This document shows positions 1 through 64,000 of a DNA stretch of 64,000 nucleotides, piece after piece. This DNA comes from Candidatus Latescibacterota bacterium (GTDB taxonomy: Bacteria > Krumholzibacteriota > Krumholzibacteriia > WVZY01 > JAKEHA01). Each line of letters opens with the position of its first letter. The stretch's first letter is position 1. The position numbers and the translations under genes were made by a program. The notes under the pieces are model-generated. The model made no database searches, had not been told where the DNA came from, and was given only the letters and a program-made list of their open reading frames with translations. The stretch spans positions 320,001-384,000 of the forward strand of contig OY970173.1 of assembly GCA_963707635.1 (NCBI GenBank). The letters run 5' to 3'.

Positions 1-11
1 ATCGAAAGTGG

Positions 12-275
12 CTACTCTTCGGTCGTGCCGGTGTCTTTGTATTTGTACTTCGCGCGGAAACGCTCGACGCGGCCCGCCGTGTCGACGAACTTGCGCTTAC
101 CGGTGTAGAACGGGTGCGACGCCGACGAAATCTCCATGCGGACCACGAAGTGCTTGACCCCGTCGATGTCGCGGGTCTCGTTGCTCTTCATGGTCGAGCG
201 GGTGACGAACTCGGCGCCGACGCTGGGGTCGACAAAGACCACCGGGTGGTACTGGGGATGGATTTCTTTCTTCAT
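12..275 (-). CDS. rpmE: 50S ribosomal protein L31, type B (Zn-free)
   Basis: 87 aa, MKKEIHPQY...EISSASHPFYTGKRKFVDTAGRVERF is the L31 signature; no CxxC motifs; ATG at 275. Confidence 0.97.
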   Translation of the reverse strand: MKKEIHPQYHPVVFVDPSVGAEFVTRSTMKSNETRDIDGVKHFVVRMEISSASHPFYTGKRKFVDTAGRVERFRAKYKYKDTGTTEE

Positions 276-317
276 GATCCTTCTGGTCTCCTGCCAATCG
301 TGTTTTCGGAAACAAGC

Positions 318-346
318 ATTATAGCCGCTGCCGGGCACGGGCACAA
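318..346 (-). promoter_or_regulatory. sigma70-type promoter for rpmE
   Basis: Minus strand TTGTGC-N17-TATAAT, about 40 nt upstream of the ATG. Confidence 0.65.
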
Positions 347-357
347 GGCCCGCGCGG

Positions 358-1410
358 CTAGCGCAGCTGCTGGTAGCGCGCCAGCGCCTCGGTCGCCTTG
401 TCCTTGTCGCCCAGCTCGCTGTAGCAGCGCGCCAGGTACTGCCAGCCCTTGGGGTCGCTCGGGCTGATGCTCGCGTACTTCTCCCCCCACACCGACGCGT
501 TCCCCCAGTCTTCTTTGGCCATGTTCGCCACCATGAGGTTGAAGACCGTCGAAGGCTCGTCCGGCTGCACACCCAGCGCCTTCTCGTAGTAGCCGATGGC
601 CTCGTCGATCTTCGCCGGGTCTTCCTTGCGCAGGTTGAAATCGGCAACGCCGAGGTTGTAGTACAGATTGAAATCCTCGGACCCGACTTTCGCGCGCGCA
701 TCCGCCGCCATCTTCAGGAACACTTCGGCGCCTTTCCAGTTCTGCTCATTGACCAGGTCGGTCCCGATCTCCTCGATCACCTGGAATTTTGACGGGTCCT
801 CCTGGATCAGGCGGGTGAACCGGGCCACCGCTTCGTCCTCGCGGCCGAGCTCGACGAGCTGGCGCCCGGCGAGCTGTAGCGCCTTGGTGTAGTTCGGATC
901 GGCCGGGGTGGAAAGCGCGAGCACCTTGTCGGCCTCGGCGAGCGACTTCTCGTGGTAGGTCGAATCCGAATCGGCGAGGCGCGAATAGGTGACCGCCAGA
1001 TTGTAGTGGGCGGTGGCCTGGGTCGGGTCCGCCTGGGTCGCCAGACCGAATTCCGTGGCCGCGCTGGCGAAGTCGTCGCGGGCGAACGCATTCTGCGCCA
1101 CCTTATAGTGGCGCGCGTAGTTGCTCGCAACGTTGTCGGCGACGTCGTTCGCTTTCTTCGGGTCGAGCTCCTTCGCCGTCATGAAGTGCTGGTAGGCGAG
1201 GGCCACGCTGTCGAGCTTGCTGTAGGCAAACGCGATCTGGAAGTGCGCCTTGGAGTCCTTCGGGTCCTTCGCCAGCGCCTTCTTGAGAATCACAACCGCT
1301 TCCGGGTACTGGCCGTTCTGATTGTAGATGGTTCCGCTGGTCGTCTCCGTCCCCGCGACCGCCACCGCGGCCCAGATCATCGCCACACCCAAAATCAAAA
1401 ATGTTTTCAT
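358..1410 (-). CDS. Exported tetratricopeptide-repeat protein (paralogue B, cleavable signal peptide)
   Basis: MKTFLILGVAMIWAAVAVA signal; repeated TPR motifs (AHFQIAFAY, AHYNLAVTY, LYYNLGVA, GWQYLARCY). Start may instead be the ATG at 1419. Confidence 0.85.
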   Translation of the reverse strand: MKTFLILGVAMIWAAVAVAGTETTSGTIYNQNGQYPEAVVILKKALAKDPKDSKAHFQIAFAYSKLDSVALAYQHFMTAKELDPKKANDVADNVASNYARHYKVAQNAFARDDFASAATEFGLATQADPTQATAHYNLAVTYSRLADSDSTYHEKSLAEADKVLALSTPADPNYTKALQLAGRQLVELGREDEAVARFTRLIQEDPSKFQVIEEIGTDLVNEQNWKGAEVFLKMAADARAKVGSEDFNLYYNLGVADFNLRKEDPAKIDEAIGYYEKALGVQPDEPSTVFNLMVANMAKEDWGNASVWGEKYASISPSDPKGWQYLARCYSELGDKDKATEALARYQQLR

Positions 1411-1510
1411 AGTGCCCATAATATAACCCTCCGGTGCCTGTCTGGCAAAGAGGCCCCACCTGGGGTGGGCGGGGCCCCTTCCCTGCACTACGGCGCGTTG
1501 CCGTAGCCCC

Positions 1511-2758
<1,248 letters not shown>

Positions 2759-2992
2759 TCGCTTTGCTCCTAGTGACACGATAGGTGGGTCGGGCTTATG
2801 AACCGCCCGATAGGGTGAGGGTTAACGGCTGCTAACGGTGGTTACAACCCCGTCCTGGATTGAATGCCTTGTCGCCACTTCCGGCGCGGATTGATAGTTG
2901 TCGGGAGTTCGTGCAATCGATTCGATAGCAAGGGTCTGCGCGCTCGCGGTGCTGCCGGCGCGCCCCTGGCCGCGCCGCCCGGAGGCGGACGC

Positions 2993-3008
2993 AGCAAGTC
3001 GCGTTCCA
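2993..3008 (-). promoter_or_regulatory. Candidate sigma54 (-24/-12) promoter upstream of rho
   Basis: Minus strand TGGAACG-CGAC-TTGCT against consensus TGGCACG-N4-TTGCW. Confidence 0.4.
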
Positions 3009-3051
3009 CAACCCTGGCCGCGCGTTCTGTTCACTGGTTCCTATTTGCCGG

Positions 3052-4113
3052 TCAGCGCAACTGTTCGTAGCGCGCCAGGGCCTCTCGCGCTTTTTCCTTG
3101 TCGCCCAGCTCGCTGTAGCAGCGCGCCAGGTACTGCCACCCCTTGGCGTCGGCGGAGCTGACACTGACGTACTTCTCTCCCCAGCTCGCCGCGTTACCCC
3201 AGTCTTCCTTCGCCATGTACGCGACTTGAATATTGAACACGGTGGATGCGTCGTCGGGCGTGATCGCGAGCGCTTTCTCGTAACTGGCGATGGCTTCGTC
3301 GATCATCGCCGGGTTTTGCGCCCGCAGCCGGTACTGCGCGACACCAAGGTTGTAGTACGTGTTGAAGTCCTCGACGCCCGCCTTCTTGCGCGCATCCGCC
3401 GCCAGCTTGAGAAAAACCGCCGCGCCCTTCCAATTCTCCGCGTTCAACAACTCCGTCCCGATTTCCTCGATCACCGCGAAACTGGTCGGGTCCTCCTCGA
3501 CCAGACGGCTGAAGCGGTTGACAGCTTCGCTCTCGCGGCCCAGCTCGACGAGCTGGCGGCCGGCGAGCTGCAGCGCCTTGGTATAATTGCCCTCGCTCGG
3601 GTTCGAAAGCTCCAGCACTTTGTCGGCCTCGACGAGCGCCTTCTCGTGATACGTCGAGTCCGTCTCCGCCAGTCTCGCATACGCGACCGCCAGGTTGTAG
3701 TGCGCCGTCGCTTGCGTGGGATCGGCTTGGGTCGCCAGACCGAACTCGGTGGCCGCCGCCGCGAAGTCCTCGCGGGTGAACGAACTCTGCCCGAGCTTGT
3801 AGTGCTTCGCGTAGTTGTGCTGGATGTTGTCTGCTACGTTGGTCGCCTTCTTGGGATCCAGTTCCTTCGCCTTCATGAAGTGCTCGTAGGCGAGGGCCAC
3901 GCTGTCGAGCTGCGAATACGCGTATCCCATCTGAAAATGCGCCTCGGCGTCGTTCGGGTTGGCAGCCAGCGCCTTGCGCCCCAGAGCCAACGCCATGTCG
4001 TAGTTGCCCTCCTGGTTGCGCAGCACCATGCTGGTGGTGTCGACCGACTTGCAGCCGGCCAAGGCTGCCACGGCGAGCGCGCCGAACACCAGGAAAGACC
4101 GCATACGCTTCAT
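3052..4113 (-). CDS. Tetratricopeptide-repeat lipoprotein (paralogue A)
   Basis: MKRMRSFLVFGALAVAALAG-C lipobox; TPR repeats; colinear with and highly similar to 358..1410. Confidence 0.88.
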   Translation of the reverse strand: MKRMRSFLVFGALAVAALAGCKSVDTTSMVLRNQEGNYDMALALGRKALAANPNDAEAHFQMGYAYSQLDSVALAYEHFMKAKELDPKKATNVADNIQHNYAKHYKLGQSSFTREDFAAAATEFGLATQADPTQATAHYNLAVAYARLAETDSTYHEKALVEADKVLELSNPSEGNYTKALQLAGRQLVELGRESEAVNRFSRLVEEDPTSFAVIEEIGTELLNAENWKGAAVFLKLAADARKKAGVEDFNTYYNLGVAQYRLRAQNPAMIDEAIASYEKALAITPDDASTVFNIQVAYMAKEDWGNAASWGEKYVSVSSADAKGWQYLARCYSELGDKEKAREALARYEQLR

Positions 4114-4327
4114 CGACCTGCCCTCCACGGCGCAGGCAAACCAGGGCCGCGTCGGACCCGGCCAGAACCATCACTCAACGGTTGTTTTCAGAGCAACCCA
4201 TTCCCGCGGGTTGAAGAGGCGCTAGTAATCTCTTGATGATTATCCCGGGCCGCCCGATCTATTTGGGCGCCGCCGAGGTGGGTCGTAGTGGATCCATGCA
4301 CCGGGGATGGACCTGTCGTACGCCCTC

Positions 4328-4356
4328 ATTAAACGAGACGCGGCAGCCACTGTCAA
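4328..4356 (-). promoter_or_regulatory. sigma70-type promoter for the TPR lipoprotein gene (possibly reading into rho)
   Basis: Minus strand TTGACA-N17-TTTAAT. Confidence 0.7.
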
Positions 4357-4426
4357 GGCGTATTTTCCCTGCCCCGAGTGCCTCAACCGCGAATGGCAAC
4401 AGATGTTAGGCGTGTGGCGCAGATCC

Positions 4427-4522
4427 GGGGCGGGACGCAGCTTCCTGCTTCGCTCAGGTCCTCGCGCGCGACAGTTGGAAGCGCGCCTGCGGATTCGCTC
4501 CGCAGGAACTGCGTCCCGCCCC
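4427..4522 (+). repeat. Dispersed structured palindromic element, copy A
   Basis: Outer stem ggggcgggacgcag-c-ttcctgc / gcaggaa-ctgcgtcccgcccc encloses core ttcgctcaggtcctcgcgcgcgacagttggaagcgcgcctgcggattcgctcc. Confidence 0.85.
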
Positions 4523-4526
4523 CCCT

Positions 4527-6782
4527 TTAGAGGAAGGATTCAGGGTCCACGTCCCAGCGAAGCTCGATCGTCCGGGTGCCCTTGCGCTTTTCGATCAGGC
4601 GCCGATACGCGCCCAGGACCGCGTCCTTGTCCGCCTGCGCGATCGGTCCCTTCAGGAGCATCTGCTCCCGGTACCGGTTCTTGACGCGCGGGATCAACGG
4701 CGCGGTCGGCCCGAGGACGACGACGCGCCGCTCGGCCAGCAGCTGCCGGCTCGCCGCCGCCCATTCTTCCATGAAGGCGTTGAGCAGCTCCGCGCTGACG
4801 GCGCTGCACGACGCCATCACGATGCGCGCGAAGGGTGGATAGTTCAGCGTGCGTCGCACCTCCAGCTCTTCGGTCATGAACGCGTCATAGTCGTGCGACT
4901 GCAGGTAGCGAAAAACCGGGTGATCGGGGCAATACGACTGGATGATGACGCCGCCCAGCGGCCCGCCTCGCCCGGAACGGCCCGCCACCTGGGTCAGCTG
5001 CTGGAAGGTGCGTTCGGCGGAACGAAAGTCGGGAAAATTGAGCCCTTCCTCCGCGCTCACCACCCCCACCAGCTCGACGCCCGGAAAATGGTGGCCCTTC
5101 GTGACCATCTGCGTCCCGAGCAGAATCGGATACTGCCCGGTGCTGAAGTCCTCCAGAATGCGGCGGTGGCCGTCCTTGCCCGCGGTGGTGTCGGCGTCCA
5201 TGCGCAGCACGGCGACGCCGGGCAGCAACGCCTTCAATTCCAGCTCGACGCGCTGGGTGCCGGTACCTGCGTAGCGGAGCTGGCGGCTTGCGCAGGTGTC
5301 GCACTGCGCGGGCGAGGCGCGCTCGTAGCCGCACAGGTGGCACTTCAGACGGTCGCCCACGCGGTGGAAGGTGAGCGAGACGTCGCAATTCTTGCACATC
5401 GCCAGCCATCCGCACGCGCTGCACTGCACGTAGCGCGCGTGCCCCCGCTTGTTGAGAAAGACGATGCTCTGCTTGCCGCTGCGAATGGTCCGCTCGAGCC
5501 GTTCGACCAGGCGCGGGGAGAGGACCGTGCCGCGCGCGTCCGGCTCGCGCATGTCGACCAGTTCGATCTCCGGCAGCGCTCCTCCGCCCACGCGCTCCGG
5601 CATGCGCGCGAGCTGGTATTTTTTCTCGAGCGCGTGGCGCAGCGATTCCGCGGACGGGGTTGCCGAACCGAGCAGCACGGTCAGCTTTTCGTTGCGTCCG
5701 CGGACCAGCGCGACGCTGCGTGCGTGATACCTCGGCTTGTCGTCCTGCTTGTACGACTCGTCCTGCTCTTCGTCCACGATGATGAGACGGAGGTCGCGCA
5801 CCGGGCTGAACACCGCCGAGCGCGGCCCCACCACCACCCGGTTCTCTCCGCGCACGATGCGCTCCCAGATCTCGAAACGTTCCGGACCGGTGAGCCGGCT
5901 GTGGATGATGGCGACGAGGTCCCCGAACACCCGCCGGTAGCGGGCGGTGGCCTGCGGCAACAGCCCGATTTCGGGCACCAGCACGATGCACCCGCCGCCC
6001 TCGTCGAGCGCGTGGCGCGCCGCGCGCAGATACACTTCCGTCTTGCCGCTCCCGGTGACGCCGTGGATCAGGGTGGGGCGAAATTCGCGCGCGCGCAGCG
6101 CGTCGACCACGGTAGCCAGCGTTCGCGTCTGCGCGCCGGTCAACTGCTCGACGCGGGTCTCCAGGCTATCGAGCGGCGACGACGACGCAACCGCGTCGAT
6201 GCGCAGCATCCCGCGCGCAACCATCCCGTCGAGAATCTCGCGCGCGTAGCCCCACTCGCCGAGCACCACCGGAACCGGCGCTTCTCCGCCGGCGCTGAGC
6301 AGCTCGGTGAGGAGGGCGAGCTGGCGCCGGGCGCGCGCCAGTGTGCGCTGCGCGGCGGCATACGCCTCGCTTCCCTCTCCGCCCGAGCGTAGCTCCAGGT
6401 TCGACACGCTCACGATCCCGGTCGGCTTCGCCGTCACCTTCGTGCGGCGGAGGCTCGGCGGGAGCACCGCCTGCACCGCCTCGCCGATGGAGCACCCGTA
6501 GTACGAAGCGATCCAGCGCGCCAGCTCGAGCAGCGTCGCCGGGAGGTAGGTCTCCTGCAGTTCTCGAATGGGACGAATGCGGGGGACATCGGCCGCTTCG
6601 GTCAGGGCGACGACCACGCCGCTCATCGCGCGCTTGCCGAAGGGAACGTCGACGCGGCAACCGACGAACACGCGCCCCGCGAGGGCGTCGGGGATCTCGT
6701 AGGTGAACGGCTGGTCGACGGGAATCGGGAGGACGACGCGCGCATAACGCGGCGTCGACGTCACCAGGAGATCAAGCGTCAT
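4527..6782 (-). CDS. priA: Primosomal protein N' (replication restart helicase)
   Basis: HGVTGSGKTEVY, LVPEIGL, IIVDEEQD, GSATPS, two Cys-rich Zn motifs, GTQMVTKGHHFP, QVAGRSGR. Confidence 0.98.
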   Translation of the reverse strand: MTLDLLVTSTPRYARVVLPIPVDQPFTYEIPDALAGRVFVGCRVDVPFGKRAMSGVVVALTEAADVPRIRPIRELQETYLPATLLELARWIASYYGCSIGEAVQAVLPPSLRRTKVTAKPTGIVSVSNLELRSGGEGSEAYAAAQRTLARARRQLALLTELLSAGGEAPVPVVLGEWGYAREILDGMVARGMLRIDAVASSSPLDSLETRVEQLTGAQTRTLATVVDALRAREFRPTLIHGVTGSGKTEVYLRAARHALDEGGGCIVLVPEIGLLPQATARYRRVFGDLVAIIHSRLTGPERFEIWERIVRGENRVVVGPRSAVFSPVRDLRLIIVDEEQDESYKQDDKPRYHARSVALVRGRNEKLTVLLGSATPSAESLRHALEKKYQLARMPERVGGGALPEIELVDMREPDARGTVLSPRLVERLERTIRSGKQSIVFLNKRGHARYVQCSACGWLAMCKNCDVSLTFHRVGDRLKCHLCGYERASPAQCDTCASRQLRYAGTGTQRVELELKALLPGVAVLRMDADTTAGKDGHRRILEDFSTGQYPILLGTQMVTKGHHFPGVELVGVVSAEEGLNFPDFRSAERTFQQLTQVAGRSGRGGPLGGVIIQSYCPDHPVFRYLQSHDYDAFMTEELEVRRTLNYPPFARIVMASCSAVSAELLNAFMEEWAAASRQLLAERRVVVLGPTAPLIPRVKNRYREQMLLKGPIAQADKDAVLGAYRRLIEKRKGTRTIELRWDVDPESFL

Positions 6783-6812
6783 GCGGTGGAGTATACACCG
6801 TGTGGGGAGGCA

Positions 6813-6905
6813 AGGTGGGATGCACTCCCTCTGCCGCCGTCCTCCCGCGCAGGTTGTTGAAATGCGCGACTGCGGATTGGCGGTGCGAGGGAGTGCATCC
6901 CACCT
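6813..6905 (+). repeat. Dispersed structured palindromic element, divergent copy D
   Basis: Perfect 19-bp outer stem aggtgggatgcactccctc / gagggagtgcatcccacct around core gtcctcccgcgcaggttgttgaaatgcgcgactgcggatt. Confidence 0.75.
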
Positions 6906-6907
6906 CG

Positions 6908-7003
6908 GGCAGGCGATATATCGGGCGAGCGCGATTTCGCGAGTCGCGCATACCAGCGTGTACGCGCGAGCGCATGAGCGCGGAGTCCGATATGTCGCCT
7001 GCC
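6908..7003 (+). repeat. Second long hairpin adjacent to copy D
   Basis: 18-bp outer stem ggcaggcgatatatcggg / tccgatatgtcgcctgcc with two G-T wobbles; inner cgcgcatac-cagc-gtgtacgcg hairpin. Confidence 0.6.
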
Positions 7004-7032
7004 GCGCACGCGCGCGAACATGGGGAAGCGAA

Positions 7033-7410
7033 CTACTTGCGAACGCCGAGGATCTCCTGGATGCGATCGATCAGGCGGCTCGGGCTGAACGGCTTCACGA
7101 TGTAATCCACCGCGCCGACCTCGTACCCCAGGCGCTTGTCGAGGTCCCGTCCCTTGGCCGTGAGCAACACCACCGGGATGTTCTTCGTGTCGGGGTCGCG
7201 TTTCAGGCGGCGGCACGTCTCGTAGCCGTCGAGGACCGGCATCATGACGTCCAGCACGACCAGGTTCGGCCGTTCTTGCTTCGCCTTTTCGATGGCGAGC
7301 TCGCCGTTGTTGGCCGTGATCACCTCGAAGCCTTCCGCGCCCAGGCTGAAATCCAGGATGTGCAGAATGTACACCTCGTCGTCGACTACCAAAATCTTCC
7401 CGAGCGCCAT
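7033..7410 (-). CDS. Single-domain response regulator (REC)
   Basis: ILVVDDE, LVVLDVMMP (phospho-Asp), LLTA, YIVKPF; 125 aa. Confidence 0.95.
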   Translation of the reverse strand: MALGKILVVDDEVYILHILDFSLGAEGFEVITANNGELAIEKAKQERPNLVVLDVMMPVLDGYETCRRLKRDPDTKNIPVVLLTAKGRDLDKRLGYEVGAVDYIVKPFSPSRLIDRIQEILGVRK

Positions 7411-7440
7411 GCCAGTCCTCCTTGCAAACGTCTCTCGCCC

Positions 7441-10400
7441 TTAGCGAACCAATGGATCGAGTTCCGCCGGTCCTTCGACCTGCGGGTACTCGCTCTGGAA
7501 TTTCTCCGCGTGCCGTTGCACCGCTGCCACGAACGCTTCGACCACCTTCGGGTCGAAGAGCGTGCCCGCGCGGTGTCGAAGCACCTCGACAGCCTCGTTC
7601 ACGCTGTATTGCTTCTGGTACGGCCGGTGCGAAATCAGCGCCCGGAACGTATCCGCCACCCGGATGATGCGCGCGTCCATCGGGATCTCGTCGCCCGACA
7701 ACTTGCCCGGGTATCCGCTGCCGTCGTAATTCTCGTGGTGGTAGAGCACGGCGTCGCGCACGCGCGGAATGAACTCGATCGGCCGGAGCATGTCCGTGCC
7801 GACGATCGTGTGCTGCTCGACGCTGAAGCGATCCTCGTGTGTCAACTCGCGCGGCTGGTTGATGATGTTCTGGCCCACCTTTGCCAGCCCGAGGTCGTAC
7901 ACGTTGAACACGTAGCGCAGGGTCGCGTTCTCCTCGGCGCTCATCCCGAGCGTCTCGGCTACGTCGCGCAGCGCGAGCGAAAGCGCGTCGGCGTTGCGAG
8001 CGTTGACGTACCGCTTGGCGTCCAGAATCGACTTGAAGGTCGAGCGGACGTCTTCGAACTCGCGCGAGCGCTCCTTGAAACGTGACAACGCGTCGAGGGC
8101 CAGCACCACGCGATCCGCGAAGAGTTCCAGCAGCGCGTGGTCCGCGTCGTCCAGGGTGTCGCGGCCGACCGGGTCGGTCACGTTGATCACGCCGACCACC
8201 CGACCGTCCTTGCGCACCGGCACCGAGAGGAACGACTTCGATTCGTAGCGGCGCACGCCGGCCACGTCGCGCAGTCGACGGTCGTGCCCGACGTCGCGCA
8301 CGAGGCAGGCGTTGTTTTCCTGCGCCACCAGCCCGGCGACGGACTCGCCCAGCTTGACTCGCGCGTGCTGCACGACGTCTTCGTCGAGGCCGATGGCGGT
8401 GTCGATGCGCAGCTCGTGGCCGTCGCCGTCGACCATCATGAGCGACGCGCGCTTGACGTTGAGCAGCTCCGCGATCAGTTCGACCACGAGTTCCATGTAC
8501 CGCTCCACCTCGAAGCGACGCGTGGGCACGTAGTCGCTCAAGAGCTCGCTGCGCACGACCGCCTGCTTCTTCGGGACCACCACCACGAAGCGCGCGCCCT
8601 TGCCGGACACGTTTTCCACCCAGATGCGGCCGTCGTGCCATTCCACGATGTTCTTGCAGATTGCCAGCCCGATGCCGGTGCCGCCGTGCCGCCGCGTCGT
8701 GCCGCCGTCCGCCTGGTGGAAATGATCGAATATCTTCTCGATCTGGTCTTCCGGAATCCCGATGCCGTTGTCCTCCACGATGATCCGCGCGCTCACGACC
8801 TCGTCTTCGAGGCGCACCCAGACCTTGCCGCCCTCGGGCGTGAACTTGGAGGCGTTGTGCAGCAAATTGATGACGAGCTGCTTCATCAGGTCGCGCTCCG
8901 CACGCACCTTGACTTCGGTCGGCGGGAGCTGCGCGTGGAGCGTGATGTGTTTGCTCTCGAAGTTCTTTTCCAGCTCGTTGGCCGCGATCGACACGATCTC
9001 GTTGAGGCTGCACGACGTGCGCTCGAAGCGCACCGCCCCGGACTCCATCTGCGAGAAGTCGAGAATGTCCTCGATCAGTGACATGAGCCGGTTGCTTTCC
9101 TCTTCGATGACGATGAGAAACTCCTTCATGATCGGCCGGTCAATCGACTCCGCGTTCCGAAGCAGGGTCTCGCAGTAGGCCTTGATGGACGTGAGCGGCG
9201 TGCGGAATTCGTGCGAGATGGTCGCCACGAAGTTCGACTTCATCTTGTTGAGCCCCGAGAGCTTTTCTGCGTATTGCTTCAGCTTCTCGTTCTTTTCCCC
9301 CACCTCGCGGTACCGGTTCAGATTGCGAATGGCGATGGTCGCCAGGGTGGAGATGGTTTCGAGCGTGTCGATGACTTCCACCACCGAGCGTTCGGGGTCT
9401 TCCGGCTCCTCGACCGAAATGTATCCAATGGTCGCCTCACCGGCGTCGTCGTCGACGAGCGGCACGATCAGGCGCTCGACATCGACCCAGTGGTCCTGCA
9501 CCAGTTCGGGCGCCCGCTCGTCTCCCGCCGCTCCCGACGCCGGGGGTGCGGCGGGCAGGAAGTAGCTCCGGCTCACGCGGAAGCGCGGCTCGATCATCAT
9601 TTCGTACTCGGCCAGCGAGATGCGGTGATTCATGACCGCGTCCTGCGCCTCGAGATTCAAGCCGACGTACGCCTTGGGCTCGAAACTCTGGGTGCGCTCG
9701 TTCAGCACGCGAATGATCACCGAATCGAATCCGAGACTTTCCCGCACCAGTTCCGCCACCATCTGCAGGAGTTCCTTCACGTTCTTGTGCTGCTGGATAC
9801 GGATGCCGATTTCTAGCATGCGCTCCAGATCTTCCACCTGCCGTCGCAGCGCGCGCGAATGGTCGTGCTGCCGGCGAATCATCGAGCTGGAGTCCTCGTA
9901 CATATCCGAAGCCACCCGGTTCAGAAGCGTCAGCTCCGCGCGCGCCTGTTCGGCCTCGCGGCCGGTGTCCTGCACCTCGTGACGCAGTCGCGAACCCAGG
10001 ACGATGTAATTCGTCTGCAGCGACAGGAGGCCCGCCACCAGCGCGAGAATGTCGGTTATCTGCGCGGCCTTGATCAGGGTGGCCGCCGAAGGGCCGCCCG
10101 CCGCGCCGGCCGCCACCACGAACAGCCACGACGCGGTGAGCGCGCTGGTCAGCACGAACAGCGCCGAGCGCACTTCCTTGCCCGCTGACCGCGCGACCAG
10201 AAAGAGCGCGCCGCTCACCCTCACCGTCGCGCCCAGCGTGATCGCGGCGAGGAATCCGAGCCAGGTGAACTTCACGCCGCTGGCCTGCGGAACCACCGCG
10301 TATGCCAGCCCGCCGATCAGGCCGAATACGACCGCCTGGTAGCGCGCGGAGCGCCATTCGTCGTAGTGCGTGCGCGGCGCCGGCGTCCCTTCTTCTTCCC

Positions 10401-10746
10401 CCGGGTGGTCCGTCTCGCGCGGCGCGCGATTCCGAGCGCGCTCAGCGTCGATACCGCGGGGAAGGCATTCGGCCGCGAGGTAGAGGCAGACCAGATTCAT
10501 CAGCACGAAGAGAAACGGCGCACCCGTGTGCTCGTTGACCATGGAGCCGGTGAACACCACCACCGCGATGCGGCTGGTGATGAATGCGAGCGTCGCGAGC
10601 GTGCGCTCGAAGAACCCGGCCGAGCTGGTGGTGATGGACTCCCGCCACAGCGTCAGCAGCACGACGGTGACGAGCACGCTGAAGAGCGCGATATAGGTGG
10701 TCGGCGAGCCGCCACCCTGGATCTGCGCAAAGAACGCCTGCGTCAT
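7441..10746 (-). CDS. Membrane hybrid signalling protein: TM region-GAF-HisKA-HATPase-GAF-HD-GYP (degenerate)
   Basis: Hydrophobic N-terminus; SHEFRTPLTSI H-box; NLLHNASKF, DNGIGI, GTGIGL; GAF (FLSVPVRKDGRVVGVINV); HHENYDGSGYP, but HD is replaced by YD. Confidence 0.9.
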   Translation of the reverse strand: MTQAFFAQIQGGGSPTTYIALFSVLVTVVLLTLWRESITTSSAGFFERTLATLAFITSRIAVVVFTGSMVNEHTGAPFLFVLMNLVCLYLAAECLPRGIDAERARNRAPRETDHPGEEEGTPAPRTHYDEWRSARYQAVVFGLIGGLAYAVVPQASGVKFTWLGFLAAITLGATVRVSGALFLVARSAGKEVRSALFVLTSALTASWLFVVAAGAAGGPSAATLIKAAQITDILALVAGLLSLQTNYIVLGSRLRHEVQDTGREAEQARAELTLLNRVASDMYEDSSSMIRRQHDHSRALRRQVEDLERMLEIGIRIQQHKNVKELLQMVAELVRESLGFDSVIIRVLNERTQSFEPKAYVGLNLEAQDAVMNHRISLAEYEMMIEPRFRVSRSYFLPAAPPASGAAGDERAPELVQDHWVDVERLIVPLVDDDAGEATIGYISVEEPEDPERSVVEVIDTLETISTLATIAIRNLNRYREVGEKNEKLKQYAEKLSGLNKMKSNFVATISHEFRTPLTSIKAYCETLLRNAESIDRPIMKEFLIVIEEESNRLMSLIEDILDFSQMESGAVRFERTSCSLNEIVSIAANELEKNFESKHITLHAQLPPTEVKVRAERDLMKQLVINLLHNASKFTPEGGKVWVRLEDEVVSARIIVEDNGIGIPEDQIEKIFDHFHQADGGTTRRHGGTGIGLAICKNIVEWHDGRIWVENVSGKGARFVVVVPKKQAVVRSELLSDYVPTRRFEVERYMELVVELIAELLNVKRASLMMVDGDGHELRIDTAIGLDEDVVQHARVKLGESVAGLVAQENNACLVRDVGHDRRLRDVAGVRRYESKSFLSVPVRKDGRVVGVINVTDPVGRDTLDDADHALLELFADRVVLALDALSRFKERSREFEDVRSTFKSILDAKRYVNARNADALSLALRDVAETLGMSAEENATLRYVFNVYDLGLAKVGQNIINQPRELTHEDRFSVEQHTIVGTDMLRPIEFIPRVRDAVLYHHENYDGSGYPGKLSGDEIPMDARIIRVADTFRALISHRPYQKQYSVNEAVEVLRHRAGTLFDPKVVEAFVAAVQRHAEKFQSEYPQVEGPAELDPLVR

Positions 10747-10773
10747 GTCGTACCGCCGTGCCCGTCGCTGCGC

Positions 10774-13700
10774 CTACGGCGCGCCCACCGGCGTCGCGTT
10801 CAACCGGCGCCGGTAGTCGCGCTCGTCCCGGGTCGAAAGCTTGCCGTCTTCCTTCAGCACAGCGATGAAGGCCTCGACCACGTCGCGATCGAACTGCGCG
10901 CCGGCGTTATCGACCAGTTCCTGCAGCGCCTGCTCGACCGTGCGGCGCTCCTTATAGGGTCTCCCGACCGTCATCGACTGGAACGCGTCGATCACCGCGA
11001 GAATGCGCGCACCCATCGGGATCTCATCGCCCTTCAAGCCCATCGGGTACCCCTGCCCGTCCCAACGCTCGTGGTGATACAGAATGATATTGCTCACCGC
11101 TTCGACGAATTCGAGCGGCCGGATCAACTCGGCGCCGCGCTCGGGATGGCGCTGGATCGCGCGCCGCTCCTCGGAGGTCAGATTCAGCGCCTTGTTGAGG
11201 ATGTCGTCGCTGATCTCGGTCATGCCGATGTCGTGCACACTGGCCACGTACTGGACCACGCTCACGTCCTTTTCGGACAGGTGGAGCTTGCGCGCGATCT
11301 TGACCGCGCTGTCCACCGCCTGCTCGATGACCTTGGTCTTGGTCTGCGTTTCGAGCATGCGCTTGAATGCTTCGATCGTGTCCTGCAGGAAGGTGTGCGA
11401 GTCTTCCACCACCCGCACGCGCTCCAGCGCGCGCGAGATGCGCTCGCTGAACGAGATCAGCAGGTTGAGGTCGTCGTGGTCGAACGGGTTCCCGTTGGTC
11501 TTGTTGTTCACATTGATGACCCCGACGATCACGTCGTTCACCCGCAGCGGCACGCTCAACAGGGAAACGGTCTCGTACTGCGGGTTGTTGGGCGCGCTGT
11601 AGATGTCGTTCTCCTCGATGTTGGCGATCAGCAGGGGCTCACCGCGCTCGGCCACCTTGCCCGCGATTCCGTACCCCACTTTCACGCGGGTGTTCTCGAC
11701 CACCCACTCGTCCAGGCCGAACGACATCTTGATGAACAGCTCGGACCGTGACTTGTCGAGCAGCATGAGCGACACCCGGCGCGCGTTCAGCAGCTCGGCG
11801 ATCATGCGCACGATCAGTTCGAGCATTTCGTGCAGCTGCTCTCTCGCGTCGACGACCTCCCCGATGTAGCCGATGAGGTCGTTGAAGCAGTGCTCGCGCG
11901 GCAGCGTGAAATAGAAGGTGCTGCCCGCGCCTTCCTTGCTCTCCGCGCGGACGGTGCCGCCGTGCTGCTCCACGATGTTCTTCACGATCGCGAGCCCGAG
12001 GCCGAGCCCTTCCATCGTGGATTGCTTCTGCTGGCGCGCGCGGAAGTACTTGTCGAACACGCTGCCCAGCTCGTCCTCCGGAATGCCCATCCCCTGATCC
12101 GCGATCGCCACCACGATGTTCACCGCTTCCTCGCGCGCGCGCACCGTCACCGTGGTCCCGCGCGGCGAGTACTTGATCGCGTTCGAGATCAGGTTGATGA
12201 ACACCTGTTTGATCAGATCCGGGTCGCCTTCGATGCGCGGCAGGTCGGAAGCGATCTGGACCGACAAGGCCACCCCGTTTTCGCGCAGCGCGGGGTCCAG
12301 CATGGACACGACATCGTCGACCACCGCGTGGAGGTCCATCGGGGCGCGCGTCAGCGGGCGCTGCCCGAACTCGATCTTCGACACGTCGAGGATGTCGTTG
12401 ACGATGCGAATCAGCCGGTTCGTCTCTTTGTTCACGATGTCCAGGAACTCGTGCTTGTGCTCGAAGCCGGGGTCGTTGATGTTGTCGACGAGCGTTTCCA
12501 CGTACGCCTTGATCGAAGTCAGCGGCGTGCGCAACTCGTGCGACACGTGGTTGACGAAGTCGGATTTGAGAATGCTCGTCTTCTGGAGCATGTCGACCTG
12601 CCGGTCCATGTCGCGGATCTTGCGTTCCAGCGAGTCGTAGAGGCGGCTCTTCTCGATCGCCACCGAGAGCTGCTGACTCAGCGTCGTTAGGAGGCGCATG
12701 TGTGCGTCGGTAGCGGCTTTAGGAGCGAAGTCGCCGACGTAGATCACGCCGACCACTTGCTTGCCGGTCGAGAGCGGAAAGGCGACCAGGGAGCGAATGC
12801 CGAAGCGCTGCAGCACGTCGCTGCAGTTGGCGCGGCGATCGCGTTGCGTGTCTTCCACGACGATCGGCGTATTGTGGGTCCAGATCCATTCGTTGAGGCC
12901 GCCGCGGCGCATGCGCTTGTCGAGCTTGATGTCGCGATTCTGGTTGAGCCCGACGAACACCGAATGCACGACCTCCTGCTTCTGGTTGAACAGGACGATG
13001 CTCGCCCACGGGCGCTCGACCAGCAGCGTGGCTTCCTTGGCCACGATCTTGAGCAGGGTCTCGAGCGACATCGCGGCGTTGATGCCCGTGCTGATGTCGT
13101 AGAGGCGGGCCAGTTCGTTGATCCGGTTCTCGGACTCCTCGCGCTTCTTGCGCAGCCGTTCCAGGGAGACATTCATCCGGTCCTGGAACGCGTGGGAGAG
13201 GAAGATGACGAGGCTGACAAACGCGCCCATCACCAGTAGCGAGCCCGCCAGGTAGTGCCCGTTTTGATAGACGCCCGGGGCGCTCCGGTACACGGTGAAG
13301 TGCTGGATGCTCCCGTCCATTTCCAGGAAGCCGAGCAGACCGATCGACGCCAGCGACGCCGAGACGAAGCAGGCGACCGTCACCTTCCACGGGAAGGTAT
13401 TGCACACGAGGAACAGAGGGATCGTGAGCATGAACAGGAACGGGCTCTCGATCGTGCCGGTGCAGTGGATGAGCGCGATCACCGCCGCGAGGTCGACGTA
13501 GCTCGAATACCACAGCAACGCGGAGCTCTTGCGCAGCTTGCTCCAGCCGAACCGCTCGCCGACCGTTTCCCACAACCACTCCCCGCTGTACTGGAGGAAT
13601 GCGGCGACGAGGAACAGGCCCACCAGCAAATCCGTGCGGTACGTGAAATCGCCGAGGTATCGTGCCGCAAACACGATCCCGAAGAAGGCGAACAACTCGA

Positions 13701-13779
13701 CGAATCTCAAATACAGAATGCTCAACGGACTCGACTCCAACGCCCGGGGGCTCGGGTCCCAGGCAAAATCGCGGGTCAT
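10774..13779 (-). CDS. Membrane hybrid signalling protein: TM region-GAF-HisKA-HATPase-GAF-HD-GYP
   Basis: TM helices; GAF; SHELRTPLTSI; NLISNAIKY, DQGMGI, GLGLGL; GAF; VHDIGM...HHERWDGQGYP. ATG at 13779 overlaps the upstream stop. Confidence 0.9.
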   Translation of the reverse strand: MTRDFAWDPSPRALESSPLSILYLRFVELFAFFGIVFAARYLGDFTYRTDLLVGLFLVAAFLQYSGEWLWETVGERFGWSKLRKSSALLWYSSYVDLAAVIALIHCTGTIESPFLFMLTIPLFLVCNTFPWKVTVACFVSASLASIGLLGFLEMDGSIQHFTVYRSAPGVYQNGHYLAGSLLVMGAFVSLVIFLSHAFQDRMNVSLERLRKKREESENRINELARLYDISTGINAAMSLETLLKIVAKEATLLVERPWASIVLFNQKQEVVHSVFVGLNQNRDIKLDKRMRRGGLNEWIWTHNTPIVVEDTQRDRRANCSDVLQRFGIRSLVAFPLSTGKQVVGVIYVGDFAPKAATDAHMRLLTTLSQQLSVAIEKSRLYDSLERKIRDMDRQVDMLQKTSILKSDFVNHVSHELRTPLTSIKAYVETLVDNINDPGFEHKHEFLDIVNKETNRLIRIVNDILDVSKIEFGQRPLTRAPMDLHAVVDDVVSMLDPALRENGVALSVQIASDLPRIEGDPDLIKQVFINLISNAIKYSPRGTTVTVRAREEAVNIVVAIADQGMGIPEDELGSVFDKYFRARQQKQSTMEGLGLGLAIVKNIVEQHGGTVRAESKEGAGSTFYFTLPREHCFNDLIGYIGEVVDAREQLHEMLELIVRMIAELLNARRVSLMLLDKSRSELFIKMSFGLDEWVVENTRVKVGYGIAGKVAERGEPLLIANIEENDIYSAPNNPQYETVSLLSVPLRVNDVIVGVINVNNKTNGNPFDHDDLNLLISFSERISRALERVRVVEDSHTFLQDTIEAFKRMLETQTKTKVIEQAVDSAVKIARKLHLSEKDVSVVQYVASVHDIGMTEISDDILNKALNLTSEERRAIQRHPERGAELIRPLEFVEAVSNIILYHHERWDGQGYPMGLKGDEIPMGARILAVIDAFQSMTVGRPYKERRTVEQALQELVDNAGAQFDRDVVEAFIAVLKEDGKLSTRDERDYRRRLNATPVGAP

Positions 13780-14606
13780 GGCCGCACTCCCTCCGGCTCC
13801 CCTCCCGGTGAGAGTGGCAACGTAACGAACACCGTCGTCCCCTTGCCCGCCTCGCTGCGCACGGACACTTCGCCGTCGCACATATCGACCAGGCTCCGAA
13901 CCAGGGTCAGCCCCAGTCCCGAGCCGCGGGTTTTTCCTTCTTCCAATCTGACAAACGGCATGAAGATCCGCTTCACGTCTTCCGGCGCGATGCCCTCGCC
14001 CTGGTCGATCACGCGCAGCTTGAGCAGCTCACGGTCGCCCGGCCCGCGCTGGTCGCGCCCCACCTCCGCCTCGATTCGCACCGCGGTCGAGGCGCTGGAG
14101 TAGTTGAGCGCGTTTTCGACCAGGTTCAGCACGATCATCTTGAGCGCGTTTCGATTCACCGGCGCGGGCGGCAGCGCGTTGCCGGAGACGATGCGCACGC
14201 GCGCCCGGCCGCCGAGTGTGCGCGGGAGGTGTTCGATCGCCTCGTCGATCACTTCCACGACGTCGACCTTCTCGGCCGCCGGCGTTCCCGCCGCGCCGTC
14301 CACCTTGAGCAGGTCCAGAAAGAACGTATTGAGCTCGTCGAGGAGCTCGCACTCGCCCCGCGCCTTTTCGATGTACGCCGTCGCGTCGGTGAGCCCCGCT
14401 TTGGCCACGTCGTCCCGCGCGATCTCCAGGTAGCCCGCGATCGCGGTGGTCGGCCGCCGAATCTCGTGGCCCATCACCAGGCGTGTCGACGCCATGATGC
14501 GCCGGTAACGCTCGAGCCGCGCGCGCAGCTGGTTCGCCTCGATGCGCGCGTCGTTCAGGAGCGCTTCGAGGACCGCCGTTTTGTCTTCCGCCGTTCGGAT
14601 GTTCAT
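13776..14606 (-). CDS. Cytoplasmic histidine kinase without a sensor domain
   Basis: Short coiled coil, then GHEIRRPTTAI, NLVENALNY, DQGEGI, GSGLGL. Confidence 0.88.
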   Translation of the reverse strand: MNIRTAEDKTAVLEALLNDARIEANQLRARLERYRRIMASTRLVMGHEIRRPTTAIAGYLEIARDDVAKAGLTDATAYIEKARGECELLDELNTFFLDLLKVDGAAGTPAAEKVDVVEVIDEAIEHLPRTLGGRARVRIVSGNALPPAPVNRNALKMIVLNLVENALNYSSASTAVRIEAEVGRDQRGPGDRELLKLRVIDQGEGIAPEDVKRIFMPFVRLEEGKTRGSGLGLTLVRSLVDMCDGEVSVRSEAGKGTTVFVTLPLSPGGEPEGVRP

Positions 14607-14633
14607 GTTTTTCGTCCCCGCGCCGCCCCGGCG

Positions 14634-15614
14634 TCAGCCGGCCTCGCGCGTCCGCGACGGGTGCACGCCGTCCTGCCGGCGCTCCTTCACCACCACGCTG
14701 CCTTCGATCCGCTTGCCGTATTCCTTGAGGCTCGTCGCGATGTCGTTCACCTCTGCGAAGTGTTCGATCTGGTTGTCGGTGCTCTTCACCAGCGCGATCG
14801 TGACCGCCATTACCGGGATCTTCTTCAGCTCGCCCTGGCGATCGCGGATCTCGAGGTAGCCGCGCTTGACGTCCTTGGGGTCGAGCTTCATCAGCGAGCC
14901 GCGGTCGAACTCGTCGACCACGTACTGCGCCATGATTTCCGCGCGCGACGGCGTGGCCACCAGCACGAAGTCGTCGCCGCCGATGTGGCCGATGAAGTCG
15001 TCCTTGCCGCCGAGCTTTTCGATCGTGCGCCGCAGGATGTCGGCCAGAAAGCCGATGATCTCGTCACCCTTCTGGTAGCCGTAGTAGTCGTTGAAGCCCT
15101 TGAAGTTGTCGATGTCGATATACAGAAACGCGAACTGCTTCTTCTGCGCGATGCGCGCGATCATCTCGCGCTCGATCGCGGTGTTCCCGGGCAGACCGGT
15201 GAGCGGATTGGCTTCCTTCTGACGGATGTTCCACTCGAGCACATTCTTGACGCGCAGCAGGAGTTCCTCGTTCGAGTAGGGCTTGACCAGGTAGTCGTTC
15301 GCGCCGCCCTCGAGCCCCGCGACGCGATCGCGCTGCTCGCCGCGGGCGGAGAGCATGATCACGGGAATCTGGTTCAACGAGAAATCCTGTCGCATTTTGC
15401 GACACACCTCGTAGCCATCGACCTTCGGCATCATCACATCGAGCAGCACCAGATTGGGCTTCAGCTCGGCCGCCTGTTTCAGCGCATCCTCCCCGTCGGA
15501 CGCCAGATACACCTGGTAGCCCGCACGCTCGAGTGTGAAGCGCAGGATCTGCCGGATGTGCGGCTCGTCGTCGGCAATGAGGATGCGATAGCTCGAGTTC
15601 TCGGGTGCGTGCAT
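14634..15614 (-). CDS. Response regulator with GGDEF-family diguanylate cyclase domain
   Basis: REC (ILIADDE, LLDVMMP, YLVKPY), NPLTGLPGN, DIDNFKGFNDYYG, HIGGDDF. Confidence 0.92.
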   Translation of the reverse strand: MHAPENSSYRILIADDEPHIRQILRFTLERAGYQVYLASDGEDALKQAAELKPNLVLLDVMMPKVDGYEVCRKMRQDFSLNQIPVIMLSARGEQRDRVAGLEGGANDYLVKPYSNEELLLRVKNVLEWNIRQKEANPLTGLPGNTAIEREMIARIAQKKQFAFLYIDIDNFKGFNDYYGYQKGDEIIGFLADILRRTIEKLGGKDDFIGHIGGDDFVLVATPSRAEIMAQYVVDEFDRGSLMKLDPKDVKRGYLEIRDRQGELKKIPVMAVTIALVKSTDNQIEHFAEVNDIATSLKEYGKRIEGSVVVKERRQDGVHPSRTREAG

Positions 15615-15669
15615 GTCGGCCCGTGCTGTCGAACGTGAACTGCTGAAAACACTTATCCCACTTCGGACG

Positions 15670-15686
15670 GGCAAGGAACATGCCAA
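15670..15686 (-). promoter_or_regulatory. sigma54 (-24/-12) promoter for the five-gene signalling operon
   Basis: Minus strand TTGGCATG-TTCC-TTGCC with correct GG-N10-GC spacing, about 55 nt upstream of the ATG. Confidence 0.65.
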
Positions 15687-15831
15687 GGGTTCCCGCCCCT
15701 CGCGGAGCGTGAGGGTGCGACGACGAACCGCTCGCTTGCACGATCCGCGCCGGGGAATCGCGGTCGGCGCGCCGCGCTACGACGCGGAATGAGCAGGAAT
15801 CATGGAGAGCTAGAGGGAGCGATCGGAAACG

Positions 15832-16842
15832 TCAGTCCACCCACGAGACAATCGCCCCGCGGGTGAAAACGTCGAGAGAGAGGCCGTGGTCACGCCCCGA
15901 CGAGATCAGGATCTCCGCCGTGCGCGCGACCATCGCCCCGTTGTCCGTGCAGTACTCGAGCAACGGCGCGTGATAGGAAATCCCCGCCGCCTCGCACGCG
16001 GCCTGCATGGCCGCGCGCAGCGGGCGGTTCGCCGCCACGCCGCCGGCGAGGTACGCGTGGCGAACACCACGCTCCCTCGCGCACGCGACCGTCCGGTCGA
16101 CCAGCACGTCGACGATCGCCGCCTGCGCCGAGGCCGCCACGTCGGCGACGTCGCGAGAGGTCAGCGCCGGGCGCGCGTCCACGTACTGCCGCACCGCGGT
16201 CTTCAAGCCAGAGAACGAGAAATCGAACCCGTCGCGGCCGAGCATCGCGCGCGGGAAATCGATGGCGCGCGGGTCGCCGGTTTCGGCCACGCGTTGCACC
16301 GCGGGACCGCCCGGAAAGCCCAGGCCAAGGAGTTTCGCGATCTTGTCGAATGCTTCTCCCGCCGCGTCGTCGCGCGTCCCGCCCGCCAGCTGGTAGCGGC
16401 CGACGCGCTCGACGTAATAGAGAGACGTGTGTCCACCCGAAACCACCAGCACCACGCACGGAGTCTGGAGCGCGTCGCCCTGCAGCTCGTTCGAGAGGAC
16501 GTGGGCTTCTATGTGGTGCACGCCCACCACCGGCTTCTCGAGACCGAGTGCCAGCGACTTCGCGAAGCCGACGCCGACCAGGAGCGATCCCACCAGCCCG
16601 GGCCCGTTGCTGACACCAATGCCGGCGAGGTCGCCGCCCTCCAACCCCGCGCGGGCCAGCAGCGCGTCGTAGACCGAGAGCAGCGTGCGCATGTGCTGGC
16701 GCGACGCGATCTCCGGCACGACGCCGCCGTACTCTTCGTGGATCAGCTGGCTCGCGGTGAGATTGGCGAGCACGCCGCGGCCGCGCGCATAGAGCGCGAG
16801 CGACGTGTCGTCGCATGACGTTTCGATGCCGAGCACGATCAT
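15832..16842 (-). CDS. tsaD: tRNA N6-adenosine threonylcarbamoyltransferase
   Basis: LGIETSCDDT, YGGVVPEIASRQH, HHIEAH, SGGHT, DDAAGEAFDK, FSFSGLKT, CTDNGAM. Confidence 0.98.
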   Translation of the reverse strand: MIVLGIETSCDDTSLALYARGRGVLANLTASQLIHEEYGGVVPEIASRQHMRTLLSVYDALLARAGLEGGDLAGIGVSNGPGLVGSLLVGVGFAKSLALGLEKPVVGVHHIEAHVLSNELQGDALQTPCVVLVVSGGHTSLYYVERVGRYQLAGGTRDDAAGEAFDKIAKLLGLGFPGGPAVQRVAETGDPRAIDFPRAMLGRDGFDFSFSGLKTAVRQYVDARPALTSRDVADVAASAQAAIVDVLVDRTVACARERGVRHAYLAGGVAANRPLRAAMQAACEAAGISYHAPLLEYCTDNGAMVARTAEILISSGRDHGLSLDVFTRGAIVSWVD

Positions 16843-16865
16843 GGGATGGGCCGCCTGCGCAGCGG

Positions 16866-17248
<383 letters not shown>

Positions 17249-17279
17249 GTGCTAATGTTGTTTGAACCTGCCCCGAACT

Positions 17280-20200
17280 ATGAGCGACACCCTCCACCAG
17301 AAGCTCCGCGAGATCGTCGAGGACGTCCACGAGGACCTGATGCGCTCGCTCGTGGACGCGCCGCCGCCTGAGCGCAAGGCCGCGCGGTCGCCGTTCGAGA
17401 CGCGCCTCGCCGCGTGCGGCTTCGGCGCTTCAGCGTCCACCGTCACGAGTTTCCGCGGCGCGTGCGTTCGCATGCTCGCCGCCGATCTCGGCGACGAGGC
17501 GGTGGTCGAAATCGTCGAGGCGTGCCGGCGGAGCGCGGCGCCCGACGCCGCCATTCGAAACCTCGAGCGCTATCTCGAGAACACCACCAACCCGTCGATC
17601 TTCCTGCGCACGATGCTGGCCGCCCCGCCGGTGCTCCATCTGGTCACGACCGTGTTCAGCACCAGCCAGCACCTGGCCGACATCCTGGTGCGCCAGCCCG
17701 GTTTCGTGTACTGGCTCATGGAGCAACAAACCTGGGACACGCCCGACACCGTCGAAAGCTACGAGGCCTGGCTCGCGGCCGAGGTGGACCGCTTTCGCAC
17801 GGTGGAAGGCAAGCTCAACGCGGTGCGACGCACGCACCGCCAGGCGCTGCTCAAGATCGGCGTGCTCGACACGGTGAGCGGCGCGCCGGTCGAAGAAGTC
17901 ACGCGGCGCTTGAGCGAGCTGGCCGACGCGTGCGCACGCACCGTGCTCGAGATCGTGGTGGACGAGATCGCGGGCGACGACACCTTCCCGCGCGCGCTGG
18001 CCATAATCGCCCTGGGCAAGCTCGGCGGCCTCGAACTCAATTACAGCAGCGACATCGACTTGATCTTCGTTTCCGAGCACACGGACGACGAGACGATGCA
18101 TCATTACATTCGGGTCGCGCGCCGCTTCACCGACGCCGTGTCCGCGTTGACCGACGAGGGGTATCTCTATCGCGTCGACCTGCGACTGCGCCCCGACGGC
18201 AAGGCGGGCCCGCTGGTCAACTCCGAGGATTCGCTTCGCATCTACTACGAGAACCGCGGTCGCCCGTGGGAGTTTCAGGCGCTCCTGAAGGCGCGCACGA
18301 TCGCGGGCGACCTCGCGCTGGGCGCGCGCGTGCTGGAATCGCTGGCCAAGCTCGTCTACAGCACCACGCTTCCCTACTCGCCGCTCGAAGCGGTCGGCGC
18401 CATGCGCGACCAGATCAAGGACAACGTGCCCGCCAACCAACGGGGCCACAACATCAAGCTCATGAGCGGCGGGATCCGCGACGTCGAATTCGTCGCCCAG
18501 GCGATGCAGCTCATGCACGCGCACACCCACGCCGAACTGCGCACGCCGACCACGCTGGTCGCGCTGTCGAGGCTCCGCCAACTCGGGCTCATGAAGGAGT
18601 GGGACGTCGACAACCTCGCGGCCGCGTATCGATTCTTTCGCCTGGTCGAGCACCGGTTGCAGATGATGCACCAGCTGCAGACCCACACGCTCCCCGACTC
18701 GGACGCCGAGATCGTGCTGCTCGCGCGCCGCGTGTCCAACGGGCCGCTCGGGACGTTCACCGCGGATTCGTTCGTCGAGACGCTCTCGAAGCATCTGAAT
18801 AATGTGCGGACGTTCGCCGATAGTTTCTTCGCGGGCGAAGCCATTCACCCGCACTCGGTCCTGCTCATGCTCCCCGAGGACAGCGAGCGCGCGGTGAGCA
18901 TCCTCTCGCCGTACGGGTTCTCCGACGTGGGGCGCGCCACCCGCACGCTCCACGCGATGGCGTACGGGTCGTTTCCGCGCCTGCTCGACCGGCGTGCGCG
19001 CGCCGCCTTCGAAGCGCTGCTGCCGCATTTGCTCGCCGAGGTCGCGGCCATGGGGGACCCCGACCTGGCGCTCGTCAACATCGCCCAGATCTCCGCCGCC
19101 GAGAAGAGCGAGGCGGCGTTCTATCGGATGCTCGCCGACTCGGCGGCCGCGCGGCGACTGCTGGTCGGTCTCGCGGGGATGTCGTCGCTCTTGACCCGCG
19201 AGCTGTGCGCCCAGATCGGCGCCCTGGACTCGCTGGTAGAGGGAGGCGGCGAGTTGGACGCCGCGGTCGACGCGATGCTGACCGATGTTCCCGAATGGGA
19301 GCGATTCTCCGCACGGGAGGCCGTGGTTCGCGGAGGCACTGCGGCCGCGACCGACCGCCAGGCCCGCCAATGCCAGTGGGTCGAGCGGCTGCGCCTCTAC
19401 GCCTTCGGAGAAGCCCTGCACCGGCGGTTCCATCGCGGCCCGCACGGGTTGACCGGCGAGGTCGCCCGCGCGCACGGCGCGCGTTTACACATGGCCGCCG
19501 CGTTCGACGAGATGGTCCCCGAGAAGGAGCGCGTGGCGGTCTTCGCCCTCGGTTCGTACGGAGTCGGCGAGCCGCGCATCACCAGCGACCTCGACCTCGT
19601 CGTGGTCGCCGACGGCGTCGACCTTCCCGACCTGATGCAGCGCGTGCAGGTCATCAATCAGTGGTTCACCGATGGGCGCATTCTCAAGCTCGATTTTCGC
19701 CTGCGCGCGGAAGGCGCGAGTGCCCCGCTGGTCCAGGATCTCGCGTTCTACGAGGACTACTTTCGCGCGCGCGCGTCGCTCTGGGAGCGGGTGGCGTTTG
19801 CCAAGTGCGCGCCCTGGTGGGGCGGCGAAGAAATCAAGCGCGCGTTCATGCGCAAGCTCCGCGCCTTCGTCGCGCGGCCGTTCTCACCGGACGAGATCGC
19901 GCGGCTGGCGGAGGTGCGCCGGTCGGTTGAACACATTGCTCCGCGGCATTTTTCGGAGTGGGACACCAAGCGCTCCGCCGGCGGCCGTTACGACATCGAG
20001 TACCTGACCGCGCTCGGCATGGCCGCGACCTGCGCGGACCGGCTGGACTATTTCACGATGAGCACGCGCGAGCGCATCGACGCGCTGGTGGGGACGGGAT
20101 TCGTGTTTGCCGACCACGGGGTCGCGCTGCGCGATGCGGTCGACCAGTTCACCCTGGTCGAGCACGTCATGGAGCTGCAGGAGATGACGCACCCCGGGAA

Positions 20201-20348
20201 TGAAGAGAAGGCTGCGTACCTGGCGCACTACATGAATCGGACTTTCGAGTTGATCGGCGCGGGCCCGGAACCGGTGGCCCATCGCCTGCGCGCCGCGAAG
20301 GCGGGCGTGCGCAAAGCATTCTCCGAACGCTTCAAAGCCGCCGGATAA
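17280..20348 (+). CDS. glnE: Bifunctional glutamine synthetase adenylyltransferase/adenylyl-removing enzyme
   Basis: LGKLGGLELNYSSDIDLIF, YRVDLRLRPDG, WEFQALLKAR, GGIRDVEF; second nucleotidyltransferase domain SDLDL, LDFRLRAEG. Confidence 0.93.
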   Translation: MSDTLHQKLREIVEDVHEDLMRSLVDAPPPERKAARSPFETRLAACGFGASASTVTSFRGACVRMLAADLGDEAVVEIVEACRRSAAPDAAIRNLERYLENTTNPSIFLRTMLAAPPVLHLVTTVFSTSQHLADILVRQPGFVYWLMEQQTWDTPDTVESYEAWLAAEVDRFRTVEGKLNAVRRTHRQALLKIGVLDTVSGAPVEEVTRRLSELADACARTVLEIVVDEIAGDDTFPRALAIIALGKLGGLELNYSSDIDLIFVSEHTDDETMHHYIRVARRFTDAVSALTDEGYLYRVDLRLRPDGKAGPLVNSEDSLRIYYENRGRPWEFQALLKARTIAGDLALGARVLESLAKLVYSTTLPYSPLEAVGAMRDQIKDNVPANQRGHNIKLMSGGIRDVEFVAQAMQLMHAHTHAELRTPTTLVALSRLRQLGLMKEWDVDNLAAAYRFFRLVEHRLQMMHQLQTHTLPDSDAEIVLLARRVSNGPLGTFTADSFVETLSKHLNNVRTFADSFFAGEAIHPHSVLLMLPEDSERAVSILSPYGFSDVGRATRTLHAMAYGSFPRLLDRRARAAFEALLPHLLAEVAAMGDPDLALVNIAQISAAEKSEAAFYRMLADSAAARRLLVGLAGMSSLLTRELCAQIGALDSLVEGGGELDAAVDAMLTDVPEWERFSAREAVVRGGTAAATDRQARQCQWVERLRLYAFGEALHRRFHRGPHGLTGEVARAHGARLHMAAAFDEMVPEKERVAVFALGSYGVGEPRITSDLDLVVVADGVDLPDLMQRVQVINQWFTDGRILKLDFRLRAEGASAPLVQDLAFYEDYFRARASLWERVAFAKCAPWWGGEEIKRAFMRKLRAFVARPFSPDEIARLAEVRRSVEHIAPRHFSEWDTKRSAGGRYDIEYLTALGMAATCADRLDYFTMSTRERIDALVGTGFVFADHGVALRDAVDQFTLVEHVMELQEMTHPGNEEKAAYLAHYMNRTFELIGAGPEPVAHRLRAAKAGVRKAFSERFKAAG

Positions 20349-20375
20349 GCGGCTGCATGAGGCACGCCGCGCGGG

Positions 20376-23052
20376 TCAGCTTCCGATCGCCTGCTCCAGC
20401 GACTCCCGCAGTTCCTTCAGTTGATCCGGCGCCGAGAGCTTCGCGTCGCCGGTGGCCCTCACGTAGAACGAATCGATCGCCCGCGTCGCTTCGGTGGAGA
20501 TGCGCGCCCGCGCGATCGTGAGCCCGTGCGCGGAGAGTGTGCGGGTAATCGTGTACAGGAGTCCCGGCCGGTCCTGCGCGAACACATCGATGATGGTGTA
20601 GTCCTCCGAGAGGTCGTTCTCGAACTTCACCTGCGTGGGCACGGGGATTCGCGCCTTCGCGCGGCGCCGCCAGCGCTGCGCCAGCTTGAGCGAGGCCTCT
20701 TCGAGGTCCAGCTTGCCGGCGAACACCTTCGACAGGTCGGAGCGAATGCGCTCCACGCGAACCAGCGTCTCTTCCGCTGTGAGCGGCTCCTCGCGATCGA
20801 TCGGCGCCACCAGAAACACGTCGACCACCTTGCCGTCGCGGCGAGTGAACGCGAATGCGCTCAAGATGGTGAAGTCGTTGACGGCCAGCACCCCGCACAG
20901 CTCCGAGAGCCGGTATGGCTTGTCGTGGGTGCAAAACGTGATCTCGTGCGCCGCGCCCGCGAAGCGGTGACTCACCAGGAACGGCTCGCCGTCGAGGCGC
21001 CCGATCATCGCCACGTGGTCGCGCACCATCTCGGGGCTCATGGTGAGGAGGTAGCCGCCCGGGAGCAGGTCGAGGTGCTCGAGCGCGCGGTGCCGCTCCT
21101 CGCCTTCGCGCGAACGTCTCCAGCAGGTGCTCCTTGTGCTGGCGGTAGACGTCCTCGGGTTGCTTCTCGCGTTGCGCGAGAAAATCGTACGCGCGCAGAT
21201 ACAACTCCCAGAGGAGCGTGCGCTTCCACTCGTTCCACACCAGCGGCGAGGTCGCCCGGTAGTCGGCGTAGGTGAGCAGGCACAGGTACTTGAGCCGCGT
21301 GCGCGTGCGCACGCGATCGCAAAACGCGGTGATGGTGCCCATGTCGGCCGGGTCGCGGCGCTGGCTGAAGTGCGACATCAGGAGGTGATGCTCGATCAGA
21401 AAGCACACCAGCTCGATCACGTCGGGCGGGAGCCCCATGCGCTCGAGGATCGTGCGCGAAAGGATCGCGCCTTTGACCGCGTGGTCGCGGCCCTCGATCT
21501 TCCCGATGTCGTGCAGGAGCGCCGCCAGGTAGAGAATGCGCTTCTCGGGGAGCTCGATGTAGAGGCGCTCCAGCGAATCATCCGGCGCGGCGTCTGCGCG
21601 GCCGAGCGCTATCAGGTTCTCGAGTACCTTGAAGCTGTGCTCGTCGACGGTATAGTGGTGGTAGAGGTCGTAGCGCTTGAGACAGGTGAGCTGGTCGTAC
21701 TCCGGAATGATGCGCATGAGGAATCGCGTCTCGTGGAGAGAGCGCACGACCAGGGCCACGTTGCGATCGTCTTCCAGCAGCGATGGAAACGCGCGCCGCA
21801 TGCGCTTCGTCACGTCGGCGCCGTTCAGTTCGGTCTCGAGCACGTGCTCGAGCCGGCGGCGCAGCGCCCGGTCGAGCTTCTGCCCGCTCGCCTTCTGCTG
21901 CTCGAACACCGACAGCGGGTGCGCGCGCAGCGAGGGGACGCGCAGCGTCATATTCAAGGTGGCGCCATCGCGCTTCAAGCCCCCCTTGCCCATGATCACG
22001 CCCACGTTGCGGCCATGGTCGAGCGCGGCGAGGCAATCGGCGGTGATTCGGTAGATGGCGCGCGTGTGGCGGTAGTATTCGCGCATGAAGAACTCGACCG
22101 CCAGGTGCTCGCCGCGCGGGGCGAACCCGAGCGCTTTGGCGACGTCCTGCTGCGCCGCCACGGTCAGCGTGTCCTGCTTGGACTTCATGTTCAGGTGGAG
22201 CTCGACGCGGGCGCGCAGCAGGAAGTCGTACGCCGCGTCCAGCTCGGCGCGCTCACCGCGCAGGAGCAGCCCCTTCTGGCGCAGCGCCGCGAGCCCCTTG
22301 GCCGTTCTGCCCACGGACCCCAGCCACACGAGAGTTTGGTAGTCGCGCAGCCCGCCCGGGCTCATCTTCACGCTGGGCTCGATCAGCTGAAAGCTGTTAC
22401 CGGATTTCTCGTGGCGTGCGAGCGCGTCTTCGATCTTGCGGCGGAGGAATTCGTCGCGGTCGCTGCGGCGGATCTTGGCGACTTTCTTCTCCAGCGCGCG
22501 CGCCACCCGGCGCGAACCGCATACCCAGCGGCTCTCGATCAGAGCCGTCTTGGTGTCCATGTCGCGGGTGAGCGCGGTGTCGGCTTCGACCACGGATTCC
22601 ACCGCGTGCCCGAGCTCGAACCCGCAGTCCCACATCAGGCGGAAGAACGAGCCCGCGAGCGCTTCCACCAGCGGCGTCTTCTTTCCGCACGCCATCAGGA
22701 TGTCCACATCGGAGAAGGGGGCCAGCTCGGCGCGGCCGTACCCGCCCAGCGCGATCACCGCGACGTCGGTCGCGTCCGCGCGGACCTCGCTTTCTTCCGC
22801 GGCGTGTTGGAACAGGAGTCCGACCAGGGTGTCGACCATGCGTGTGTAGCCCGCGACGAACTCGCGCCCGCCGGTCTTCGGCGTCCGCATCTCGAGCAGG
22901 GGCCGGGTGAGCAGCCCGAAGTACGAACGCATCTCGGCGATGAACTGCTCGCGGGAGCGCGCCGCGGCCGGCGAAACGGGAGACGGAAGCGCGTTGGCCG
23001 ACCCGGCGCGTCGGCGGGAGCTGGAGCGGGCTTTCGGGGCGCGGGTGGTCAC
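20376..23052 (-). CDS. glnD: [Protein-PII] uridylyltransferase/uridylyl-removing enzyme; apparent frameshift near 21108
   Basis: ALGGYGRAELAPFSDVDIL, GGLRDY, YHHYTVDEH, LLHDIGK; the C-terminal ACT domains (DKPYRL, DRPGLL, AIDSFYV) lie in a second frame, 20376..21041. Confidence 0.92.
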
Positions 23053-23093
23053 ACGGTCAGTCTAATGGAGATGGGCGGTTCCGGGAAGCGATG

Positions 23094-24540
23094 TCATGGC
23101 GGCGTGCCGCGGTACAGAGTCAACGTCGCCGTCGCCAACGGGACGATTTCCATCGCCGCCGTGTCCACGCGCGGACACGGACCCGCCTTCACCACCGCGA
23201 ACTCGTGCGCCTCGGTCCCGGCGTCCAGGGCGATGTGATAGTAGCGATAGAAGTAGCCGTGCAACGACCAGTCGCGTTGCATCGACTCGCACACGGTGAC
23301 GGTTTCGTGCGCCGGCACGACGGTCGCGATCAGTTTGACGTCTTGAATCGTGGTCGCATTTCGGCCCACCGTTCCCCACCGCGTGGCCGAGTAGACGACG
23401 ACCACCGCCAGCAGGAGCGCCGATATGATTGCAAAGGCGCGGAAGCGCCGCCCGTGCTCGTCGATTCCTTCCACGAACCGCGACACGATGGGCGCAACGA
23501 TCAGCGCAAAGCCACTGGCAAACAGGGGAAACGACGGCACCAGGTAGAATCCCGACTGGCGCGGACTCAACGCAATCGGCAGCGATCCCGCGGCGCCCAC
23601 TGCCAGACACAACAGCCCCGTCTTGAACGTGACCGCGCCCACGACCGGGACCCGCCCCTTGAGCCGGTTGAGAATGAGCAGCAGCCCACACACGCCCGCG
23701 ATTGGCGCCAGTTCGCTCGCCAGCTTTACAACGACGCCGAACCGGTTCGGCACCGAGCCGCGCGTGCCCGCGAGACTCGGTGCGAGCTGGGCGGAGATGT
23801 AGTGGGCAATATTGTGGAACGCGTTGCGGTCGATCAGCACCACCGCCACCATCGCCGTCACCGTCACCGTCAAGAGCACCGTCGAGCCCACCGCCGTTCG
23901 CAACGACAGGTCACGCCGGATCCACCACGCGAGCAGGAGGAGCGAAATCGGAAACAGCGCGACCAGTCCCTTGCTGAACAGCCCGGCGGCAATCAGAACC
24001 GCCGCGAGCCGCCAGTACCGCAATCGACGCCGGCTGGCAACGCCGCCGACCAGGGCCGCGCACGCCCCGGTCGTGAAGATGGAGAGCGTGTTCTCGAGCA
24101 TGTTGTTCGAGTACGACCACGTGACCAGCGGGATCGCGGCCCAGAACAGCACCGGCAGCCACGCGAAGGGCCGGAGAGGGGGCGCAGCCTCGGTGAGCCG
24201 GCGCCACAACAAAACGATCATCGCGCCCGTCACGATGGCAGTGAACAGCGAGTAGAGGTTCTCGACGAAGAGTTGATCCCCGAAAATCTTGAAGAACAGG
24301 GACTGAATGCCGAACACGAGCGGCGGGTGATCGGAAAAGAAGTCCGGCGTGAGCGTCGGCGTGAGGATTGGCTTCCAGAAGGTGCCGATGCCTTCGGCCA
24401 GGTTTCGCGAGATGACACTATAAAGGAGGCCGTCGAGGAACATGCCCTTCATCGACCAGCCGTGGCAGCGTCGGCGCGAGAAAGAGGGCGACCGCGAGCA
24501 GCCAGAAGGGAAAGTGACGTCCGGGGGAAGGCGTGTTCAC
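23094..24540 (-). CDS. ArnT/PMT-like (GT-C) membrane glycosyltransferase; apparent frameshift near 24453
   Basis: GMFLDGLLYSVISRNLA, FSDHPPL, NMLEN, SKG and many TM helices; the N-terminal helix (FPFWLLAVALFLAPTLPRLV, from GTG 24540) is one base out of frame. Confidence 0.8.
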
Positions 24541-24578
24541 GCCGGCATTCTAAGCCAGGGATCCGGTCGTTCGCAAAG

Positions 24579-25427
24579 TTACAGGTGATCAGGCCTTGCC
24601 GCGGTGGGCAACCGCACTCCCTGGGCGTTGTACGCGGTGAGCCAAATACCTCCATCGAGGCTCCCCGCTTCGCGCATCGTGGTGACCTCAATGTCGGTAT
24701 TCGCGCTCAAGCGCCAACGGTGTAGTCGAATAGGAAACTGCTCCGGCAATGAGTTCACACCAGCTCCCCGGCGTGGTCCCGTGTAGTGCTCGAATCCTGA
24801 CGGGCCAACGACAAATTCGAAATGAATGAAACATTCTCTGGATGTCGTTGCATCGGGACGGCAAACGACATTGAATTCGACACCCTCCCGCGCTTCCAAT
24901 ACCGATCGACCACGCCGTGACGCATCTGAGACAGGAACATCGGCTTCCACTCTGGTCTCTCTCATCACCGCACGAAGAACTTTTGGGTCAGCAATGCTGA
25001 GTCCAAACCAAAAGCGGCGGCGCTCCCCAAAGTCATATGTGTGCATCGAACGAATGCGTGCATCTCTCAGGCCACTTGTTGCGTGCCAGCGAGCTCGTCC
25101 GGCTTCCAAAGTGAAGTGATCAATTTCAAGGTTGAGTTGCCTTGTGCTCTTCCCGCCATGGACCCGCATCCACGTCTGCTGATCGTGAAAGCCGGGAAAG
25201 AAGCTCACACTGCCCCGATGAGACTCTGTGAGCACTCCCAACCATCGCATGCCATCCGGGGAAGGACTCTCGAAAAAGCACATTAGCAAGTGCTTCTCCG
25301 GCTTCCCGTCTCTAAGCATGCCCCGAACAGCGCGTGCTAAGGGGTTGGAAGGGTCGTCGTCGACTCCCGGGGCACCATCAGGTGTTCTCCACTGAAATAC
25401 TATCTTGTCCGTATCGTCTCCTGACAA
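24579..25427 (-). CDS. Hypothetical protein in a compositionally atypical, lower-GC segment
   Basis: 282-aa ORF filling the gap between glnA and the glycosyltransferase; protein-like composition; start uncertain (TTG). Confidence 0.6.
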   Translation of the reverse strand: MSGDDTDKIVFQWRTPDGAPGVDDDPSNPLARAVRGMLRDGKPEKHLLMCFFESPSPDGMRWLGVLTESHRGSVSFFPGFHDQQTWMRVHGGKSTRQLNLEIDHFTLEAGRARWHATSGLRDARIRSMHTYDFGERRRFWFGLSIADPKVLRAVMRETRVEADVPVSDASRRGRSVLEAREGVEFNVVCRPDATTSRECFIHFEFVVGPSGFEHYTGPRRGAGVNSLPEQFPIRLHRWRLSANTDIEVTTMREAGSLDGGIWLTAYNAQGVRLPTAARPDHL

Positions 25428-25491
25428 AGAGCTTACTCACCGATCCCATCGCGACGCAATGTCGTCGAGTTGTCTGCGAGATCCACAACGC

Positions 25492-25524
25492 AGAACGGGC
25501 CGGCACGAGGCGCCGACCCGTTCT
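25492..25524 (-). terminator. Hairpin downstream of glnA (possible terminator)
   Basis: agaacggg-c-cggc / gccg-a-cccgttct inverted repeat 25 nt after the stop; no clear U-tract. Confidence 0.4.
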
Positions 25525-25548
25525 CATCGTGCACCACGTCGCTCTTCT

Positions 25549-26970
25549 CTACGCGTCGTAGTACAGGAAGAACTCGTACGGGTGCGGGCGCAGCGACATC
25601 GGCCCCACTTCCTTCTCCCGCTTGTACTCGATCCAGGTCCGGATCACGTCCTCGGTGAAGACGTCGCCCTTGAGCAGAAAGTCGTGGTCCGCTTCGAGCG
25701 CGCGCAGCGCCTCGTCCAGCGACCCCGGCGCCTGCGGGACCTTGGCCAGCTCCTCGGGCGGCAGGTCGTAGATGTTCTTGTCCAGCGGCTGGCCCGGGTC
25801 GATCCGGTTCTGGATGCCGTCGAGGCCCGCCATCACCATCGCGGCGAAACCGATGTACGGGTTGCAGGTCGGATCCGGGCAGCGGAACTCGACGCGCTTC
25901 GCCTTCGGCGACTGCGAGTACATCGGGATGCGGACCGAGGCACTCCGGTTGCGCTGCGAATACGCCAGGTTGACCGGCGCTTCGTAGCCTGGGACGAGGC
26001 GTTTGTAGCTGTTGGTGGTCGGGTTGGTGAACGCGCACAGCGCCGGCGCGTGCTTCAGCAGCCCGCCGATATAATGAAGCGCCATGTCGCTCAGCCCCGC
26101 GTATTTGTTCCCGGCGAACAACGGCGTGCTCCCTTTCCACAGACTCTGGTGGCAGTGCATGCCGGAACCGTTGTCGCCGTAGATGGGCTTGGGCATGAAC
26201 GTGACCGTCTTGCCGTGGCGGCGCGCGACGTTACGGATCACGTACTTGTAGACCAGCAGCCGGTCCGCCATGGCGACCAGGGTGTCGAACTTGAGGTCGA
26301 TCTCGGACTGGCCGGCGGTCGCGACCTCGTGGTGCTGCGCCTCCACCTCGATGCCGAGGCTCATGATCTGGAGCATCATCTCGGTGCGAATATCCTGCAG
26401 CGAGTCCGCGGGCGGAACGGGGAAGTAGCCTTCCTTGAAGCGCGGCTTGTAGCCGAGGTTCGGCTTTTCGTCGCGGCCGGAGTTCCACGAGCCCTCCGAC
26501 GAGTCGATATAGTAGAACGCCTGGTGCGGCTGCGCCTCGAAGCGCACGTCGTCGAAGATGAAGAACTCGGCTTCGGGACCGAAATAGATGTCGGTCGCGA
26601 GCCCGGTGCTCTTGACGTACGCCTCCGCCCGCATCGCGATCGCGCGCGGATCGCGCGCGTAGCGCTCCTTGGTGATGGGATCGAAGATGTTGCACACGAG
26701 CGAGAGGGTCGGTTCCTTCATGAACGGATCGATGAACGCGGTGTTCGGATCCGGGACGACCAGCATGTCGCTCTCGTTGATGCTCTTCCATCCGCGAATG
26801 CTGGAGCCGTCGAAGCCGAAGCCGTCTTCGAACGAGCTGGCTTCGAGTGCACCGATGGGCAGGCTGAAGTGCTGCCAGGTGCCGGGGAAATCGATGAACT
26901 TGAGATCGAGGACGCGTGCGCCTTTGTCTTTGGCAAACTTGAGCACGTCCTGGGGAGTTCGCTTCTCCAT
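25549..26970 (-). CDS. glnA: Glutamine synthetase type I
   Basis: [55 protein letters not shown] adenylylation Tyr; ATG at 26970 after GGAGG. Confidence 0.99.
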
Positions 26971-27048
26971 CACACCACCCTCCTTGGAACCGGGAATGCG
27001 GGAACGAATCGGGCGCCGGGATGCCGTAGCCGGATGACCAAAGCAAGT

Positions 27049-27077
27049 GTTGTAAGGCCCGTTGGCGAAGGTGTCAA
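27049..27077 (-). promoter_or_regulatory. sigma70-type promoter for glnA
   Basis: Minus strand TTGACA-N17-TACAAC. Confidence 0.6.
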
Positions 27078-27122
27078 CGGCGATCCGCGCCGGCGGGAAG
27101 ATTAGCCGTGGATGGAGGAGGG

Positions 27123-28739
27123 TCAGGCGCCGGCGGCGCTTTCCAGCGCGACCAGAGCGGGGCCGAGAGACTCCAGCAGGTCGCCAGCGATGACCCCGCG
27201 AACCGATCGAGTCCGGGCGGCGATTTCCCCGGCCCGGCCCTGGAGAAAACAGCCAACACAAGCGGCGTCCACGGGTTGCGCCCGTTCCCCGGGGCCGCGC
27301 CCGCTCCCCCGGGCCGACGCCTGCGCAAGCAAGCTCCCGACCAGCCCGGTCAGGACGTCGCCGGTGCCGCCCGTCGCCAACGCCGAGGATCCGGAGGCGT
27401 TGATCCAGACCCGACCATCGGACGCCGCGATCAGCGTGGGCGCACCCTTGTGCACCAGCGTGACGCCGAGTCGTTGAGCCACCTCGGCAGTGAAGGTGAC
27501 GCGCGCCGGCCCGGTGGTCGGAACGGTTTCCCCGGTCAGTCGAGCGAGCTCTCCGCTATGCGGTGTGATGACGACGGAACCGCCGGCCTGTTTCAACTCT
27601 GTCGCGCGGCCGGCGAACGCGGCAATGCCGTCTGCGTCCACGACGATCGGCTTCCCGCACGCGCGCACCAATTCGCGCACGAACGCATCCGTCTCGTCGT
27701 GTCGGCCAATGCCGGGCCCGACTGCGATGGCATCCGCCCGTTCGACGTACGATGCCAGCGCGCGCGTCGCCGCCGGCGCGATGGTACCGTCGGCGGTGCG
27801 AGGCAGCGGCACCGTGATCGCCTCCCGCAGCGCCACGCTCATCTCGCGATGGATTCCCTCCGGGACGGCGAGGTAGACCATGCCGCACCCGGCCCGAAGC
27901 GCCGCTTCCGCCGTGAGCAGCGCCGCGCCGCGATAGCGCTCGCTGCCAGCAATCACCAGCAGGACTCCCGCGTCGTACTTGTGGAGGTCGGGCGCGCGCG
28001 CCGGCAACCGCCGCGCCGCTTCCGCCTCGTCGTTGTAGTGCACATCGGCCACGTGCGCGACGATGATCTCCTCCGGAAACCCGATATCGATCACCGAGAG
28101 TTCGCCGGTGTGCGCCCTGCCGGGATGAAACAGAAGCCCGGTCTTGGGCACGCCGATGGTGATGGTCTGCGCCGCGCGAACCGCTTCCCCCGGCGCCTCG
28201 CCGGTGGTCGCGTCCACGCCGGAGGGGATGTCGATGGCGACGATCGGGAGCCGCCGTGCATTCATCAGGGCAATCATCTCCGCCGCGCGTTCGCGCGGCG
28301 CGCCGGTGGACCCGGTGCCGAAGATGGAATCGACCAGGAGGGTGGCGTCCGTTAGATCCTCTTGTGCGCGCACGGGCCAGTCGGGCCGCGTCGAATCGAA
28401 CTCGGTGAGCAAACCGGCGCGCGTCTTGACGGCGTGGAGACGCTGGTAATTCTTCGTGGCGTCGGGAGTGAGCTCGGCGGCGGGCTTGAGAAGGTGAATC
28501 GAGCAACGCCAACCGGCCTCGACGAGCAGGCGTGCGACCACGAGGCCGTCGCCGCCGTTGTTGCCGGGTCCGACGAAGATCGCCGCCTTGTTCCTGCCGC
28601 CGTCCGGACCGCCGTAGCGCGCGAGCACCGCCTTCGCCACGCCGCGCCCGGCGCGCTCCATCAGCTCGAGGCCGGGGCAGACGCGCGCAATGGTCTCGGC
28701 GTCGACATCCTGCATCTGGGAGGCGGTGAGGACTCTCAT
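27123..28739 (-). CDS. nnr: Bifunctional NAD(P)H-hydrate epimerase/dehydratase
   Basis: [27 protein letters not shown] (YjeF_N); [30 protein letters not shown] (carbohydrate kinase fold). Confidence 0.95.
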
Positions 28740-29422
28740 TTCCCCGCATTCAACCGGTCCACGATATCCACCAGGTCGAAGACGTCGTCGATCTCGTAGT
28801 TCGCGCCGCTCTCCTGGAGCCCCTTGGTGTCGCCGTAACGCGCGAACACGGTGATCATTCCCAGCTTCCCCGCGCCGGTGATGTCGCGCTCCGGCCAGTC
28901 GCCCACCATGATGGCCTGCGACGGGTCCAGCTTGAAGTAGTCCAGCGCGCGCATGAACGGCTTCGGACTGGGTTTCCGCTCCTGGGTGTCGTCGAAGGTG
29001 GTGACGAAGTCGAACATGTGGTGGAGCTGGAGGTAGCAGAGCCGGAGCCACGCTTCCTGCCGCGGCGCGTCGGAGACCACGCCGAGACGAATGCCGCGCT
29101 TCATCAGCTCGATGAGCGTCACTTTCACGTGCGGGTAGAGGACCAGCGATGCTTCTTTCGCGCGCCGGTAGCCGACGATCCCCGCCGCGTGGATCTTGAA
29201 GTCCATCTGGCCGAGCATCTCCACCAGCGCGTGGTCGAACACCTTCTGGAACTCGATGCCCTCGCGCTCGTAGACTTCGTATATCTTGAGCTTGATCTCG
29301 TCCGGACGGTAGCGGAGGCCGGCGTCGATCATCGCATCGACGGCCGCATCCACCGCGTTCTCCTTCATGCGCATGAAGTCGGTGAGGGTGTTGTCGAGGT
29401 CGAAGATGACGGCTTTGATCAT
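28736..29422 (-). CDS. HAD-superfamily hydrolase (subfamily IA)
   Basis: FDLDNTL motif I, KPSP, MVGDWPERDI. Confidence 0.92.
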   Translation of the reverse strand: MIKAVIFDLDNTLTDFMRMKENAVDAAVDAMIDAGLRYRPDEIKLKIYEVYEREGIEFQKVFDHALVEMLGQMDFKIHAAGIVGYRRAKEASLVLYPHVKVTLIELMKRGIRLGVVSDAPRQEAWLRLCYLQLHHMFDFVTTFDDTQERKPSPKPFMRALDYFKLDPSQAIMVGDWPERDITGAGKLGMITVFARYGDTKGLQESGANYEIDDVFDLVDIVDRLNAGK

Positions 29423-29496
29423 GCTATACTCGCGACCGGCCGTCGTTTACGCGCGCGGCCGGCATGGAAACAGGTTGTGAAGAGAGGGTCATCATA

Positions 29497-30333
29497 ATGG
29501 ATGAACGAGAGCAGCGCAACACCGGCACCGCTCCCGACGTGTTCACGGCGGTGAACAACTACTTCCTCTTGTTCTTCTGCGCGAGCTGCGTGCTCTCGAG
29601 CATGTACATCCAGCAGCTCTTCTTCCTGGTCGGCCAGTACCGCCTGGGCATCGGCGTCTCCTCGGTGCTCGGCATCCTGCTCCCGATCTACCTCCTGATG
29701 CGCAAGTTCCCGGCGGGGGTGCGCCAGCAGGTGCGAATCGCCCGGCCGCGGGTGCACCGCATGGTGCTGGTGGTGGTTCTGACTCTCGCCGCGGTGGTCT
29801 TGATCGACCAGATCTACGTGATCAACCAGCGCATCACCCCGGTCCCCGAGGACTACGCGGACACGATTCGCGAGCTCAAACCCACGAACGTGCTCGACTT
29901 CGCGATCACGTTCATGGGGCTGTGCGTGCTGGTTCCGGTGGCGGAGGAAGCGGTGTTTCGCGGGCTGATCCAGCAGGTGTTCACCCGCAACATGGGTCCG
30001 TTGATCGGAGTCACGTTCGCGGGTGCGATCTTCGGCGCCGTGCACCTGAACGCGCATCTCTTGATCAGCATCACGGCCTTCGGCCTGTTTCTGGGCTTTC
30101 TCTTCAACGCCACGGGGAATCTGATCTACACGATTGTGGCGCACGCGATCTTCAACGGCGTCGCGCTGGCCGAGCTCACCATCTTTCCCGACGTGGGCAA
30201 CGGAGATCTCCCCGTCTATCTGAAGGACGTGTGGGTGGTCGTGGTGGCGCTCGTGCTGTTCGTCTTCCTGGTGGCCAAAATAAGAGAGGGAGGCTCCGAA
30301 ACGGAGCCTCCCTACCAGATCCCGGCGGAATGA
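29497..30333 (+). CDS. CPBP (CAAX/Abi) family intramembrane glutamic protease
   Basis: PVAEEAVFRG, FGAVH, AHAIFN motifs; multiple TM helices. Confidence 0.92.
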   Translation: MDEREQRNTGTAPDVFTAVNNYFLLFFCASCVLSSMYIQQLFFLVGQYRLGIGVSSVLGILLPIYLLMRKFPAGVRQQVRIARPRVHRMVLVVVLTLAAVVLIDQIYVINQRITPVPEDYADTIRELKPTNVLDFAITFMGLCVLVPVAEEAVFRGLIQQVFTRNMGPLIGVTFAGAIFGAVHLNAHLLISITAFGLFLGFLFNATGNLIYTIVAHAIFNGVALAELTIFPDVGNGDLPVYLKDVWVVVVALVLFVFLVAKIREGGSETEPPYQIPAE

Positions 30334-30343
30334 CGCCGGAAGT

Positions 30344-30535
30344 CTACTTGATGGACGTGCTGATGTCGCGTCCCAGGCTGATCTCCCCGTTATCGATGCG
30401 GATATTGAACCCGCAGTCCGGATTGTTGCACACCCACGCCTTGTACGTGATGGGCGCGCCATCGCGGCCATAGTCCGACAGGGGAAGCAGCGTTCCCTTG
30501 TTGCACTTCAGACACCCGGTAAGATTCTTCTCCAT
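30344..30535 (-). CDS. Small zinc-ribbon-like hypothetical protein
   Basis: 63 aa, CLKC...LPLSDYG...YKAWVCNNPDC; GGGGAG RBS and its own promoter. Confidence 0.8.
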   Translation of the reverse strand: MEKNLTGCLKCNKGTLLPLSDYGRDGAPITYKAWVCNNPDCGFNIRIDNGEISLGRDISTSIK

Positions 30536-30635
30536 GTGCACTCCCCGCGCGAACCCTCGCGCCGGGAATCGTCACCTCCCTATTCCAACACCACATCCCG
30601 GTGACGTTTGCGTCTCCTCCGGAACGATGGCAACG

Positions 30636-30665
30636 ATTATCCGCGCCGTGCCGCGGAGGTGTCAA
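30636..30665 (-). promoter_or_regulatory. sigma70-type promoter for the small Zn-ribbon gene
   Basis: Minus strand TTGACA-N18-GATAAT. Confidence 0.55.
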
Positions 30666-30683
30666 GGGATTCCATGGCCGCGA

Positions 30684-31674
30684 CTACGGCCCCGGCCCGG
30701 TCACCGTCAGCCGATCAAGGATGAAGTTCGCAGCAACGCGATGGCCTTTCGCGTTCAAGTGCCACGGATCGAAATAGGCATCGTTGTGAATCTTCAACTC
30801 GGCCGGCGCGTAGCGGCCGAAACGCGTCCAGCACGTCGATGGTTTCGATTCCCTCGTGACGGGCCGCGGCCGCGAGGCGAGCATGCACATCCGTGAGCGC
30901 GTAGTCGTCGAACGAGGGCTTGTCCTCGAAGATCGGGATCACGACCAGCATCACCGGCACGTGGTGCTCCCCCGCATCCACCGCGATGCGGTGGAGATTC
31001 GCCTCCACGTCCTTCCAGAACGCACAGTGGAGAAACGCGTGAAACTCCTTCGGGCAGTGTCGCCCGGCGAGGGACTGTTTCGCGCGAAACCAGCCGAACC
31101 GGAACACGTCGAGCACGTACGAGCGCGGCCGGTAGTAGTACTGCCCGAGCGCCCCGTTGGCGTTGTGGTACACGGGCTGCGCCGGGTCGTTGAGACAATA
31201 GCTCCATAGAATGAGGTCGGGGTGGTAGCGAAACGCCTCGGCTTCGAGCAGCACCAGCTCCTGTGAGGTGGAATAGCCGATCCGGGCGAGCAGGATGACT
31301 TCGTAGCGATAGCCGCCGGGCTGCGCGTTGAGCGAACGCTCCAGCACGCGGCCGAACGCGGAGTCGGGGTCGACGTCGCGCCCTTCGGCGACGGAATCGC
31401 CGATCAGCACGATGCGATAGGTGCTGTCGGGCTTCTCCGGCGTGTGTTCCCGGTCCCGGAAGCCGCGCGAGTTCGCGCCGCACTCGCCCGCCTGGTAGGT
31501 ATAGATGAGGCGCCGGTCGCTGGAAGGCGCCGTGCACAGCTCGCGCTCGTCGAAGGTGGCGCGGATCGCATCGCGCGCGACGGCGGCGCGGTGACGAAGC
31601 AGCCCCTCGGCAATGCCCAGCACGGCCGCGAGCGGGACGAGAACGAGGAGGAGGTGTACGAACGGGCGCCGCAT
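30684..31674 (-). CDS. SGNH/GDSL hydrolase family protein; apparent frameshift at about 30821
   Basis: NSRGFRD, IGDSVAEG, YCLND; block V DPWHLNAKGH lies in the adjacent frame after a TTT run. Confidence 0.85.
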
Positions 31675-31678
31675 ACGA

Positions 31679-32164
31679 TCACAGAAAGCGCGCCAGCACG
31701 AAGATGCCGATCATGGTGAACAGGAGCGCGAGCTTGCCGAGCGTTCCCACCACGAAGCCGATCCACGACGCCACGCCCACGCGCCCGGCCTGCTTCACCG
31801 AACGCCCCGCTCCCAGCTCGCCGGCCACCGCCCCGACAAACGGCCCCAGCAGTACGCCCGCCACACCGAAGAACGCTCCCACCAGGGCGCCGAGCACCGC
31901 GCCCCAGATCGCGTACTTGCTGGCGCCGACCCGTTTCGCGCCCAGCGCGCTCGTGATCAGGTCGATCACGTACGTCAGCGCGGTGAGCACGGCTAGCACC
32001 ACGAGTATCGGCACGCCGACGTACGCAAAGTTTTCCGCCCACGCGGCGGCCACCAGGCCGGCCAGCACCAGCGGCGCGCCGGGGAGCACGGGGAGAACCG
32101 TGCCCGCCAGTCCGGCGACCACCAGCACGACCGCCACGATCCAGAGCACGACGGACTTGTCCAT
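31679..32164 (-). CDS. DUF456 family membrane protein
   Basis: GLAGTVLPVLPG, GAKRVGASK, LGPFVGAVAGEL pattern. Confidence 0.88.
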   Translation of the reverse strand: MDKSVVLWIVAVVLVVAGLAGTVLPVLPGAPLVLAGLVAAAWAENFAYVGVPILVVLAVLTALTYVIDLITSALGAKRVGASKYAIWGAVLGALVGAFFGVAGVLLGPFVGAVAGELGAGRSVKQAGRVGVASWIGFVVGTLGKLALLFTMIGIFVLARFL

Positions 32165-32197
32165 CGCGCGTAGCGTACGCGATTCGCGGGCGAATCG

Positions 32198-33453
32198 CTA
32201 CGTCTTGAGCGTTTTCTTCTTGGCCGCGGGGAAGAGAATATTATTGAGGATGAGCCGATAGCCCGGCGAGTTGACGTGGAGCGAAAGGTCCGTCGGCGGG
32301 TCGCCGACCGCGTGCTGATAGTCTTCGGGGTCGTGGCCGCCCAGGAACGTGAAGGTGCCGCGGCCGATATTGCCGTGGAGGTATTTCACCTCGTCGTGCA
32401 CCGCGTCCTCGCCCAGGATCACGACGCTTTTCTTGACCAGTGATTTCCGAAACCCCGTGGTCTGTCCCAGGAAGCCCTTCACGTACCCCACGTGGTTCTG
32501 CGTGAGCATGGTCGGCACGGGGTCGTACTTGGCGGAGAACTCGAACAACGTGAAGAAATCCGCCTCGCTCCCGCGCGCGGAGACGTAGTCGCTGGTGTCG
32601 ATGTCCGAAAACTCGTAGACCAGCGGGCTCGGGATGATCCGGAAGCCGGTGAACGCGAAACAGCGCTCGTAGTCGAGCTTATCCTGATAGCCGGGCGTGA
32701 GCCCGTCGTAGTCGAACTCCTGCGCCACGATATCGACGCCGGCGGCGGCGAGCGCGATGTCGTAGGAATCGCACGCCGAACACATCGCGAAGAGGAATCC
32801 GCCGTTGTTCACGTACTCGCGAATCTTCTCCGCCACCGCCTTCTTCTCGTCGGAGACTTTCTTGAACCCGAGCGCGCGGGCACGCGTCTCGGCGTCACGC
32901 TGCTCGGCCTGGTACCAGTCGGTCTGGCGGTAGGCCGCGTAGAACTTGCCGTACTGGCCGGTGAAATCCTCGTGGTGGAGGTGGAGCCAGTCGTACTTGA
33001 CCAGGTCGCCGCGCAGCACGTCCTCATCGAACACGCGGGCGTACGGTACCTCGGCGTACTCGAGGGCCAGCATCACGGCGTCGTCCCACGGCTGCTTCAG
33101 AGGCGGGCAGTAGATGGCCACGCGCGGCGCCTTCTCGAGACGCACGGTCTCCATGTTGTTCTGCGCGATTTCGGCCTGGATCTGCGCGACCTGCGAGCCG
33201 GAGACCTCCTCGAACGAAACGTTCTTCACCCGTGCGTCGAGGATGAGGTCGTTGGCCGCGGGCAGGAGGAAGCTCCCGCCGCGGTAGTTGAGCAACCAGT
33301 CGACGGTGTGCCCCTTTTGGAGAGCTTCAAACGCGAGCCCGTAGGCCTTGAGGTGATTGGTCTGGGCCAGGTCCATCGGCACCAGGATCTGCTGCGCCGA
33401 CGCAGGGGCCGCCCCCGCGGCGCAAACAGGAGGACGAGGAGGCTACGGCGCAT
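32198..33453 (-). CDS. Exported conserved protein (family often labelled 'asparagine synthetase B'; GATase1-like fold); apparent frameshift near 33420
   Basis: ILVPMD..QTNHLKAYG, WLLNYRGGSF, PWDDAV, DWLHLHHEDFTGQYGKF, FAMCSA, GGHDPEDY; the signal peptide starts in another frame at ATG 33453. Confidence 0.8.
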
Positions 33454-35347
33454 ACGTGGTTCCCTCCGTCGCCGCGCGCATGCGGGTCACGTCGCGGCGC
33501 ACGTCGTCGAGCATGGCATACTGCGGATACGCCATCAGCACCTGCTCGTACTCCTTGAGGGCCTGGTCGTACTGACCCAGCCCAACTTCGTACACGCGGC
33601 CCATCGCGCGGCGCACCGCCGGCGCCTGGTCGTGTTCCGGATAGTCATCGAGGAACTTGCGCAGCGTAGCGAGCGACGCGTCATAGTTTCCCTGCTCAAA
33701 GAGCACCAGGCCCAGCCGGTTGAGCGCGCGCGGACGCAGCGGGTCGTGCGCGTCCCGCGCCGCGACCGCCTCGAGCCGGGTCACCGCGGTGGCCGTGTCG
33801 CCCACCATCTCCGCCTTGCGCGCCGCGACCAGGTCGTCGAGCGACTCCGAGCCGAGCTTCAATCCCTCTTCGATCACCCACGCAATCTCGATGGCGTCGT
33901 TGGTGTAGGCGGACGAAGGCGCGCGCTCGGCGAGCGCGGTCAGGGTATCGCGCGCGGCGGCGTACTTGTGCTGGGTCGCCAGATAGACGCCCGCGTAGTA
34001 CTGGGCGGCCTGCGCCCGGTCCGGCTGGGCGGAGCGCAGCATGGTCGTCAGGTAGCGCTGCGCCTCGTCGCCGCGCCCGGTGCCGATGTACACCTCGGCG
34101 ATTCGCGCCGCGTACAGCCCGGCGTCCTTGCGCGCGTTGATCGACCCCGACTGGTACACGGCGAGCGCGTCGTCCGGCCGTTTGAGCCGGTAGAGGAGCA
34201 CGTCGCCGCGCTCGAGATACGCCTGTTCCGCCAGTTCCGAGCCAGGGAAGCTCCTGGAAATGGCAGCGTACTCGTCCGCGGCGCGCTCCAGATACCCGGC
34301 GCGCTCGATCGGCGGCACGGCCGGATTCGCGCCGGAGCCGTACGCGACGTACACGCCGGCCAGCGCGAAGCGGGCGCGGTCCATCGCGGGAGCCTTCGGG
34401 TGCGACTGGATGTAGCCCTCGAGCGAGCGGAGCGCCAGGTCCAGGTAGCGTCCGCGCTGCACGCGCGGCTTCGTCTCCGCGAGCGTCGACGCGGCCTCCG
34501 CGAGCGAAAGCAGCGCGCTGCCGTCGGAAACCTTGTCGTTGTCCGCGCGCAGCGCCATCTCGAGCGAGTTCTCGAGCATCCCGCGCTCGAGGTAGCGCGC
34601 CGCCAGCACGTCGGCGGCGACCACGCCCGCCGTCCCGCCACGGTCGACGCGGCCCTTGAGGTACGCGATGAGCGATTCCTCGTCGCGGCCCGAGTCGCGG
34701 ATCGTCTCGATCATCCGGTCGCGCACGAACCGGTAGCCGCGCGGCTCCTCGGCGACATAGTCGAAGTACTCGTCGAACGCGCGGCGGTTGTCGCCGAGCT
34801 GCCGGTAGTAGGTCGCGATCTCCAAAGTCAGCGCGCCGTTCTTCTTGGACCGCTGCCGCCCGCTCTCCAGCACCGCGATGGCCTGGTCGGGGCGGCCCAG
34901 GTCCCGGATTGCGCTCGCCACCATCTTGTAGGCGGCGATCGAGTAGTTGTTCGCCTCGAGCAGCCGGTCGAAGACCTGCATGGCCTCCTTCTCGCGGCCC
35001 TTGGCAAAGTAGATCGAGCCGAGCGACTTGCCGGCGTCGAGGTTCACCGGGTTGGCGTCGAGCGCCGCGCGGTAGTAGACCGCGGCCGAGTCGACGTTCC
35101 CCACCACCTGCATCGCGTACCCGAGACGCGCGAGGATGTCGTCGCGCCCGGGGTAGCGCGCGTTGAGCTTGCGCAGCATCACGAGCGCCGCTTCGGGGTC
35201 GATGTTAATGAGGCGCGTGGCTTCGACGATGTCGGCACTGACCACGAACGGGTCGGCGGAAAAGGGCTGACGCGTGTCGCGCTGGGCCGCGGCGGCGCCC
35301 GCGATCGTCAGCGCGGCGAGGAGTGGCAACAGCAAGGATGCCCGCAC
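33443..35347 (-). CDS. Exported tetratricopeptide-repeat protein
   Basis: Signal peptide; many TPR motifs including BamD/CpoB-like repeats (FLDDYPEH, VLMAYPQ). Confidence 0.85.
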   Translation of the reverse strand: MRASLLLPLLAALTIAGAAAAQRDTRQPFSADPFVVSADIVEATRLINIDPEAALVMLRKLNARYPGRDDILARLGYAMQVVGNVDSAAVYYRAALDANPVNLDAGKSLGSIYFAKGREKEAMQVFDRLLEANNYSIAAYKMVASAIRDLGRPDQAIAVLESGRQRSKKNGALTLEIATYYRQLGDNRRAFDEYFDYVAEEPRGYRFVRDRMIETIRDSGRDEESLIAYLKGRVDRGGTAGVVAADVLAARYLERGMLENSLEMALRADNDKVSDGSALLSLAEAASTLAETKPRVQRGRYLDLALRSLEGYIQSHPKAPAMDRARFALAGVYVAYGSGANPAVPPIERAGYLERAADEYAAISRSFPGSELAEQAYLERGDVLLYRLKRPDDALAVYQSGSINARKDAGLYAARIAEVYIGTGRGDEAQRYLTTMLRSAQPDRAQAAQYYAGVYLATQHKYAAARDTLTALAERAPSSAYTNDAIEIAWVIEEGLKLGSESLDDLVAARKAEMVGDTATAVTRLEAVAARDAHDPLRPRALNRLGLVLFEQGNYDASLATLRKFLDDYPEHDQAPAVRRAMGRVYEVGLGQYDQALKEYEQVLMAYPQYAMLDDVRRDVTRMRAATEGTTYAP

Positions 35348-35348
35348 G

Positions 35349-38300
35349 TCATTCGCTCCGGGGGGCGTCGCCGGCGGGCTCCTCGGCGAGCGCGCGGAAA
35401 TAGAGTCGAATCAGATCCTCGAACTCGCCCGGGGCCTTGAGCTGCATCGCGCGCTGGATCTCGTCGCGCAGCGTCTGCGCGCCGGCGGCGTCGGGCCGCT
35501 TGCCGAGACTCTTGGAAAACACGTCTTCCGCGGTGACGCTCTCGCGCTGCTTCTCGTAGTCGCGGGTGTGGACGGAACGCTCGGCGTCGAGCAACCGGCT
35601 CAAGATGCGCTGCTCCTTGTTGACCAGGTCCTCGTTCACCGCGCCCTGGTTGAGCGAGTTGGCGACCGCCTCCATCTCTTCGATGGTGCGGTCGAGTTTC
35701 CCCAGCGCCTCCTTGTTGTTCTTGAGCGACTCCTGGATCTGCTTCGCGACTTCCTGCAGCGAACGCTGCTGGCCCGAGAGCCGTTCGAGCTGGGCCTGGC
35801 GCTGCTGGCGCAACGCTTCCTCCGCCATGCGCAGCTGCATCATGGACTGGGTCTCGCGCACGATGTCCTGTTGCTGGGGAATCATCTGCTGCAGCATCTG
35901 CATCGCCTGCGACTGCTCGCCGCTCCCGGAGCCGGAGGTGCAGTTTTTCGCGCTGCGGAGCATCTCGATGGTGGCCAGGTTGAGCGACTCGACCGCGTTG
36001 TGCGCGTGCGCGGTCGACATGTATGGCTTGTCCTGCTCGAGAAAGAGCACCGAGTTCTGCATCCGGTCGATGGCGTTGCCCAGCGCCTCCATGAGCGCGG
36101 GCGGCACCTGCATGGTGAGGTTCGAGAGTTTCGCGATCTCGTTCGCCACTTTCTCCGTCGCCTGCAGGTAGCTCAGCTGATCCTGGGCGAAGGACTGCAT
36201 CTGCGGCGACTGCGGCTCGCCCTCGCTGGCGCCATCCTTGAGGTCGCCGGCCAGCGACTCCTGGCGGAACGACAGCTCGAGCGTCTGCTTCGCGAACCGC
36301 TGGAAGTTCACCGCCATCTTCTTTCCCTGGTTCTGGCCCATCGCCTGCTGCGCCTGCTGCGCGCGCTTGAACAGGCCCACCATCTGGTCGAGCGCCTGCT
36401 GCTGCTCCTGCATCGCGGACTGCTTCTGCTGCTGCGAGAGGTCCTGCGACGCCTTTTCCATGTGCGGCTTCGGCCCCTGCTTCTGCATCTCCTGGGCCAT
36501 CTGCTGCAGCTGCTCCTGCACCTGCGCGTCCTCCTGCATGTCCTTCGCCAGCTCGTCGGCGGACTTCTCCATTTCCTCCGCCTGGCGCGCCAGCTCGTCC
36601 TGCCGCTTCGCCAGCTCGTCCATCTTCTCCTTGTCCTTTGACGACGACTCGCCGGTCTCCTGGTTGAGCTCGCTCTGCTTCTCCATCAGGTTCTGGCTCT
36701 TGCGAACCAGGTCCTCCATGCGCTGTTCCTTCTGAATCTGCTTCAGAAGCGACGCGGTCCGCTCGAGGCGCTGCAGCATCTCCTCGGTGTTCATCTCGAG
36801 ATTTTGCAGCGCCTGCTTGATCTCCTCCGGACTCATCGAGTCCATCGCCTTGCGCAGCTCGTCCATGTACTTCTTCAGTTCGGCGGAGTCGATCTGCTCC
36901 ATCAGGTCGCGAATCTCTTCGAGCTTCTCGCCGATCTGCTGGCTGGTCATTTCGTTGTCGGAGAGCTCCTGCAGGGTCTTGTCGAGCGACTCCTTGACGT
37001 CGCCCAGCTTTTCTTCCACCGCCTGCTGCTTCTCCACCGCGCGGTCGAGCTCCTTCTTCTGCGTCCAGTCCATCTTCTCGGTCTTCAGGTATTCGCGCGA
37101 AATCTTCTCGAGCTGCTCGCTCAGCTCGCGGCTGTCCTCGATGGCGGTCTTGAGGCTCTCTGCGCGATTCGCTTCTTCCTCGTGGGCGCTGTCGTACAGC
37201 TCGGCGATGGTCGGCACCGTGATCCGGAACAGCCGGCTGCGCCCGATGCCCGGGCCGGTCACGATGTTGTTGTCCGCCACCTCGACGAAGTACTCGACCG
37301 AATTGCCCGGGAAGAGTGACACCGCCGCCAGGTCCCACCGGTACGCGACCGCGATTTCCTTGCGGTTCTTCTGCTCACCCAGCGGAATCGCGAGTTTTCG
37401 AAAGTCCCCCTCTTCGCCCGACTTGCGGAAATAGAGACTCGCGCGCGCGGCGCCGTAGTCGTCCGCGGCGATGAAGCCGAGGTCGATCTGCTGGTTCCGC
37501 GGCATGGCGGTGTCCTCGCCCGGTTCGAGCACGTCCACCGTCGGGGGGCGATCCTGAAACACTTCGACCGTGTAGGCGAGCGGATCGCGGGTCGCGAAGC
37601 CCAGCGAATCCTCGAGCAGCACCTTGTAGTGTCCGTCGGACAGCGCCGTGAAGTCGAACGAGAGGTCGCGGTTGGTGTGCGCGACCGGCTGCTTCTCCTT
37701 CTCGTCGAACTGGACCCACGCGGCGCGCAGCGGGTTGTTGCTCCGTGCCTCCACCTTGACGCGGGTGCCTTCCAGCACCTGCACGTTGCCGGCGTTTTCG
37801 GCCAGCGTCGTCGGCGCCTCGCCGGTGTACGCGGGCGGGGTGAGCGTGACGCGCACGTCGGTGAGGATCGGTTCGTGCACCACCGTGATGGTGCAGGTTG
37901 GGCTCTTGTAGTCGCCGGCCTGGAAGTAGTACGCGATCGAATTGCGCAGGTCGCGGAAGGTGTAGTCGTAGTGGTCGAACGCGTCCGCACCCGCTTCGGC
38001 ACCGGGGACGAGCGTCGTCGGCTCCGTCTTCCAGAAATCGCCCGAGAGATTGAACGAGACCTCGACCGGCATGTCGCTGCGCCCGAGGTCGAGCCCGCTG
38101 ACGGTCACGTTGCTGCCCGCGAGCACGGTCACGTTGCCCGGGCGCGCGAGGAGATTCGGGCGATGGGGCGCGAGTGCCACCGCTTCGGGCGACACCACGC
38201 GCCGGCCCGCGCGCGCGACCACCGACGGGTCGAAGAGCGCGAACGCGGCCAGCCCGGCCAGCCCACCCAGCGCGACCGGGACCAGCATGAGGTCGCGGCG

Positions 38301-38738
38301 ACTCAGGAACAGCGCGCGGACCTTGAGGCCGGAGAGCTTCTCGATCGCCTGGCGGATGACTTCGCGCACCAGCTCCGGCGAGTAACGCTGCGCCGCGGCC
38401 GGGTCACGGCTGAACTCGAAGCCCGCGCGCACCAGCTCCTTCAGGTCCTGGCGGCGCTCGATTTCCGACGCGAGCTGGTTCAGCCGCGGCATCCGCACCA
38501 GCGGCCACACCACGAAATACCCGAACAGCGCGAGGGCCAGGACCAGCGTGACGCGCGCCACCACCACCGCGGTGGTGAGCCCCGGGGCCTCCACGGCCGC
38601 GGTCCACACGATCACGGCGAGCAGCACCCACGAGAACGCGGCCAGGAACGACACCATCCCCGCGCCCACGTGCAAGGCGGCGGTGCGCACGAGAATCGAG
38701 CGCAGGTACTTGCGAAGGGCGTCGTTGCCGGTCGTCAT
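35349..38738 (-). CDS. DUF4175-like membrane protein with Ig-like domains and long Q/M/E-rich coiled coil
   Basis: Three N-terminal TM helices; TPPAYTG, DRPPTV..PG, AADDYG; C-terminal coiled coil with RILSRLLDAERS and YFRAL. Confidence 0.75.
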   Translation of the reverse strand: MTTGNDALRKYLRSILVRTAALHVGAGMVSFLAAFSWVLLAVIVWTAAVEAPGLTTAVVVARVTLVLALALFGYFVVWPLVRMPRLNQLASEIERRQDLKELVRAGFEFSRDPAAAQRYSPELVREVIRQAIEKLSGLKVRALFLSRRDLMLVPVALGGLAGLAAFALFDPSVVARAGRRVVSPEAVALAPHRPNLLARPGNVTVLAGSNVTVSGLDLGRSDMPVEVSFNLSGDFWKTEPTTLVPGAEAGADAFDHYDYTFRDLRNSIAYYFQAGDYKSPTCTITVVHEPILTDVRVTLTPPAYTGEAPTTLAENAGNVQVLEGTRVKVEARSNNPLRAAWVQFDEKEKQPVAHTNRDLSFDFTALSDGHYKVLLEDSLGFATRDPLAYTVEVFQDRPPTVDVLEPGEDTAMPRNQQIDLGFIAADDYGAARASLYFRKSGEEGDFRKLAIPLGEQKNRKEIAVAYRWDLAAVSLFPGNSVEYFVEVADNNIVTGPGIGRSRLFRITVPTIAELYDSAHEEEANRAESLKTAIEDSRELSEQLEKISREYLKTEKMDWTQKKELDRAVEKQQAVEEKLGDVKESLDKTLQELSDNEMTSQQIGEKLEEIRDLMEQIDSAELKKYMDELRKAMDSMSPEEIKQALQNLEMNTEEMLQRLERTASLLKQIQKEQRMEDLVRKSQNLMEKQSELNQETGESSSKDKEKMDELAKRQDELARQAEEMEKSADELAKDMQEDAQVQEQLQQMAQEMQKQGPKPHMEKASQDLSQQQKQSAMQEQQQALDQMVGLFKRAQQAQQAMGQNQGKKMAVNFQRFAKQTLELSFRQESLAGDLKDGASEGEPQSPQMQSFAQDQLSYLQATEKVANEIAKLSNLTMQVPPALMEALGNAIDRMQNSVLFLEQDKPYMSTAHAHNAVESLNLATIEMLRSAKNCTSGSGSGEQSQAMQMLQQMIPQQQDIVRETQSMMQLRMAEEALRQQRQAQLERLSGQQRSLQEVAKQIQESLKNNKEALGKLDRTIEEMEAVANSLNQGAVNEDLVNKEQRILSRLLDAERSVHTRDYEKQRESVTAEDVFSKSLGKRPDAAGAQTLRDEIQRAMQLKAPGEFEDLIRLYFRALAEEPAGDAPRSE

Positions 38739-38756
38739 GCAGCCTCTCCTGTCGCT

Positions 38757-39470
38757 CTACATCAGAACGTTCTGCGTGATCGCGTACATGAGCACGTTCA
38801 CGGCCATCTTCATCGCCTGTTCCCGTTTCTCGGGGGGATCGCGATGCACGTCGGGGTCGTCGAGTCCGTCCCCAATGTCGGTCTCGTACACGTAGAACGC
38901 GACCAGACGCCCCTCGATCGTCACGCCGAACGCCTGCGGCGGCCGCCGGTCGTGTTCGTGGATCTTGGGCAACCCGGGCAGGTCGTAGAAACTGTGAAAG
39001 ATCGGGTGGTCGTTCGGTATCTCCTCGATCGGATGGTCCGGAAACACGTCCCGCATCATCGCGCGAAACGACGAGTCCATCCCGTAGTCGTCGTTGGCGA
39101 ACAGAAACCCGCCGTCTTCCAGATACGCCCGCAGCGCGTCGCGCTCGTCGGGAGTGAGCTTCACCGTGCCGTGCCCGGTCATGTAGAGAAACGGAAACGC
39201 GCGCAGGTGCTCGTCCAGCAGTGTCAGCACCTTCTCTTCCTTGTACGTAGGGACGCCGGTGCGGTTCTCGAACTCGCGCAGCCAGTTGGGCACTTCCGAG
39301 GGGCCGTTGTACCAGTCGCCGCCGCCGCCGTACTTCAGGCGCGCGATGCGGACGTTGAGTTCCTCCGCCGGATCACCCTTGGTCGGCTGCGCCGAAATCA
39401 CCCCCGGGGCGGCAATTGCCGCTCCCAGCAGGAGGATGGTCACCAGACATGCCCTTCGATGCGACCGCAT
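38757..39470 (-). CDS. DUF4159 domain exported protein
   Basis: IARLKYGGGGDWY, PFLYMTGHG, YLEDGGFLFANDDYG, HPIFH, PKIHEHD, TDIGDG. Confidence 0.9.
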   Translation of the reverse strand: MRSHRRACLVTILLLGAAIAAPGVISAQPTKGDPAEELNVRIARLKYGGGGDWYNGPSEVPNWLREFENRTGVPTYKEEKVLTLLDEHLRAFPFLYMTGHGTVKLTPDERDALRAYLEDGGFLFANDDYGMDSSFRAMMRDVFPDHPIEEIPNDHPIFHSFYDLPGLPKIHEHDRRPPQAFGVTIEGRLVAFYVYETDIGDGLDDPDVHRDPPEKREQAMKMAVNVLMYAITQNVLM

Positions 39471-39594
39471 GGGATAACTCGCTGACTTCCATTATAGTTA
39501 ACGGCGCGTGCGAACGCAAAGGCGCCGCTCGCTCCGCGGGGCTCCGGGGTGCGGTTCTTGCGACCCCACACACGCCCCGGCAAGGACTTGCACG

Positions 39595-39623
39595 TTGCGT
39601 GCCCCGCGCGCGCTGTCTAGTAT
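39595..39623 (+). promoter_or_regulatory. Possible sigma70-type promoter for the DUF6600-like lipoprotein gene
   Basis: TTGCGT-N17-TAGTAT. Confidence 0.4.
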
Positions 39624-39669
39624 TCCTTCGGAGGCCTCGTTCTTCCGTCGCCCGCGGAGCCGAAACCCG

Positions 39670-40668
39670 ATGAAGACCACACCCATCGTTTTTGCCATCT
39701 CGTTGTCCGCCCTCGCACTGGCCTGCGGCGGATACGACCGCGAGCTGCTCGGCGACCCCCAGCCCGAACCGGCGCAAGAGGTCACGGAGGCGCCATCGGA
39801 GGAGTTCTACACCCAGGTGCCTCCCGAGTCGCTCGATGTCGGCATGTTTTCGGAGCTCAAGTTCTACGGAAGCTGGTTCTACCTCGACCCGTTCGGGTGG
39901 GTATGGCGCCCGATCGTCATGTCCGACTGGGCCCCGTTCGTGTACGGCCACTGGGTGTGGACGTCATACGGGTGGATGTGGGTCTCTTACGAGCCCTTCG
40001 GGTGGGCGACCTGTCACTACGGGTACTGGACCAACGACTTCACCCTGGGGTGGGTCTGGATCCCGGACTATCAGTGGTCGCCTTGCCAGGTCGACTGGAT
40101 CGTCTACGACGACTATGTCTGCTGGTCGCCGGTGCCCCCGCAGGGAGTCCGCTTCAAGGATCCCTGGGAGGCTGACCGCTACAACCCGTGGGTCACGGTG
40201 CGCTGGAAGAACTTCGTCGAGCCCGAGGTGGCTCATTACAAAGAGCCCGCGAAGTTCAAGGCCGGTTACTCGGATCGCACGCTGCGCCGCACCGCGCCGG
40301 ACAACCGCGACATCGAGCGCGTGCGCGGCAAGACCCTCGCCACGGTCGACGTGTCGCTCGAACGCACGGTGGTCGGCGAGCACGAGTTCGCGCGCGTCGC
40401 CTTGCCGCCGGATCAGCAGCAGATCGTGGAGCAGCACCGCGCGCAGTACAAGGCCCCATCGGGCGCGTCGATAAAGACCCCGGGCGTCCAGCCCTCGCCG
40501 GGGCCCGAGAAACCCAAGGGATCGTCGGGCACCACGACCGAAAAGAAGAAAGACACGAGCAAGCCGAAAGCCTACAAGACGCAGGCGAAAGAAGACAAAT
40601 CCAAGGACAAGGACGCGGACGACAAGCCGAAGTCAGGGGAGAAGGCGAAAGAGAAGAAGCCCTGCTAG
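39670..40668 (+). CDS. DUF6600-like Trp-rich lipoprotein with Lys-rich tail
   Basis: ALALA-C lipobox; YGSW...GWVWRP...WAPF..GHW...GWMWVSYEPFGWATCHYGYW...GWVWIP. Confidence 0.85.
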   Translation: MKTTPIVFAISLSALALACGGYDRELLGDPQPEPAQEVTEAPSEEFYTQVPPESLDVGMFSELKFYGSWFYLDPFGWVWRPIVMSDWAPFVYGHWVWTSYGWMWVSYEPFGWATCHYGYWTNDFTLGWVWIPDYQWSPCQVDWIVYDDYVCWSPVPPQGVRFKDPWEADRYNPWVTVRWKNFVEPEVAHYKEPAKFKAGYSDRTLRRTAPDNRDIERVRGKTLATVDVSLERTVVGEHEFARVALPPDQQQIVEQHRAQYKAPSGASIKTPGVQPSPGPEKPKGSSGTTTEKKKDTSKPKAYKTQAKEDKSKDKDADDKPKSGEKAKEKKPC

Positions 40669-40676
40669 GAGCCTGT

Positions 40677-40772
40677 GAGCGGATGCATGGCTTCCTTCTT
40701 CGCTCAGGGTCCTCGCGCGCGACTGTTGAAAGCGCGCTGCGGATTCGCTCCGAAGGAACCATGCATCCGCTC
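40677..40772 (+). repeat. Dispersed structured palindromic element, copy B
   Basis: Outer stem gagcggatgcatgg-c-ttccttc / gaaggaa-ccatgcatccgctc around core ttcgctcagggtcctcgcgcgcgactgttgaaagcgcgctgcggattcgctcc. Confidence 0.88.
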
Positions 40773-40826
40773 TGAACCAAGCCGCACGCCCGCTCCGAAA
40801 GAACTCCATGCACTCGCTCCGAATGT

Positions 40827-43800
40827 CTACCCGCGCCGTAGCATCAGCGTCGCCTCCGTGCCGCGGCCGTCGGCGGCGTTCCTGACCGTCACGTCCCCTC
40901 CCATTTCGCGCGAGAGCGTGCGGCTGATGGCCAGCCCCAGTCCGGTGCCCGTGGTCTTGGTCGAGAAGTAGGGTTCGAACAGGCGCTGGGCCGCGTCTTC
41001 GCTCAACCCCGGGCCCGAGTCGTGGAACACGATGTGGACCACGCGCACGCCGTCTTCCTCGCCTTCCGCGCAGCGCACGCGCAGCTCGGCGCCGTTCTCG
41101 CCCATCGCCTCCATCGCATTCTCGATCAGGTTCGCGCAGATCTTTCGTACCGCCTCGGCGTCGGCCATGACGACCGCGTCCGACGCGCCGTTCTCGTAGC
41201 GAAGCTGGACCGCGGAGTTGTGTTCGTACGGAGCCAGGATGTGGCGCACCAGCGGGTCCACCGGGTGCGCGCGTATGTGGAGGCGCTGCATGCGGCCATA
41301 GCTCGAGAACTCGCCGGCGATGCGTTTGAGGACATCGACCTGCTGCAGGATGGCCTCCGTGCCTTCGCGGAACACGCGGTCGAACTCGGCCGGCTTCTGC
41401 TCGTACGCGCGCCGCATGAACTGCGTCGAGAGGCGAATCGGCGTGAGCGGGTTCTTGATCTCGTGCGCGATCTGCCGCGCCATCTCGACCCACGCGGAGA
41501 GTTTCTTCGACTCGATCAGCTCGGTCACGTCCTCGAACACCAGCACGGTGCCGAAATGGCGCCCTTCCGCCTCGAGGCGGGTGCGCATGTACTTGACCGT
41601 CGCGCGCTTCTCGACTCCCTGGATCCCGAGCTCGCCGGAGCTGAAGGCCGGCGGCGTGCCGCCGCCGGGCCCGCCGTCCGAAACCAGCAGCGCGAAGATC
41701 GCCGGCGCGTGCGCCCCCCCGGTCAACTCGACGGCGGTGCGTCCCACCAGGGCGGTGGACGTCGCGCCGACGATCCGCTCGGCGGCGGCGTTCACGGTGC
41801 GCACACGGCCCTCCGCGTCGGTGCTGACCACGCCGGCACCGATATTCTCCAGAATCGCTTCGAGGTAGCGCCGGCGCTCTTCGAGCGCGCGCTGCGATCC
41901 GGCGATCTTCTCGGTCATCTCGTTGAAGGCGCTCACGACGATGCCGATCTCATCCGAACGGCGCTCGGGCAGGCGCACGTCGAAGTCGCCGCGGCTGACC
42001 CGGCGCGTCCCGGCCACGAGGCCGCGGAGCGGTTCGAACACGCCGCGCGCCACCACCAGCCCGAGCGCGATCGTCGCCGCCAGGAGCAGCGCGAACACCC
42101 CGAGCACGACCGACGTAGCGCGCTGCACTTCGAGCGAATACGACTCCGGGCGAAACAGGAGCGGGACGCCCATGGCCGCGCGCGTGGCGGCAGGACCCCA
42201 CGAGGCGGCGGCCGCCGCGTCGCCGGGCGCGGTCGCGGAGTCGGCGCGCACCCAGCGGTCGATCGGGAGGTACGCCACCTGAAAATCGTATGAACCGGCG
42301 CGCTCGGTGGTGAGCATGCGGTCCGACCCCAGCATCGACACCTCGACGAACGCCGAGGCGTTCATGCTCGAGCTGATGAACCCGCCCGCGAGCAGCCCTT
42401 CGCGGCTCGACGCGACCAGCTGCCCGTCCGCGTAGACGTTCACGTCCGCCCCCACCTGCTCGGCGATTTCGACCAGGAGGTCCCCGTCGATCGGGCGCGC
42501 GTAGTAGAGGTAGTAGCTCCCGATCCACGCGTCGCCCGCCACCTTGAGCGGCGCGCTGAACACGCCGATGTAACGCCGCCCGTTCACGTCGGCGACGACC
42601 AGGTCTTCGGTCGACGCGCCGGTGACGGCCCCGGCCACCGGAAGGCCGGGCACGTCGTCGGGCATCGCGGAGTCGTCGAAGAGCATCGCGACGCGATCAC
42701 CGCCGAGGTCGTGCACCGCGGGGGCTTTGGGATTGAACACCTCGGAGAGGTCCGTCCGACCCAGGAAGAACTGCAATTCGCCGTGGAGCAGATTGACGAA
42801 CGCCTTGCGCGCGCTCGACGCCTTGTACGAGGCCTCGCTGCGGCTCTCTTCGACAAAGCGGTCCTTGATGAAGTTCGCGGAAAACACGCCAAGGATCACC
42901 GCCGGCACCAGCGCCACCACCAGAAACGAGGCCAGCAGCTTCTGCTGGAACCCGAGCCGCCGGGGCGTGAGCGTCGGCAGCACGCCGCCCAGACGCGGCG
43001 CCGCGCCCAGAGCGACCACCAGCGCGATCAGCGCGATGGCGAAGAACAAATAGAGCGAGAGCAGCGTCGACCAGCGCAGCACGTGACGCCACGGGGACGG
43101 CACCAGGAAACCCGCGAGCAGCGTTTCGCCGGTTTCCGGGATCCTGACCGCCAGCACGCGGTACGTGCTCCCGCCGGAGCGCACGTTCGGCCACGCCTGC
43201 GCCATCGCGCGATCGATGGTCGCGCCGTCCACTTGCGTTCCCACCGAGAACCGCTCGGACGACGACTCGGTGATCCGGTGGTCGGGGTCGACGCGCGCGA
43301 GCAGGAGCGCCTCCGGTTCTTCCACGCGCGGCGCCACTCCGCCTTCCTGCACGTTGCGCAGCACTTCCGGCGTGCGCGGCCCGGTGCGCGCGGCCAGCTC
43401 GAGGCTTTCGAAGAAGAAGGGAACGTCGATGATCACCTTGCCCAGGAGGCGCGACGGCGCCCGCTCGTCTTCGTAGGCGCTGCCCTCGTCGATGTTGAGG
43501 ATGCCGCGGTAGAAGCGAACCACGCCTTGCGGCGTGCTGCGCGTGAGGTCGAGGACCGCCCACTGGTTGCCATCGGGCGTGTCGGTGCGTTCGCCGCCCT
43601 CGTCGATGCGCGCGCGGTAGGGCATGTCGACGGAGAACTCGCTCACCAGGCCGTCGTCGGCATTCACCACGTGAATCGCGCAGCTGTAGCCGAGGAGGCT
43701 CAAGGGACTCTCCGCCCACAGGTCGAACGCGAGCCGTTCGATGTCCTGCGACGACGGGGTGCGGATCGCCTGCTGGATCTCGGGGCGCTCCGCGTAGTCG

Positions 43801-45872
43801 CCGAGCACGTCCTCCAGAATGACGACCTTCCAGTTGTCGGCGGGATTGGTGACCTCGTTCGACTTCTCCAGCACGAAGCCCTTGCGAAGCTCGTCGTAGT
43901 CGTGCCCGAGATAGATGTACGCGGTCGCGGACGACACGATCACGAGGCAGAACGCGGCGATACCCACGCTCACCAGGTCCTCGCGGTGGGCGATGCGCGG
44001 GGCGAAGACGACGAACAGCATGACCAGCGCCGAAAGCAACGCCGGCTCCCAGCGGCGCTCGAGCGCGCACACGCCGACGACCAGCACCCAGCCAATCACG
44101 GAAACCACGGCCGGCCGGCGCTCGCCGGCCGCGCGGAACAGCCCCCACAGGAGAAACATGCCCGCGAGCAGCATGCCGGTGATCACGAGAAAGATGCCGA
44201 TGTGGAGGGCGACGACGCCGACGTCGGTCACCGCCATGGTCTCGCCGAGCAGGCGCGGATTCGCGTTCACGACCACCGTGGAGCTGAACCGGCGCGCCAG
44301 CTCGAACACGACCACGTTGACGCACGCGACCGCCATGCTTCCCGCCACGATCCAGCGGCCGCCGGGGCGGCGATCCGGCGCGGGCGCATCGGCCCCGTCG
44401 GCGCTGCGCGCAATGCGCACCAACCCGTAGACCATTGCCACGAAGAACAGCGCCGTCAGGATGAGGTCGAACGCGTTGCGCATCAGCCCGCCGAGGGCCG
44501 GGGTCGCAAACACCGACGGGTCGAACAGCGTGGAGTGTATCCACCGCGAGCCGGGGGCGAAGGCGAGCAGCCCGTAGCGGAGTGCGATCATGAACGCCGC
44601 GAACAGCGCCGCGCGCGTCGCGACCTGCCTCGGCTCGCGGCCGCCCCCGACCCACGCCGCGCCCTGCGCGAACAGCGCGACCAACGCCATGATCGCCAGT
44701 CCCTTCCCCCACCCCGAGCGGCGCGCCGCCCGTTGTTCCAGCACGTGCGTGAACGGTTCGCTCACGGCGGTCACGTGGAGCAGAGGATTGCCCGCGCGGC
44801 TTCGGATCAACACCGCGCCCGTGAGGCCCGACTCCTCGTCGCCCTCGACGTCGCCGACCGCCTCCGCGTTGGACGAAAACGGAAAGTAGCTCAACACCGA
44901 GTCTTCCCACCCGGGCGCCGCGCCGGTCGAATCCCCCGACGCCGGGGCTCGCTTGCGCGCGCCCGCCAGCGCGATCATCCGGTCGCGGCTCGCTTTCACT
45001 TCCGCCTGCTGGGCCCGAAAACGCGGGAGCCGGTCCGGGAGGTTCCCGGTCGGGGGAAAATAGTCGAAGGAGACGCGGGCGGCGACGTCGCGCGGGATCT
45101 CATCGGCCAGGCTGGCGCTCTTCAGGAAGCGATTGTTGACGCGATAGTCCACCTCGAGGGGAATGTCGACCAGCAGCGTGGCCACGCGTTCGCCCGTCGA
45201 CGTGCTGCACGGCGCCGCGTGCGAAAGGATGTGGTAGAGCGAGGCCGCGCGGGTGTAGACCAGCTCGGCGCCGCTCCCCAGAAACACCTGGTCGAGCAAC
45301 GACACCGGCTGCGGCCAGCCCGCCCACGCGACGCGCTCGCCGTGCGCATCGAAGAGTTGGAGCCCAATCACTGTCCCCGAGGTCAACGCCTTGCTCTTCG
45401 ACGTGGCGCGAGCGAGCGAATCGAGCAGCGCAAACGCGGCGGTGCGGCCCGCGGGCGACGACACCGCCGCCGGCGTCGAGGCGACGTACGTCCGCACCCG
45501 CGCCGCGAGCCCCGACGACACGTCTTCGAGCCGCCCCACCTCGTTGCCCACCGCGTCCACGGTCTCCGCGAGGCGCCGCGACGCGTCGCGCCGCCATTGC
45601 TTCGAATCCGCCGACGTCTCGGCCGGCACGAGGTGGAGGAGTGCAAAGGAGCCCGACGCCAGCACGATCGCCGCCCACAGTCCGGCGTTGCGCGCGGAGC
45701 GCGGGCGGGTGGCGAACGCGGCCAGCGCCGCGAGCGCGAGCAATGCCGCCACCGACCAGGCCGGCAGCCGCTGTGCCCACGCCGCGGTCGCGAGGTCGTG
45801 GACGAACAACCCGCCCAGCGCCAGGGCCAGGGCCGTGGTCGCAATCAGCAACTTGAAAGGAGAAGCTCGCAT
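40827..45872 (-). CDS. Very large multi-TM NtrY-like sensor histidine kinase (HAMP-PAS-HisKA-HATPase)
   Basis: HAMP (DEIGIVVSAFNEM), PAS, AWVEMARQIAHEIKNPLTPIRLS, NLIENAMEA, FEPYFSTKTTGTGLGL. Confidence 0.92.
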   Translation of the reverse strand: MRASPFKLLIATTALALALGGLFVHDLATAAWAQRLPAWSVAALLALAALAAFATRPRSARNAGLWAAIVLASGSFALLHLVPAETSADSKQWRRDASRRLAETVDAVGNEVGRLEDVSSGLAARVRTYVASTPAAVSSPAGRTAAFALLDSLARATSKSKALTSGTVIGLQLFDAHGERVAWAGWPQPVSLLDQVFLGSGAELVYTRAASLYHILSHAAPCSTSTGERVATLLVDIPLEVDYRVNNRFLKSASLADEIPRDVAARVSFDYFPPTGNLPDRLPRFRAQQAEVKASRDRMIALAGARKRAPASGDSTGAAPGWEDSVLSYFPFSSNAEAVGDVEGDEESGLTGAVLIRSRAGNPLLHVTAVSEPFTHVLEQRAARRSGWGKGLAIMALVALFAQGAAWVGGGREPRQVATRAALFAAFMIALRYGLLAFAPGSRWIHSTLFDPSVFATPALGGLMRNAFDLILTALFFVAMVYGLVRIARSADGADAPAPDRRPGGRWIVAGSMAVACVNVVVFELARRFSSTVVVNANPRLLGETMAVTDVGVVALHIGIFLVITGMLLAGMFLLWGLFRAAGERRPAVVSVIGWVLVVGVCALERRWEPALLSALVMLFVVFAPRIAHREDLVSVGIAAFCLVIVSSATAYIYLGHDYDELRKGFVLEKSNEVTNPADNWKVVILEDVLGDYAERPEIQQAIRTPSSQDIERLAFDLWAESPLSLLGYSCAIHVVNADDGLVSEFSVDMPYRARIDEGGERTDTPDGNQWAVLDLTRSTPQGVVRFYRGILNIDEGSAYEDERAPSRLLGKVIIDVPFFFESLELAARTGPRTPEVLRNVQEGGVAPRVEEPEALLLARVDPDHRITESSSERFSVGTQVDGATIDRAMAQAWPNVRSGGSTYRVLAVRIPETGETLLAGFLVPSPWRHVLRWSTLLSLYLFFAIALIALVVALGAAPRLGGVLPTLTPRRLGFQQKLLASFLVVALVPAVILGVFSANFIKDRFVEESRSEASYKASSARKAFVNLLHGELQFFLGRTDLSEVFNPKAPAVHDLGGDRVAMLFDDSAMPDDVPGLPVAGAVTGASTEDLVVADVNGRRYIGVFSAPLKVAGDAWIGSYYLYYARPIDGDLLVEIAEQVGADVNVYADGQLVASSREGLLAGGFISSSMNASAFVEVSMLGSDRMLTTERAGSYDFQVAYLPIDRWVRADSATAPGDAAAAASWGPAATRAAMGVPLLFRPESYSLEVQRATSVVLGVFALLLAATIALGLVVARGVFEPLRGLVAGTRRVSRGDFDVRLPERRSDEIGIVVSAFNEMTEKIAGSQRALEERRRYLEAILENIGAGVVSTDAEGRVRTVNAAAERIVGATSTALVGRTAVELTGGAHAPAIFALLVSDGGPGGGTPPAFSSGELGIQGVEKRATVKYMRTRLEAEGRHFGTVLVFEDVTELIESKKLSAWVEMARQIAHEIKNPLTPIRLSTQFMRRAYEQKPAEFDRVFREGTEAILQQVDVLKRIAGEFSSYGRMQRLHIRAHPVDPLVRHILAPYEHNSAVQLRYENGASDAVVMADAEAVRKICANLIENAMEAMGENGAELRVRCAEGEEDGVRVVHIVFHDSGPGLSEDAAQRLFEPYFSTKTTGTGLGLAISRTLSREMGGDVTVRNAADGRGTEATLMLRRG

Positions 45873-45943
45873 CGTCGGTCAACCGTGGGCGATCCCGCAC
45901 CGGAGCATAGCTTACGGCTGCGGTGGAGTCGAGCGAGGCACGC

Positions 45944-46501
45944 TCAACGGATCGACTTGATCTCGTCGACTACCCAGCGCTCCTGGTCGTCGTCGTGCTC
46001 GAGATGGAGGGACACGTACACCTTTTCGGTGAACAGCCGGCCGTCGTCGGTCTTTCGATACTGGCGTTCCGCGATCGCGAAGGTGTCGCGGCCCTCGTCG
46101 CCCGGCTTGCGGTACTGCACGAACTCGAACTTCTTGGTGGCGGTGTAGCGGAAGAGATCCTTGAGGAGGTAGTAGCTCTGGTTGCGGGAAAAGGTTCCCC
46201 CCGACGGTCCGGTGCCGCTGATCGAGATCGCGACCTTCTGCGACCCGAAGTGGCGGAGAATGAGGTCGACATTACGTGTGTTCCAGCCGCGCTCGATGTC
46301 CGCGAAGACGTCCATCGGTCCCCCCGACGGCGGCGGTTCCTTCTGGGCGACGACGCCGGTGGGCTCCGGCGTCTGCGCCACCACCTCGCCGTGCCCGGCC
46401 TTCGCCGGGCGGGCCGCGGCGCCGGCGAGCCCCCCCCCGAAGACCACGAGTGAGCCCGCCAGCACGAGCATCGAAACAACTATGCGAGGGCCGGTGGCCA
46501 T
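45944..46501 (-). CDS. Exported DUF4783/NTF2-like protein
   Basis: Signal peptide; IERGW...ILRHFG..KVAISI...GTFSRNQSYYLLKDLF...WVVDEI pattern. Confidence 0.65.
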   Translation of the reverse strand: MATGPRIVVSMLVLAGSLVVFGGGLAGAAARPAKAGHGEVVAQTPEPTGVVAQKEPPPSGGPMDVFADIERGWNTRNVDLILRHFGSQKVAISISGTGPSGGTFSRNQSYYLLKDLFRYTATKKFEFVQYRKPGDEGRDTFAIAERQYRKTDDGRLFTEKVYVSLHLEHDDDQERWVVDEIKSIR

Positions 46502-46525
46502 AATAGAAGGAAATCATCGGAATAG

Positions 46526-46542
46526 AGCAAGCCACGTGCCCC
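46526..46542 (-). promoter_or_regulatory. Candidate sigma54 promoter for the DUF4783-like gene and kinase
   Basis: Minus strand GGGGCACG-TGGC-TTGCT, 25 nt upstream of the ATG. Confidence 0.5.
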
Positions 46543-46647
46543 GTGGCTTACTTGCTAAACGGCAAATGGTTACGTGAGTCGGCCCGAAGCAACATGTGGC
46601 CGGATCAGGACAGCGGTGTCTCTCGAGGAGGACGAACGCAGCAAGCG

Positions 46648-46742
46648 GGCGGGGGCGCAGGTCCCTCCGGAGCGAATCCGCAGCGCGCTTTCAACAGTCG
46701 CGCGCGAGGACCTGAGCGAGGGAGGGAGCCTGCGCCCCCGTC
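46648..46742 (-). repeat. Dispersed structured palindromic element, copy C (inverted)
   Basis: Minus strand gggggcgcagg-c-tccctcc / ggaggga-cctgcgccccc around core ctcgctcaggtcctcgcgcgcgactgttgaaagcgcgctgcggattcgctcc. Confidence 0.88.
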
Positions 46743-46748
46743 ATGTCT

Positions 46749-47648
46749 CTACTTCTGCTTGAGCGGACGCCAGTGGTGCCACTCGACCACCACCGGCGCC
46801 GCGATGAAGATCGACGAGTAGGTGCCGATGACGATGCCCACGAACAGCGTGAGCGCGAAGTCCTTGATCACCTCGCCGCCGAGGAACAGGAGGCTCAAAA
46901 GCACGAGCAGCGTCGTCGTCCCGGTGATGACCGTGCGCGAGAGCGTCTCGTTGATCGAGGTGTTCACGAGGATATCGAAGTTCTCCCGCCGACGAAAGTG
47001 GAGGTTCTCACGAATGCGGTCGAAAACCACCACGGTGTCGTTGAGCGAGTAGCCGACGATCGTTAGCACTGCCGCCAGCACGCCGAGCGACATCTCCATG
47101 TTGATGAAGGAGAAAAATGCGAGGGTCAACATGACGTCGTGCGCGGTCGCGATGATCGATGCCACCGCGAAACGAAAATCGAACCGCCATCCGACATAAA
47201 TGAGAATCCCGACGAACGAGTAGATGATCGCCCACAAGGCGTTCTTGCGCAGCTCCGCGCCGATGCGCGGGCCGACCGTCTCGCGGCGCCGCAGCTCCAC
47301 GGTATGACCGGCCGCGCCGGTGCGAATGGCCGCCACGATCTGCTTGGCGGTGCTATCCGCGTTGGCGATGCTCTTCACCTTGATGAGGTATTCGTTCTCG
47401 GCCCCGAACCGGGTGATTTCCGCTCCCTCGAAACCAGCGTTGCCTATGATGGTCCGGACGTCCTGCAGCGGAATCGCCGGCTCGGTCTTGACCTCCACCA
47501 GCGCTCCGCCGGCGAAGTCGATCGAGAGCTTGAGGCCGCGATGGAGCGCGATCGAAACGGCACCCGCGAGAATCACCAGCGCGCTGGCGATCAGCGTGGT
47601 CCGCCGGAAGGAGACAAAGTTGATATTGGGTGTCTTGAAAAACTTCAT
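46749..47648 (-). CDS. secF: Protein translocase subunit SecF
   Basis: IDFAGG, VGPRIGAEL, HDV, GYSLNDTVVVFDRIREN, TLSRT, GTYSSIFIA. Confidence 0.97.
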   Translation of the reverse strand: MKFFKTPNINFVSFRRTTLIASALVILAGAVSIALHRGLKLSIDFAGGALVEVKTEPAIPLQDVRTIIGNAGFEGAEITRFGAENEYLIKVKSIANADSTAKQIVAAIRTGAAGHTVELRRRETVGPRIGAELRKNALWAIIYSFVGILIYVGWRFDFRFAVASIIATAHDVMLTLAFFSFINMEMSLGVLAAVLTIVGYSLNDTVVVFDRIRENLHFRRRENFDILVNTSINETLSRTVITGTTTLLVLLSLLFLGGEVIKDFALTLFVGIVIGTYSSIFIAAPVVVEWHHWRPLKQK

Positions 47649-47662
47649 GTCCTTCTCCTCGC

Positions 47663-49349
<1,687 letters not shown>

Positions 49350-49478
49350 TCAAAACCTCTGATCCATAGAATCGGGCAGACGCTCGCCCTCCCAGTGGTC
49401 GTTCCGGATAATCTGGCGAATGATGTTCTCGCCGGGGAGCCTCTTCAAAGAGGGCGGTTTGGCCGGAAATAAGGTGCG

Positions 49479-49506
49479 ATTATACACGACGGCGGGCACC
49501 CGTCAA
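49479..49506 (-). promoter_or_regulatory. sigma70-type promoter for secDF
   Basis: Minus strand TTGACG-N16-TATAAT. Confidence 0.65.
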
Positions 49507-49545
49507 CCGCCAACTTCCAGAGGGGTTACCGCCCGGATCGTAGCG

Positions 49546-50274
49546 TCAGATCCGCCCCAGCAGGTGCAGCATGTCGCGGATGGCGCGGTCGAGTCCCACG
49601 AACAGGGCCCGCGCGACGATGGCGTGCCCGATGTTCACTTCCTCGAGGTGGGGCACCTCGAGCATGCGGGTCACGTTGTGGTAGTTGAGCCCGTGGCCGG
49701 CGTGCACGCGCATCCCCAGGTGGCGAATCGCCGCGGCCGCTTCGTTGACGCGCTTGAGCTCACCGTCGACGCGGTGGCGGGTGGCGTTTGCGTAGGCGCC
49801 GGTGTGGATCTCGACCGCGTCGAAGCGAAACCGCGCCGCTTCCTGGATCTGCGCCAGATCGGGGGTGAGAAAGGCGGTCACTTCGATATCCGCTTCCTTG
49901 AGCGTGGCCACCATCTCGCCCAGGCTCGGCGGCGCGTCGGCGAGATTCAGCCCGCCCTCGGTGGTGACCTCCTCGCGCCGCTCGGGCACGATGCAGACCG
50001 CGTCGGGCCGGATCGCCAGCGCGATCTCCAGCATCTCCGCGGCGGCGGCCATCTCCAGATTGAGCGAGGACTTCACGACTTCGCGGATCATGCGCACGTC
50101 GCGGTTCTGGATGTGGCGGCGGTCTTCGCGCAGGTGCACCGTGATCTGGTCCGCGCCCGCCGTCTCGGCCGCGATCGCCGCCGCGACCGGGTCGGGCTCG
50201 TAGGTCTTGCGCGCCTCGCGCAGCGTCGCGACGTGGTCGATGTTCACTCCGAGTCGGATGGTCGCCTTGTCCAT
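49546..50274 (-). CDS. pdxJ: Pyridoxine 5'-phosphate synthase
   Basis: LGVNIDHVATLREAR, ITVHLREDRRHI, LNLEMA, EVTTEGGL, EIHTG, HAGHGL, EVNIGHAIV. Confidence 0.98.
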   Translation of the reverse strand: MDKATIRLGVNIDHVATLREARKTYEPDPVAAAIAAETAGADQITVHLREDRRHIQNRDVRMIREVVKSSLNLEMAAAAEMLEIALAIRPDAVCIVPERREEVTTEGGLNLADAPPSLGEMVATLKEADIEVTAFLTPDLAQIQEAARFRFDAVEIHTGAYANATRHRVDGELKRVNEAAAAIRHLGMRVHAGHGLNYHNVTRMLEVPHLEEVNIGHAIVARALFVGLDRAIRDMLHLLGRI

Positions 50275-50300
50275 GGTGTCTCCGTTGTAGCAGAGGTCCT

Positions 50301-51548
50301 CTAGCGCGTGTGCGTGCGCGTGCGCGTGCTGTCGTGCGACGCCACGTGCACGATGTCGCACACCGTGACCAGCTCGACGCCCGCGGTCTCGAGATAGTCC
50401 AGGTTGTCGCGGAGCGCTTCGAACGTCCACGGGTGCGGGTGGCCGATGCCGATCGCGTGGCCGCGGGTGCGCGCGGTCTCGACCAGGGTGTGCAGCCGCG
50501 AGGCGACGTCGTCCTGGCGGTCGGTGTGGTCGTCGAGAAACATGGTGTTCGACGCCGCGCGAAGCCCCGCCGCGACCGCCGTATTATAGGCGACGGATTT
50601 CGGCGAAGTCAAAGAATCGAGGAAGAAAAGGCCTCTCCCTTCGAGCGCGCCCATCACCGCCCCCATCACGCGCGCGTCGGCGGTGGCGACGGATCCCATG
50701 TGGTTGTTGACCCCGTCGACGCCGGGAAGGCTCTCCAGGTAGGCCCGGACGAACGAGGCGATCTCGTCGTCGCTCATCGTGTTGGTGATGGGCTCGACGT
50801 CGTTGTTGCGCGGGTCCGAGCCCTCCATCGGAAGGTGGAGCAGCACGCAGCGGTGGGATTTCTTCGCCAGGGCGAGGACGTCGTGCGAGTGACGGAGTCC
50901 GGGAAGGATGGCGACCGTGAGCGGCATGTCGAGGTCCAGCACCTCGCGCGGGATGCCGCCGTCGGAGTAGCCGAAGTCGTCGATCACGATGGCGACTTTG
51001 GGCAGACGCTCGGTGGGCGGAATGGCCGCCTGCAACTCCGACGCCGAGAGGCGGCGCAACGTGAGCCGGTGCGTGTCCGTTGTATGAGTGCCGACCTGGA
51101 ACACCAACGTACGCCCATGGTCGAACTGCTCGCTCTCGCGAACTTCGGCGCCGAGCGCCTCAATCGCTTCGGTCAACGAGACGTTGACGCGGAGAAAGTC
51201 CGTGGAGTCGTCGCAGGCAATGCTCCACTCGATGGGCGTGCCGGGCGGTCGTGACGATGAGGGGACGGCGGCGCCTTCGGCGCGGATGCGCTTTCGAAGT
51301 CCGTGCGCCTCGAGCGCGCGCTTGAGCGCGATCCCAACTTCGCGCTGGACGCGCGCGTACGGCTCCTCGAACCCGTGGTCGACCAGGAAGACCCCGCCGC
51401 GTGTGCTCTGGAGAAACTTGACCCCGGCCGCACCTCCCACCCCGAGGAGGATCATCGATACGATCAGCAGCTTGACCGACCGCGGCACGCGGGAGGGTTT
51501 CTCGTCGGTGGTCCGGGACCTGGACCTGGGTTTGTTCTTGGGCGGCAT
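50301..51548 (-). CDS. Divergent polysaccharide deacetylase family protein (YibQ-like), membrane anchored
   Basis: VAIVIDDFG, LLHLPME, GVNNHMGS, FFLDSLT, FLD, AIGIGHP. Confidence 0.92.
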   Translation of the reverse strand: MPPKNKPRSRSRTTDEKPSRVPRSVKLLIVSMILLGVGGAAGVKFLQSTRGGVFLVDHGFEEPYARVQREVGIALKRALEAHGLRKRIRAEGAAVPSSSRPPGTPIEWSIACDDSTDFLRVNVSLTEAIEALGAEVRESEQFDHGRTLVFQVGTHTTDTHRLTLRRLSASELQAAIPPTERLPKVAIVIDDFGYSDGGIPREVLDLDMPLTVAILPGLRHSHDVLALAKKSHRCVLLHLPMEGSDPRNNDVEPITNTMSDDEIASFVRAYLESLPGVDGVNNHMGSVATADARVMGAVMGALEGRGLFFLDSLTSPKSVAYNTAVAAGLRAASNTMFLDDHTDRQDDVASRLHTLVETARTRGHAIGIGHPHPWTFEALRDNLDYLETAGVELVTVCDIVHVASHDSTRTRTHTR

Positions 51549-51572
51549 GAGGGGCTTTTCGTTCGCCGCGCG

Positions 51573-51602
51573 AGGCTAGCGGGCGCAGTGCGCGGGTGTC
51601 AA
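51573..51602 (-). promoter_or_regulatory. Possible sigma70-type promoter for the deacetylase-pdxJ genes
   Basis: Minus strand TTGACA-N18-TAGCCT. Confidence 0.45.
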
Positions 51603-51616
51603 GGCGAGGAAGGCGC

Positions 51617-52261
51617 CTACAGGTACAGTGACTTGATGCCACCCCAGGTCGGACCCGGCACGTCGTTGGCTGCTTTGGCCGACGTGTATCCCAGATCCCG
51701 CCACTCCACCAGACGCCATTGTGGCGCGTCGTCGGTTCCGACATTGCGCACCGTGAACTGCGTCTGCGAGCCTGGCACAGCGATGTACGTCATGTCCGGC
51801 ACCATCTCGAAGGTGAACTCATAGTAGACCGTGGTCGTGTACCATTTCTCGCCGGGGAAGTTGAGGGGCTCCACCTCGACCCACACCACACCGCTCTCGA
51901 ACTTCAGGTCCATGCGAATCGAGCGACAGGTGGGATAGGGCGGCTGATTGAGGCTCTTGTCGAACAGCATGGACGCCATGCGCAACTCGTCGGCGCGGCC
52001 CCATTGAGCGGGGATGCTCCCGCCGACGTCTCCCGGCGAAAAGAAGAAGGTGAAGTTAGGATCCAGGAGCTCGTCATACGGGGAATACTGCTGGAGCGTG
52101 TACGACAGCTCGAGATTATTCAGGACATGTTCGCGCGTGGTGAGTGGTTGGATCTTCTTTCCAGGCGGCGGACACGGGTCGCACCCGCCGACCACTTCTT
52201 CATCTCCGCAGGCCGGAAGGAGCGCAATGGCGACGAGCAACGAAACCAGGACAGTTCTCAC
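51617..52261 (-). CDS. Lipoprotein, tandem array member 3 (one domain plus TWGGIKSLY tail)
   Basis: GTG start; LLPA-C lipobox; domain LNNLELSY...FTFFFSPGDVGG...SIRMDLKFESGV...WRLVEWRDL. Confidence 0.85.
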   Translation of the reverse strand: MRTVLVSLLVAIALLPACGDEEVVGGCDPCPPPGKKIQPLTTREHVLNNLELSYTLQQYSPYDELLDPNFTFFFSPGDVGGSIPAQWGRADELRMASMLFDKSLNQPPYPTCRSIRMDLKFESGVVWVEVEPLNFPGEKWYTTTVYYEFTFEMVPDMTYIAVPGSQTQFTVRNVGTDDAPQWRLVEWRDLGYTSAKAANDVPGPTWGGIKSLYL

Positions 52262-52272
52262 GTTGCATCCCC

Positions 52273-53460
52273 CTACTTGTAGAGCGCCTTGACGCCGCCC
52301 CAGGTTGTGCTCTCTGTGCCAATAGCGGCTTGCGCCGTCGCCGAGCTTCCCAGATCCCTCCACTCCACCAGGCTCCATTGTGGCGCACTGTCGGTTCCGT
52401 CGTTGCGCACCGTGAACTGCGCGAGTGCCCCGGGAACTTCGGAATACGTCTGATCCGGAACCATCTCGAACGTGAAGTCGTAGAGCACGGTCGCCGTATG
52501 CCAGGTCTCTCCTGGGAAGTCCTCGGGGATCACCGCGACCCACTGGACCCCGCTTTCGAGTTTCAGGTCCATGCGGATATAGCGGCACGTGGGATAAGGC
52601 GGCTCATTGAGGTTTTGGTCGAACAACTTCAATGTCACGCGCAACTCGTTGTCACGGCCCCACTGCTCGGGGATGTTCCCGCCGACATCACCGGGAGCGA
52701 AAAAGAACGTGAAGTTGTCGTCGAGCAGCTCGCCGAATCTCGTGGCGTTCCTCCGGTTGTACGAAGCCTCGAGATCGGCCAGGACTTCCTCGCGCGGGAA
52801 TACGGCTCCGACATACATCGCCTTGATCTGGCCCCAGCTGGCCGATTCCGTGGAAGCGGGGCTCTGCAGGGCCGCGGAGCCTCCCGACAAATCTCTCCAC
52901 GCCACCAGCCGCCACTGCGGCGCGTCGTCGGTCCCCACATTGCGTACTGTGATCTGCGCTCGCGTGCCGGGCACGGCGATGTACGTACCGTCCGGTGCTA
53001 TCTCCATGGTGAACTCGTAGTACACGGTCGTCGTGTGCCACGTCTCGGTCGGATAGGCAGGCGGGATGGTGTCCGTCCAGGACACACCGCTCTCGAACTT
53101 CAGGTCCATGCGGATCGAGCGCCACACGGGAACGCCGGGGGTATTGAGATACGGATCAAACAGCATCGTCGTGACGGATGTCTCTTCGACGCTTCCCCAG
53201 TGCGTCGGGACAGCACCGCGAACATCTCCCGGAGCGAAGTAGAATATGAAGTCGGGGTCGAGCAGCGAGTCGAATTGGGCAATAGCACGCTCGTTGTACG
53301 ACAACTCGAGGTTATTCAGGACGTGTTCGCGCTCGGTGAGGGGTTGGAACGTCTTCGGGGGAGGGCATGGGTCGCACCCGCCGACCACTTCCTCATCTCC
53401 GCAGGCCAGAAACAACAAGGCGCCGGCCATCAGTGCGGCCAGGCACCATCGAACGTTCAT
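52273..53460 (-). CDS. Lipoprotein, tandem array member 2 (two domains, internal and terminal WGxxK motifs)
   Basis: ATG 53460; LFLA-C lipobox; two domain copies; internal SWGQIKAMY and terminal TWGGVKALYK. Confidence 0.85.
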   Translation of the reverse strand: MNVRWCLAALMAGALLFLACGDEEVVGGCDPCPPPKTFQPLTEREHVLNNLELSYNERAIAQFDSLLDPDFIFYFAPGDVRGAVPTHWGSVEETSVTTMLFDPYLNTPGVPVWRSIRMDLKFESGVSWTDTIPPAYPTETWHTTTVYYEFTMEIAPDGTYIAVPGTRAQITVRNVGTDDAPQWRLVAWRDLSGGSAALQSPASTESASWGQIKAMYVGAVFPREEVLADLEASYNRRNATRFGELLDDNFTFFFAPGDVGGNIPEQWGRDNELRVTLKLFDQNLNEPPYPTCRYIRMDLKLESGVQWVAVIPEDFPGETWHTATVLYDFTFEMVPDQTYSEVPGALAQFTVRNDGTDSAPQWSLVEWRDLGSSATAQAAIGTESTTWGGVKALYK

Positions 53461-53472
53461 TCCTATCTCCCG

Positions 53473-53508
53473 AAAAGCGAAAGAGGCACCGGCCTCGCCG
53501 GTGCCTCT
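53473..53508 (-). terminator. Intrinsic terminator after array member 1
   Basis: Minus strand agaggcaccgg-cgagg-ccggtgcctct followed by ttcgctttt. Confidence 0.7.
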
Positions 53509-53521
53509 CGAAGAAGGGCTG

Positions 53522-54124
53522 CTAGTTACTCCCGGCGAGATCTCGCCACTCGACCAGTTTGTACAGCGGATCGGCGGCGGTTCCGGTATTGCGCACCGTG
53601 AACTGCGCCTGCGAACCGGGCACGGCGATAAGGTCATGTCCGGATTCATCTCGAACGTGAATTCGTAGTACACGGTCGTCGTGTACCACGTCTCGGTGGG
53701 ATAGTCCTCGGGGATCACGTCGACCCACTGCACCCCGCTCTCGAACTTCAGATCCATGCGGATCGAGCGGCAGGTGGGATACGGCGGCTCGTTGAGGCTC
53801 TTGTCGAAGAGCTTGGAGGCCACGCGCAACTCGTCGAGCGCGCCCCCACTGGTCGGGAATGTTTCCGCCCACGTCTCCCGGCGAAAAGAAGAACGTGAAG
53901 TTCGGATCCAGGAGGTCGTCGTACGGGGAATACTTCTGCGTCGAGTACGCCACTTCGAGATTATTGAGAACGGCCTCCCGGGTGGTAAGAGGCATGATTG
54001 TCTTTACTTCTATAGGCTCGGGGGGAATATCGTCCTTGGGCTTCTCATCGGGGTTCAAAAAACACGACGATGTGCTCATGACCAGCACGATCGACCACAA
54101 TACCGACAGGTTTCTCCTACACAT
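53522..54124 (-). CDS. Lipoprotein, tandem array member 1; compensating indels near 53838 and 53630
   Basis: MCRRNLSVLWSIVLVMSTSS-C; same domain as members 2 and 3, with the middle part (DELRVASKLFDK...NPDMT) in another frame. Confidence 0.8.
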   Translation of the reverse strand: MCRRNLSVLWSIVLVMSTSSCFLNPDEKPKDDIPPEPIEVKTIMPLTTREAVLNNLEVAYSTQKYSPYDDLLDPNFTFFFSPGDVGGNIPDQWGRARRVARGLQALRQEPQRAAVSHLPLDPHGSEVRERGAVGRRDPRGLSHRDVVHDDRVLRIHVRDESGHDLIAVPGSQAQFTVRNTGTAADPLYKLVEWRDLAGSN

Positions 54125-54169
54125 CGCCAACTGTCCTTTCCGCGAAGAGCCGCGCTGAAAAGCCATTGT

Positions 54170-54199
54170 ATGATACCACGCATTGCAGTCTAAGGTCAA
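54170..54199 (-). promoter_or_regulatory. Possible sigma70-type promoter for the lipoprotein array
   Basis: Minus strand TTGACC-N18-TATCAT in an AT-richer spacer. Confidence 0.45.
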
Positions 54200-54256
54200 G
54201 AACTTGAATGGGTTACCCCATATCCTCCATGAGTGTGTACATGTCTCCTGCTTCCT

Positions 54257-54859
54257 CTAGGGGTTGAGTCGTAACCTCAAGATTCCCTTAAGGAATCCCC
54301 ACGTCGAAAATCCGGCCACGGTCTCCACTTCATTCCAGAAGGTCACCCGCCAGTTGCCGCCCTCGTTGCGCACATCGAACTCGGCCACGCCCGCGTAGTG
54401 GGTCGTGTCGGTCGGGCTGGCGGCCGGGATCACGTCCAGCGTGTAGTCCACGCGGTAACGCACGAACGTGTTCTTGTTGATGAGCACGCTCGGGGTGAAG
54501 CTGACGTTGATCTTCTGCGCGTCGGACAGAAGCAACCGCACCACATCCATTTCGACCGGCTTGGTCCAGTTGTCGTACACCCCGGTTCCGATGAAATTCT
54601 GATCGAGCGAATCGGTCAGCGTCGGCGAAAACACGAAATTCGCACTGATGGCTCGTTCGTAGTTTGCATCCTGCTTGCATTCCTCCAGCGATTTCTCGAT
54701 CGCCACGAAGGCTTGCACCGGCGTATCCAGCGAAACCACCGGGCAGTCGGAACCCGTAATTGGCTCCTGGGCGTCGCGCGTATCGAACTGGCACGCCGGC
54801 GTTTGCAACAGCATTGCGTACGTTAGCATCCACGTCAGAATTCTCCGGGCCGCCTTCAT
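54257..54859 (-). CDS. Lipoprotein, probable distant relative of the tandem array domain
   Basis: MKAARR...QTPA-CQFDTRDAQEP; NFVFSP...W...E...WRVTFWNE...STWGFLK; ATG 54859. Confidence 0.75.
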   Translation of the reverse strand: MKAARRILTWMLTYAMLLQTPACQFDTRDAQEPITGSDCPVVSLDTPVQAFVAIEKSLEECKQDANYERAISANFVFSPTLTDSLDQNFIGTGVYDNWTKPVEMDVVRLLLSDAQKINVSFTPSVLINKNTFVRYRVDYTLDVIPAASPTDTTHYAGVAEFDVRNEGGNWRVTFWNEVETVAGFSTWGFLKGILRLRLNP

Positions 54860-54861
54860 CG

Positions 54862-56832
54862 CTAGAATGGGTACGAAAACTCCGAACGGGCGTCCCAGTA
54901 GTTCTTCTCTGCTTCCGCGCCAAACGGGCTGAACCGCTTCACCCGCGCCACCGTGAACGAGAGCTTGCGGCCGCTCCCCCAGTCGTAGTCTCCCATCGTC
55001 CCCACCCGGATCTGGCCGTCGGTCGTGACCGTCTTCGTGTCCGACGCAAGAAAACGATTCTCGAAACGGCTGTAGAGATTCTCGCCGAACACCTTCACGC
55101 GCGGGTTGACCCGGTAATCCACCCGGATGTTGGTACGGTCCCGGCGGTCTTCCGACTGCACGTCGAGCAGATCCTCCCCGGTCGCCGGATCCGGCAGGTA
55201 CGAACCCGTGTCGTGCAGGTAGAGCGCGTATTCGAACTTGAAGTCGATGTCTCTCATCGGCCTGAACAGGAATGTGTTCGTAAAGGTGAGGTTTCGGTCG
55301 AGGTAATTGTCCGTCGACTTGTAGGTGTAATCGGTGAACTCGATCGCGAGGCCGTAGCTCTGGGTGATGGTGAGCCACTGATTCATCGTGTACGTGAAAC
55401 CCGGTCGTAACTCGTAGAGGCTGCGCGTGCGGTTGTTACCCGATTCGCTGGCATCGATGTTGATGAACTCGGACCCCGAGTACGCGACGTTGATCGTCGC
55501 CACAATCGGCTTGAACGGTGTCGACGACAGGCGCAGATTCACGCTGGAGTCCACCTGATCGCGATCGCGTGGGTTCGCCTCGTAGTCGAGATAGAACGAC
55601 TGCAAAAGCTGGGTCGACCCGTTGAGGTCCACAGTGAGCGTCGGAGTGAACTGGTGGGAGATCCCCAGCCGGACGAGCTTGCGCTTGTCGGTCAGGCTGC
55701 TCACCGACTGCGGTCCGAGGTCGCGGAGCGTCGAGTTTCCTTCGAACGACACGGTCGCCCTGGATTTCCATGGCAGCTGATAGTCGATCGTGCCGGTGAA
55801 CCCGTCGGAGGTGGTGTTGCTGAATCGTTCTTTCTGGATCGCGTAGTCGAACACGTCCTCGGCGTGGTTCGCGCTCAAGTTGAGGCCGAATTTCAACGGA
55901 AGCCGGGACGTCAGGGTAAGCGTCGTGTTGCGCACATCGTGGAACTCGGTCTCTTCGAACACGTTCTCCGCCCCTTCGAGCTGGCCCCCGAGCGACCCGC
56001 GAGCCTGGTCGGTGAAAACACGGTCGGCGTGATAGTCCACGTAGTCCGCGGCAAAGCGGATGCTGTCCGAAAATGCCACGCGGGCGCTCGCCGAAAGCGA
56101 GTCCTCCGAGGCGCCCAGCCCGTGGAACGTCGAATCGGCCGTGGTCGAGCGCTGGTCGGATGCGCCGGTTCCCGTTCGTCCCACCAACAACAAGCGGTGG
56201 TCCAGGGCCTCAAAGGCAACGCCGCCGAATACGCCTCCCGCGAGCGTCTGGTCGGTCTTGAAGGTGCGCTCGCCGTTGACCACGCTCCCTTTCACGGTGG
56301 CATCCATCCGCACGTCCCCGAATCTCTGCACGTATCCGACATTGCTCGACAGCGAGAGGTCATTCACGATGAAATCCTGGACCCCGCCGCCGACGGCGAT
56401 CGAGCGGTTGAACACCCGGTTGTCCGCGTAGGTCACGGTCCCGATCAGGTCGGGTCGAAACGTCTGTGACAGGCTGGCCGACATGCGCTTGTTATCTTCG
56501 AGCCGATTCTGCAACCGGTAGTTCTTCTTGTCCCCGCTCAACACGAAGGTGAACGAGCTTTTCCATGGCAGCCGTATGAAGGTTCTCAATTCGTTGGCCA
56601 TGCCCACGCTCGACACGTCACCGGTGATCCGGTTCGAAAACGTCGGTGAAAACACGTAGCGCGGTGTGAACTTGATCAGTGAATCCGTCGCGGCACTGGT
56701 GATGGCTGTGAGCGCAGAGTCCGCCGGCACATTGCCACTCACCTGCGCGCGGACCGAAGCGGCGAACGCGCCGAGACCGAGCGTCGCCGTCACCGTCAAC
56801 AACACCCGCCGTGTCAAACGCATGGAGTCCAT
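54862..56832 (-). CDS. Outer-membrane beta-barrel protein, function unknown
   Basis: Signal peptide (ASVRA-Q); alternating S/T/N/Y/F-rich beta strands; C-terminal EFSYPF beta-signal. Confidence 0.75.
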   Translation of the reverse strand: MDSMRLTRRVLLTVTATLGLGAFAASVRAQVSGNVPADSALTAITSAATDSLIKFTPRYVFSPTFSNRITGDVSSVGMANELRTFIRLPWKSSFTFVLSGDKKNYRLQNRLEDNKRMSASLSQTFRPDLIGTVTYADNRVFNRSIAVGGGVQDFIVNDLSLSSNVGYVQRFGDVRMDATVKGSVVNGERTFKTDQTLAGGVFGGVAFEALDHRLLLVGRTGTGASDQRSTTADSTFHGLGASEDSLSASARVAFSDSIRFAADYVDYHADRVFTDQARGSLGGQLEGAENVFEETEFHDVRNTTLTLTSRLPLKFGLNLSANHAEDVFDYAIQKERFSNTTSDGFTGTIDYQLPWKSRATVSFEGNSTLRDLGPQSVSSLTDKRKLVRLGISHQFTPTLTVDLNGSTQLLQSFYLDYEANPRDRDQVDSSVNLRLSSTPFKPIVATINVAYSGSEFINIDASESGNNRTRSLYELRPGFTYTMNQWLTITQSYGLAIEFTDYTYKSTDNYLDRNLTFTNTFLFRPMRDIDFKFEYALYLHDTGSYLPDPATGEDLLDVQSEDRRDRTNIRVDYRVNPRVKVFGENLYSRFENRFLASDTKTVTTDGQIRVGTMGDYDWGSGRKLSFTVARVKRFSPFGAEAEKNYWDARSEFSYPF

Positions 56833-56850
56833 TCCGTCCGGTCGAGGGGG

Positions 56851-57729
56851 TCACACGCGCGCCGCGCTCACCCGTTGCGCGAGCGCGATGAACTGTTCCT
56901 TCGCCAGCGCCTCGGGGCGCGCCTGCAGGTCGACCCCCGCCTCGTCGGCAATCTTGGTCAGCGTCTCTTCCGGCAGCGGGTAGAATGCGCGCAGGGTGTT
57001 GTGGATGGTTTTTCGCCGCTGCTGGAACAGATTCTTGACCAGAGCGAGAAAGGGTTCGACCTCGTCGCCCGAAATGAGCGGCCGCGCCAGCGGAAAGAAG
57101 GCCAGGACGATCGACGCCACCTGGGGCCTCGGAAAGAACGACCCCGCTGCAACCTTCGTGACAACGCGGATGTCGTAGAGACTCTGGAGCACGACGCTCG
57201 GAATCCCGTAGACCCGGCTCCCGGGCGGGGAAACCACCCGCTCGCCCACTTCGCGCTGCATCATGATCACCGCGCGCGACACCTCGCTGCGCGCGTCGAC
57301 CAGAAAGTCGAAGAGCACGTTGCGGGTGAGGTAGTACGGAATGTTTCCGATCAACACGCACCGTTCATATCCCCTTTGGCGCAGGAGGTCGCGCAGCGTC
57401 ACGGTCGTGAAATCGACGCTCACGATCTCGATCCGTTCACGCGCGGCGCTCCCGGCGCCCAGTTTCAGGTCGAATTCCGCGCCCAGCTCCGCGACCAGGT
57501 CGCGGTCCAGCTCGAGCGCGAGGAGCCGGGGTCCGCGCTCCGCGATGAGCTTCGTCAGGACCCCGTGCCCGGGGCCCAGCTCCACCACGACATCGTCGGG
57601 CCCCAACGCGGCGGCGGCGACGATCCTCGCGGCAATGCCGCGGTCGTGGAGAAAGTTCTGGCCGAAGCGCTTGCGGGGGCGAAACCGGCCCTGATTCAAT
57701 TGGCTACTCGTTGTCGAAGGTACGCGCAA
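56851..57729 (-). CDS. rsmA: 16S rRNA (adenine1518/1519-N6)-dimethyltransferase
   Basis: KRFGQNFL, VELGPGHGVLT, ELDRDL, GNIPYY, MQREV, FFPRPQV, FQQRRKT; start uncertain. Confidence 0.96.
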   Translation of the reverse strand: MRVPSTTSSQLNQGRFRPRKRFGQNFLHDRGIAARIVAAAALGPDDVVVELGPGHGVLTKLIAERGPRLLALELDRDLVAELGAEFDLKLGAGSAARERIEIVSVDFTTVTLRDLLRQRGYERCVLIGNIPYYLTRNVLFDFLVDARSEVSRAVIMMQREVGERVVSPPGSRVYGIPSVVLQSLYDIRVVTKVAAGSFFPRPQVASIVLAFFPLARPLISGDEVEPFLALVKNLFQQRRKTIHNTLRAFYPLPEETLTKIADEAGVDLQARPEALAKEQFIALAQRVSAARV

Positions 57730-57836
57730 ACTTCGCGCGGTCGTCAGGGGGATGACGAACGATCCGATACCAGTGGAAAGAGAGGGAACCTCCTGGCCGC
57801 GCCCTGTTTAGAGGTATGGGTGCAGCTTTGTGGCCT

Positions 57837-57902
57837 AGTATAGCCTCTTCTCGGGCCGGGCGTCAAGGGCCCCTTGACTCCCCGGATGCTGGTTCCTAGA
57901 TT
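57837..57902. promoter_or_regulatory. Back-to-back sigma70-type promoters (rsmA operon and tonB)
   Basis: Minus strand TTGACG-N18-TATACT (57866-57837); plus strand TTGACT-N17-TAGATT (57874-57902). Confidence 0.6.
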
Positions 57903-57952
57903 GCAGCTAGCCCCGTCGAGTAGTTGAGCTGCCGCCCCGGAAGGAGTGCGCC

Positions 57953-58681
57953 ATGGTCAACGATCGACCCCACGCTGCGTTTTCGATTGCTTCCACTCAC
58001 CGCCTGCCACTGACAGGTGAGTTTCACCCGCTGCGCCGGGAGTTCGAACGATGGCTGGCGACGGGCAACCTCATCACGCTGTTGCTTGCGATCTCGATCT
58101 TCTCGATCTGGTATTTCGGGCGGGAGATCCCGGTCACCGAGGTCACGCTTTTCCACCCGCGGGTGATCGACGTCAGCAAGGTGCCGGTGCCGCCGCCCAC
58201 TCCAGGCGGGCCGCCCGTTAACTACCGGACAACCGTTCCGCCGAAGAACTTCTATCCGGAGCCGGTCGAGGATCCGGACACGAACGCCACCATCCCCACA
58301 CAGGATGACCTTCGTAGTTGGGGACCGGGGCCCGACGAGGTGGTGAACCCGGGCGACATCATCATTGTTCCAGAACCGGAGGCGCCGGGAACTGCGTACC
58401 AGGTGTTCGACGAACTCCCCGTTCTCATTAGCGTCGAGCCGCCGGTCTATCCCCAGATCGTGCGCGATGCCGGCATCGACGGGACCGTCGAGGTGCAGGT
58501 GCTCATCGGGCGAAACGGCCGTGTGAAGGAGGCCCGCGCCGTGAGCGGCAGCGACGTGCTCCACGCCGCCGCGGTCGCCTCGGCGCGTACGGCGGTGTTC
58601 AAACCGGCACTCCAGGGTACCCGCCCGGTCGAGGTCCTGATCGTGATTCCGGTCGTGTTCCAGCTCCAGGGTGGCCACTAG
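57953..58681 (+). CDS. tonB: Energy transducer TonB family protein
   Basis: Single TM helix, Pro-rich linker, TonB_C (PVYPQIVRDAGIDGTVEVQVLIGRNGRV...FKPA..GTRPV...IPVVF). Confidence 0.88.
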   Translation: MVNDRPHAAFSIASTHRLPLTGEFHPLRREFERWLATGNLITLLLAISIFSIWYFGREIPVTEVTLFHPRVIDVSKVPVPPPTPGGPPVNYRTTVPPKNFYPEPVEDPDTNATIPTQDDLRSWGPGPDEVVNPGDIIIVPEPEAPGTAYQVFDELPVLISVEPPVYPQIVRDAGIDGTVEVQVLIGRNGRVKEARAVSGSDVLHAAAVASARTAVFKPALQGTRPVEVLIVIPVVFQLQGGH

Positions 58682-58754
58682 GTTCGCGGCCTCGCAGAGG
58701 CAGCGTGTGGTGGTATACTCCTCGGGCCGTCGTCCCCGGAACAAGGAGGCCATT

Positions 58755-59819
58755 GTGAATCTCAAGTCTGTCGTGATCGGAGCCGGCGCGATCTGCCTGC
58801 TCGCGGGCGCAGTAAGCGCCGACGTCCGCTGGAGCGATGAAACCTACGCGCAGGTTCTCACCCGCGCGAGAGCGGAGAAGAAGTACGTCTTCATCGACTT
58901 CTACGCCACCTGGTGCGGGCCGTGCAAACGGCTCGACGAGTCGACATACCCCGACGCGAAGGCGAGCGAGCTGCTGAACTCCATGATCGCGGTCAAGTGG
59001 GACGCGGAGAAGGATCCGTGGCTCGCGACCGCGAAGCAATACAAGGTGCACGCCTACCCGTCGCTGATCGTGCTCGATCCGAACGGCGTGGAAGTCGACC
59101 GCCACCTGGGGTATCTGCCTCCCGAAGAATTCGTCGCCACCATCGACGGATTCCGCAACGGCGTCGGCACGACGGCCGCCCTCGCCGCGCAATTGAGCAA
59201 GTCGCCCAACGATGCGGATCTGCTCTATCAGATCGGCATGAAGTACGCGGACTCGGGGCGCTCCGATGAAGCCACCGACGTTCTCACCCGGGCGATGTCG
59301 CTCGACCCCAAGGACGCGAAGGGTCGAAACGCGGAGATGCTCTACGCGCTTGGCGCCGCCCACTATAACAACGACCAGTTCGCAGAAGCGAAGCCCTACT
59401 TCGAACGGCTCACGAACGAATACGCGACCTCGGACTGGTACGAAGACGGCATGCATCGACTGGCCGGCACCGAGTACAAGCTCGGCAACAAGGACGCGGC
59501 CGTCGCCACCTACTGGAAGTCGACCGAGAAGAAGCAGGACGATGCGAACGCCTTGAACGGTTTCGCGTGGTTCTGCGCGCAGCGGAAGATCGGCCTGGAC
59601 AAGGCCCTGCCCGCGGCGCAGAAGGCCGCCGACCTCTCGGGCCGCGACCCGGGCATCCTCGACACGCTGGCGGAGGTCTATTTCGCGAAGGGCGACTTCG
59701 ACAACGCGATCAAGGTGGGCGAAGAGGCCCTCGCGAAGAAGCCGGACGACGTCTATTACAAGGACCAGGTCGCGAAGTTCAAGAAGGCGAAGGCGGACGC
59801 GGACCAGGCGAGACGGTAA
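58755..59819 (+). CDS. Exported thioredoxin-fold protein with C-terminal TPRs
   Basis: AAGGAGG then GTG; signal peptide; IDFYATWCGPCK; AYPSL cis-Pro; TPRs (LNGFAW, ILDTLAEVY). Confidence 0.9.
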   Translation: MNLKSVVIGAGAICLLAGAVSADVRWSDETYAQVLTRARAEKKYVFIDFYATWCGPCKRLDESTYPDAKASELLNSMIAVKWDAEKDPWLATAKQYKVHAYPSLIVLDPNGVEVDRHLGYLPPEEFVATIDGFRNGVGTTAALAAQLSKSPNDADLLYQIGMKYADSGRSDEATDVLTRAMSLDPKDAKGRNAEMLYALGAAHYNNDQFAEAKPYFERLTNEYATSDWYEDGMHRLAGTEYKLGNKDAAVATYWKSTEKKQDDANALNGFAWFCAQRKIGLDKALPAAQKAADLSGRDPGILDTLAEVYFAKGDFDNAIKVGEEALAKKPDDVYYKDQVAKFKKAKADADQARR

Positions 59820-59822
59820 TTG

Positions 59823-60731
59823 TTACGCCGCCTGACGGTCGAGCTTCGGGCATAGCGACGGAATCTGCTCTGCGTACGGATCCAGCTTCACGCCGAATGT
59901 CGTCGTGAACACGGTCGCGTCGCAGATGTTGTCTTCGAGCAGCATGTAGAGCTCGTCGAGCGTCAGCGGGAACGACTTGAACCGCTGCGCGAACTTCACC
60001 ACCGGCTTGGCGAGCCGTGAGGGGACCGACACCGTGTTCGGCCACACGCCGTAGTGGCGCGCGATCGTGTACATGAGATCGACGAACGCCACCCGCTCCG
60101 GGCCGCCCGCCTCGTAGATCTTCCCCTGTGTTTCCGGCATCGTCACCGCGTGTGCGATTGGCTCCGCGATGTTGCGGAGCGATATCGGCTGCAGGAGCGC
60201 TTTGCCCCCGTCGATGACGGGGACGATCGGGCGATGAACCAGGTCGGCCACCAGCGGGTGAAACTCGTCGCCCGGCCCGAAAATGACCGAGGGCCGGAAG
60301 ATCGTCCAGCGCATCCCCGATTTGCGCACGATCTCTTCCGACTCGAACTTGGTGCGGTGGTAGCCCGACGGCGCGTCGGCGCGCGCGCCCAGCCCGCTCA
60401 AGTAGATCGCGCGCTCCACACCGCCCCGCTTCGCCGCGTCCATGATGGAGTAAGTCGCCTCGGTGTGCATCGCCTCGTAACTGATGCCGTCCTCCGGGCT
60501 CTCGCGGCGGATGCCGATCAGGTGCACGACCGCGTCGCACCCGTCGACGGCGCGCAGGCACGCGTGCGTGTCGAGCACATCGCCGGGGAGCACTTCGATG
60601 CCTTCGCGCGCGTCGATCTTGCCGACGCTCTGCGTTCGCACCAGCGCGCGAACCTCGTGGCCCTTCGCCTTGAGCTCGCGCCGGACCGCCGTGCCGACGA
60701 AGCCCGTCCCACCCGTGAGCAGAATCTTCAT
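59823..60731 (-). CDS. NAD-dependent epimerase/dehydratase (NDUFA9-like atypical SDR)
   Basis: ILLTGGTGFVG, VVHLIGI, YHRTKFESE, FRPSVIFG. Confidence 0.9.
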   Translation of the reverse strand: MKILLTGGTGFVGTAVRRELKAKGHEVRALVRTQSVGKIDAREGIEVLPGDVLDTHACLRAVDGCDAVVHLIGIRRESPEDGISYEAMHTEATYSIMDAAKRGGVERAIYLSGLGARADAPSGYHRTKFESEEIVRKSGMRWTIFRPSVIFGPGDEFHPLVADLVHRPIVPVIDGGKALLQPISLRNIAEPIAHAVTMPETQGKIYEAGGPERVAFVDLMYTIARHYGVWPNTVSVPSRLAKPVVKFAQRFKSFPLTLDELYMLLEDNICDATVFTTTFGVKLDPYAEQIPSLCPKLDRQAA

Positions 60732-60733
60732 CG

Positions 60734-61135
60734 CTATTCGCTTCCCTTCCCGCAGACCGGACACTCGCTGATCACGCGGGCGAAAAAAACTTTGCACTCG
60801 TCGCAGTGGAGCATGTCGTCGCCGGCCTCGCCGCCTTCGAGCACCGCCCAGGTTTCGTCCTTGTCCTCGATGGGCACGTACAGCTCTACCATGCCTTCCT
60901 CGTTTTCCACCGCGATCGACGAGATCCCCTGGTCGTCGAGAAAGAAGCGCGTGGCGTCGACGCCGTCATTGCTCGAATACAGGACGATCATCTCCCACTC
61001 GCTCTCGTCCTCGAGCGCTTCGTGGTTCGAGCAGATCACGGCGTTGAAAATCGGCTGGAAGCACTCGCTGCACACCGGGTCGCCACAGACCGCGCAGATA
61101 CCGGCCATGGTCCCGTCGCTATGGTCACACTTCAT
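60734..61135 (-). CDS. B-box-like Zn finger + DUF2007-like domain + C-terminal Zn ribbon protein
   Basis: CDH...CAVCGDPVCSEC...CSNH; LDDQGI...VELYVP; CDEC...CPVCG. Confidence 0.75.
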   Translation of the reverse strand: MKCDHSDGTMAGICAVCGDPVCSECFQPIFNAVICSNHEALEDESEWEMIVLYSSNDGVDATRFFLDDQGISSIAVENEEGMVELYVPIEDKDETWAVLEGGEAGDDMLHCDECKVFFARVISECPVCGKGSE

Positions 61136-61147
61136 CGTCTTTCCCTC

Positions 61148-62413
61148 TCACGATCGATACATGCGAATATCGTAGGTCGCGCCCAGCTCGCGCGCGAGGA
61201 CTCGGGCCGGTTCGGCGTCGAAGCCCGGCTGCGCGATGAACTCGCACACCGTCCGGATGCCGGACGCCGTGGAGCAGCGCACGAAGTCGCGCATCGATTC
61301 CCAGCCTTCCTTGCCCATCTTCGGAAACGCCAGGCTGTCGTGCTGCTCCGCGGTCACACCGAACCACGGCACCACCATCTCGTCCACCACTCCCGCCAGT
61401 TCTTTGGTAACGTCGCGCCCCGCCGCGTGATTCGCAAGCCCGGGCGTGTGCAACCGCACACGCCACCCCAGTTCCTTCGCGCGGGCAGCCATGGCAACTG
61501 CCCGCTCCATGTTGGAGAGCGGGTCGACCAGTCCGGCGATGACCGCTTCCTCCACCGTGTCGGCGGGGAACGCATCCAAGTCGGCGGGCAGCGCCGAAGC
61601 GGAGTGAATATAGACGGTGTCGTCGATCCTGTAAACCGGCCGGGGCAGAGACTCCGCGGTCAGGCCCATCGCCGCCAGGTAGTTTTCCGTGGTGGCCTGG
61701 TCCACCTCCGCCGGCGACAGCGCCTTCGCGTTCGCGACCGCGCGCAGCACGTGGGCGACAAACGACGGTTCGTTGCGCTTGCCGCGCCACGGATGCGGAG
61801 TCAGATACGGCGAATCGGTCTCCAGCACGATCTTCTCGAGGGGGAGGCTGGCCACCGTCTCGAACAGTCGCGCGTTCTGGTAGGTGATGACCCCGCCGAT
61901 GCCCACGTGGAACCCCAGCTCGAAAATCCGCCGCGCCTCGGCCTCCCCGGCCGAGAAGGCGTGGAAGATGCCTCGGTAGCTTCCGCCCTCCGTCGTCAGC
62001 ACGTCGATGACTTCGTTGAAGGAATCGCGGCAGTGGATGACGATGGGCTTGTTCTCCGCGCGCGCCAGGCGAATCATGCGCCGGAATACCTCGGTTTGTA
62101 CCTCGCGTGGCGCCACGTCGCGATAGAAGTCGAGCCCGATCTCGCCCACCGCGACCACGCGCGGGTGCTGGAGCGCGCCGCGGACCTCGCCCTCGAGCGC
62201 ATCGTCGAGGGCGGCCGCATCATGCGGGTGCACGCCGGCCGCACCGAACATGAACGGAAAGCGCTCGAGCAGCTCGAGCGTGTTACGCAGCGACTCCCGG
62301 TCGTAGCCGATGTTCATGAACGCCGCCACGCCGTCCGAGATCGCGTTGGCCATGACGCTCTCGCGATCGTCGTCGAAGTGCGGAAGATTGAGATGACAGT
62401 GTGAATCGATCAT
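61148..62413 (-). CDS. tatD: TatD family hydrolase fused to a degenerate radical-SAM-like domain
   Basis: IDSHCHL, GVHPH, VGEIGLDFY, IHCRD, FHAFS, ETDSPYL, RGKRNEP; extra C-terminal domain of about 160 aa. Confidence 0.9.
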   Translation of the reverse strand: MIDSHCHLNLPHFDDDRESVMANAISDGVAAFMNIGYDRESLRNTLELLERFPFMFGAAGVHPHDAAALDDALEGEVRGALQHPRVVAVGEIGLDFYRDVAPREVQTEVFRRMIRLARAENKPIVIHCRDSFNEVIDVLTTEGGSYRGIFHAFSAGEAEARRIFELGFHVGIGGVITYQNARLFETVASLPLEKIVLETDSPYLTPHPWRGKRNEPSFVAHVLRAVANAKALSPAEVDQATTENYLAAMGLTAESLPRPVYRIDDTVYIHSASALPADLDAFPADTVEEAVIAGLVDPLSNMERAVAMAARAKELGWRVRLHTPGLANHAAGRDVTKELAGVVDEMVVPWFGVTAEQHDSLAFPKMGKEGWESMRDFVRCSTASGIRTVCEFIAQPGFDAEPARVLARELGATYDIRMYRS

Positions 62414-62422
62414 AGGTTGTTT

Positions 62423-63972
62423 CTAGGACGCCGGCATTTCGAGCCGGGGGAACAGAACGACCGGCTCGCCGATCCGCGTCCACGCGGGGTCGCCGGCTCG
62501 GCCCGCTTCATCGAGCGACAGCTTGCCGAAGTCCCGGGCGAGCGCCAACTGGGCCCGCATTTCCGCTGCCTTTTCCGGCATGAACGGCTGGCACATGAGC
62601 GAACACGCGCGCAGCACTTCCAGCAAAGCGCGCAGCGTCGCGCCGAGCGCCGCGGTGTCCTTCGCCTTGGCGAGCACCCACGGCTTCTTTTCTTCGACGA
62701 AGCGATTCGCCCCTGTCACCGCGCGCCACATCGCCGCCAGCGCGCGGTCGAACTCGAGCCGGTCCATGTGCCGGTGATAGTCGGCGACCACGCCCTCGAG
62801 CAGCCGCGCGGCGTCGCGCTGCGCCGCCTCGGTCCACGCCGGCACTTCGCCGCCGAAGTAGCGATTCGTCATCGACAGCGTGCGCGAGAACAGGTTGCCC
62901 AGCTCGTTCGCCAGCTCGGCATTGTAGCGCGTTACGAACAGTTCTACGGTGAAATCTCCGTCGCGATCGAAGGCGATCTCGCGCAGCAGCAGGTAGCGCA
63001 GCGCGTCCGCCCCGAAGAATCGGGCCAGGTCCTCCGGATCGACGATGTTGCCGATGGTCTTGCTCATCTTCTCGCCGCGATTGTACACGAAGCCGTGGCC
63101 GAAGATGCTCCTCGGCAGCGGGACCTCGGCGGCCATCAACATCGCCGGCCAGATGAGGCAGTGGAAGCGCGTGATGTCCTTGCCGATCACGTGGACGTCG
63201 CACGGCCAGTACCTGTCGAACTTGCCGTCCCGGCGCCGCGATTGCCGTCGTCCTCGCCGTATCCCAGCGCCGATATATAATTGATAAGGGCATCGAACCA
63301 GACGTACACCACCTGGTCGGCCGCGATCGGGAGCGGCACGCCCCAGGTCCGGCCCGCGCGCGAGACGCTCACGTCGTCCAGGCCCGATTCGATCACGTTC
63401 AAGATTTCGTTTTTCCTGATCTCGGGGCGCACGAAGTCCGGATTGGCGAGAATGTGGGCCTTCAGGCGGTCGGCGAACTTCGAGAGCGCAAAGAAGTAGT
63501 TGGTCTCCTCGATGTAACGCGGCACCGTGTGGTGGCGCGGGCACTTGCCGTCTACCAGGTCCTTGTCGACCTTGAACTCCTCGCACCCGTCGCAGTAGAG
63601 GCCGGCGTACTTCCCCTCGAAGATGAAGCCGCGCTCGTGGATCCGTTTGAAGAGGTGCGCCACCGCGCGCTTGTGCACCGGGTCGGTGGTGCGGATGAAC
63701 TGGTCGTACGAAATGTGGAGCGACTTCCAGGTCCGTTCGAATACCACCGCCATCTCGTCGGTATAGGCCTGCGGATCCTTGCCCAGGGCGCGGGCTTCTC
63801 GTTCGACGTTGGTCGAATGCTCGTCCGTCCCCATCAGGAAGTAGGTGTCGAAGCCGGCGAGCCGTTTGTAGCGCGCCAGGCAGTCGGCGCCGATCTTCTC
63901 GTACGCGGTGCCCAGGTGCGGCCGCGCGTTGACGTAGTCAATGGCGGTCGTGACGTAGTAAGTTTTCTTCAT
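62423..63972 (-). CDS. metG: Methionyl-tRNA synthetase (short form); apparent frameshift near 63230
   Basis: YYVTTAIDYVN..PHLG, GTDEH, FIRTT, YVWFDALINY, then in the next frame IGKDITRFH, KMSKT, DALRY, LANELGNL. Confidence 0.97.
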
Positions 63973-64000
63973 GGTGGAATCGGGCGCGGAAAAGCCCGTA

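Follow-up and report, generated by a model that had tools for sequence, protein, structure and literature searches.

A dispersed hairpin repeat with a conserved core and site-specific arms, likely mobile, in a Latescibacterota genome

Rickettsia palindromic elements (RPE) are given as 105–146 bp in size (PMC2229807), and ERIC elements are described as intergenic repeats of variable copy number that often lie behind genes (PMC10969869) and that carry terminal repeats, a target duplication and TA ends (PMC2229807, PMC3184786). REPINs are portrayed as having conserved ends around a variable spacer (PMC3116915), and the Caulobacter CIR as a strictly intergenic unit of ~110 bp, with two hairpin arms, a linker and no terminal repeats (PMC2229807). 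Mobilisation of RPE- and ERIC-like repeats by a transposase is treated in PMC2229807 as a hypothesis that had no experimental support as of 2007. Here we describe a gene-less hairpin repeat of ~95 bases, a new RPE/ERIC-like variant with a conserved core and site-specific arms, which we consider likely (probability about 0.65) to be a non-autonomous mobile element copied in trans.

The window, a stretch of 64,000 nucleotides from Candidatus Latescibacterota bacterium (contig OY970173.1, positions 320,001 to 384,000), belongs to a 3.2-Mb, single-contig genome with 66% G+C. Copies A, B, C (recorded on the minus strand) and D lie where the first-pass annotation had placed them, and a fifth copy, E, which that annotation overlooked in counting four within the window, abuts D in inverted orientation. 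The features are as follows, with the purine-rich strand given as the folding strand.

4427..4522, folding strand minus: copy A, subfamily F1, 4 nt past the priA stop codon.
6813..6905, folding strand minus: copy D, subfamily F2, located upstream of priA as the first member of an inverted F2+F3 doublet.
6908..7003, folding strand plus: copy E, subfamily F3, second half of the D/E doublet.
40677..40772, folding strand minus: copy B, subfamily F1, with the DUF6600 gene on one side and a convergent histidine kinase gene on the other.
46648..46742, folding strand plus: copy C, subfamily F1, 6 nt past the secF stop codon.
46678..46711 (approximate), plus: tip motif of copy C, CCGCAG-CGYRC-loop-GYRCG-YGAGGA, common to RPE1-scoring loci.

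As had been proposed, the genes upstream of A, B and C are priA, the DUF6600 protein gene and secF, with spacings of 4, 8 and 6 nt after the stop codon and with the element in either orientation to the gene that precedes it. All three copies contain the 7-bp helix, the bulged C and the basal helix of ~14 bp that had been assigned to them, with one near-base mismatch in C. The cores are 83–91% alike. The favoured fold lies on the strand opposite to the core that had been quoted. Copies A to D form predicted long hairpins on either strand (z −5.9 to −10.1), as stable in 0/200 shuffles.

Iterated profile searches raised the genome-wide count from the four copies first claimed to 74, in four subfamilies: F1 with 13 copies (including A–C), F2 with 23 (including D), F3 with 20 (including E) and F4 with 18. 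The family profiles gave no match in a block-shuffled genome, and each of the 17 matches in the reversed genome fell on the elements themselves, indicating that the family is not a product of chance. By the gene calls made in our analysis, 72/74 copies are intergenic, tandem gaps holding 45 of them, convergent gaps 22 and divergent gaps 5, with element orientations in the tandem gaps split 26 to 19. Stop codons adjoin 69 copies, 53 of which lie within 30 nt of the stop. Ten inverted doublets are present, nine joining F2 to F3 and one joining F1 to F3, and at least two half-copies occur beyond the 74. A separate hairpin family, unrelated to this one, gave 59 pattern matches.

Rfam searches at the gathering score returned no match within the window and, outside it, only weak generic hairpin matches for 10 other copies; neither the gathering nor the E-value threshold brought up anything specific to the family, in agreement with the suggestion that it belongs to no described Rfam family. 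Searches with blastn found no match to the element in plasmids and phages and a single one, judged to be chance, in 5,426 E. coli genomes, which sets the family apart from ERIC. Literature searches, with most subscription papers outside their coverage, found no description of it. Like ERIC/IRU, the family consists of long intergenic hairpins, often after genes, in varying copy number, but the terminal repeats, target duplication and TA ends of ERIC were not found. Target-site duplication, which the first-pass annotation had proposed to look for, did not exceed expectation when the ends of the predicted folds were taken as element ends (4-mers at 2/74 copies against 3.9 expected, 5-mers at 0/74); this result, together with the lack of TA ends in the 74 copies, also distinguishes the family from MITEs of the ERIC and Correia type. 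Extragenic hairpins, inverted doublets and mosaic clusters recall REP, REPIN and BIME repeats, from which the family differs in having no RAYT and in being conserved centrally rather than terminally. Compared by description, the two-hairpin intergenic unit of CIR resembles the F2+F3 doublet; however, the GANTC found in F1 and F3 cores is absent from F2 and most F4 cores, and the phylum is a different one.

Read along the purine-rich strand, the consensus of F4 is predicted to have an arm of ~20 bp followed by a tandem G-A loop and 3 bp; a 5x5 loop that contains tandem G-A, a further 3 bp and a 3x3 purine loop then lead to a 6-bp GC helix closed by an 11-nt loop. The non-standard pairs are proposed from the sequence. 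A K-turn was considered and rejected, as the loops, judged by eye, are symmetric or carry extra bases. In the 31 copies of F1 and F4, the match of an arm is 0.83 with its own partner and 0.52 with that of another copy; compared between copies, arms are 0.52 identical (0.46 shuffled) and cores 0.83. We found no conserved termini, in keeping with the earlier remark that the end conservation typical of MITEs and REPINs is absent here, arms differing between copies and cores being alike. Young subfamilies keep common arms and old ones do not: F3 arms are still 0.83 identical between copies, F4 arms 0.51 (0.46 shuffled). The covariation that had been proposed for the arms is also seen, with a score reached by 0/500 shuffles, although related copies inflate this result and the structure scored comprised 19 pairs, with the arms represented by their inner 7 bp alone.

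Non-standard arm pairs are G-U on the purine strand in 51 cases and on the other strand in 14, a count from which one position common to F3 was removed and which includes related, hence non-independent, copies. This bias is found where the purine strand is antisense (24:6) and where it is sense (11:2) to transcription, on both replication strands (32:9 and 19:5), and in relatives (10:2, 19:6, 21:1 and 2:1). The wobble bias therefore tracks the element's own strand, whichever strand is transcribed. Predicted energy is better on the purine strand for 69/74 copies as RNA and for 70/74 as DNA, a preference that is partly compositional. The bias fits RNA and single-stranded DNA alike, and the two cannot be told apart on this basis.

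The loose likeness to Rickettsia palindromic elements that had been pointed out proved to be an exact common motif, shown for the tip region and holding for F1 only: the F1 tip (CCGCAG-CGYRC-loop-GYRCG-YGAGGA) recurs exactly in Rickettsia and Tisiphia loci. The family also shares with RPE-1 a comparable size, a long imperfect hairpin, dispersal without an enzyme gene and the same folding strand. It differs in having site-specific arms and no conserved terminal repeats, in its intergenic location (72/74 copies, where RPE-1 often lies in frame within genes), in its longer, 11-nt loop and additional tandem G-A loops, and in its free-living, GC-rich host. Two rickettsial loci translated over the tip motif scored 56 and 70 bits against RPE1 (TIGR01045, cut-off 30), whereas copy C gave no match in two of its six frames, both on the motif strand, and these two frames thus lack the RPE1 peptide. 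The element acts like an RPE/ERIC-type repeat and has the RPE-1 tip, while peptide, termini and genic insertion place it outside RPE-1.

A search pattern for the F1 tip, with 22 positions of which five were relaxed to allow for the RPE sequence, found at least 126 stretches in the genome collection, and the 80 matches listed include Rickettsia, Tisiphia, Nitrospirota, Rikenellaceae, Desulfovibrio, Peribacteria and haloarchaea. Elsewhere, 68 of 127 tip-motif matches lie on long hairpins, compared with 0/150 shuffles, and those off long hairpins look like chance. The matches on long hairpins show the same strand bias, G-T pairs being favoured on the motif strand (149:75), a figure that purine-rich composition may inflate. 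Viral contigs contained 20 tip-motif matches, many of them within unrelated coding repeats.

The family model matched in 25 of the 36 genomes of the order, with 0–68 matches per genome, and the element occurs in 7/61 genomes of a phylum-wide sample. Empty orthologous sites, which the first-pass annotation had suggested seeking in relatives, were found alongside filled, flipped and core-swapped versions. At the secF site of copy C, 15/16 relatives lack the element and the remaining one carries a different variant. The element is present in 4/13 relatives at the rpoA-L17 site (G012 holds a degenerate copy at rpoA), in 10/13 at the S14-S8 site and in 6/12 at the S10-L3 site, where the spacer is just 8–10 nt in three genomes. 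Both orientations are seen across relatives at each of these three ribosomal-protein sites. Loop and core variants go with the genome rather than with the site: at S14-S8 in genome G005, the core is of the F4 type, which tops the list of model matches in that genome, and lies inside arms that descend from the ancestral site and match those of G002, G007 and G009, whose cores are F1. Among eight orthologues of this site, 13/33 pairs have changed on both sides, showing that compensation also occurs in place.

Genome G002 has its own core variant and its own expansion. In a synteny comparison that covered G002 loci and five G022 loci, 12 of the 15 G002 sites compared have no element in the genome of the window (G000), where some of the corresponding gaps measure only −3 to 22 nt; the element is likewise missing from 18/25 further syntenic rows, which are best model matches and include some duplicates. 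Gaps occupied by the element are often filled elsewhere by the same family or by the second hairpin family. The copy A site in two ~90%-identical relatives retains one arm, followed by a copy of this second, unrelated family, and the D/E site in one ~90%-identical relative is a longer F3/F2 mosaic. One contig of public run X1 carries a remnant that is missing 41 internal nt and of which a small hairpin is left. Close relatives provided no clean empty/filled pair that would define insertion ends, and among the joints listed for contigs aligned to two stretches none skips a whole element.

Copies are thus dispersed, expanded in individual genomes, present or absent at orthologous sites and inverted in place, and this gain, loss and inversion at intergenic sites bears out one branch of the first-pass annotation, that of a mobile hairpin. 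In the mechanism we favour, an enzyme acting in trans would recognise the fold of the purine-rich strand, and the whole hairpin would be copied into a new gap close to a stop codon by way of the purine-rich strand in single-stranded form, as DNA or RNA. Gene conversion between copies would then make the cores uniform, while the arms at each site would drift with compensation, through one arm being copied onto its partner, through selection for pairing, or both; core conversion and compensated arm drift together would leave conserved cores within site-specific arms. Gene conversion and template-switch copying between arms are both known processes. Copies would decay through interior deletion. 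The formation of arms by inverted copying of the target is rejected as a general rule, because the arms of copy A recur at an unrelated locus with 92% identity and because copies within young subfamilies have arms in common.

A linked RAYT/TnpA(Y1) gene, which the first-pass annotation had suggested looking for, was not found in the 17 genomes of the genus (G000 and 16 congeners), and the one weak Y1 match among 31 genomes lies at a locus without the element. In five high-copy genomes, including G000, there was no match to IS4/5 or DUF772; reverse transcriptase was found in 0/5 high-copy genomes, and IS110 was found among the five only in G022. G000 also has no IS630 match, no multicopy IS and no rve, single rve genes occurring in three relatives. 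No element lies alongside the IS110 genes of G022 or stand-alone GIY-YIG genes, and at E 1e-12 none of 67 ORFs adjoining 36 chosen tip-motif loci matched a transposase family. A REP/REPIN family mobilised by a RAYT (Y1 HUH) transposase, since lost or only transiently carried in these lineages, would agree with the extragenic hairpins, the ten inverted doublets and the BIME-like mosaics, but is highly improbable given this distribution of Y1 genes and a conservation pattern that is the reverse of the conserved ends and variable spacer outlined for REPINs (PMC3116915). Hardly more probable is the undescribed 3'-UTR RNA element that had been put forward, which would act in cis on processing, stability or termination of host mRNA. 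The majority of copies do lie directly past stop codons, inside operons, and an effect of ERIC copies on mRNA decay is reported (PMC3184786, PMC10969869), making side effects on transcripts plausible; however, both orientations occur in tandem gaps (26 vs 19), the element is flipped or missing at the same site in sister species, the wobble bias is independent of the transcribed strand and no Rfam family matched. That one and the same site can be empty, filled, flipped or core-swapped in different relatives is itself evidence against such a signal. Termination in particular is rejected, with a T-run after the stem in just 2/74 copies and no terminator predicted at copy C.

Pure selfish spread, on the other hand, is no explanation for the retention of the S14-S8 copy in 10/13 relatives together with compensation in place. 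This long retention in the ribosomal-protein operon, across the genus and with compensated arms, would be better accounted for by a domesticated, orientation-independent structural site, in which a host protein would bind the purine-strand hairpin, present as antisense RNA or extruded DNA, and the host would select for the hairpin at certain gaps, its spread being secondary. The wobble preference for the purine strand, which holds also where that strand is antisense, the frequent filling of the same gaps in other genomes by this or the second hairpin family, and the lack of a mobile enzyme among the families searched are all in line with such a site. We nevertheless regard it as unlikely, since entire clades are without copies at the same sites, including those with 8–10-nt spacers, since copy number in the order ranges from 0 to 68 per genome, and since sites are scrambled rapidly and locally between ~90%-identical relatives.

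The family links the RPE-1 tip to a free-living lineage, with a one-contig genome that holds 74 copies and none of the mobile enzymes tested, and it points to the motif, and to the strand, on which recognition by a mobiliser or a binding protein would depend. For RNA motif discovery, these data mean that an intergenic hairpin can covary strongly without being an RNA gene or an mRNA signal. More speculatively, and with considerable doubt, RPE-1, this family and unnamed repeats in Nitrospirota, Bacteroidota, Desulfobacterota, Patescibacteria and haloarchaea might form one superfamily, defined by a strand-specific G-A-rich tip and not by its ends, that would spread without a transposase, by means of a host enzyme that is itself conserved and works on the purine-rich strand in single-stranded form, old copies being kept folded in place and refreshed by core exchange. 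Also, two loci titled Latescibacterota bear very similar elements.

The genome containing the window also carries a second dispersed hairpin family, with ends GCGGGTCCTGTC ... GCCACCCGC and a variable tip, which gives 59 pattern matches genome-wide and none inside the 64-kb window. Example sites on its single contig, C1, are as follows.

C1:484505, second-family hairpin
C1:2628310, second-family hairpin

Counted by hand, there are about 37 distinct syntenic gaps that hold the first family in relatives, and the second family is present in about 5 of them; in two close relatives most of copy A, the copy after priA, is replaced by a second-family hairpin. Gaps taken by either family may act as reusable hairpin slots; alternatively, the gaps could be permissive, which would also account for two families occupying equivalent positions.

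The rpoA-L17 spacer of one compared genome (L067 in G012) holds a first-family element with intact arms and an internally rearranged core, in which a perfect stem takes the place of one internal loop, as expected from template switching. In the copy after secF in G006 (L014/L020), the loop is similar to the element's own arm sequence, a likeness that suggests arm-to-loop copying. Certain distant repeats carrying the tip motif (L131, L151 and L175) are flanked by inverted CTG(T/C)TGAAAA ends, which resemble the first family's conserved loop (CTGTTGAAA) and have a possible connection to an IS-type end.

Between copy C, the window's copy after secF, and the adjoining gene lies a pair of motifs.

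Window 46527-46600, minus strand: GGCAC-N-TTGC motif and upstream TGTCC...GGGGAC-like motif, conserved genus-wide

By resemblance to the consensus, these are a candidate sigma-54 promoter and activator site; the 175-aa gene downstream had no match in Pfam or NCBIfam searches.

The count of 74 first-family copies leaves out at least two scrambled or half remnants.

C1:316990-317075, first-family remnant
C1, about 2973520-2973560, first-family remnant

Just 6 of the 74 copies fall in one chromosome quarter (C1:1600000-2400000), which surrounds the inferred terminus near 2.05 Mb.

Follow-up and report, generated by a model that had tools for sequence, protein, structure and literature searches.

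Two sensor kinases of a conserved Krumholzibacteriota operon carry degenerate HD-GYP tails that probably act as receptors or pseudo-enzymes

A locus of a bacterium from the uncultured phylum Krumholzibacteriota raises the question of what an HD-GYP domain does at the end of a histidine kinase: does it cut a cyclic dinucleotide, or does it read one on behalf of the kinase? Within the window, the 64,000-nucleotide stretch of DNA that we analysed, five ORFs lie on the minus strand (see table). Pfam assigned REC and GGDEF domains to the first, HisKA and HATPase domains to the second, a TM-GAF-HisKA-HATPase-GAF-HD_5 arrangement to the third and fourth (hybrids 1 and 2), and a single REC domain to the fifth. 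The first GAF domain of hybrid 2 was unmatched by Pfam and was assigned from its position and from similarity among homologues. Successive genes are spaced by 27 nt, a 4-nt overlap, 27 nt and 30 nt, with flanks of 217 nt to tsaD and 250 nt to priA. ORFs, domains and gaps thus bear out the tightly packed five-gene operon of the original prediction. The most likely translation start of the first gene is ATG 15614, because TTG 15686 falls within the promoter and alignments of homologues start from the Met of ATG 15614; that of hybrid 1 is most likely ATG 13779. Two motifs had been quoted as shared by the hybrids, the second of which reads ELV rather than ELI in hybrid 2.

Features of the locus, in window positions
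Feature	Position	Strand	Evidence
REC-GGDDF protein, 326 aa	14634..15614	-	Pfam
Small sensor-less HisKA-HATPase kinase, 276 aa	13776..14606	-	Pfam; HisKA below curated cut-off
Hybrid 1, 1001 aa: PilS-like membrane domain, GAF, HisKA (His414), HATPase, GAF, degenerate HD-GYP	10774..13779	-	
Hybrid 1 HD-GYP motifs	HDIGM 11235-11221; RPYK 10962-10951	-	
Hybrid 2, 1101 aa: about 7 TM, GAF-like, HisKA (His512), HATPase, GAF, degenerate HD-GYP	7441..10746	-	
Hybrid 2 HD-GYP motifs	YDLGL 7899-7885; RPYQ 7626-7615	-	
Single-domain response regulator, 125 aa, Asp54	7033..7410	-	Pfam
priA, conserved downstream neighbour, outside circuit	4527..6782	-	Pfam and locus comparison
tsaD, conserved upstream neighbour, outside circuit	15832..16842	-	Pfam and locus comparison
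Sigma-54 (-24/-12) promoter motif TGGCAT-N5-TTGC	15671..15685	-	Motif search

The sigma-54-like promoter that had been proposed for the operon was likewise upheld. The genome has 33 copies of its motif, compared with 5 and 8 in two Markov simulations, and also contains rpoN. Of 57 related loci, 55 have a matching upstream site (one of the two exceptions is a contig end), whereas such a site turned up in 104 of 2000 random windows. A search for sigma-70-type promoters between positions 6500 and 17300 gave none (0 against 1.2 expected). The claim of an unusual kinase-GAF-HD-GYP layout also held, and the layout is conserved. Hybrid homologues were present in 136 of the 151 genomes of the phylum, the family extends to Eisenbacteria and Nitrospirota, and the single REC was 52-97% identical across the 20 loci compared. 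A scan of a genome collection returned a kinase-plus-HD ORF in 2 of 80 loci, its matches being swamped by generic kinase motifs, and is no guide to how far the fusion extends beyond the phylum. Our search of mainly open literature found no kinase-GAF-HD-GYP fusion in the text accessible there, and survey tables of HD-GYP architectures may list one.

Both hybrids retain the His, Glu and Thr (H+4) of the H-E-x-x-T/N box (110 of 110 copies) together with intact N, G1 and G2 boxes, and given Thr at H+4 we infer that they are bifunctional kinase/phosphatases. The small kinase has no TM segment by hydropathy and keeps His47, the Glu of the box and intact N, G1 and G2 boxes. Its H+4 residue is Arg, and the position is Lys or Arg in all 32 parsed homologues. 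This residue is the subject of a rule for HisKA phosphatase activity, as given in the accessible part of PMC3510030, and the small kinase is predicted to lack that activity. The DHp residues that contact the receiver (T+7, A+11 and Y+12) are identical in both hybrids (110/110), which fits with receivers common to the two. Three kinases had been proposed to feed two receivers; the shared contact residues favour this for the hybrids, whereas the third kinase is absent from all 23 loci of two families, where a second single REC is present instead. Since Pfam identified no HPt domain and no kinase-fused receiver in the operon, this is a branched two-component circuit and not the phosphorelay originally described. 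Nor is the circuit self-contained, as had been suggested, because the single REC lacks an output domain, the sigma-54 activator is encoded elsewhere and the genome encodes four other GGDEF proteins.

The cyclase had been labelled REC-GGDEF, but its motif reads GGDDF and so departs from the canonical WspR-type GG[D/E]EF; the same is true of 57 of 58 homologous ORFs, the last being unparsed. Residues D37, D39, K42, N45 and D54 (metal Asp, Lys, Asn and guanine-binding Asp) were invariant (48/48), and the phosphoacceptor is Asp59. One GGDDF enzyme has been reported to be active (PMC8835794), and PA3258 shows that a GGDDF protein can also be inactive. It is likely that the REC-GGDDF protein is a diguanylate cyclase that would synthesize c-di-GMP with a non-canonical motif. 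We ruled it out as a maker of cGAMP, as its specificity position holds the guanine-type Asp, not Ser or Thr, in all 57 parsed homologues. The RxxD inhibitory site (I-site) was present in 0 of 57 cyclases.

The HD-GYP tails matched HD_5 with E values of 1e-39 and 3e-37, yet residues of the active site are lost from both. Among the 113 hybrid copies of the phylum, the Lys225 position was Met, Leu or Ile in every case and Lys in none (Met in 52/52 copies of hybrid 1). The same loss was found in 226 of 226 database homologues and in 47 of 47 full-span representatives at 50% identity. The H221 position was Tyr in all 61 hybrid-2 copies, giving YD for HD. H189, lost from both hybrids, was kept in 1/113 copies and Asp183 in 1/113, these columns and that of E185 falling in a gappy region of the alignment, and the D308 position was Asp in 6/113. 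Conversely, D222, H250, H276, H277, G284 and P286 were retained in 113/113, D305 in 112/113 and the GYP Tyr285 in 111/113. As a control, four intact HD-GYP proteins of the source genome retained every residue that we checked. In PmGH, an active tri-iron GAF-HD-GYP enzyme (PDB 4MCW), an Ala substitution at any one of H189, H221, D183 and K225 eliminates activity, and the effect of D308A is similar, according to the accessible part of PMC4159591. From these comparisons both tails are probably receptors or pseudo-enzymes rather than phosphodiesterases, and the database names 'HD domain-containing phosphohydrolase' and 'c-di-GMP phosphodiesterase class II' are probably wrong for the hybrids. The original prediction contains no mention of this degeneracy. 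Its suggestion that the kinases carry their own c-di-GMP-handling domain for feedback is plausible, although handling would probably not mean cleavage.

Lys225 is lost from both tails and the His of the HD pair from that of hybrid 2, but both retain one metal site and the GYP motif. This makes it likely that the tails are receptors tuning kinase/phosphatase output, comparable to SgmT or CckA but with a DvhD-like domain as the receptor. We consider it somewhat probable that they are cyclic-dinucleotide receptors, which would switch each kinase between adding phosphate to and removing it from two common receivers. In our model each tail would hold one metal ion and a nucleotide pocket in which the messenger is bound but not cut; PmGH with only its G-site iron left still bound intact c-di-GMP. 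The change on binding would reach the kinase core by way of the GAF-HD stalk helix, much as the stalk of DvhD splays. DvhD is a dead HD-GYP receptor with a stalk switch, proven as such in the accessible part of PMC13090378. The small kinase would be the phosphate source against which the bifunctional hybrids work, phosphorylated REC-GGDDF would make c-di-GMP, and we propose that the hybrid loop limits this output because the cyclase has no I-site.

An AF2 model of hybrid 2 (pLDDT 82) matched HK853 and the whole of PmGH, and in it a 47-residue helix precedes the HD-GYP domain. Structural matches of the HD-GYP model were 4MCW, 4R8Z and 9RBZ. Against the bound form of DvhD the model gave Z 20.1 with an rmsd of 2.5 A over 175 residues. 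Its C-terminal half against whole PmGH gave Z 24.0 over 338 residues with an rmsd of 18 A, as the domain orientations differ.

Dead HD-GYP tails might instead be docking modules for the cyclase, a phosphodiesterase or a partner kinase, with nucleotide binding absent or incidental. There is precedent in the accessible literature for inactive HD-GYP proteins that act through protein contact (HnoD and RpfG), and the available text of PMC8463545 describes Lysobacter RpfG as binding hybrid kinases. The guanine-reading RxxK motif, moreover, differs among families. However, docking leaves unexplained why the metal/ligand pocket keeps so strictly the residues that line it (H250, H276, H277, D222, D305 and the GYP Tyr), and in two families 4 of the 5 genomes tested retain REC-GGDDF with no adjoining hybrid. 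We regard this explanation as unlikely. A complex prediction with both HD-GYP domains and the GGDDF domain scored 0.00, a result that speaks neither for nor against docking.

Some remaining or altered catalytic activity is conceivable since hybrid 1 has 6 of the 8 PmGH metal ligands and RpfG tolerates the loss of H189, at least in the portion of the literature accessible to us. At least hybrid 1 could then be a metal-dependent hydrolase, either slow or directed at a different substrate (pGpG, some other nucleotide or a phospho-protein), which would give one sensor both a kinase and an enzyme output. Retention of H221, D222, H250, H276, H277 and D305 in 52/52 copies speaks for this possibility, but hybrid 1 shares the invariable loss of Lys225, a residue as indispensable in PmGH as Asp183, and the source genome already has several intact HD-GYP enzymes. 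We therefore judge it quite improbable. A role of the tails in mononuclear metal or redox sensing, with occupancy or oxidation of the retained site rather than a nucleotide regulating the kinase, would suit invariant residues that are mostly metal ligands, variable nucleotide-contact positions and the known dependence of HD-GYP activity on the oxidation state of iron, but is very unlikely given the conserved GYP Tyr, which binds ligand phosphate, the presence at position 317 of either Gln or a basic residue (112/113 copies), and the location of the hybrid genes in one operon with a cyclase.

PilS senses pilin. The membrane domain of hybrid 1 scored 13.1 bits against PF25323 (PilS) and its homologues up to 26.6, under a curated cut-off of 27 bits; one homologue reaches 27.1 when neighbouring stretches are included. 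Its likeness to the PilS membrane domain of the phylum comes from profile-profile comparison (hhalign 87%, E 4e-6), that against a single sequence being negligible (2.3%). Hybrid 1 differs from PilS in having GAF in place of PAS and no sigma-54 activator partner, and the source genome has its own pilS-pilR-pilA locus. The membrane domain of hybrid 2 (about 7 TM) gave no Pfam match, and its atlas matches to MASE3 and HisKA_7TM, which scored below 0.9, are leads only. Sigma-54 motifs were also present upstream of a Hypr-type GAF-GGDEF gene, an RxxQ HD-GYP gene, pilA, pilM and the pilB region. Because of this common regulon and the PilS-like membrane domain, the output would likely be a type IV pilus or surface behaviour.

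The base-reading residues of the tails differ between the hybrids. At Arg314, 20 of 61 copies of hybrid 2 have Gly and 10 of 52 copies of hybrid 1 have Lys or Gln, which indicates a pocket less constrained than a universal receptor would predict. In the order of the source organism hybrid 1 mostly keeps the c-di-GMP mark (RxxK/R), whereas hybrid 2 has RxxQ, the mark of selectivity for the rarer messenger cGAMP, in 18/18 copies, as against 0/43 in other families. A quick tree, built with no clade test, placed a single origin of RxxQ on the branch to this order. Active enzymes are the source of the rule behind the mark, and selectivity was apparent in 3 of the 6 tested. An unlinked GAF-GGDEF protein of the source genome (G000, C1:2060347-2061384) has Ser at the specificity position together with GGDEF. 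Such a Ser marks Hypr cGAMP synthases (PMC6456294, accessible part), and the protein is a candidate Hypr-type cGAMP synthase. The same genome encodes an intact RxxQ HD-GYP protein, a candidate cGAMP phosphodiesterase, with RxxQ in 14 of 15 parsed copies of the source family versus 1 of 6 in the sister family. Genes for Ser-type GAF-GGDEF proteins were found in 75 of 151 genomes of the phylum, and all 31 loci read combine Ser with GGDEF. Families in which hybrid 2 bears GxxR or RxxR commonly have these genes too, and they occur in 4 of 5 genomes of one family without a hybrid match. A phylum-wide association of RxxQ with the Hypr gene was rejected, as the gene is far more widespread. A search with RF01051 (c-di-GMP-I riboswitch) gave 0 matches, as did the control genomes, and is therefore uninformative.

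In the source order, c-di-GMP would thus be the preferred ligand of hybrid 1, and hybrid 2 may favour 3',3'-cGAMP supplied by the candidate Hypr-type synthase of the same genome. This split, proposed from motif residues, is the weakest step of the model. A full two-messenger comparator, in which the ratio of c-di-GMP read by hybrid 1 to Hypr-made 3',3'-cGAMP read by hybrid 2 sets phosphorylation for pilus-based surface behaviour, with mono-metal pseudo-phosphodiesterase domains as the readers and the same receivers as targets of both kinases, is in our estimate rather unlikely; if true, it would make hybrid 2 a protein-kinase receptor for the Hypr-cGAMP pathway. New here are the contrasting marks of the two hybrids, with candidates for a Hypr-type synthase and an RxxQ phosphodiesterase in the same genome. 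The GAF-HD-GYP fragments are soluble and easily assayed, and this natural RxxK versus RxxQ pair bears on whether proteins, and not only riboswitches, read Hypr-made cGAMP. The receptor model would add a new form of second-messenger control of two-component signalling, with an HD-GYP enzyme domain as a kinase's built-in sensor.

Among known systems, DvhD of Desulfovibrio vulgaris (PDB 9RBZ/9RC0) is, like the hybrids, a membrane protein whose HD-GYP domain sits on a helical stalk; the domain is non-catalytic, as it probably is in the hybrids, and DvhD binds c-di-GMP at 99 nM and cGAMP at 501 nM (PMC13090378, accessible part). DvhD has a dCache-TM-PAS arrangement, no kinase and a LapG-like periplasmic protease partner, in contrast to the GAF-kinase-GAF arrangement of the hybrids and an operon without a protease. 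Its metal ligands are lost (SQ, MN), whereas the hybrids strictly keep one metal site, which could mean a metal-based role. PmGH has no kinase and is active, while the hybrids are without K225, H189, D183 and mostly D308. SgmT of Myxococcus xanthus (GAF-kinase-REC-GGDEF) is also a kinase with a C-terminal domain of a c-di-GMP enzyme family; in the available portion of PMC3509222 this GGDEF domain is a c-di-GMP receptor and the protein is linked to type IV pilus-dependent behaviour. Unlike the hybrids, SgmT is described there as a single orphan kinase that includes a REC domain, has a DNA-binding partner and is sequestered spatially by its GGDEF receptor. In Caulobacter crescentus, c-di-GMP flips the bifunctional HisKA kinase CckA to a phosphatase, as we propose for the hybrids; CckA, as presented in the accessible part of PMC5026420, binds the ligand in the kinase core itself and has no HD-GYP domain. 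The Hypr-cGAMP pathway comprises the synthases GacA and Bd0367 and the RxxQ phosphodiesterase PmxA, to which the Ser/GGDEF candidate and the intact RxxQ HD-GYP protein of the source genome would correspond. Hypr synthases have Ser where the operon's own cyclase has Asp, and the effectors described in the accessible literature on this pathway are riboswitches, whereas here it is hybrid 2, a kinase, that carries RxxQ.

The original prediction described an operon in the order REC-GGDEF, sensor-less small kinase, two membrane TM-GAF-HisKA-HATPase-GAF-HD-GYP kinases (hybrids 1 and 2) and single REC behind a sigma54-like promoter. ORFs and domain searches confirmed this order on the minus strand, flanked by tsaD and priA. 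Spacings of 27, −4, 27 and 30 nt from gene 1 to gene 5 suggest that the five genes are co-transcribed. The promoter also held up: a sigma-54 motif lies 56 nt 5′ of the first ATG, and a matching site was found at 55 of 57 related loci compared with 104 of 2000 control windows. The motif was enriched genome-wide (33 copies versus 5 and 8 in two simulations), and the genome encodes rpoN. The operon does not, however, qualify as the phosphorelay that had been proposed.

Coordinates of the operon genes and other features (plain numbers, window; G000 C1, contig of the source genome; L, locus)
Feature	Position	Strand	Basis or remark
REC-GGDEF	14634-15614	minus	ORF and domain search
Small kinase	13776-14606	minus	ORF and domain search
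Hybrid 1	10774-13779	minus	ORF and domain search
Hybrid 2	7441-10746	minus	ORF and domain search
Single REC	7033-7410	minus	ORF and domain search
Nitrogen-control cluster (P-II, glnE, glnD-like, glnA)	16866-27261		directly upstream of operon region
1129-aa ORF	35349-38738	minus	unmatched in NCBIfam at E 1e-25; lies where AT skew is strong
1681-aa sensor histidine kinase	40827-45872	minus	very long unannotated N-terminal part
Third degenerate HD-GYP	G000 C1:737208-739020 (L211:11238-13019)	plus	motifs RDIGM, RPTR
Intact HD-GYP with RxxQ, candidate cGAMP phosphodiesterase	G000 C1:1146817-1148328 (L048:826-2337)	plus	second gene after sigma-54 site
GAF-GGDEF with Hypr Ser signature, candidate synthase	G000 C1:2060347-2061384 (L039)	minus	behind sigma-54 site
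Complete type IV pilus locus	G000 C1:2248000-2266000 (L208/L209)	minus	four sigma-54 motifs
ORF with MglA-like start	G000 C1:2323881-2325341 (L212:5881-7398)	minus	behind sigma-54 motif

The kinase-to-HD part of the hybrids was matched in 136 of 151 phylum genomes (E <= 1e-60; 0/5 in one family and 4/10 in another). Homologues at 77-83% identity were Candidatus Krumholzibacteria by NCBI name, and their Atlas cluster was mostly Krumholzibacteriota. The neighborhood was read at 60 loci that were picked for holding matches and are not a random sample. Five families contributed 37 of them, and 33 of these had the exact five-gene order. All 23 loci of two other families lacked the small kinase and carried a second single REC, with hybrid 1 also absent at 8 of them. 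REC-GGDDF plus REC can persist ahead of priA in families without hybrids. At roughly one in three of the 60 loci, P-II was a neighbor of the operon or of tsaD. In a quick tree the hybrids formed separate supported clades that broadly mirrored family branching, indicating that their duplication is older than the sampled families. A search of 1.84 billion representatives gave, in its best 150, 47 proteins that spanned kinase to HD-GYP; of 20 representative clusters looked up, 2 were named Eisenbacteria and 2 Nitrospirota. The gene order recurred on metagenome contig L266, which encodes a single full hybrid plus an extra intact HD-GYP. Soluble GAF-HisKA-HATPase-GAF-HD-GYP relatives (P0263, P0291 and P0307; loci L260-L264 and L267), two clusters of which were named Nitrospirota, had different neighbors, matched HATPase less strongly (E 2e-6 to 2e-17) and are possibly pseudokinases.

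Residues of the HD-GYP tails were counted in 52 hybrid-1 and 61 hybrid-2 copies, using published numbering of PmGH, an active GAF-HD-GYP phosphodiesterase, transferred via four intact HD-GYP proteins of the same genome. None of the 113 tails kept Lys225, which was replaced by Met, Leu or Ile; it was also lost in 226/226 database homologues and 47/47 representatives. His189 remained in 1 tail and Asp308 in 6; position 221 was His in every hybrid-1 copy and Tyr in every hybrid-2 copy. Asp222, His250, His276, His277, Gly284 and Pro286 were invariant, Asp305 was present in 112 tails and Tyr285 in 111; we take His250, His276 and His277 to be the G-site ligands. PmGH captured intact c-di-GMP when the G-site iron alone remained, and its activity was reported to be abolished by H189A, H221A, D183A or K225A (PMC4159591). 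The hybrids do not classify as active HD-GYP enzymes, and the residue pattern argues not for decay but for selective loss of catalysis, in which a single metal site persists along with the Tyr that binds phosphate. An AlphaFold2 model of the hybrid 2 kinase-to-HD part (pLDDT 82, pTM 0.62) matched HK853, whole PmGH and ligand-bound DvhD in structure comparison; DvhD is reported to be a dead HD-GYP with proven receptor function, and ligand binding splays the helices of its stalk (PMC13090378). The third degenerate HD-GYP of the genome has the same Lys-to-Met change; it belongs to a sigma-54 cluster, where its neighbor is a REC-HD-GYP that is intact.

The DHp residues His, Glu+1, Thr+4, Thr+7, Ala+11 and Tyr+12 occurred in all 110 parsed hybrid copies, and the small kinase had Lys or Arg at +4 in 32/32. 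Thr or Asn at +4 is reportedly required for phosphatase but not for kinase activity (PMC3510030). Ala+11/Tyr+12 was also found in one of the genome's other kinases. Because the hybrids have common contact residues and the first helix is similar in both operon receivers (the REC of the cyclase and the single REC), the hybrids probably share receiver targets. The membrane domain of hybrid 1 appears PilS-like (PF25323 below cut-off; hhalign 87%, E 4e-6), and that of hybrid 2 matched no Pfam family. The predicted operon cyclase had GGDDF with the guanine-type Asp in 57 of 58 ORFs (one unparsed) and invariant substrate residues, and an I-site was found in none of 57 homologues. Published GGDDF enzymes include one with activity and one without (PMC8835794).

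We consider the odds slightly favorable that nucleotide binding to the tails would flip the hybrids between kinase and phosphatase toward both receivers, closing a feedback loop on the cyclase, which lacks an I-site; the small kinase would supply phosphate. The tails, with catalytic residues lost and one metal site kept, might instead be protein-docking modules, which seems unlikely. Residual or different hydrolysis by hybrid 1, which has His221 and lacks Lys225, appears more doubtful still, and sensing of metal or redox state through the retained site is the least probable.

For the nucleotide-switch reading, cGAMP was considered as a lead. HD-GYP enzymes selective for cGAMP are described as carrying Rxx(Q/N) where others have Rxx(K/R) (bioRxiv 10.1101/600031; 10.1101/2021.11.05.467447). 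Hybrid 2 had RxxQ in 18/18 copies of this order and 0/43 elsewhere (RxxR/K in 23, GxxR/K in 20); hybrid 1 had Lys/Arg at 317, the last position of this motif, in 51/52. One of the genome's eight HD-GYP domains is intact with RxxQ; its orthologue occurred in 24/25 genomes of this order versus 5/125 others, with Q in 15 of 30 loci, N in 2, K/R in 9 and 4 unparsed. One of five GGDEF proteins combines GGDEF with Ser at the specificity position, the reported signature of Hypr cGAMP synthases (PMC6456294). Orthologues occurred in 75/151 phylum genomes, with Ser and GGDEF in 31/31 loci inspected and a sigma-54-like site in 24/29 (21 of those at consistent distance). In the largest family only 3/61 genomes had this gene, the same three with the best-scoring hybrid 1. 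Several points weaken the lead: the Hypr gene has a far wider spread than RxxQ; in the sister family the candidate phosphodiesterase is mostly K/R; RxxQ in hybrid 2 arose in a single event in a quick tree; and related copies are not independent. The portions of the Hypr/cGAMP and HD-GYP literature surveyed held no mention of Hypr signaling in this phylum; riboswitches are named there as Hypr-cGAMP effectors (PMC10118264).

Further sigma-54 motifs stand ahead of the pilin, pilM, the pilB(MshEN)-pilT-pilC-pilS-pilR region and a minor pilin. The Hypr gene and additional HD-GYP clusters are likewise preceded by such motifs. The pilus locus contains pilB-MshEN, pilT-like, pilC, pilS, pilR, pilin, an ABC transporter, and pilM to secretin. 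Gliding in Bdellovibrio is reportedly controlled by Hypr-made cGAMP (PMC9140294). Because of this sigma-54-linked pilus and Hypr company, the operon may have a role in surface motility. One ORF behind a sigma-54 motif (L212) had no Pfam match at E 1e-5; its start presumably resembles the MglA GTPase.

No paper on a kinase-GAF-HD-GYP fusion was found in the literature searched, a coverage outside which Table 3 and the supplements of the HD-GYP survey fall. The hybrids do not qualify as DvhD itself. The proposed mode of working would be like that of SgmT and CckA as described in the portions of the literature covered, but would operate via a DvhD-like domain.

What the first reader, a model, noticed from the sequence alone, without database searches (positions are those of the whole stretch)
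51617..56832. Beta-barrel gene plus tandem mosaic lipoprotein array: a candidate undescribed surface system
Seen in sequence: rsmA, a 656-aa beta-barrel gene and a lipoprotein gene are followed by three more lipoprotein genes carrying four copies of a ~150-aa domain (LNNLE.SY / FTFFF.PGDV.G.IP.QWG / SIRMDLKFESGV.W / W.TTTVYYEFTFEM / QFTVRN.GT / W.LVEWRDL). The copies are mosaics. Members 2 and 3 share CGDEEVVGGCDPCPPP almost base for base. Members 1 and 3 share YSPYD.LLDPNFTFFFSPGDVGG. Members 1, 3 and 2b share LN.PPYPTCR, where 2a has LNTPGVPVWR. Inference: recent amplification with segmental gene conversion of a surface or periplasmic NTF2-like binding domain, possibly partnering the barrel. 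An orphan tonB is divergently transcribed next door.
Basis: partly seen in the sequence, partly recalled or inferred. Interest (0 to 1): 0.7.

Follow-up and report, generated by a model that had tools for sequence, protein, structure and literature searches.

The report
Likely reader of an orphan protein tag
A very wide outer-membrane barrel and two small membrane-anchored partner proteins, conserved across several little-studied bacterial groups, likely form the missing machine that recognises a ten-residue address tag found on dozens of secreted proteins, and the extra gene copies seen here are tag-carrying duplicates of one partner.

Summary
The genes are real, but the array is the variable edge of a conserved system. 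Core: rsmA, a predicted 28-stranded plugless barrel (B), and two homologous NTF2-fold lipoproteins, L0 and L1. B is found in 145 of 151 genomes of this phylum (Krumholzibacteria names on homologues). The extra domains (L2a, L2b, L3) are lineage-level duplicates of L1 that each end in TWGxxKxLY; L1 never does. That tag ends 43 ORFs in this genome, 41 unrelated to L. In 301 Bacteroidota genomes the tag occurs only with this module (97 of 109 module genomes, 0 of 128 SprA-positive genomes without it). Some homologues carry the tag inside a loop instead. Best reading: B-L0-L1 likely binds the tag and exports or displays small tagged proteins; binding was not tested. It is not LptD, SprA, PorV or a TonB receptor, and tonB is not conserved beside it. 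Mosaicism is partly supported; 'recent' is overstated (65-80% DNA identity). L1 carries two compensating frameshifts, likely assembly errors. This scan noted the trio and the tag before, separately, on other DNA; I saw no note or paper linking them.

The parts
56851..57729 (-). rsmA/ksgA, first gene of the run; conserved upstream neighbour of the barrel in this phylum
   Evidence: TIGR00755 218 bits over cut-off; upstream of B in 25 of 25 distant loci
54862..56832 (-). B: outer-membrane beta-barrel, 656 aa, predicted 28 strands, no plug or periplasmic domain; single copy
   Evidence: AlphaFold2 pLDDT 88, 28 strands from residue 61 to 652; no Pfam/NCBIfam family; 145 of 151 phylum genomes; 103 of 301 Bacteroidota genomes
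54257..54859 (-). L0: NTF2-like lipoprotein with its own conserved C-terminal TW[GS]xL[RK]G/A helix
   Evidence: alignment A7; homology to L1; 1421 clusters at 50% identity; 108 of 301 Bacteroidota genomes
54260..54304 (-). L0 built-in tag-like helix TWGFLKG...
   Evidence: sequence; conserved in A7 and A14; weak profile match to the cargo tag, E 0.006
53522..54124 (-). L1: tail-less NTF2-like lipoprotein, core member; two compensating frameshifts here (near 53842 and 53630), likely assembly errors
   Evidence: tail-less gene follows L0 in 27 of 28 own-order loci and 24 of 25 distant loci
52273..53460 (-). L2: lipoprotein with two L1-type domains (2a, 2b), each followed by a tag
52813..52839 (-). 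internal tag after domain 2a (SWGQIKAMY); the only internal occurrence in the genome
52276..52305 (-). C-terminal tag of L2 (TWGGVKALYK)
51617..52261 (-). L3: lipoprotein, one L1-type domain plus tag; NTF2 fold
   Evidence: AlphaFold2 pLDDT 88, tag helix 207-214 in blocks of 81 and 93 behind a linker block of 67; Z 13.8, rmsd 2.1 over 122 residues to 3rob
51620..51649 (-). C-terminal tag of L3 (TWGGIKSLYL)
50301..51548 (-). divergent polysaccharide deacetylase (YibQ-like), conserved downstream neighbour; boundary of the variable array
   Evidence: PF04748 221 bits; follows the L genes in 23 of 25 distant loci
57953..58681 (+). tonB-like gene; neighbour only, not part of the system
   Evidence: PF03544; beside rsmA in only 2 of 33 other barrel loci

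Best explanation
The barrel B and the lipoproteins L0 and L1 form a conserved single-copy envelope module that likely recognises the C-terminal TWGxxKx[LM][YF]R tag and likely moves or holds small tagged proteins at the outer membrane; the extra genes here are duplicates of L1 that carry the tag themselves. Proposed steps: (1) clients cross the inner membrane on Sec signal peptides (seen by a crude heuristic on 36 of 43 tagged ORFs); (2) the tag folds as a short helix and docks in a groove of the NTF2 domain (inferred): L0 carries its own version in cis, L1 has none and would take it in trans; (3) the plugless 28-stranded barrel, which would need its lumen filled, takes one small folded client, which then plugs it, is displayed or is released (inferred). 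In Ignavibacteria-like and Rhodothermales genomes there is one client, a ~120-aa Ig/Fn3-like protein; in this phylum there are dozens. L2 and L3 would be self-complemented or themselves routed clients; their number (0-3 extra domains) varies by duplication with some gene conversion. Shown: gene order, folds, tag distribution, co-occurrence. Not shown: any binding, topology, transport.
For: Synteny: rsmA-B-L0 in 25 of 25 distant loci, L1 next in 24 of 25; B-L0-L1 in 27 of 28 own-order loci, the other cut by a contig end. One-tag-per-domain pattern: C-terminal on extra copies, absent from core L1, inserted in the loop after helix 3 in five homologues that have no C-terminal tag (G027, G028, G029, G032, G033, plus a weaker sixth in G023), variant on L0. 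AlphaFold places L3's tag helix at high confidence behind a low-confidence linker. Tag is real: 43 C-terminal hits against 0 of 12203 internal controls (the matrix was built from these hits); 138 of 151 phylum genomes, 1408 matches against 3 for the reversed pattern. Co-occurrence where the genes are unlinked: of 301 Bacteroidota genomes, tag 97, L0 108, B 103, SprA 237; L0 and B together in 102; all 97 tag genomes have L0 or B; 0 of 128 SprA-positive genomes lacking both have the tag. The tag stands where a type IX CTD stands: the Bacteroidota client domain weakly matches (E 0.004-0.09) domains that precede a CTD-like end in 3 proteins of G278, and tagged passengers in G000 match two proteins with FlgD-type ends. 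Tagged ORFs are small (median 239 aa, 2 of 43 over 450) against FlgD-CTD ORFs (median 638, 81 of 107 over 450), as expected of a narrower conduit.
Against: The Bacteroidota co-occurrence may reflect one or a few shared losses along the tree; no taxonomy was given for those handles, so the genomes are not independent. All 109 module-positive genomes and G000 also have SprA, so the conduit could be SprA rather than B. 12 of 109 module genomes in Bacteroidota, and 13 of 151 genomes of this phylum (6 of 10 in family f6), have no strict-pattern tag; the pattern misses variants (a G039 copy ends ...WSTLKALY). L0's helix may be a plain structural element, and its match to the tag is weak. B is not next to L0 in any of 13 Bacteroidota L0 loci, two of them short. 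No homologue of the Bacteroidota client was found in G000 with one query.
Confidence: 0.45

Rival explanations
1. The module reads the tag but as an accessory branch of the type IX system: clients pass through SprA, and B with L0/L1 acts as a shuttle or surface anchor, as PorV and PorP/SprF do for type A and B CTDs, possibly with a PorU-like C25 enzyme.
Against: B is 28-stranded, about twice a PorV/SprF barrel (14 strands, recalled), and matches neither family; the tag is a 10-residue helix, not an Ig-fold CTD; 128 SprA-positive genomes lack both module and tag; B-L0-L1 lies in a housekeeping operon, away from sprA and porV.
Confidence: 0.25
2. B-L0-L1 is a housekeeping envelope complex (lipid, glycan or lipoprotein handling) whose fourth fixed subunit is the single tagged Ig-like protein; the many tagged proteins of this phylum merely borrow the docking helix, or the tag is read by something else and co-occurs by ancestry.
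For: Single copy, in an operon with rsmA, a YibQ-like deacetylase, pdxJ and secDF; only one tagged protein per Bacteroidota genome (96 of 97 have one match); module genomes without a strict tag exist; barrel-plus-lipoprotein anatomy recalls LptDE.
Against: A separate LptD exists; the tag moves between dozens of unrelated passengers (Pfam named only 9 of 38, of several kinds); loop-inserted tags and tail-less L1 point to a peptide-binding site on the L domain.
Confidence: 0.2
3. One reading: a recently amplified, conversion-shuffled array of ligand-binding lipoproteins feeding a TonB-energised or MtrB-like barrel.
For: Copy number varies 0-3 within the genus; copies cluster by lineage; conversion-like patches; best Foldseek hit is MtrB (6r2q_B, TM 0.46).
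Against: No plug domain; tonB not conserved; no haem-binding CxxCH motif in L0-L3; most of the phylum has only L0 and L1; the model ignores the tag.
Confidence: 0.1

Closest known systems
Type IX secretion CTD/shuttle pairs (type A CTD-PorV; type B CTD-PorP/SprF; PMC12618676, 12 passages read)
   Same: Sec signal peptide plus C-terminal sorting signal on unrelated passengers; an outer-membrane barrel as putative reader; FCB distribution; always with SprA in the genomes tested
   Different: signal is a ~10-residue helix, not an Ig-fold domain; barrel has 28 predicted strands and no PorV/PorP family match; two NTF2 lipoproteins have no counterpart in the passages read; present in only 109 of 237 SprA-positive Bacteroidota genomes
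LptD-LptE (recalled; 26-stranded barrel plugged by a lipoprotein)
   Same: very wide barrel with lipoprotein partners, near rsmA
   Different: no N-terminal jelly-roll; partners are NTF2-fold; a separate LptD is in the genome
MtrB-MtrA (PDB 6r2q, top Foldseek hit)
   Same: similar length (649 aa), plugless barrel whose lumen is filled by a separate protein
   Different: TM 0.46, rmsd 12.8, 10% identity; no multihaem cytochrome in the locus; no MtrB/PioB family match
NTF2-like / SnoaL / DUF4440 proteins
   Same: fold (Z 13.8; weak DUF4440 hits in 13 of 112 members)
   Different: lipid-anchored, paired, with a tag helix; no catalytic role known or tested
PEP-CTERM and other short C-terminal sorting signals (recalled)
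   Same: short portable tail on small CHRD, lamin-tail and cupredoxin-type passengers
   Different: no transmembrane helix or basic cluster; candidate reader is a barrel-lipoprotein module, not a sortase

Membership tests
T9SS type A CTD / PorV | Ig-fold C-terminal domain on the cargo | tested here: not met
   tag is about 10 conserved residues; no CTD family on 38 tagged proteins scanned in Pfam
T9SS type A CTD / PorV | reader barrel belongs to the PorV family | tested here: not met
   NF033709 matches 10 places elsewhere in G000, none at B; B has no NCBIfam match
T9SS (system level) | SprA translocon in the same genome | tested here: met
   109 of 109 module-positive Bacteroidota genomes
T9SS (system level) | cargo secretion depends on SprA and the GldLM/PorLM motor | not testable with these tools
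   needs mutants
LptD/LptE | N-terminal jelly-roll domain ahead of the barrel | tested here: not met
   model has only a disordered stretch before strand 1 at residue 61
LptD/LptE | is the genome's LptD | tested here: not met
   PF19838 matches another gene at 1007029-1008099
TonB-dependent receptor / SusCD | N-terminal plug domain in a 22-stranded barrel | tested here: not met
   28 strands, no plug; no plug or TonB-receptor family match
MtrB/PioB | adjacent multihaem cytochrome partner | tested here: not met
   no CxxCH in L0-L3; neighbours are rsmA and lipoproteins in all loci
MtrB/PioB | structural homology to MtrB | tested here: inconclusive
   top Foldseek hit but TM 0.46; Z 17.0 at rmsd 11.0, tied with unrelated barrels
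NTF2-like superfamily (L0-L3) | cone-shaped alpha+beta fold | tested here: met
   L3 model: Z 13.8, rmsd 2.1, 122 residues; L0 by profile homology
NTF2-like superfamily (L0-L3) | ligand or catalytic pocket | not tested
PEP-CTERM-type sorting signals | C-terminal transmembrane helix plus basic residues | tested here: not met
   tag alignment has no hydrophobic stretch of membrane length

The most novel reading that the evidence does not exclude
B-L0-L1 is a stand-alone, previously unnamed protein export/display system of the FCB group: a 28-stranded barrel gated by a pair of NTF2-fold lipoproteins that capture a ten-residue C-terminal helix by peptide complementation, with one client in Ignavibacteria and Rhodothermia and dozens in Krumholzibacteriota; tagged L-domain copies could chain head-to-tail by helix exchange.
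Probability: 0.35. Interest if true: 0.92.

Novelty: categorically new. Interest (0 to 1): 0.78.

Why it matters
It names concrete candidate machinery for an address tag that ends dozens of secreted proteins per genome and had no known reader, and it moves the question from uncultured bacteria to groups with cultured members (Rhodothermia, Ignavibacteria; that such cultures exist is recalled), where there is a single tagged protein and three single-copy genes to test. A 28-stranded barrel with NTF2-fold lipoprotein partners matches no solved structure well. A ten-residue export or display tag would be far shorter than a type IX CTD and useful as a tool.

Tried and rejected
Pfam, NCBIfam and PDB-sequence searches of B and L gave no family over cut-off. 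Fold searches of B returned only generic barrels; none stood out. ESM Atlas: unnamed Bacteroidota clusters at 0.97 and BBP2_2 barrels at 0.94, with recognition 2010, below the tool's threshold, so a lead only. Plasmid search with L0: no match. Sequencing runs: no RNA holder listed; four DNA runs laid as contigs covered the stretch only in pieces, none spanning the array, so they neither confirm copy order nor resolve the +1 frameshift. Alignment-based scans of the species-genome collection could not be run for lack of conserved words; a single-protein scan reached Rhodothermales and two other Bacteroidota. A looser tag pattern in Bacteroidota was noisy (many control hits) and was replaced by a strict one (3 control hits). 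The Fisher test is not used as evidence because kin are not independent. Paper searches found nothing on the module or tag: 0 papers; listings and abstract starts only, none on this system; subscription journals are not covered and no supplements were read. tonB, LptD, TonB-receptor and MtrB readings rejected as in Membership tests. In the tree one L0 row (G015_L040_2651) was included by mistake and sits on a long branch; tail labels there come from a loose regex and two are doubtful.
Full report
Observation. The minus strand carries rsmA (56851-57729), a 656-aa gene B (54862-56832), lipoprotein L0 (54257-54859), then L1 (53522-54124), L2 (52273-53460, two domains) and L3 (51617-52261), followed by a YibQ-like deacetylase, pdxJ, secD and secF. 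L1 has a +1 near 53842 and a -1 near 53630; a public contig supplies the missing base at the second site, relatives are intact, and secD is split in this assembly but whole in relatives, so both are likely long-read errors. No further copy of B or the L domain exists in the 3.2-Mb single-contig genome. Homologues that carry a name are mostly Candidatus Krumholzibacteria.

Folds. AlphaFold2 gives B 28 strands with nothing before strand 1 but a signal peptide and a disordered stretch (pLDDT 88, pTM 0.73). The best structural matches are generic: MtrB at TM 0.46, and Z about 17 at rmsd 9-11 shared by unrelated barrels. L3 is an NTF2-like domain (Z 13.8, rmsd 2.1). L0 is a distant paralogue of L1 (99.3%). 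The genome has its own LptD, SprA, PorV-family barrels, 107 FlgD-type CTD matches and six C25 genes elsewhere, so B is none of these.

Core versus variable part. B is found in 37 of 41 relatives and 145 of 151 phylum genomes, almost always once; the L domain in 37 of 41. B-L0-L1 are adjacent in 27 of 28 own-order loci, the other ending at a contig edge (part was cut from view and read). In 25 loci of other orders rsmA-B-L0 is seen in all, L1 next in 24, the deacetylase in 23 (my notebook's '25/25' was too broad). The core L1 always stops right after the last strand. Extra domains, 0 to 3, occur in this genus; most carry a tail. tonB lies beside rsmA in only 2 of 33 other loci.

History of the array. 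Core DNA identity among the four copies is 65-80%. In a 70-row tree, copies from one lineage group with that lineage's tail-less L1 (G005 100/98, G021 100/99, contig 17872 99/97), while G000's L1 and L3 each pair with an orthologue in a close relative. This fits repeated duplication of L1 with later exchange. Patchy identity (uncorrected p 0.0002-0.014 for 4 of 6 pairs with a mismatch penalty, 2 of 6 without; informative-site clustering p 0.007) and the 37-of-39-nt N-terminal block shared by L2 and L3 support some conversion, but these tests ignore selection. The array is older than strain level.

The tag. L2a, L2b and L3 end in [ST]WGxxKx[LM]Y. A scan of all 22670 ORFs of 70 aa or more finds 43 with this C-terminal motif, none in 12203 internal control windows, and one internal occurrence, that of L2a. 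41 of the 43 are unrelated to L; Pfam names 9 of 38 scanned (CHRD, lamin-tail, cupredoxin, DUF7450 and others). 36 of 43 look Sec-exported by a crude heuristic. They are small (median 239 aa stop to stop, against 638 for FlgD-CTD ORFs). The motif is found in 138 of 151 phylum genomes, 1408 matches against 3 for the reversed pattern.

Link between tag and module. First, an L domain appears to carry at most one tag: at the C-terminus (extra copies), inserted in the loop after helix 3 in five homologues with no C-terminal tag and more weakly in a sixth, as a variant on L0, or not at all (core L1). The L3 model puts the tag helix at high confidence behind a low-confidence linker. Second, the module extends to Bacteroidota: L0 has 1421 clusters at 50% identity, with members named Latescibacterota and Bacteroidetes. 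L0-L1 are tandem in 11 of 13 Rhodothermales and other Bacteroidota loci (one cut by a contig end, one without a detected L1), next to rsmA in 2, while B lies elsewhere (B homology 86%, E 5e-6). Each of five such genomes has one ~120-aa Ig/Fn3-like protein ending TWGS[IL]KA[ML]F[RQ], whose domain weakly resembles those preceding a type IX CTD-like end. Third, over 301 Bacteroidota genomes: tag 97, L0 108, B 103, SprA 237; 102 have both L0 and B; all 97 tag genomes have L0 or B; none of the 128 SprA-positive genomes lacking both has the tag; 12 of 109 module genomes lack the strict tag. The tag tracks the module, not type IX secretion as such, though these genomes are not independent and all module genomes have SprA.

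Mechanism. Most likely (0.45) the lipoprotein pair holds the tag helix and B takes the small client, which plugs, passes or is displayed. Close rival (0.25): same reader, but clients pass through SprA and the module acts like the cognate shuttles described for type B CTDs (PMC12618676, 12 of 36 passages read). Binding, sidedness and transport are inferred; no complex model could be obtained.

Novelty. No curated family covers B, L0, L1 or the tag. Seven paper searches found no description (open-access full text only, no supplements). Earlier notes of this scan describe the trio in another genome (e1-934614) and the tag several times with its reader unknown; I stated the link before seeing them, and none of the notes shown makes it. 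Verdict: real, conserved, undescribed module; interest 0.78.

Noticed in passing
window 47663-49349 and 62423-63972: secD and metG are each split over two frames; secD is one 570-630 aa frame in relatives. Frameshifts also appear in B, L0 or L1 of G012 and G013, assemblies of 5-10 contigs: a long-read error pattern.
   Followed up: partly
L144:6982-7407, L145-L148, L155: Single-copy ~120-aa Ig/Fn3-like secreted protein with the tag in Ignavibacteria-like and Rhodothermales genomes; no Pfam family; candidate plug or sole client of the barrel.
   Followed up: partly
L060:5960-7498, L101:610-2157, L102:517-2127, L103:648-2171: ~510-aa lipoproteins with two extra N-terminal domains fused to an L domain that has the tag inserted in a loop.
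   Followed up: partly
P0112, P0117, P0123, P0125, P0130; L034, L035-L037, L040: Multi-domain proteins of repeating L-domain-plus-tag units, like L2; P0184 and L034 end in a doubled tag.
   Followed up: no
window 45944-46501: Another conserved secreted NTF2-like protein (weak DUF4783 hit) downstream of secF in most own-order loci.
   Followed up: no
window 57953-59819: tonB-like gene and a thioredoxin-TPR gene on the plus strand are a variable insertion between rsmA and the NAD-dependent epimerase; present in some relatives only.
   Followed up: partly
window 61148-62413: TatD with a ~160-aa C-terminal extension in this family; plain ~255-aa TatD in the sister family.
   Followed up: no
G000:C1:904280-907127, 1186413-1189628, 2729778-2732102, 3131056-3132272: Tagged cargo genes also occur as small tandem paralogue arrays, so tandem amplification is a general habit of tagged genes here, not special to L.
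   Followed up: no
window 50305-50325: Short (GT/GC) dinucleotide-like run at the 3' end of the deacetylase gene, giving an RTRTHTR tail; possible slippage site.
   Followed up: no
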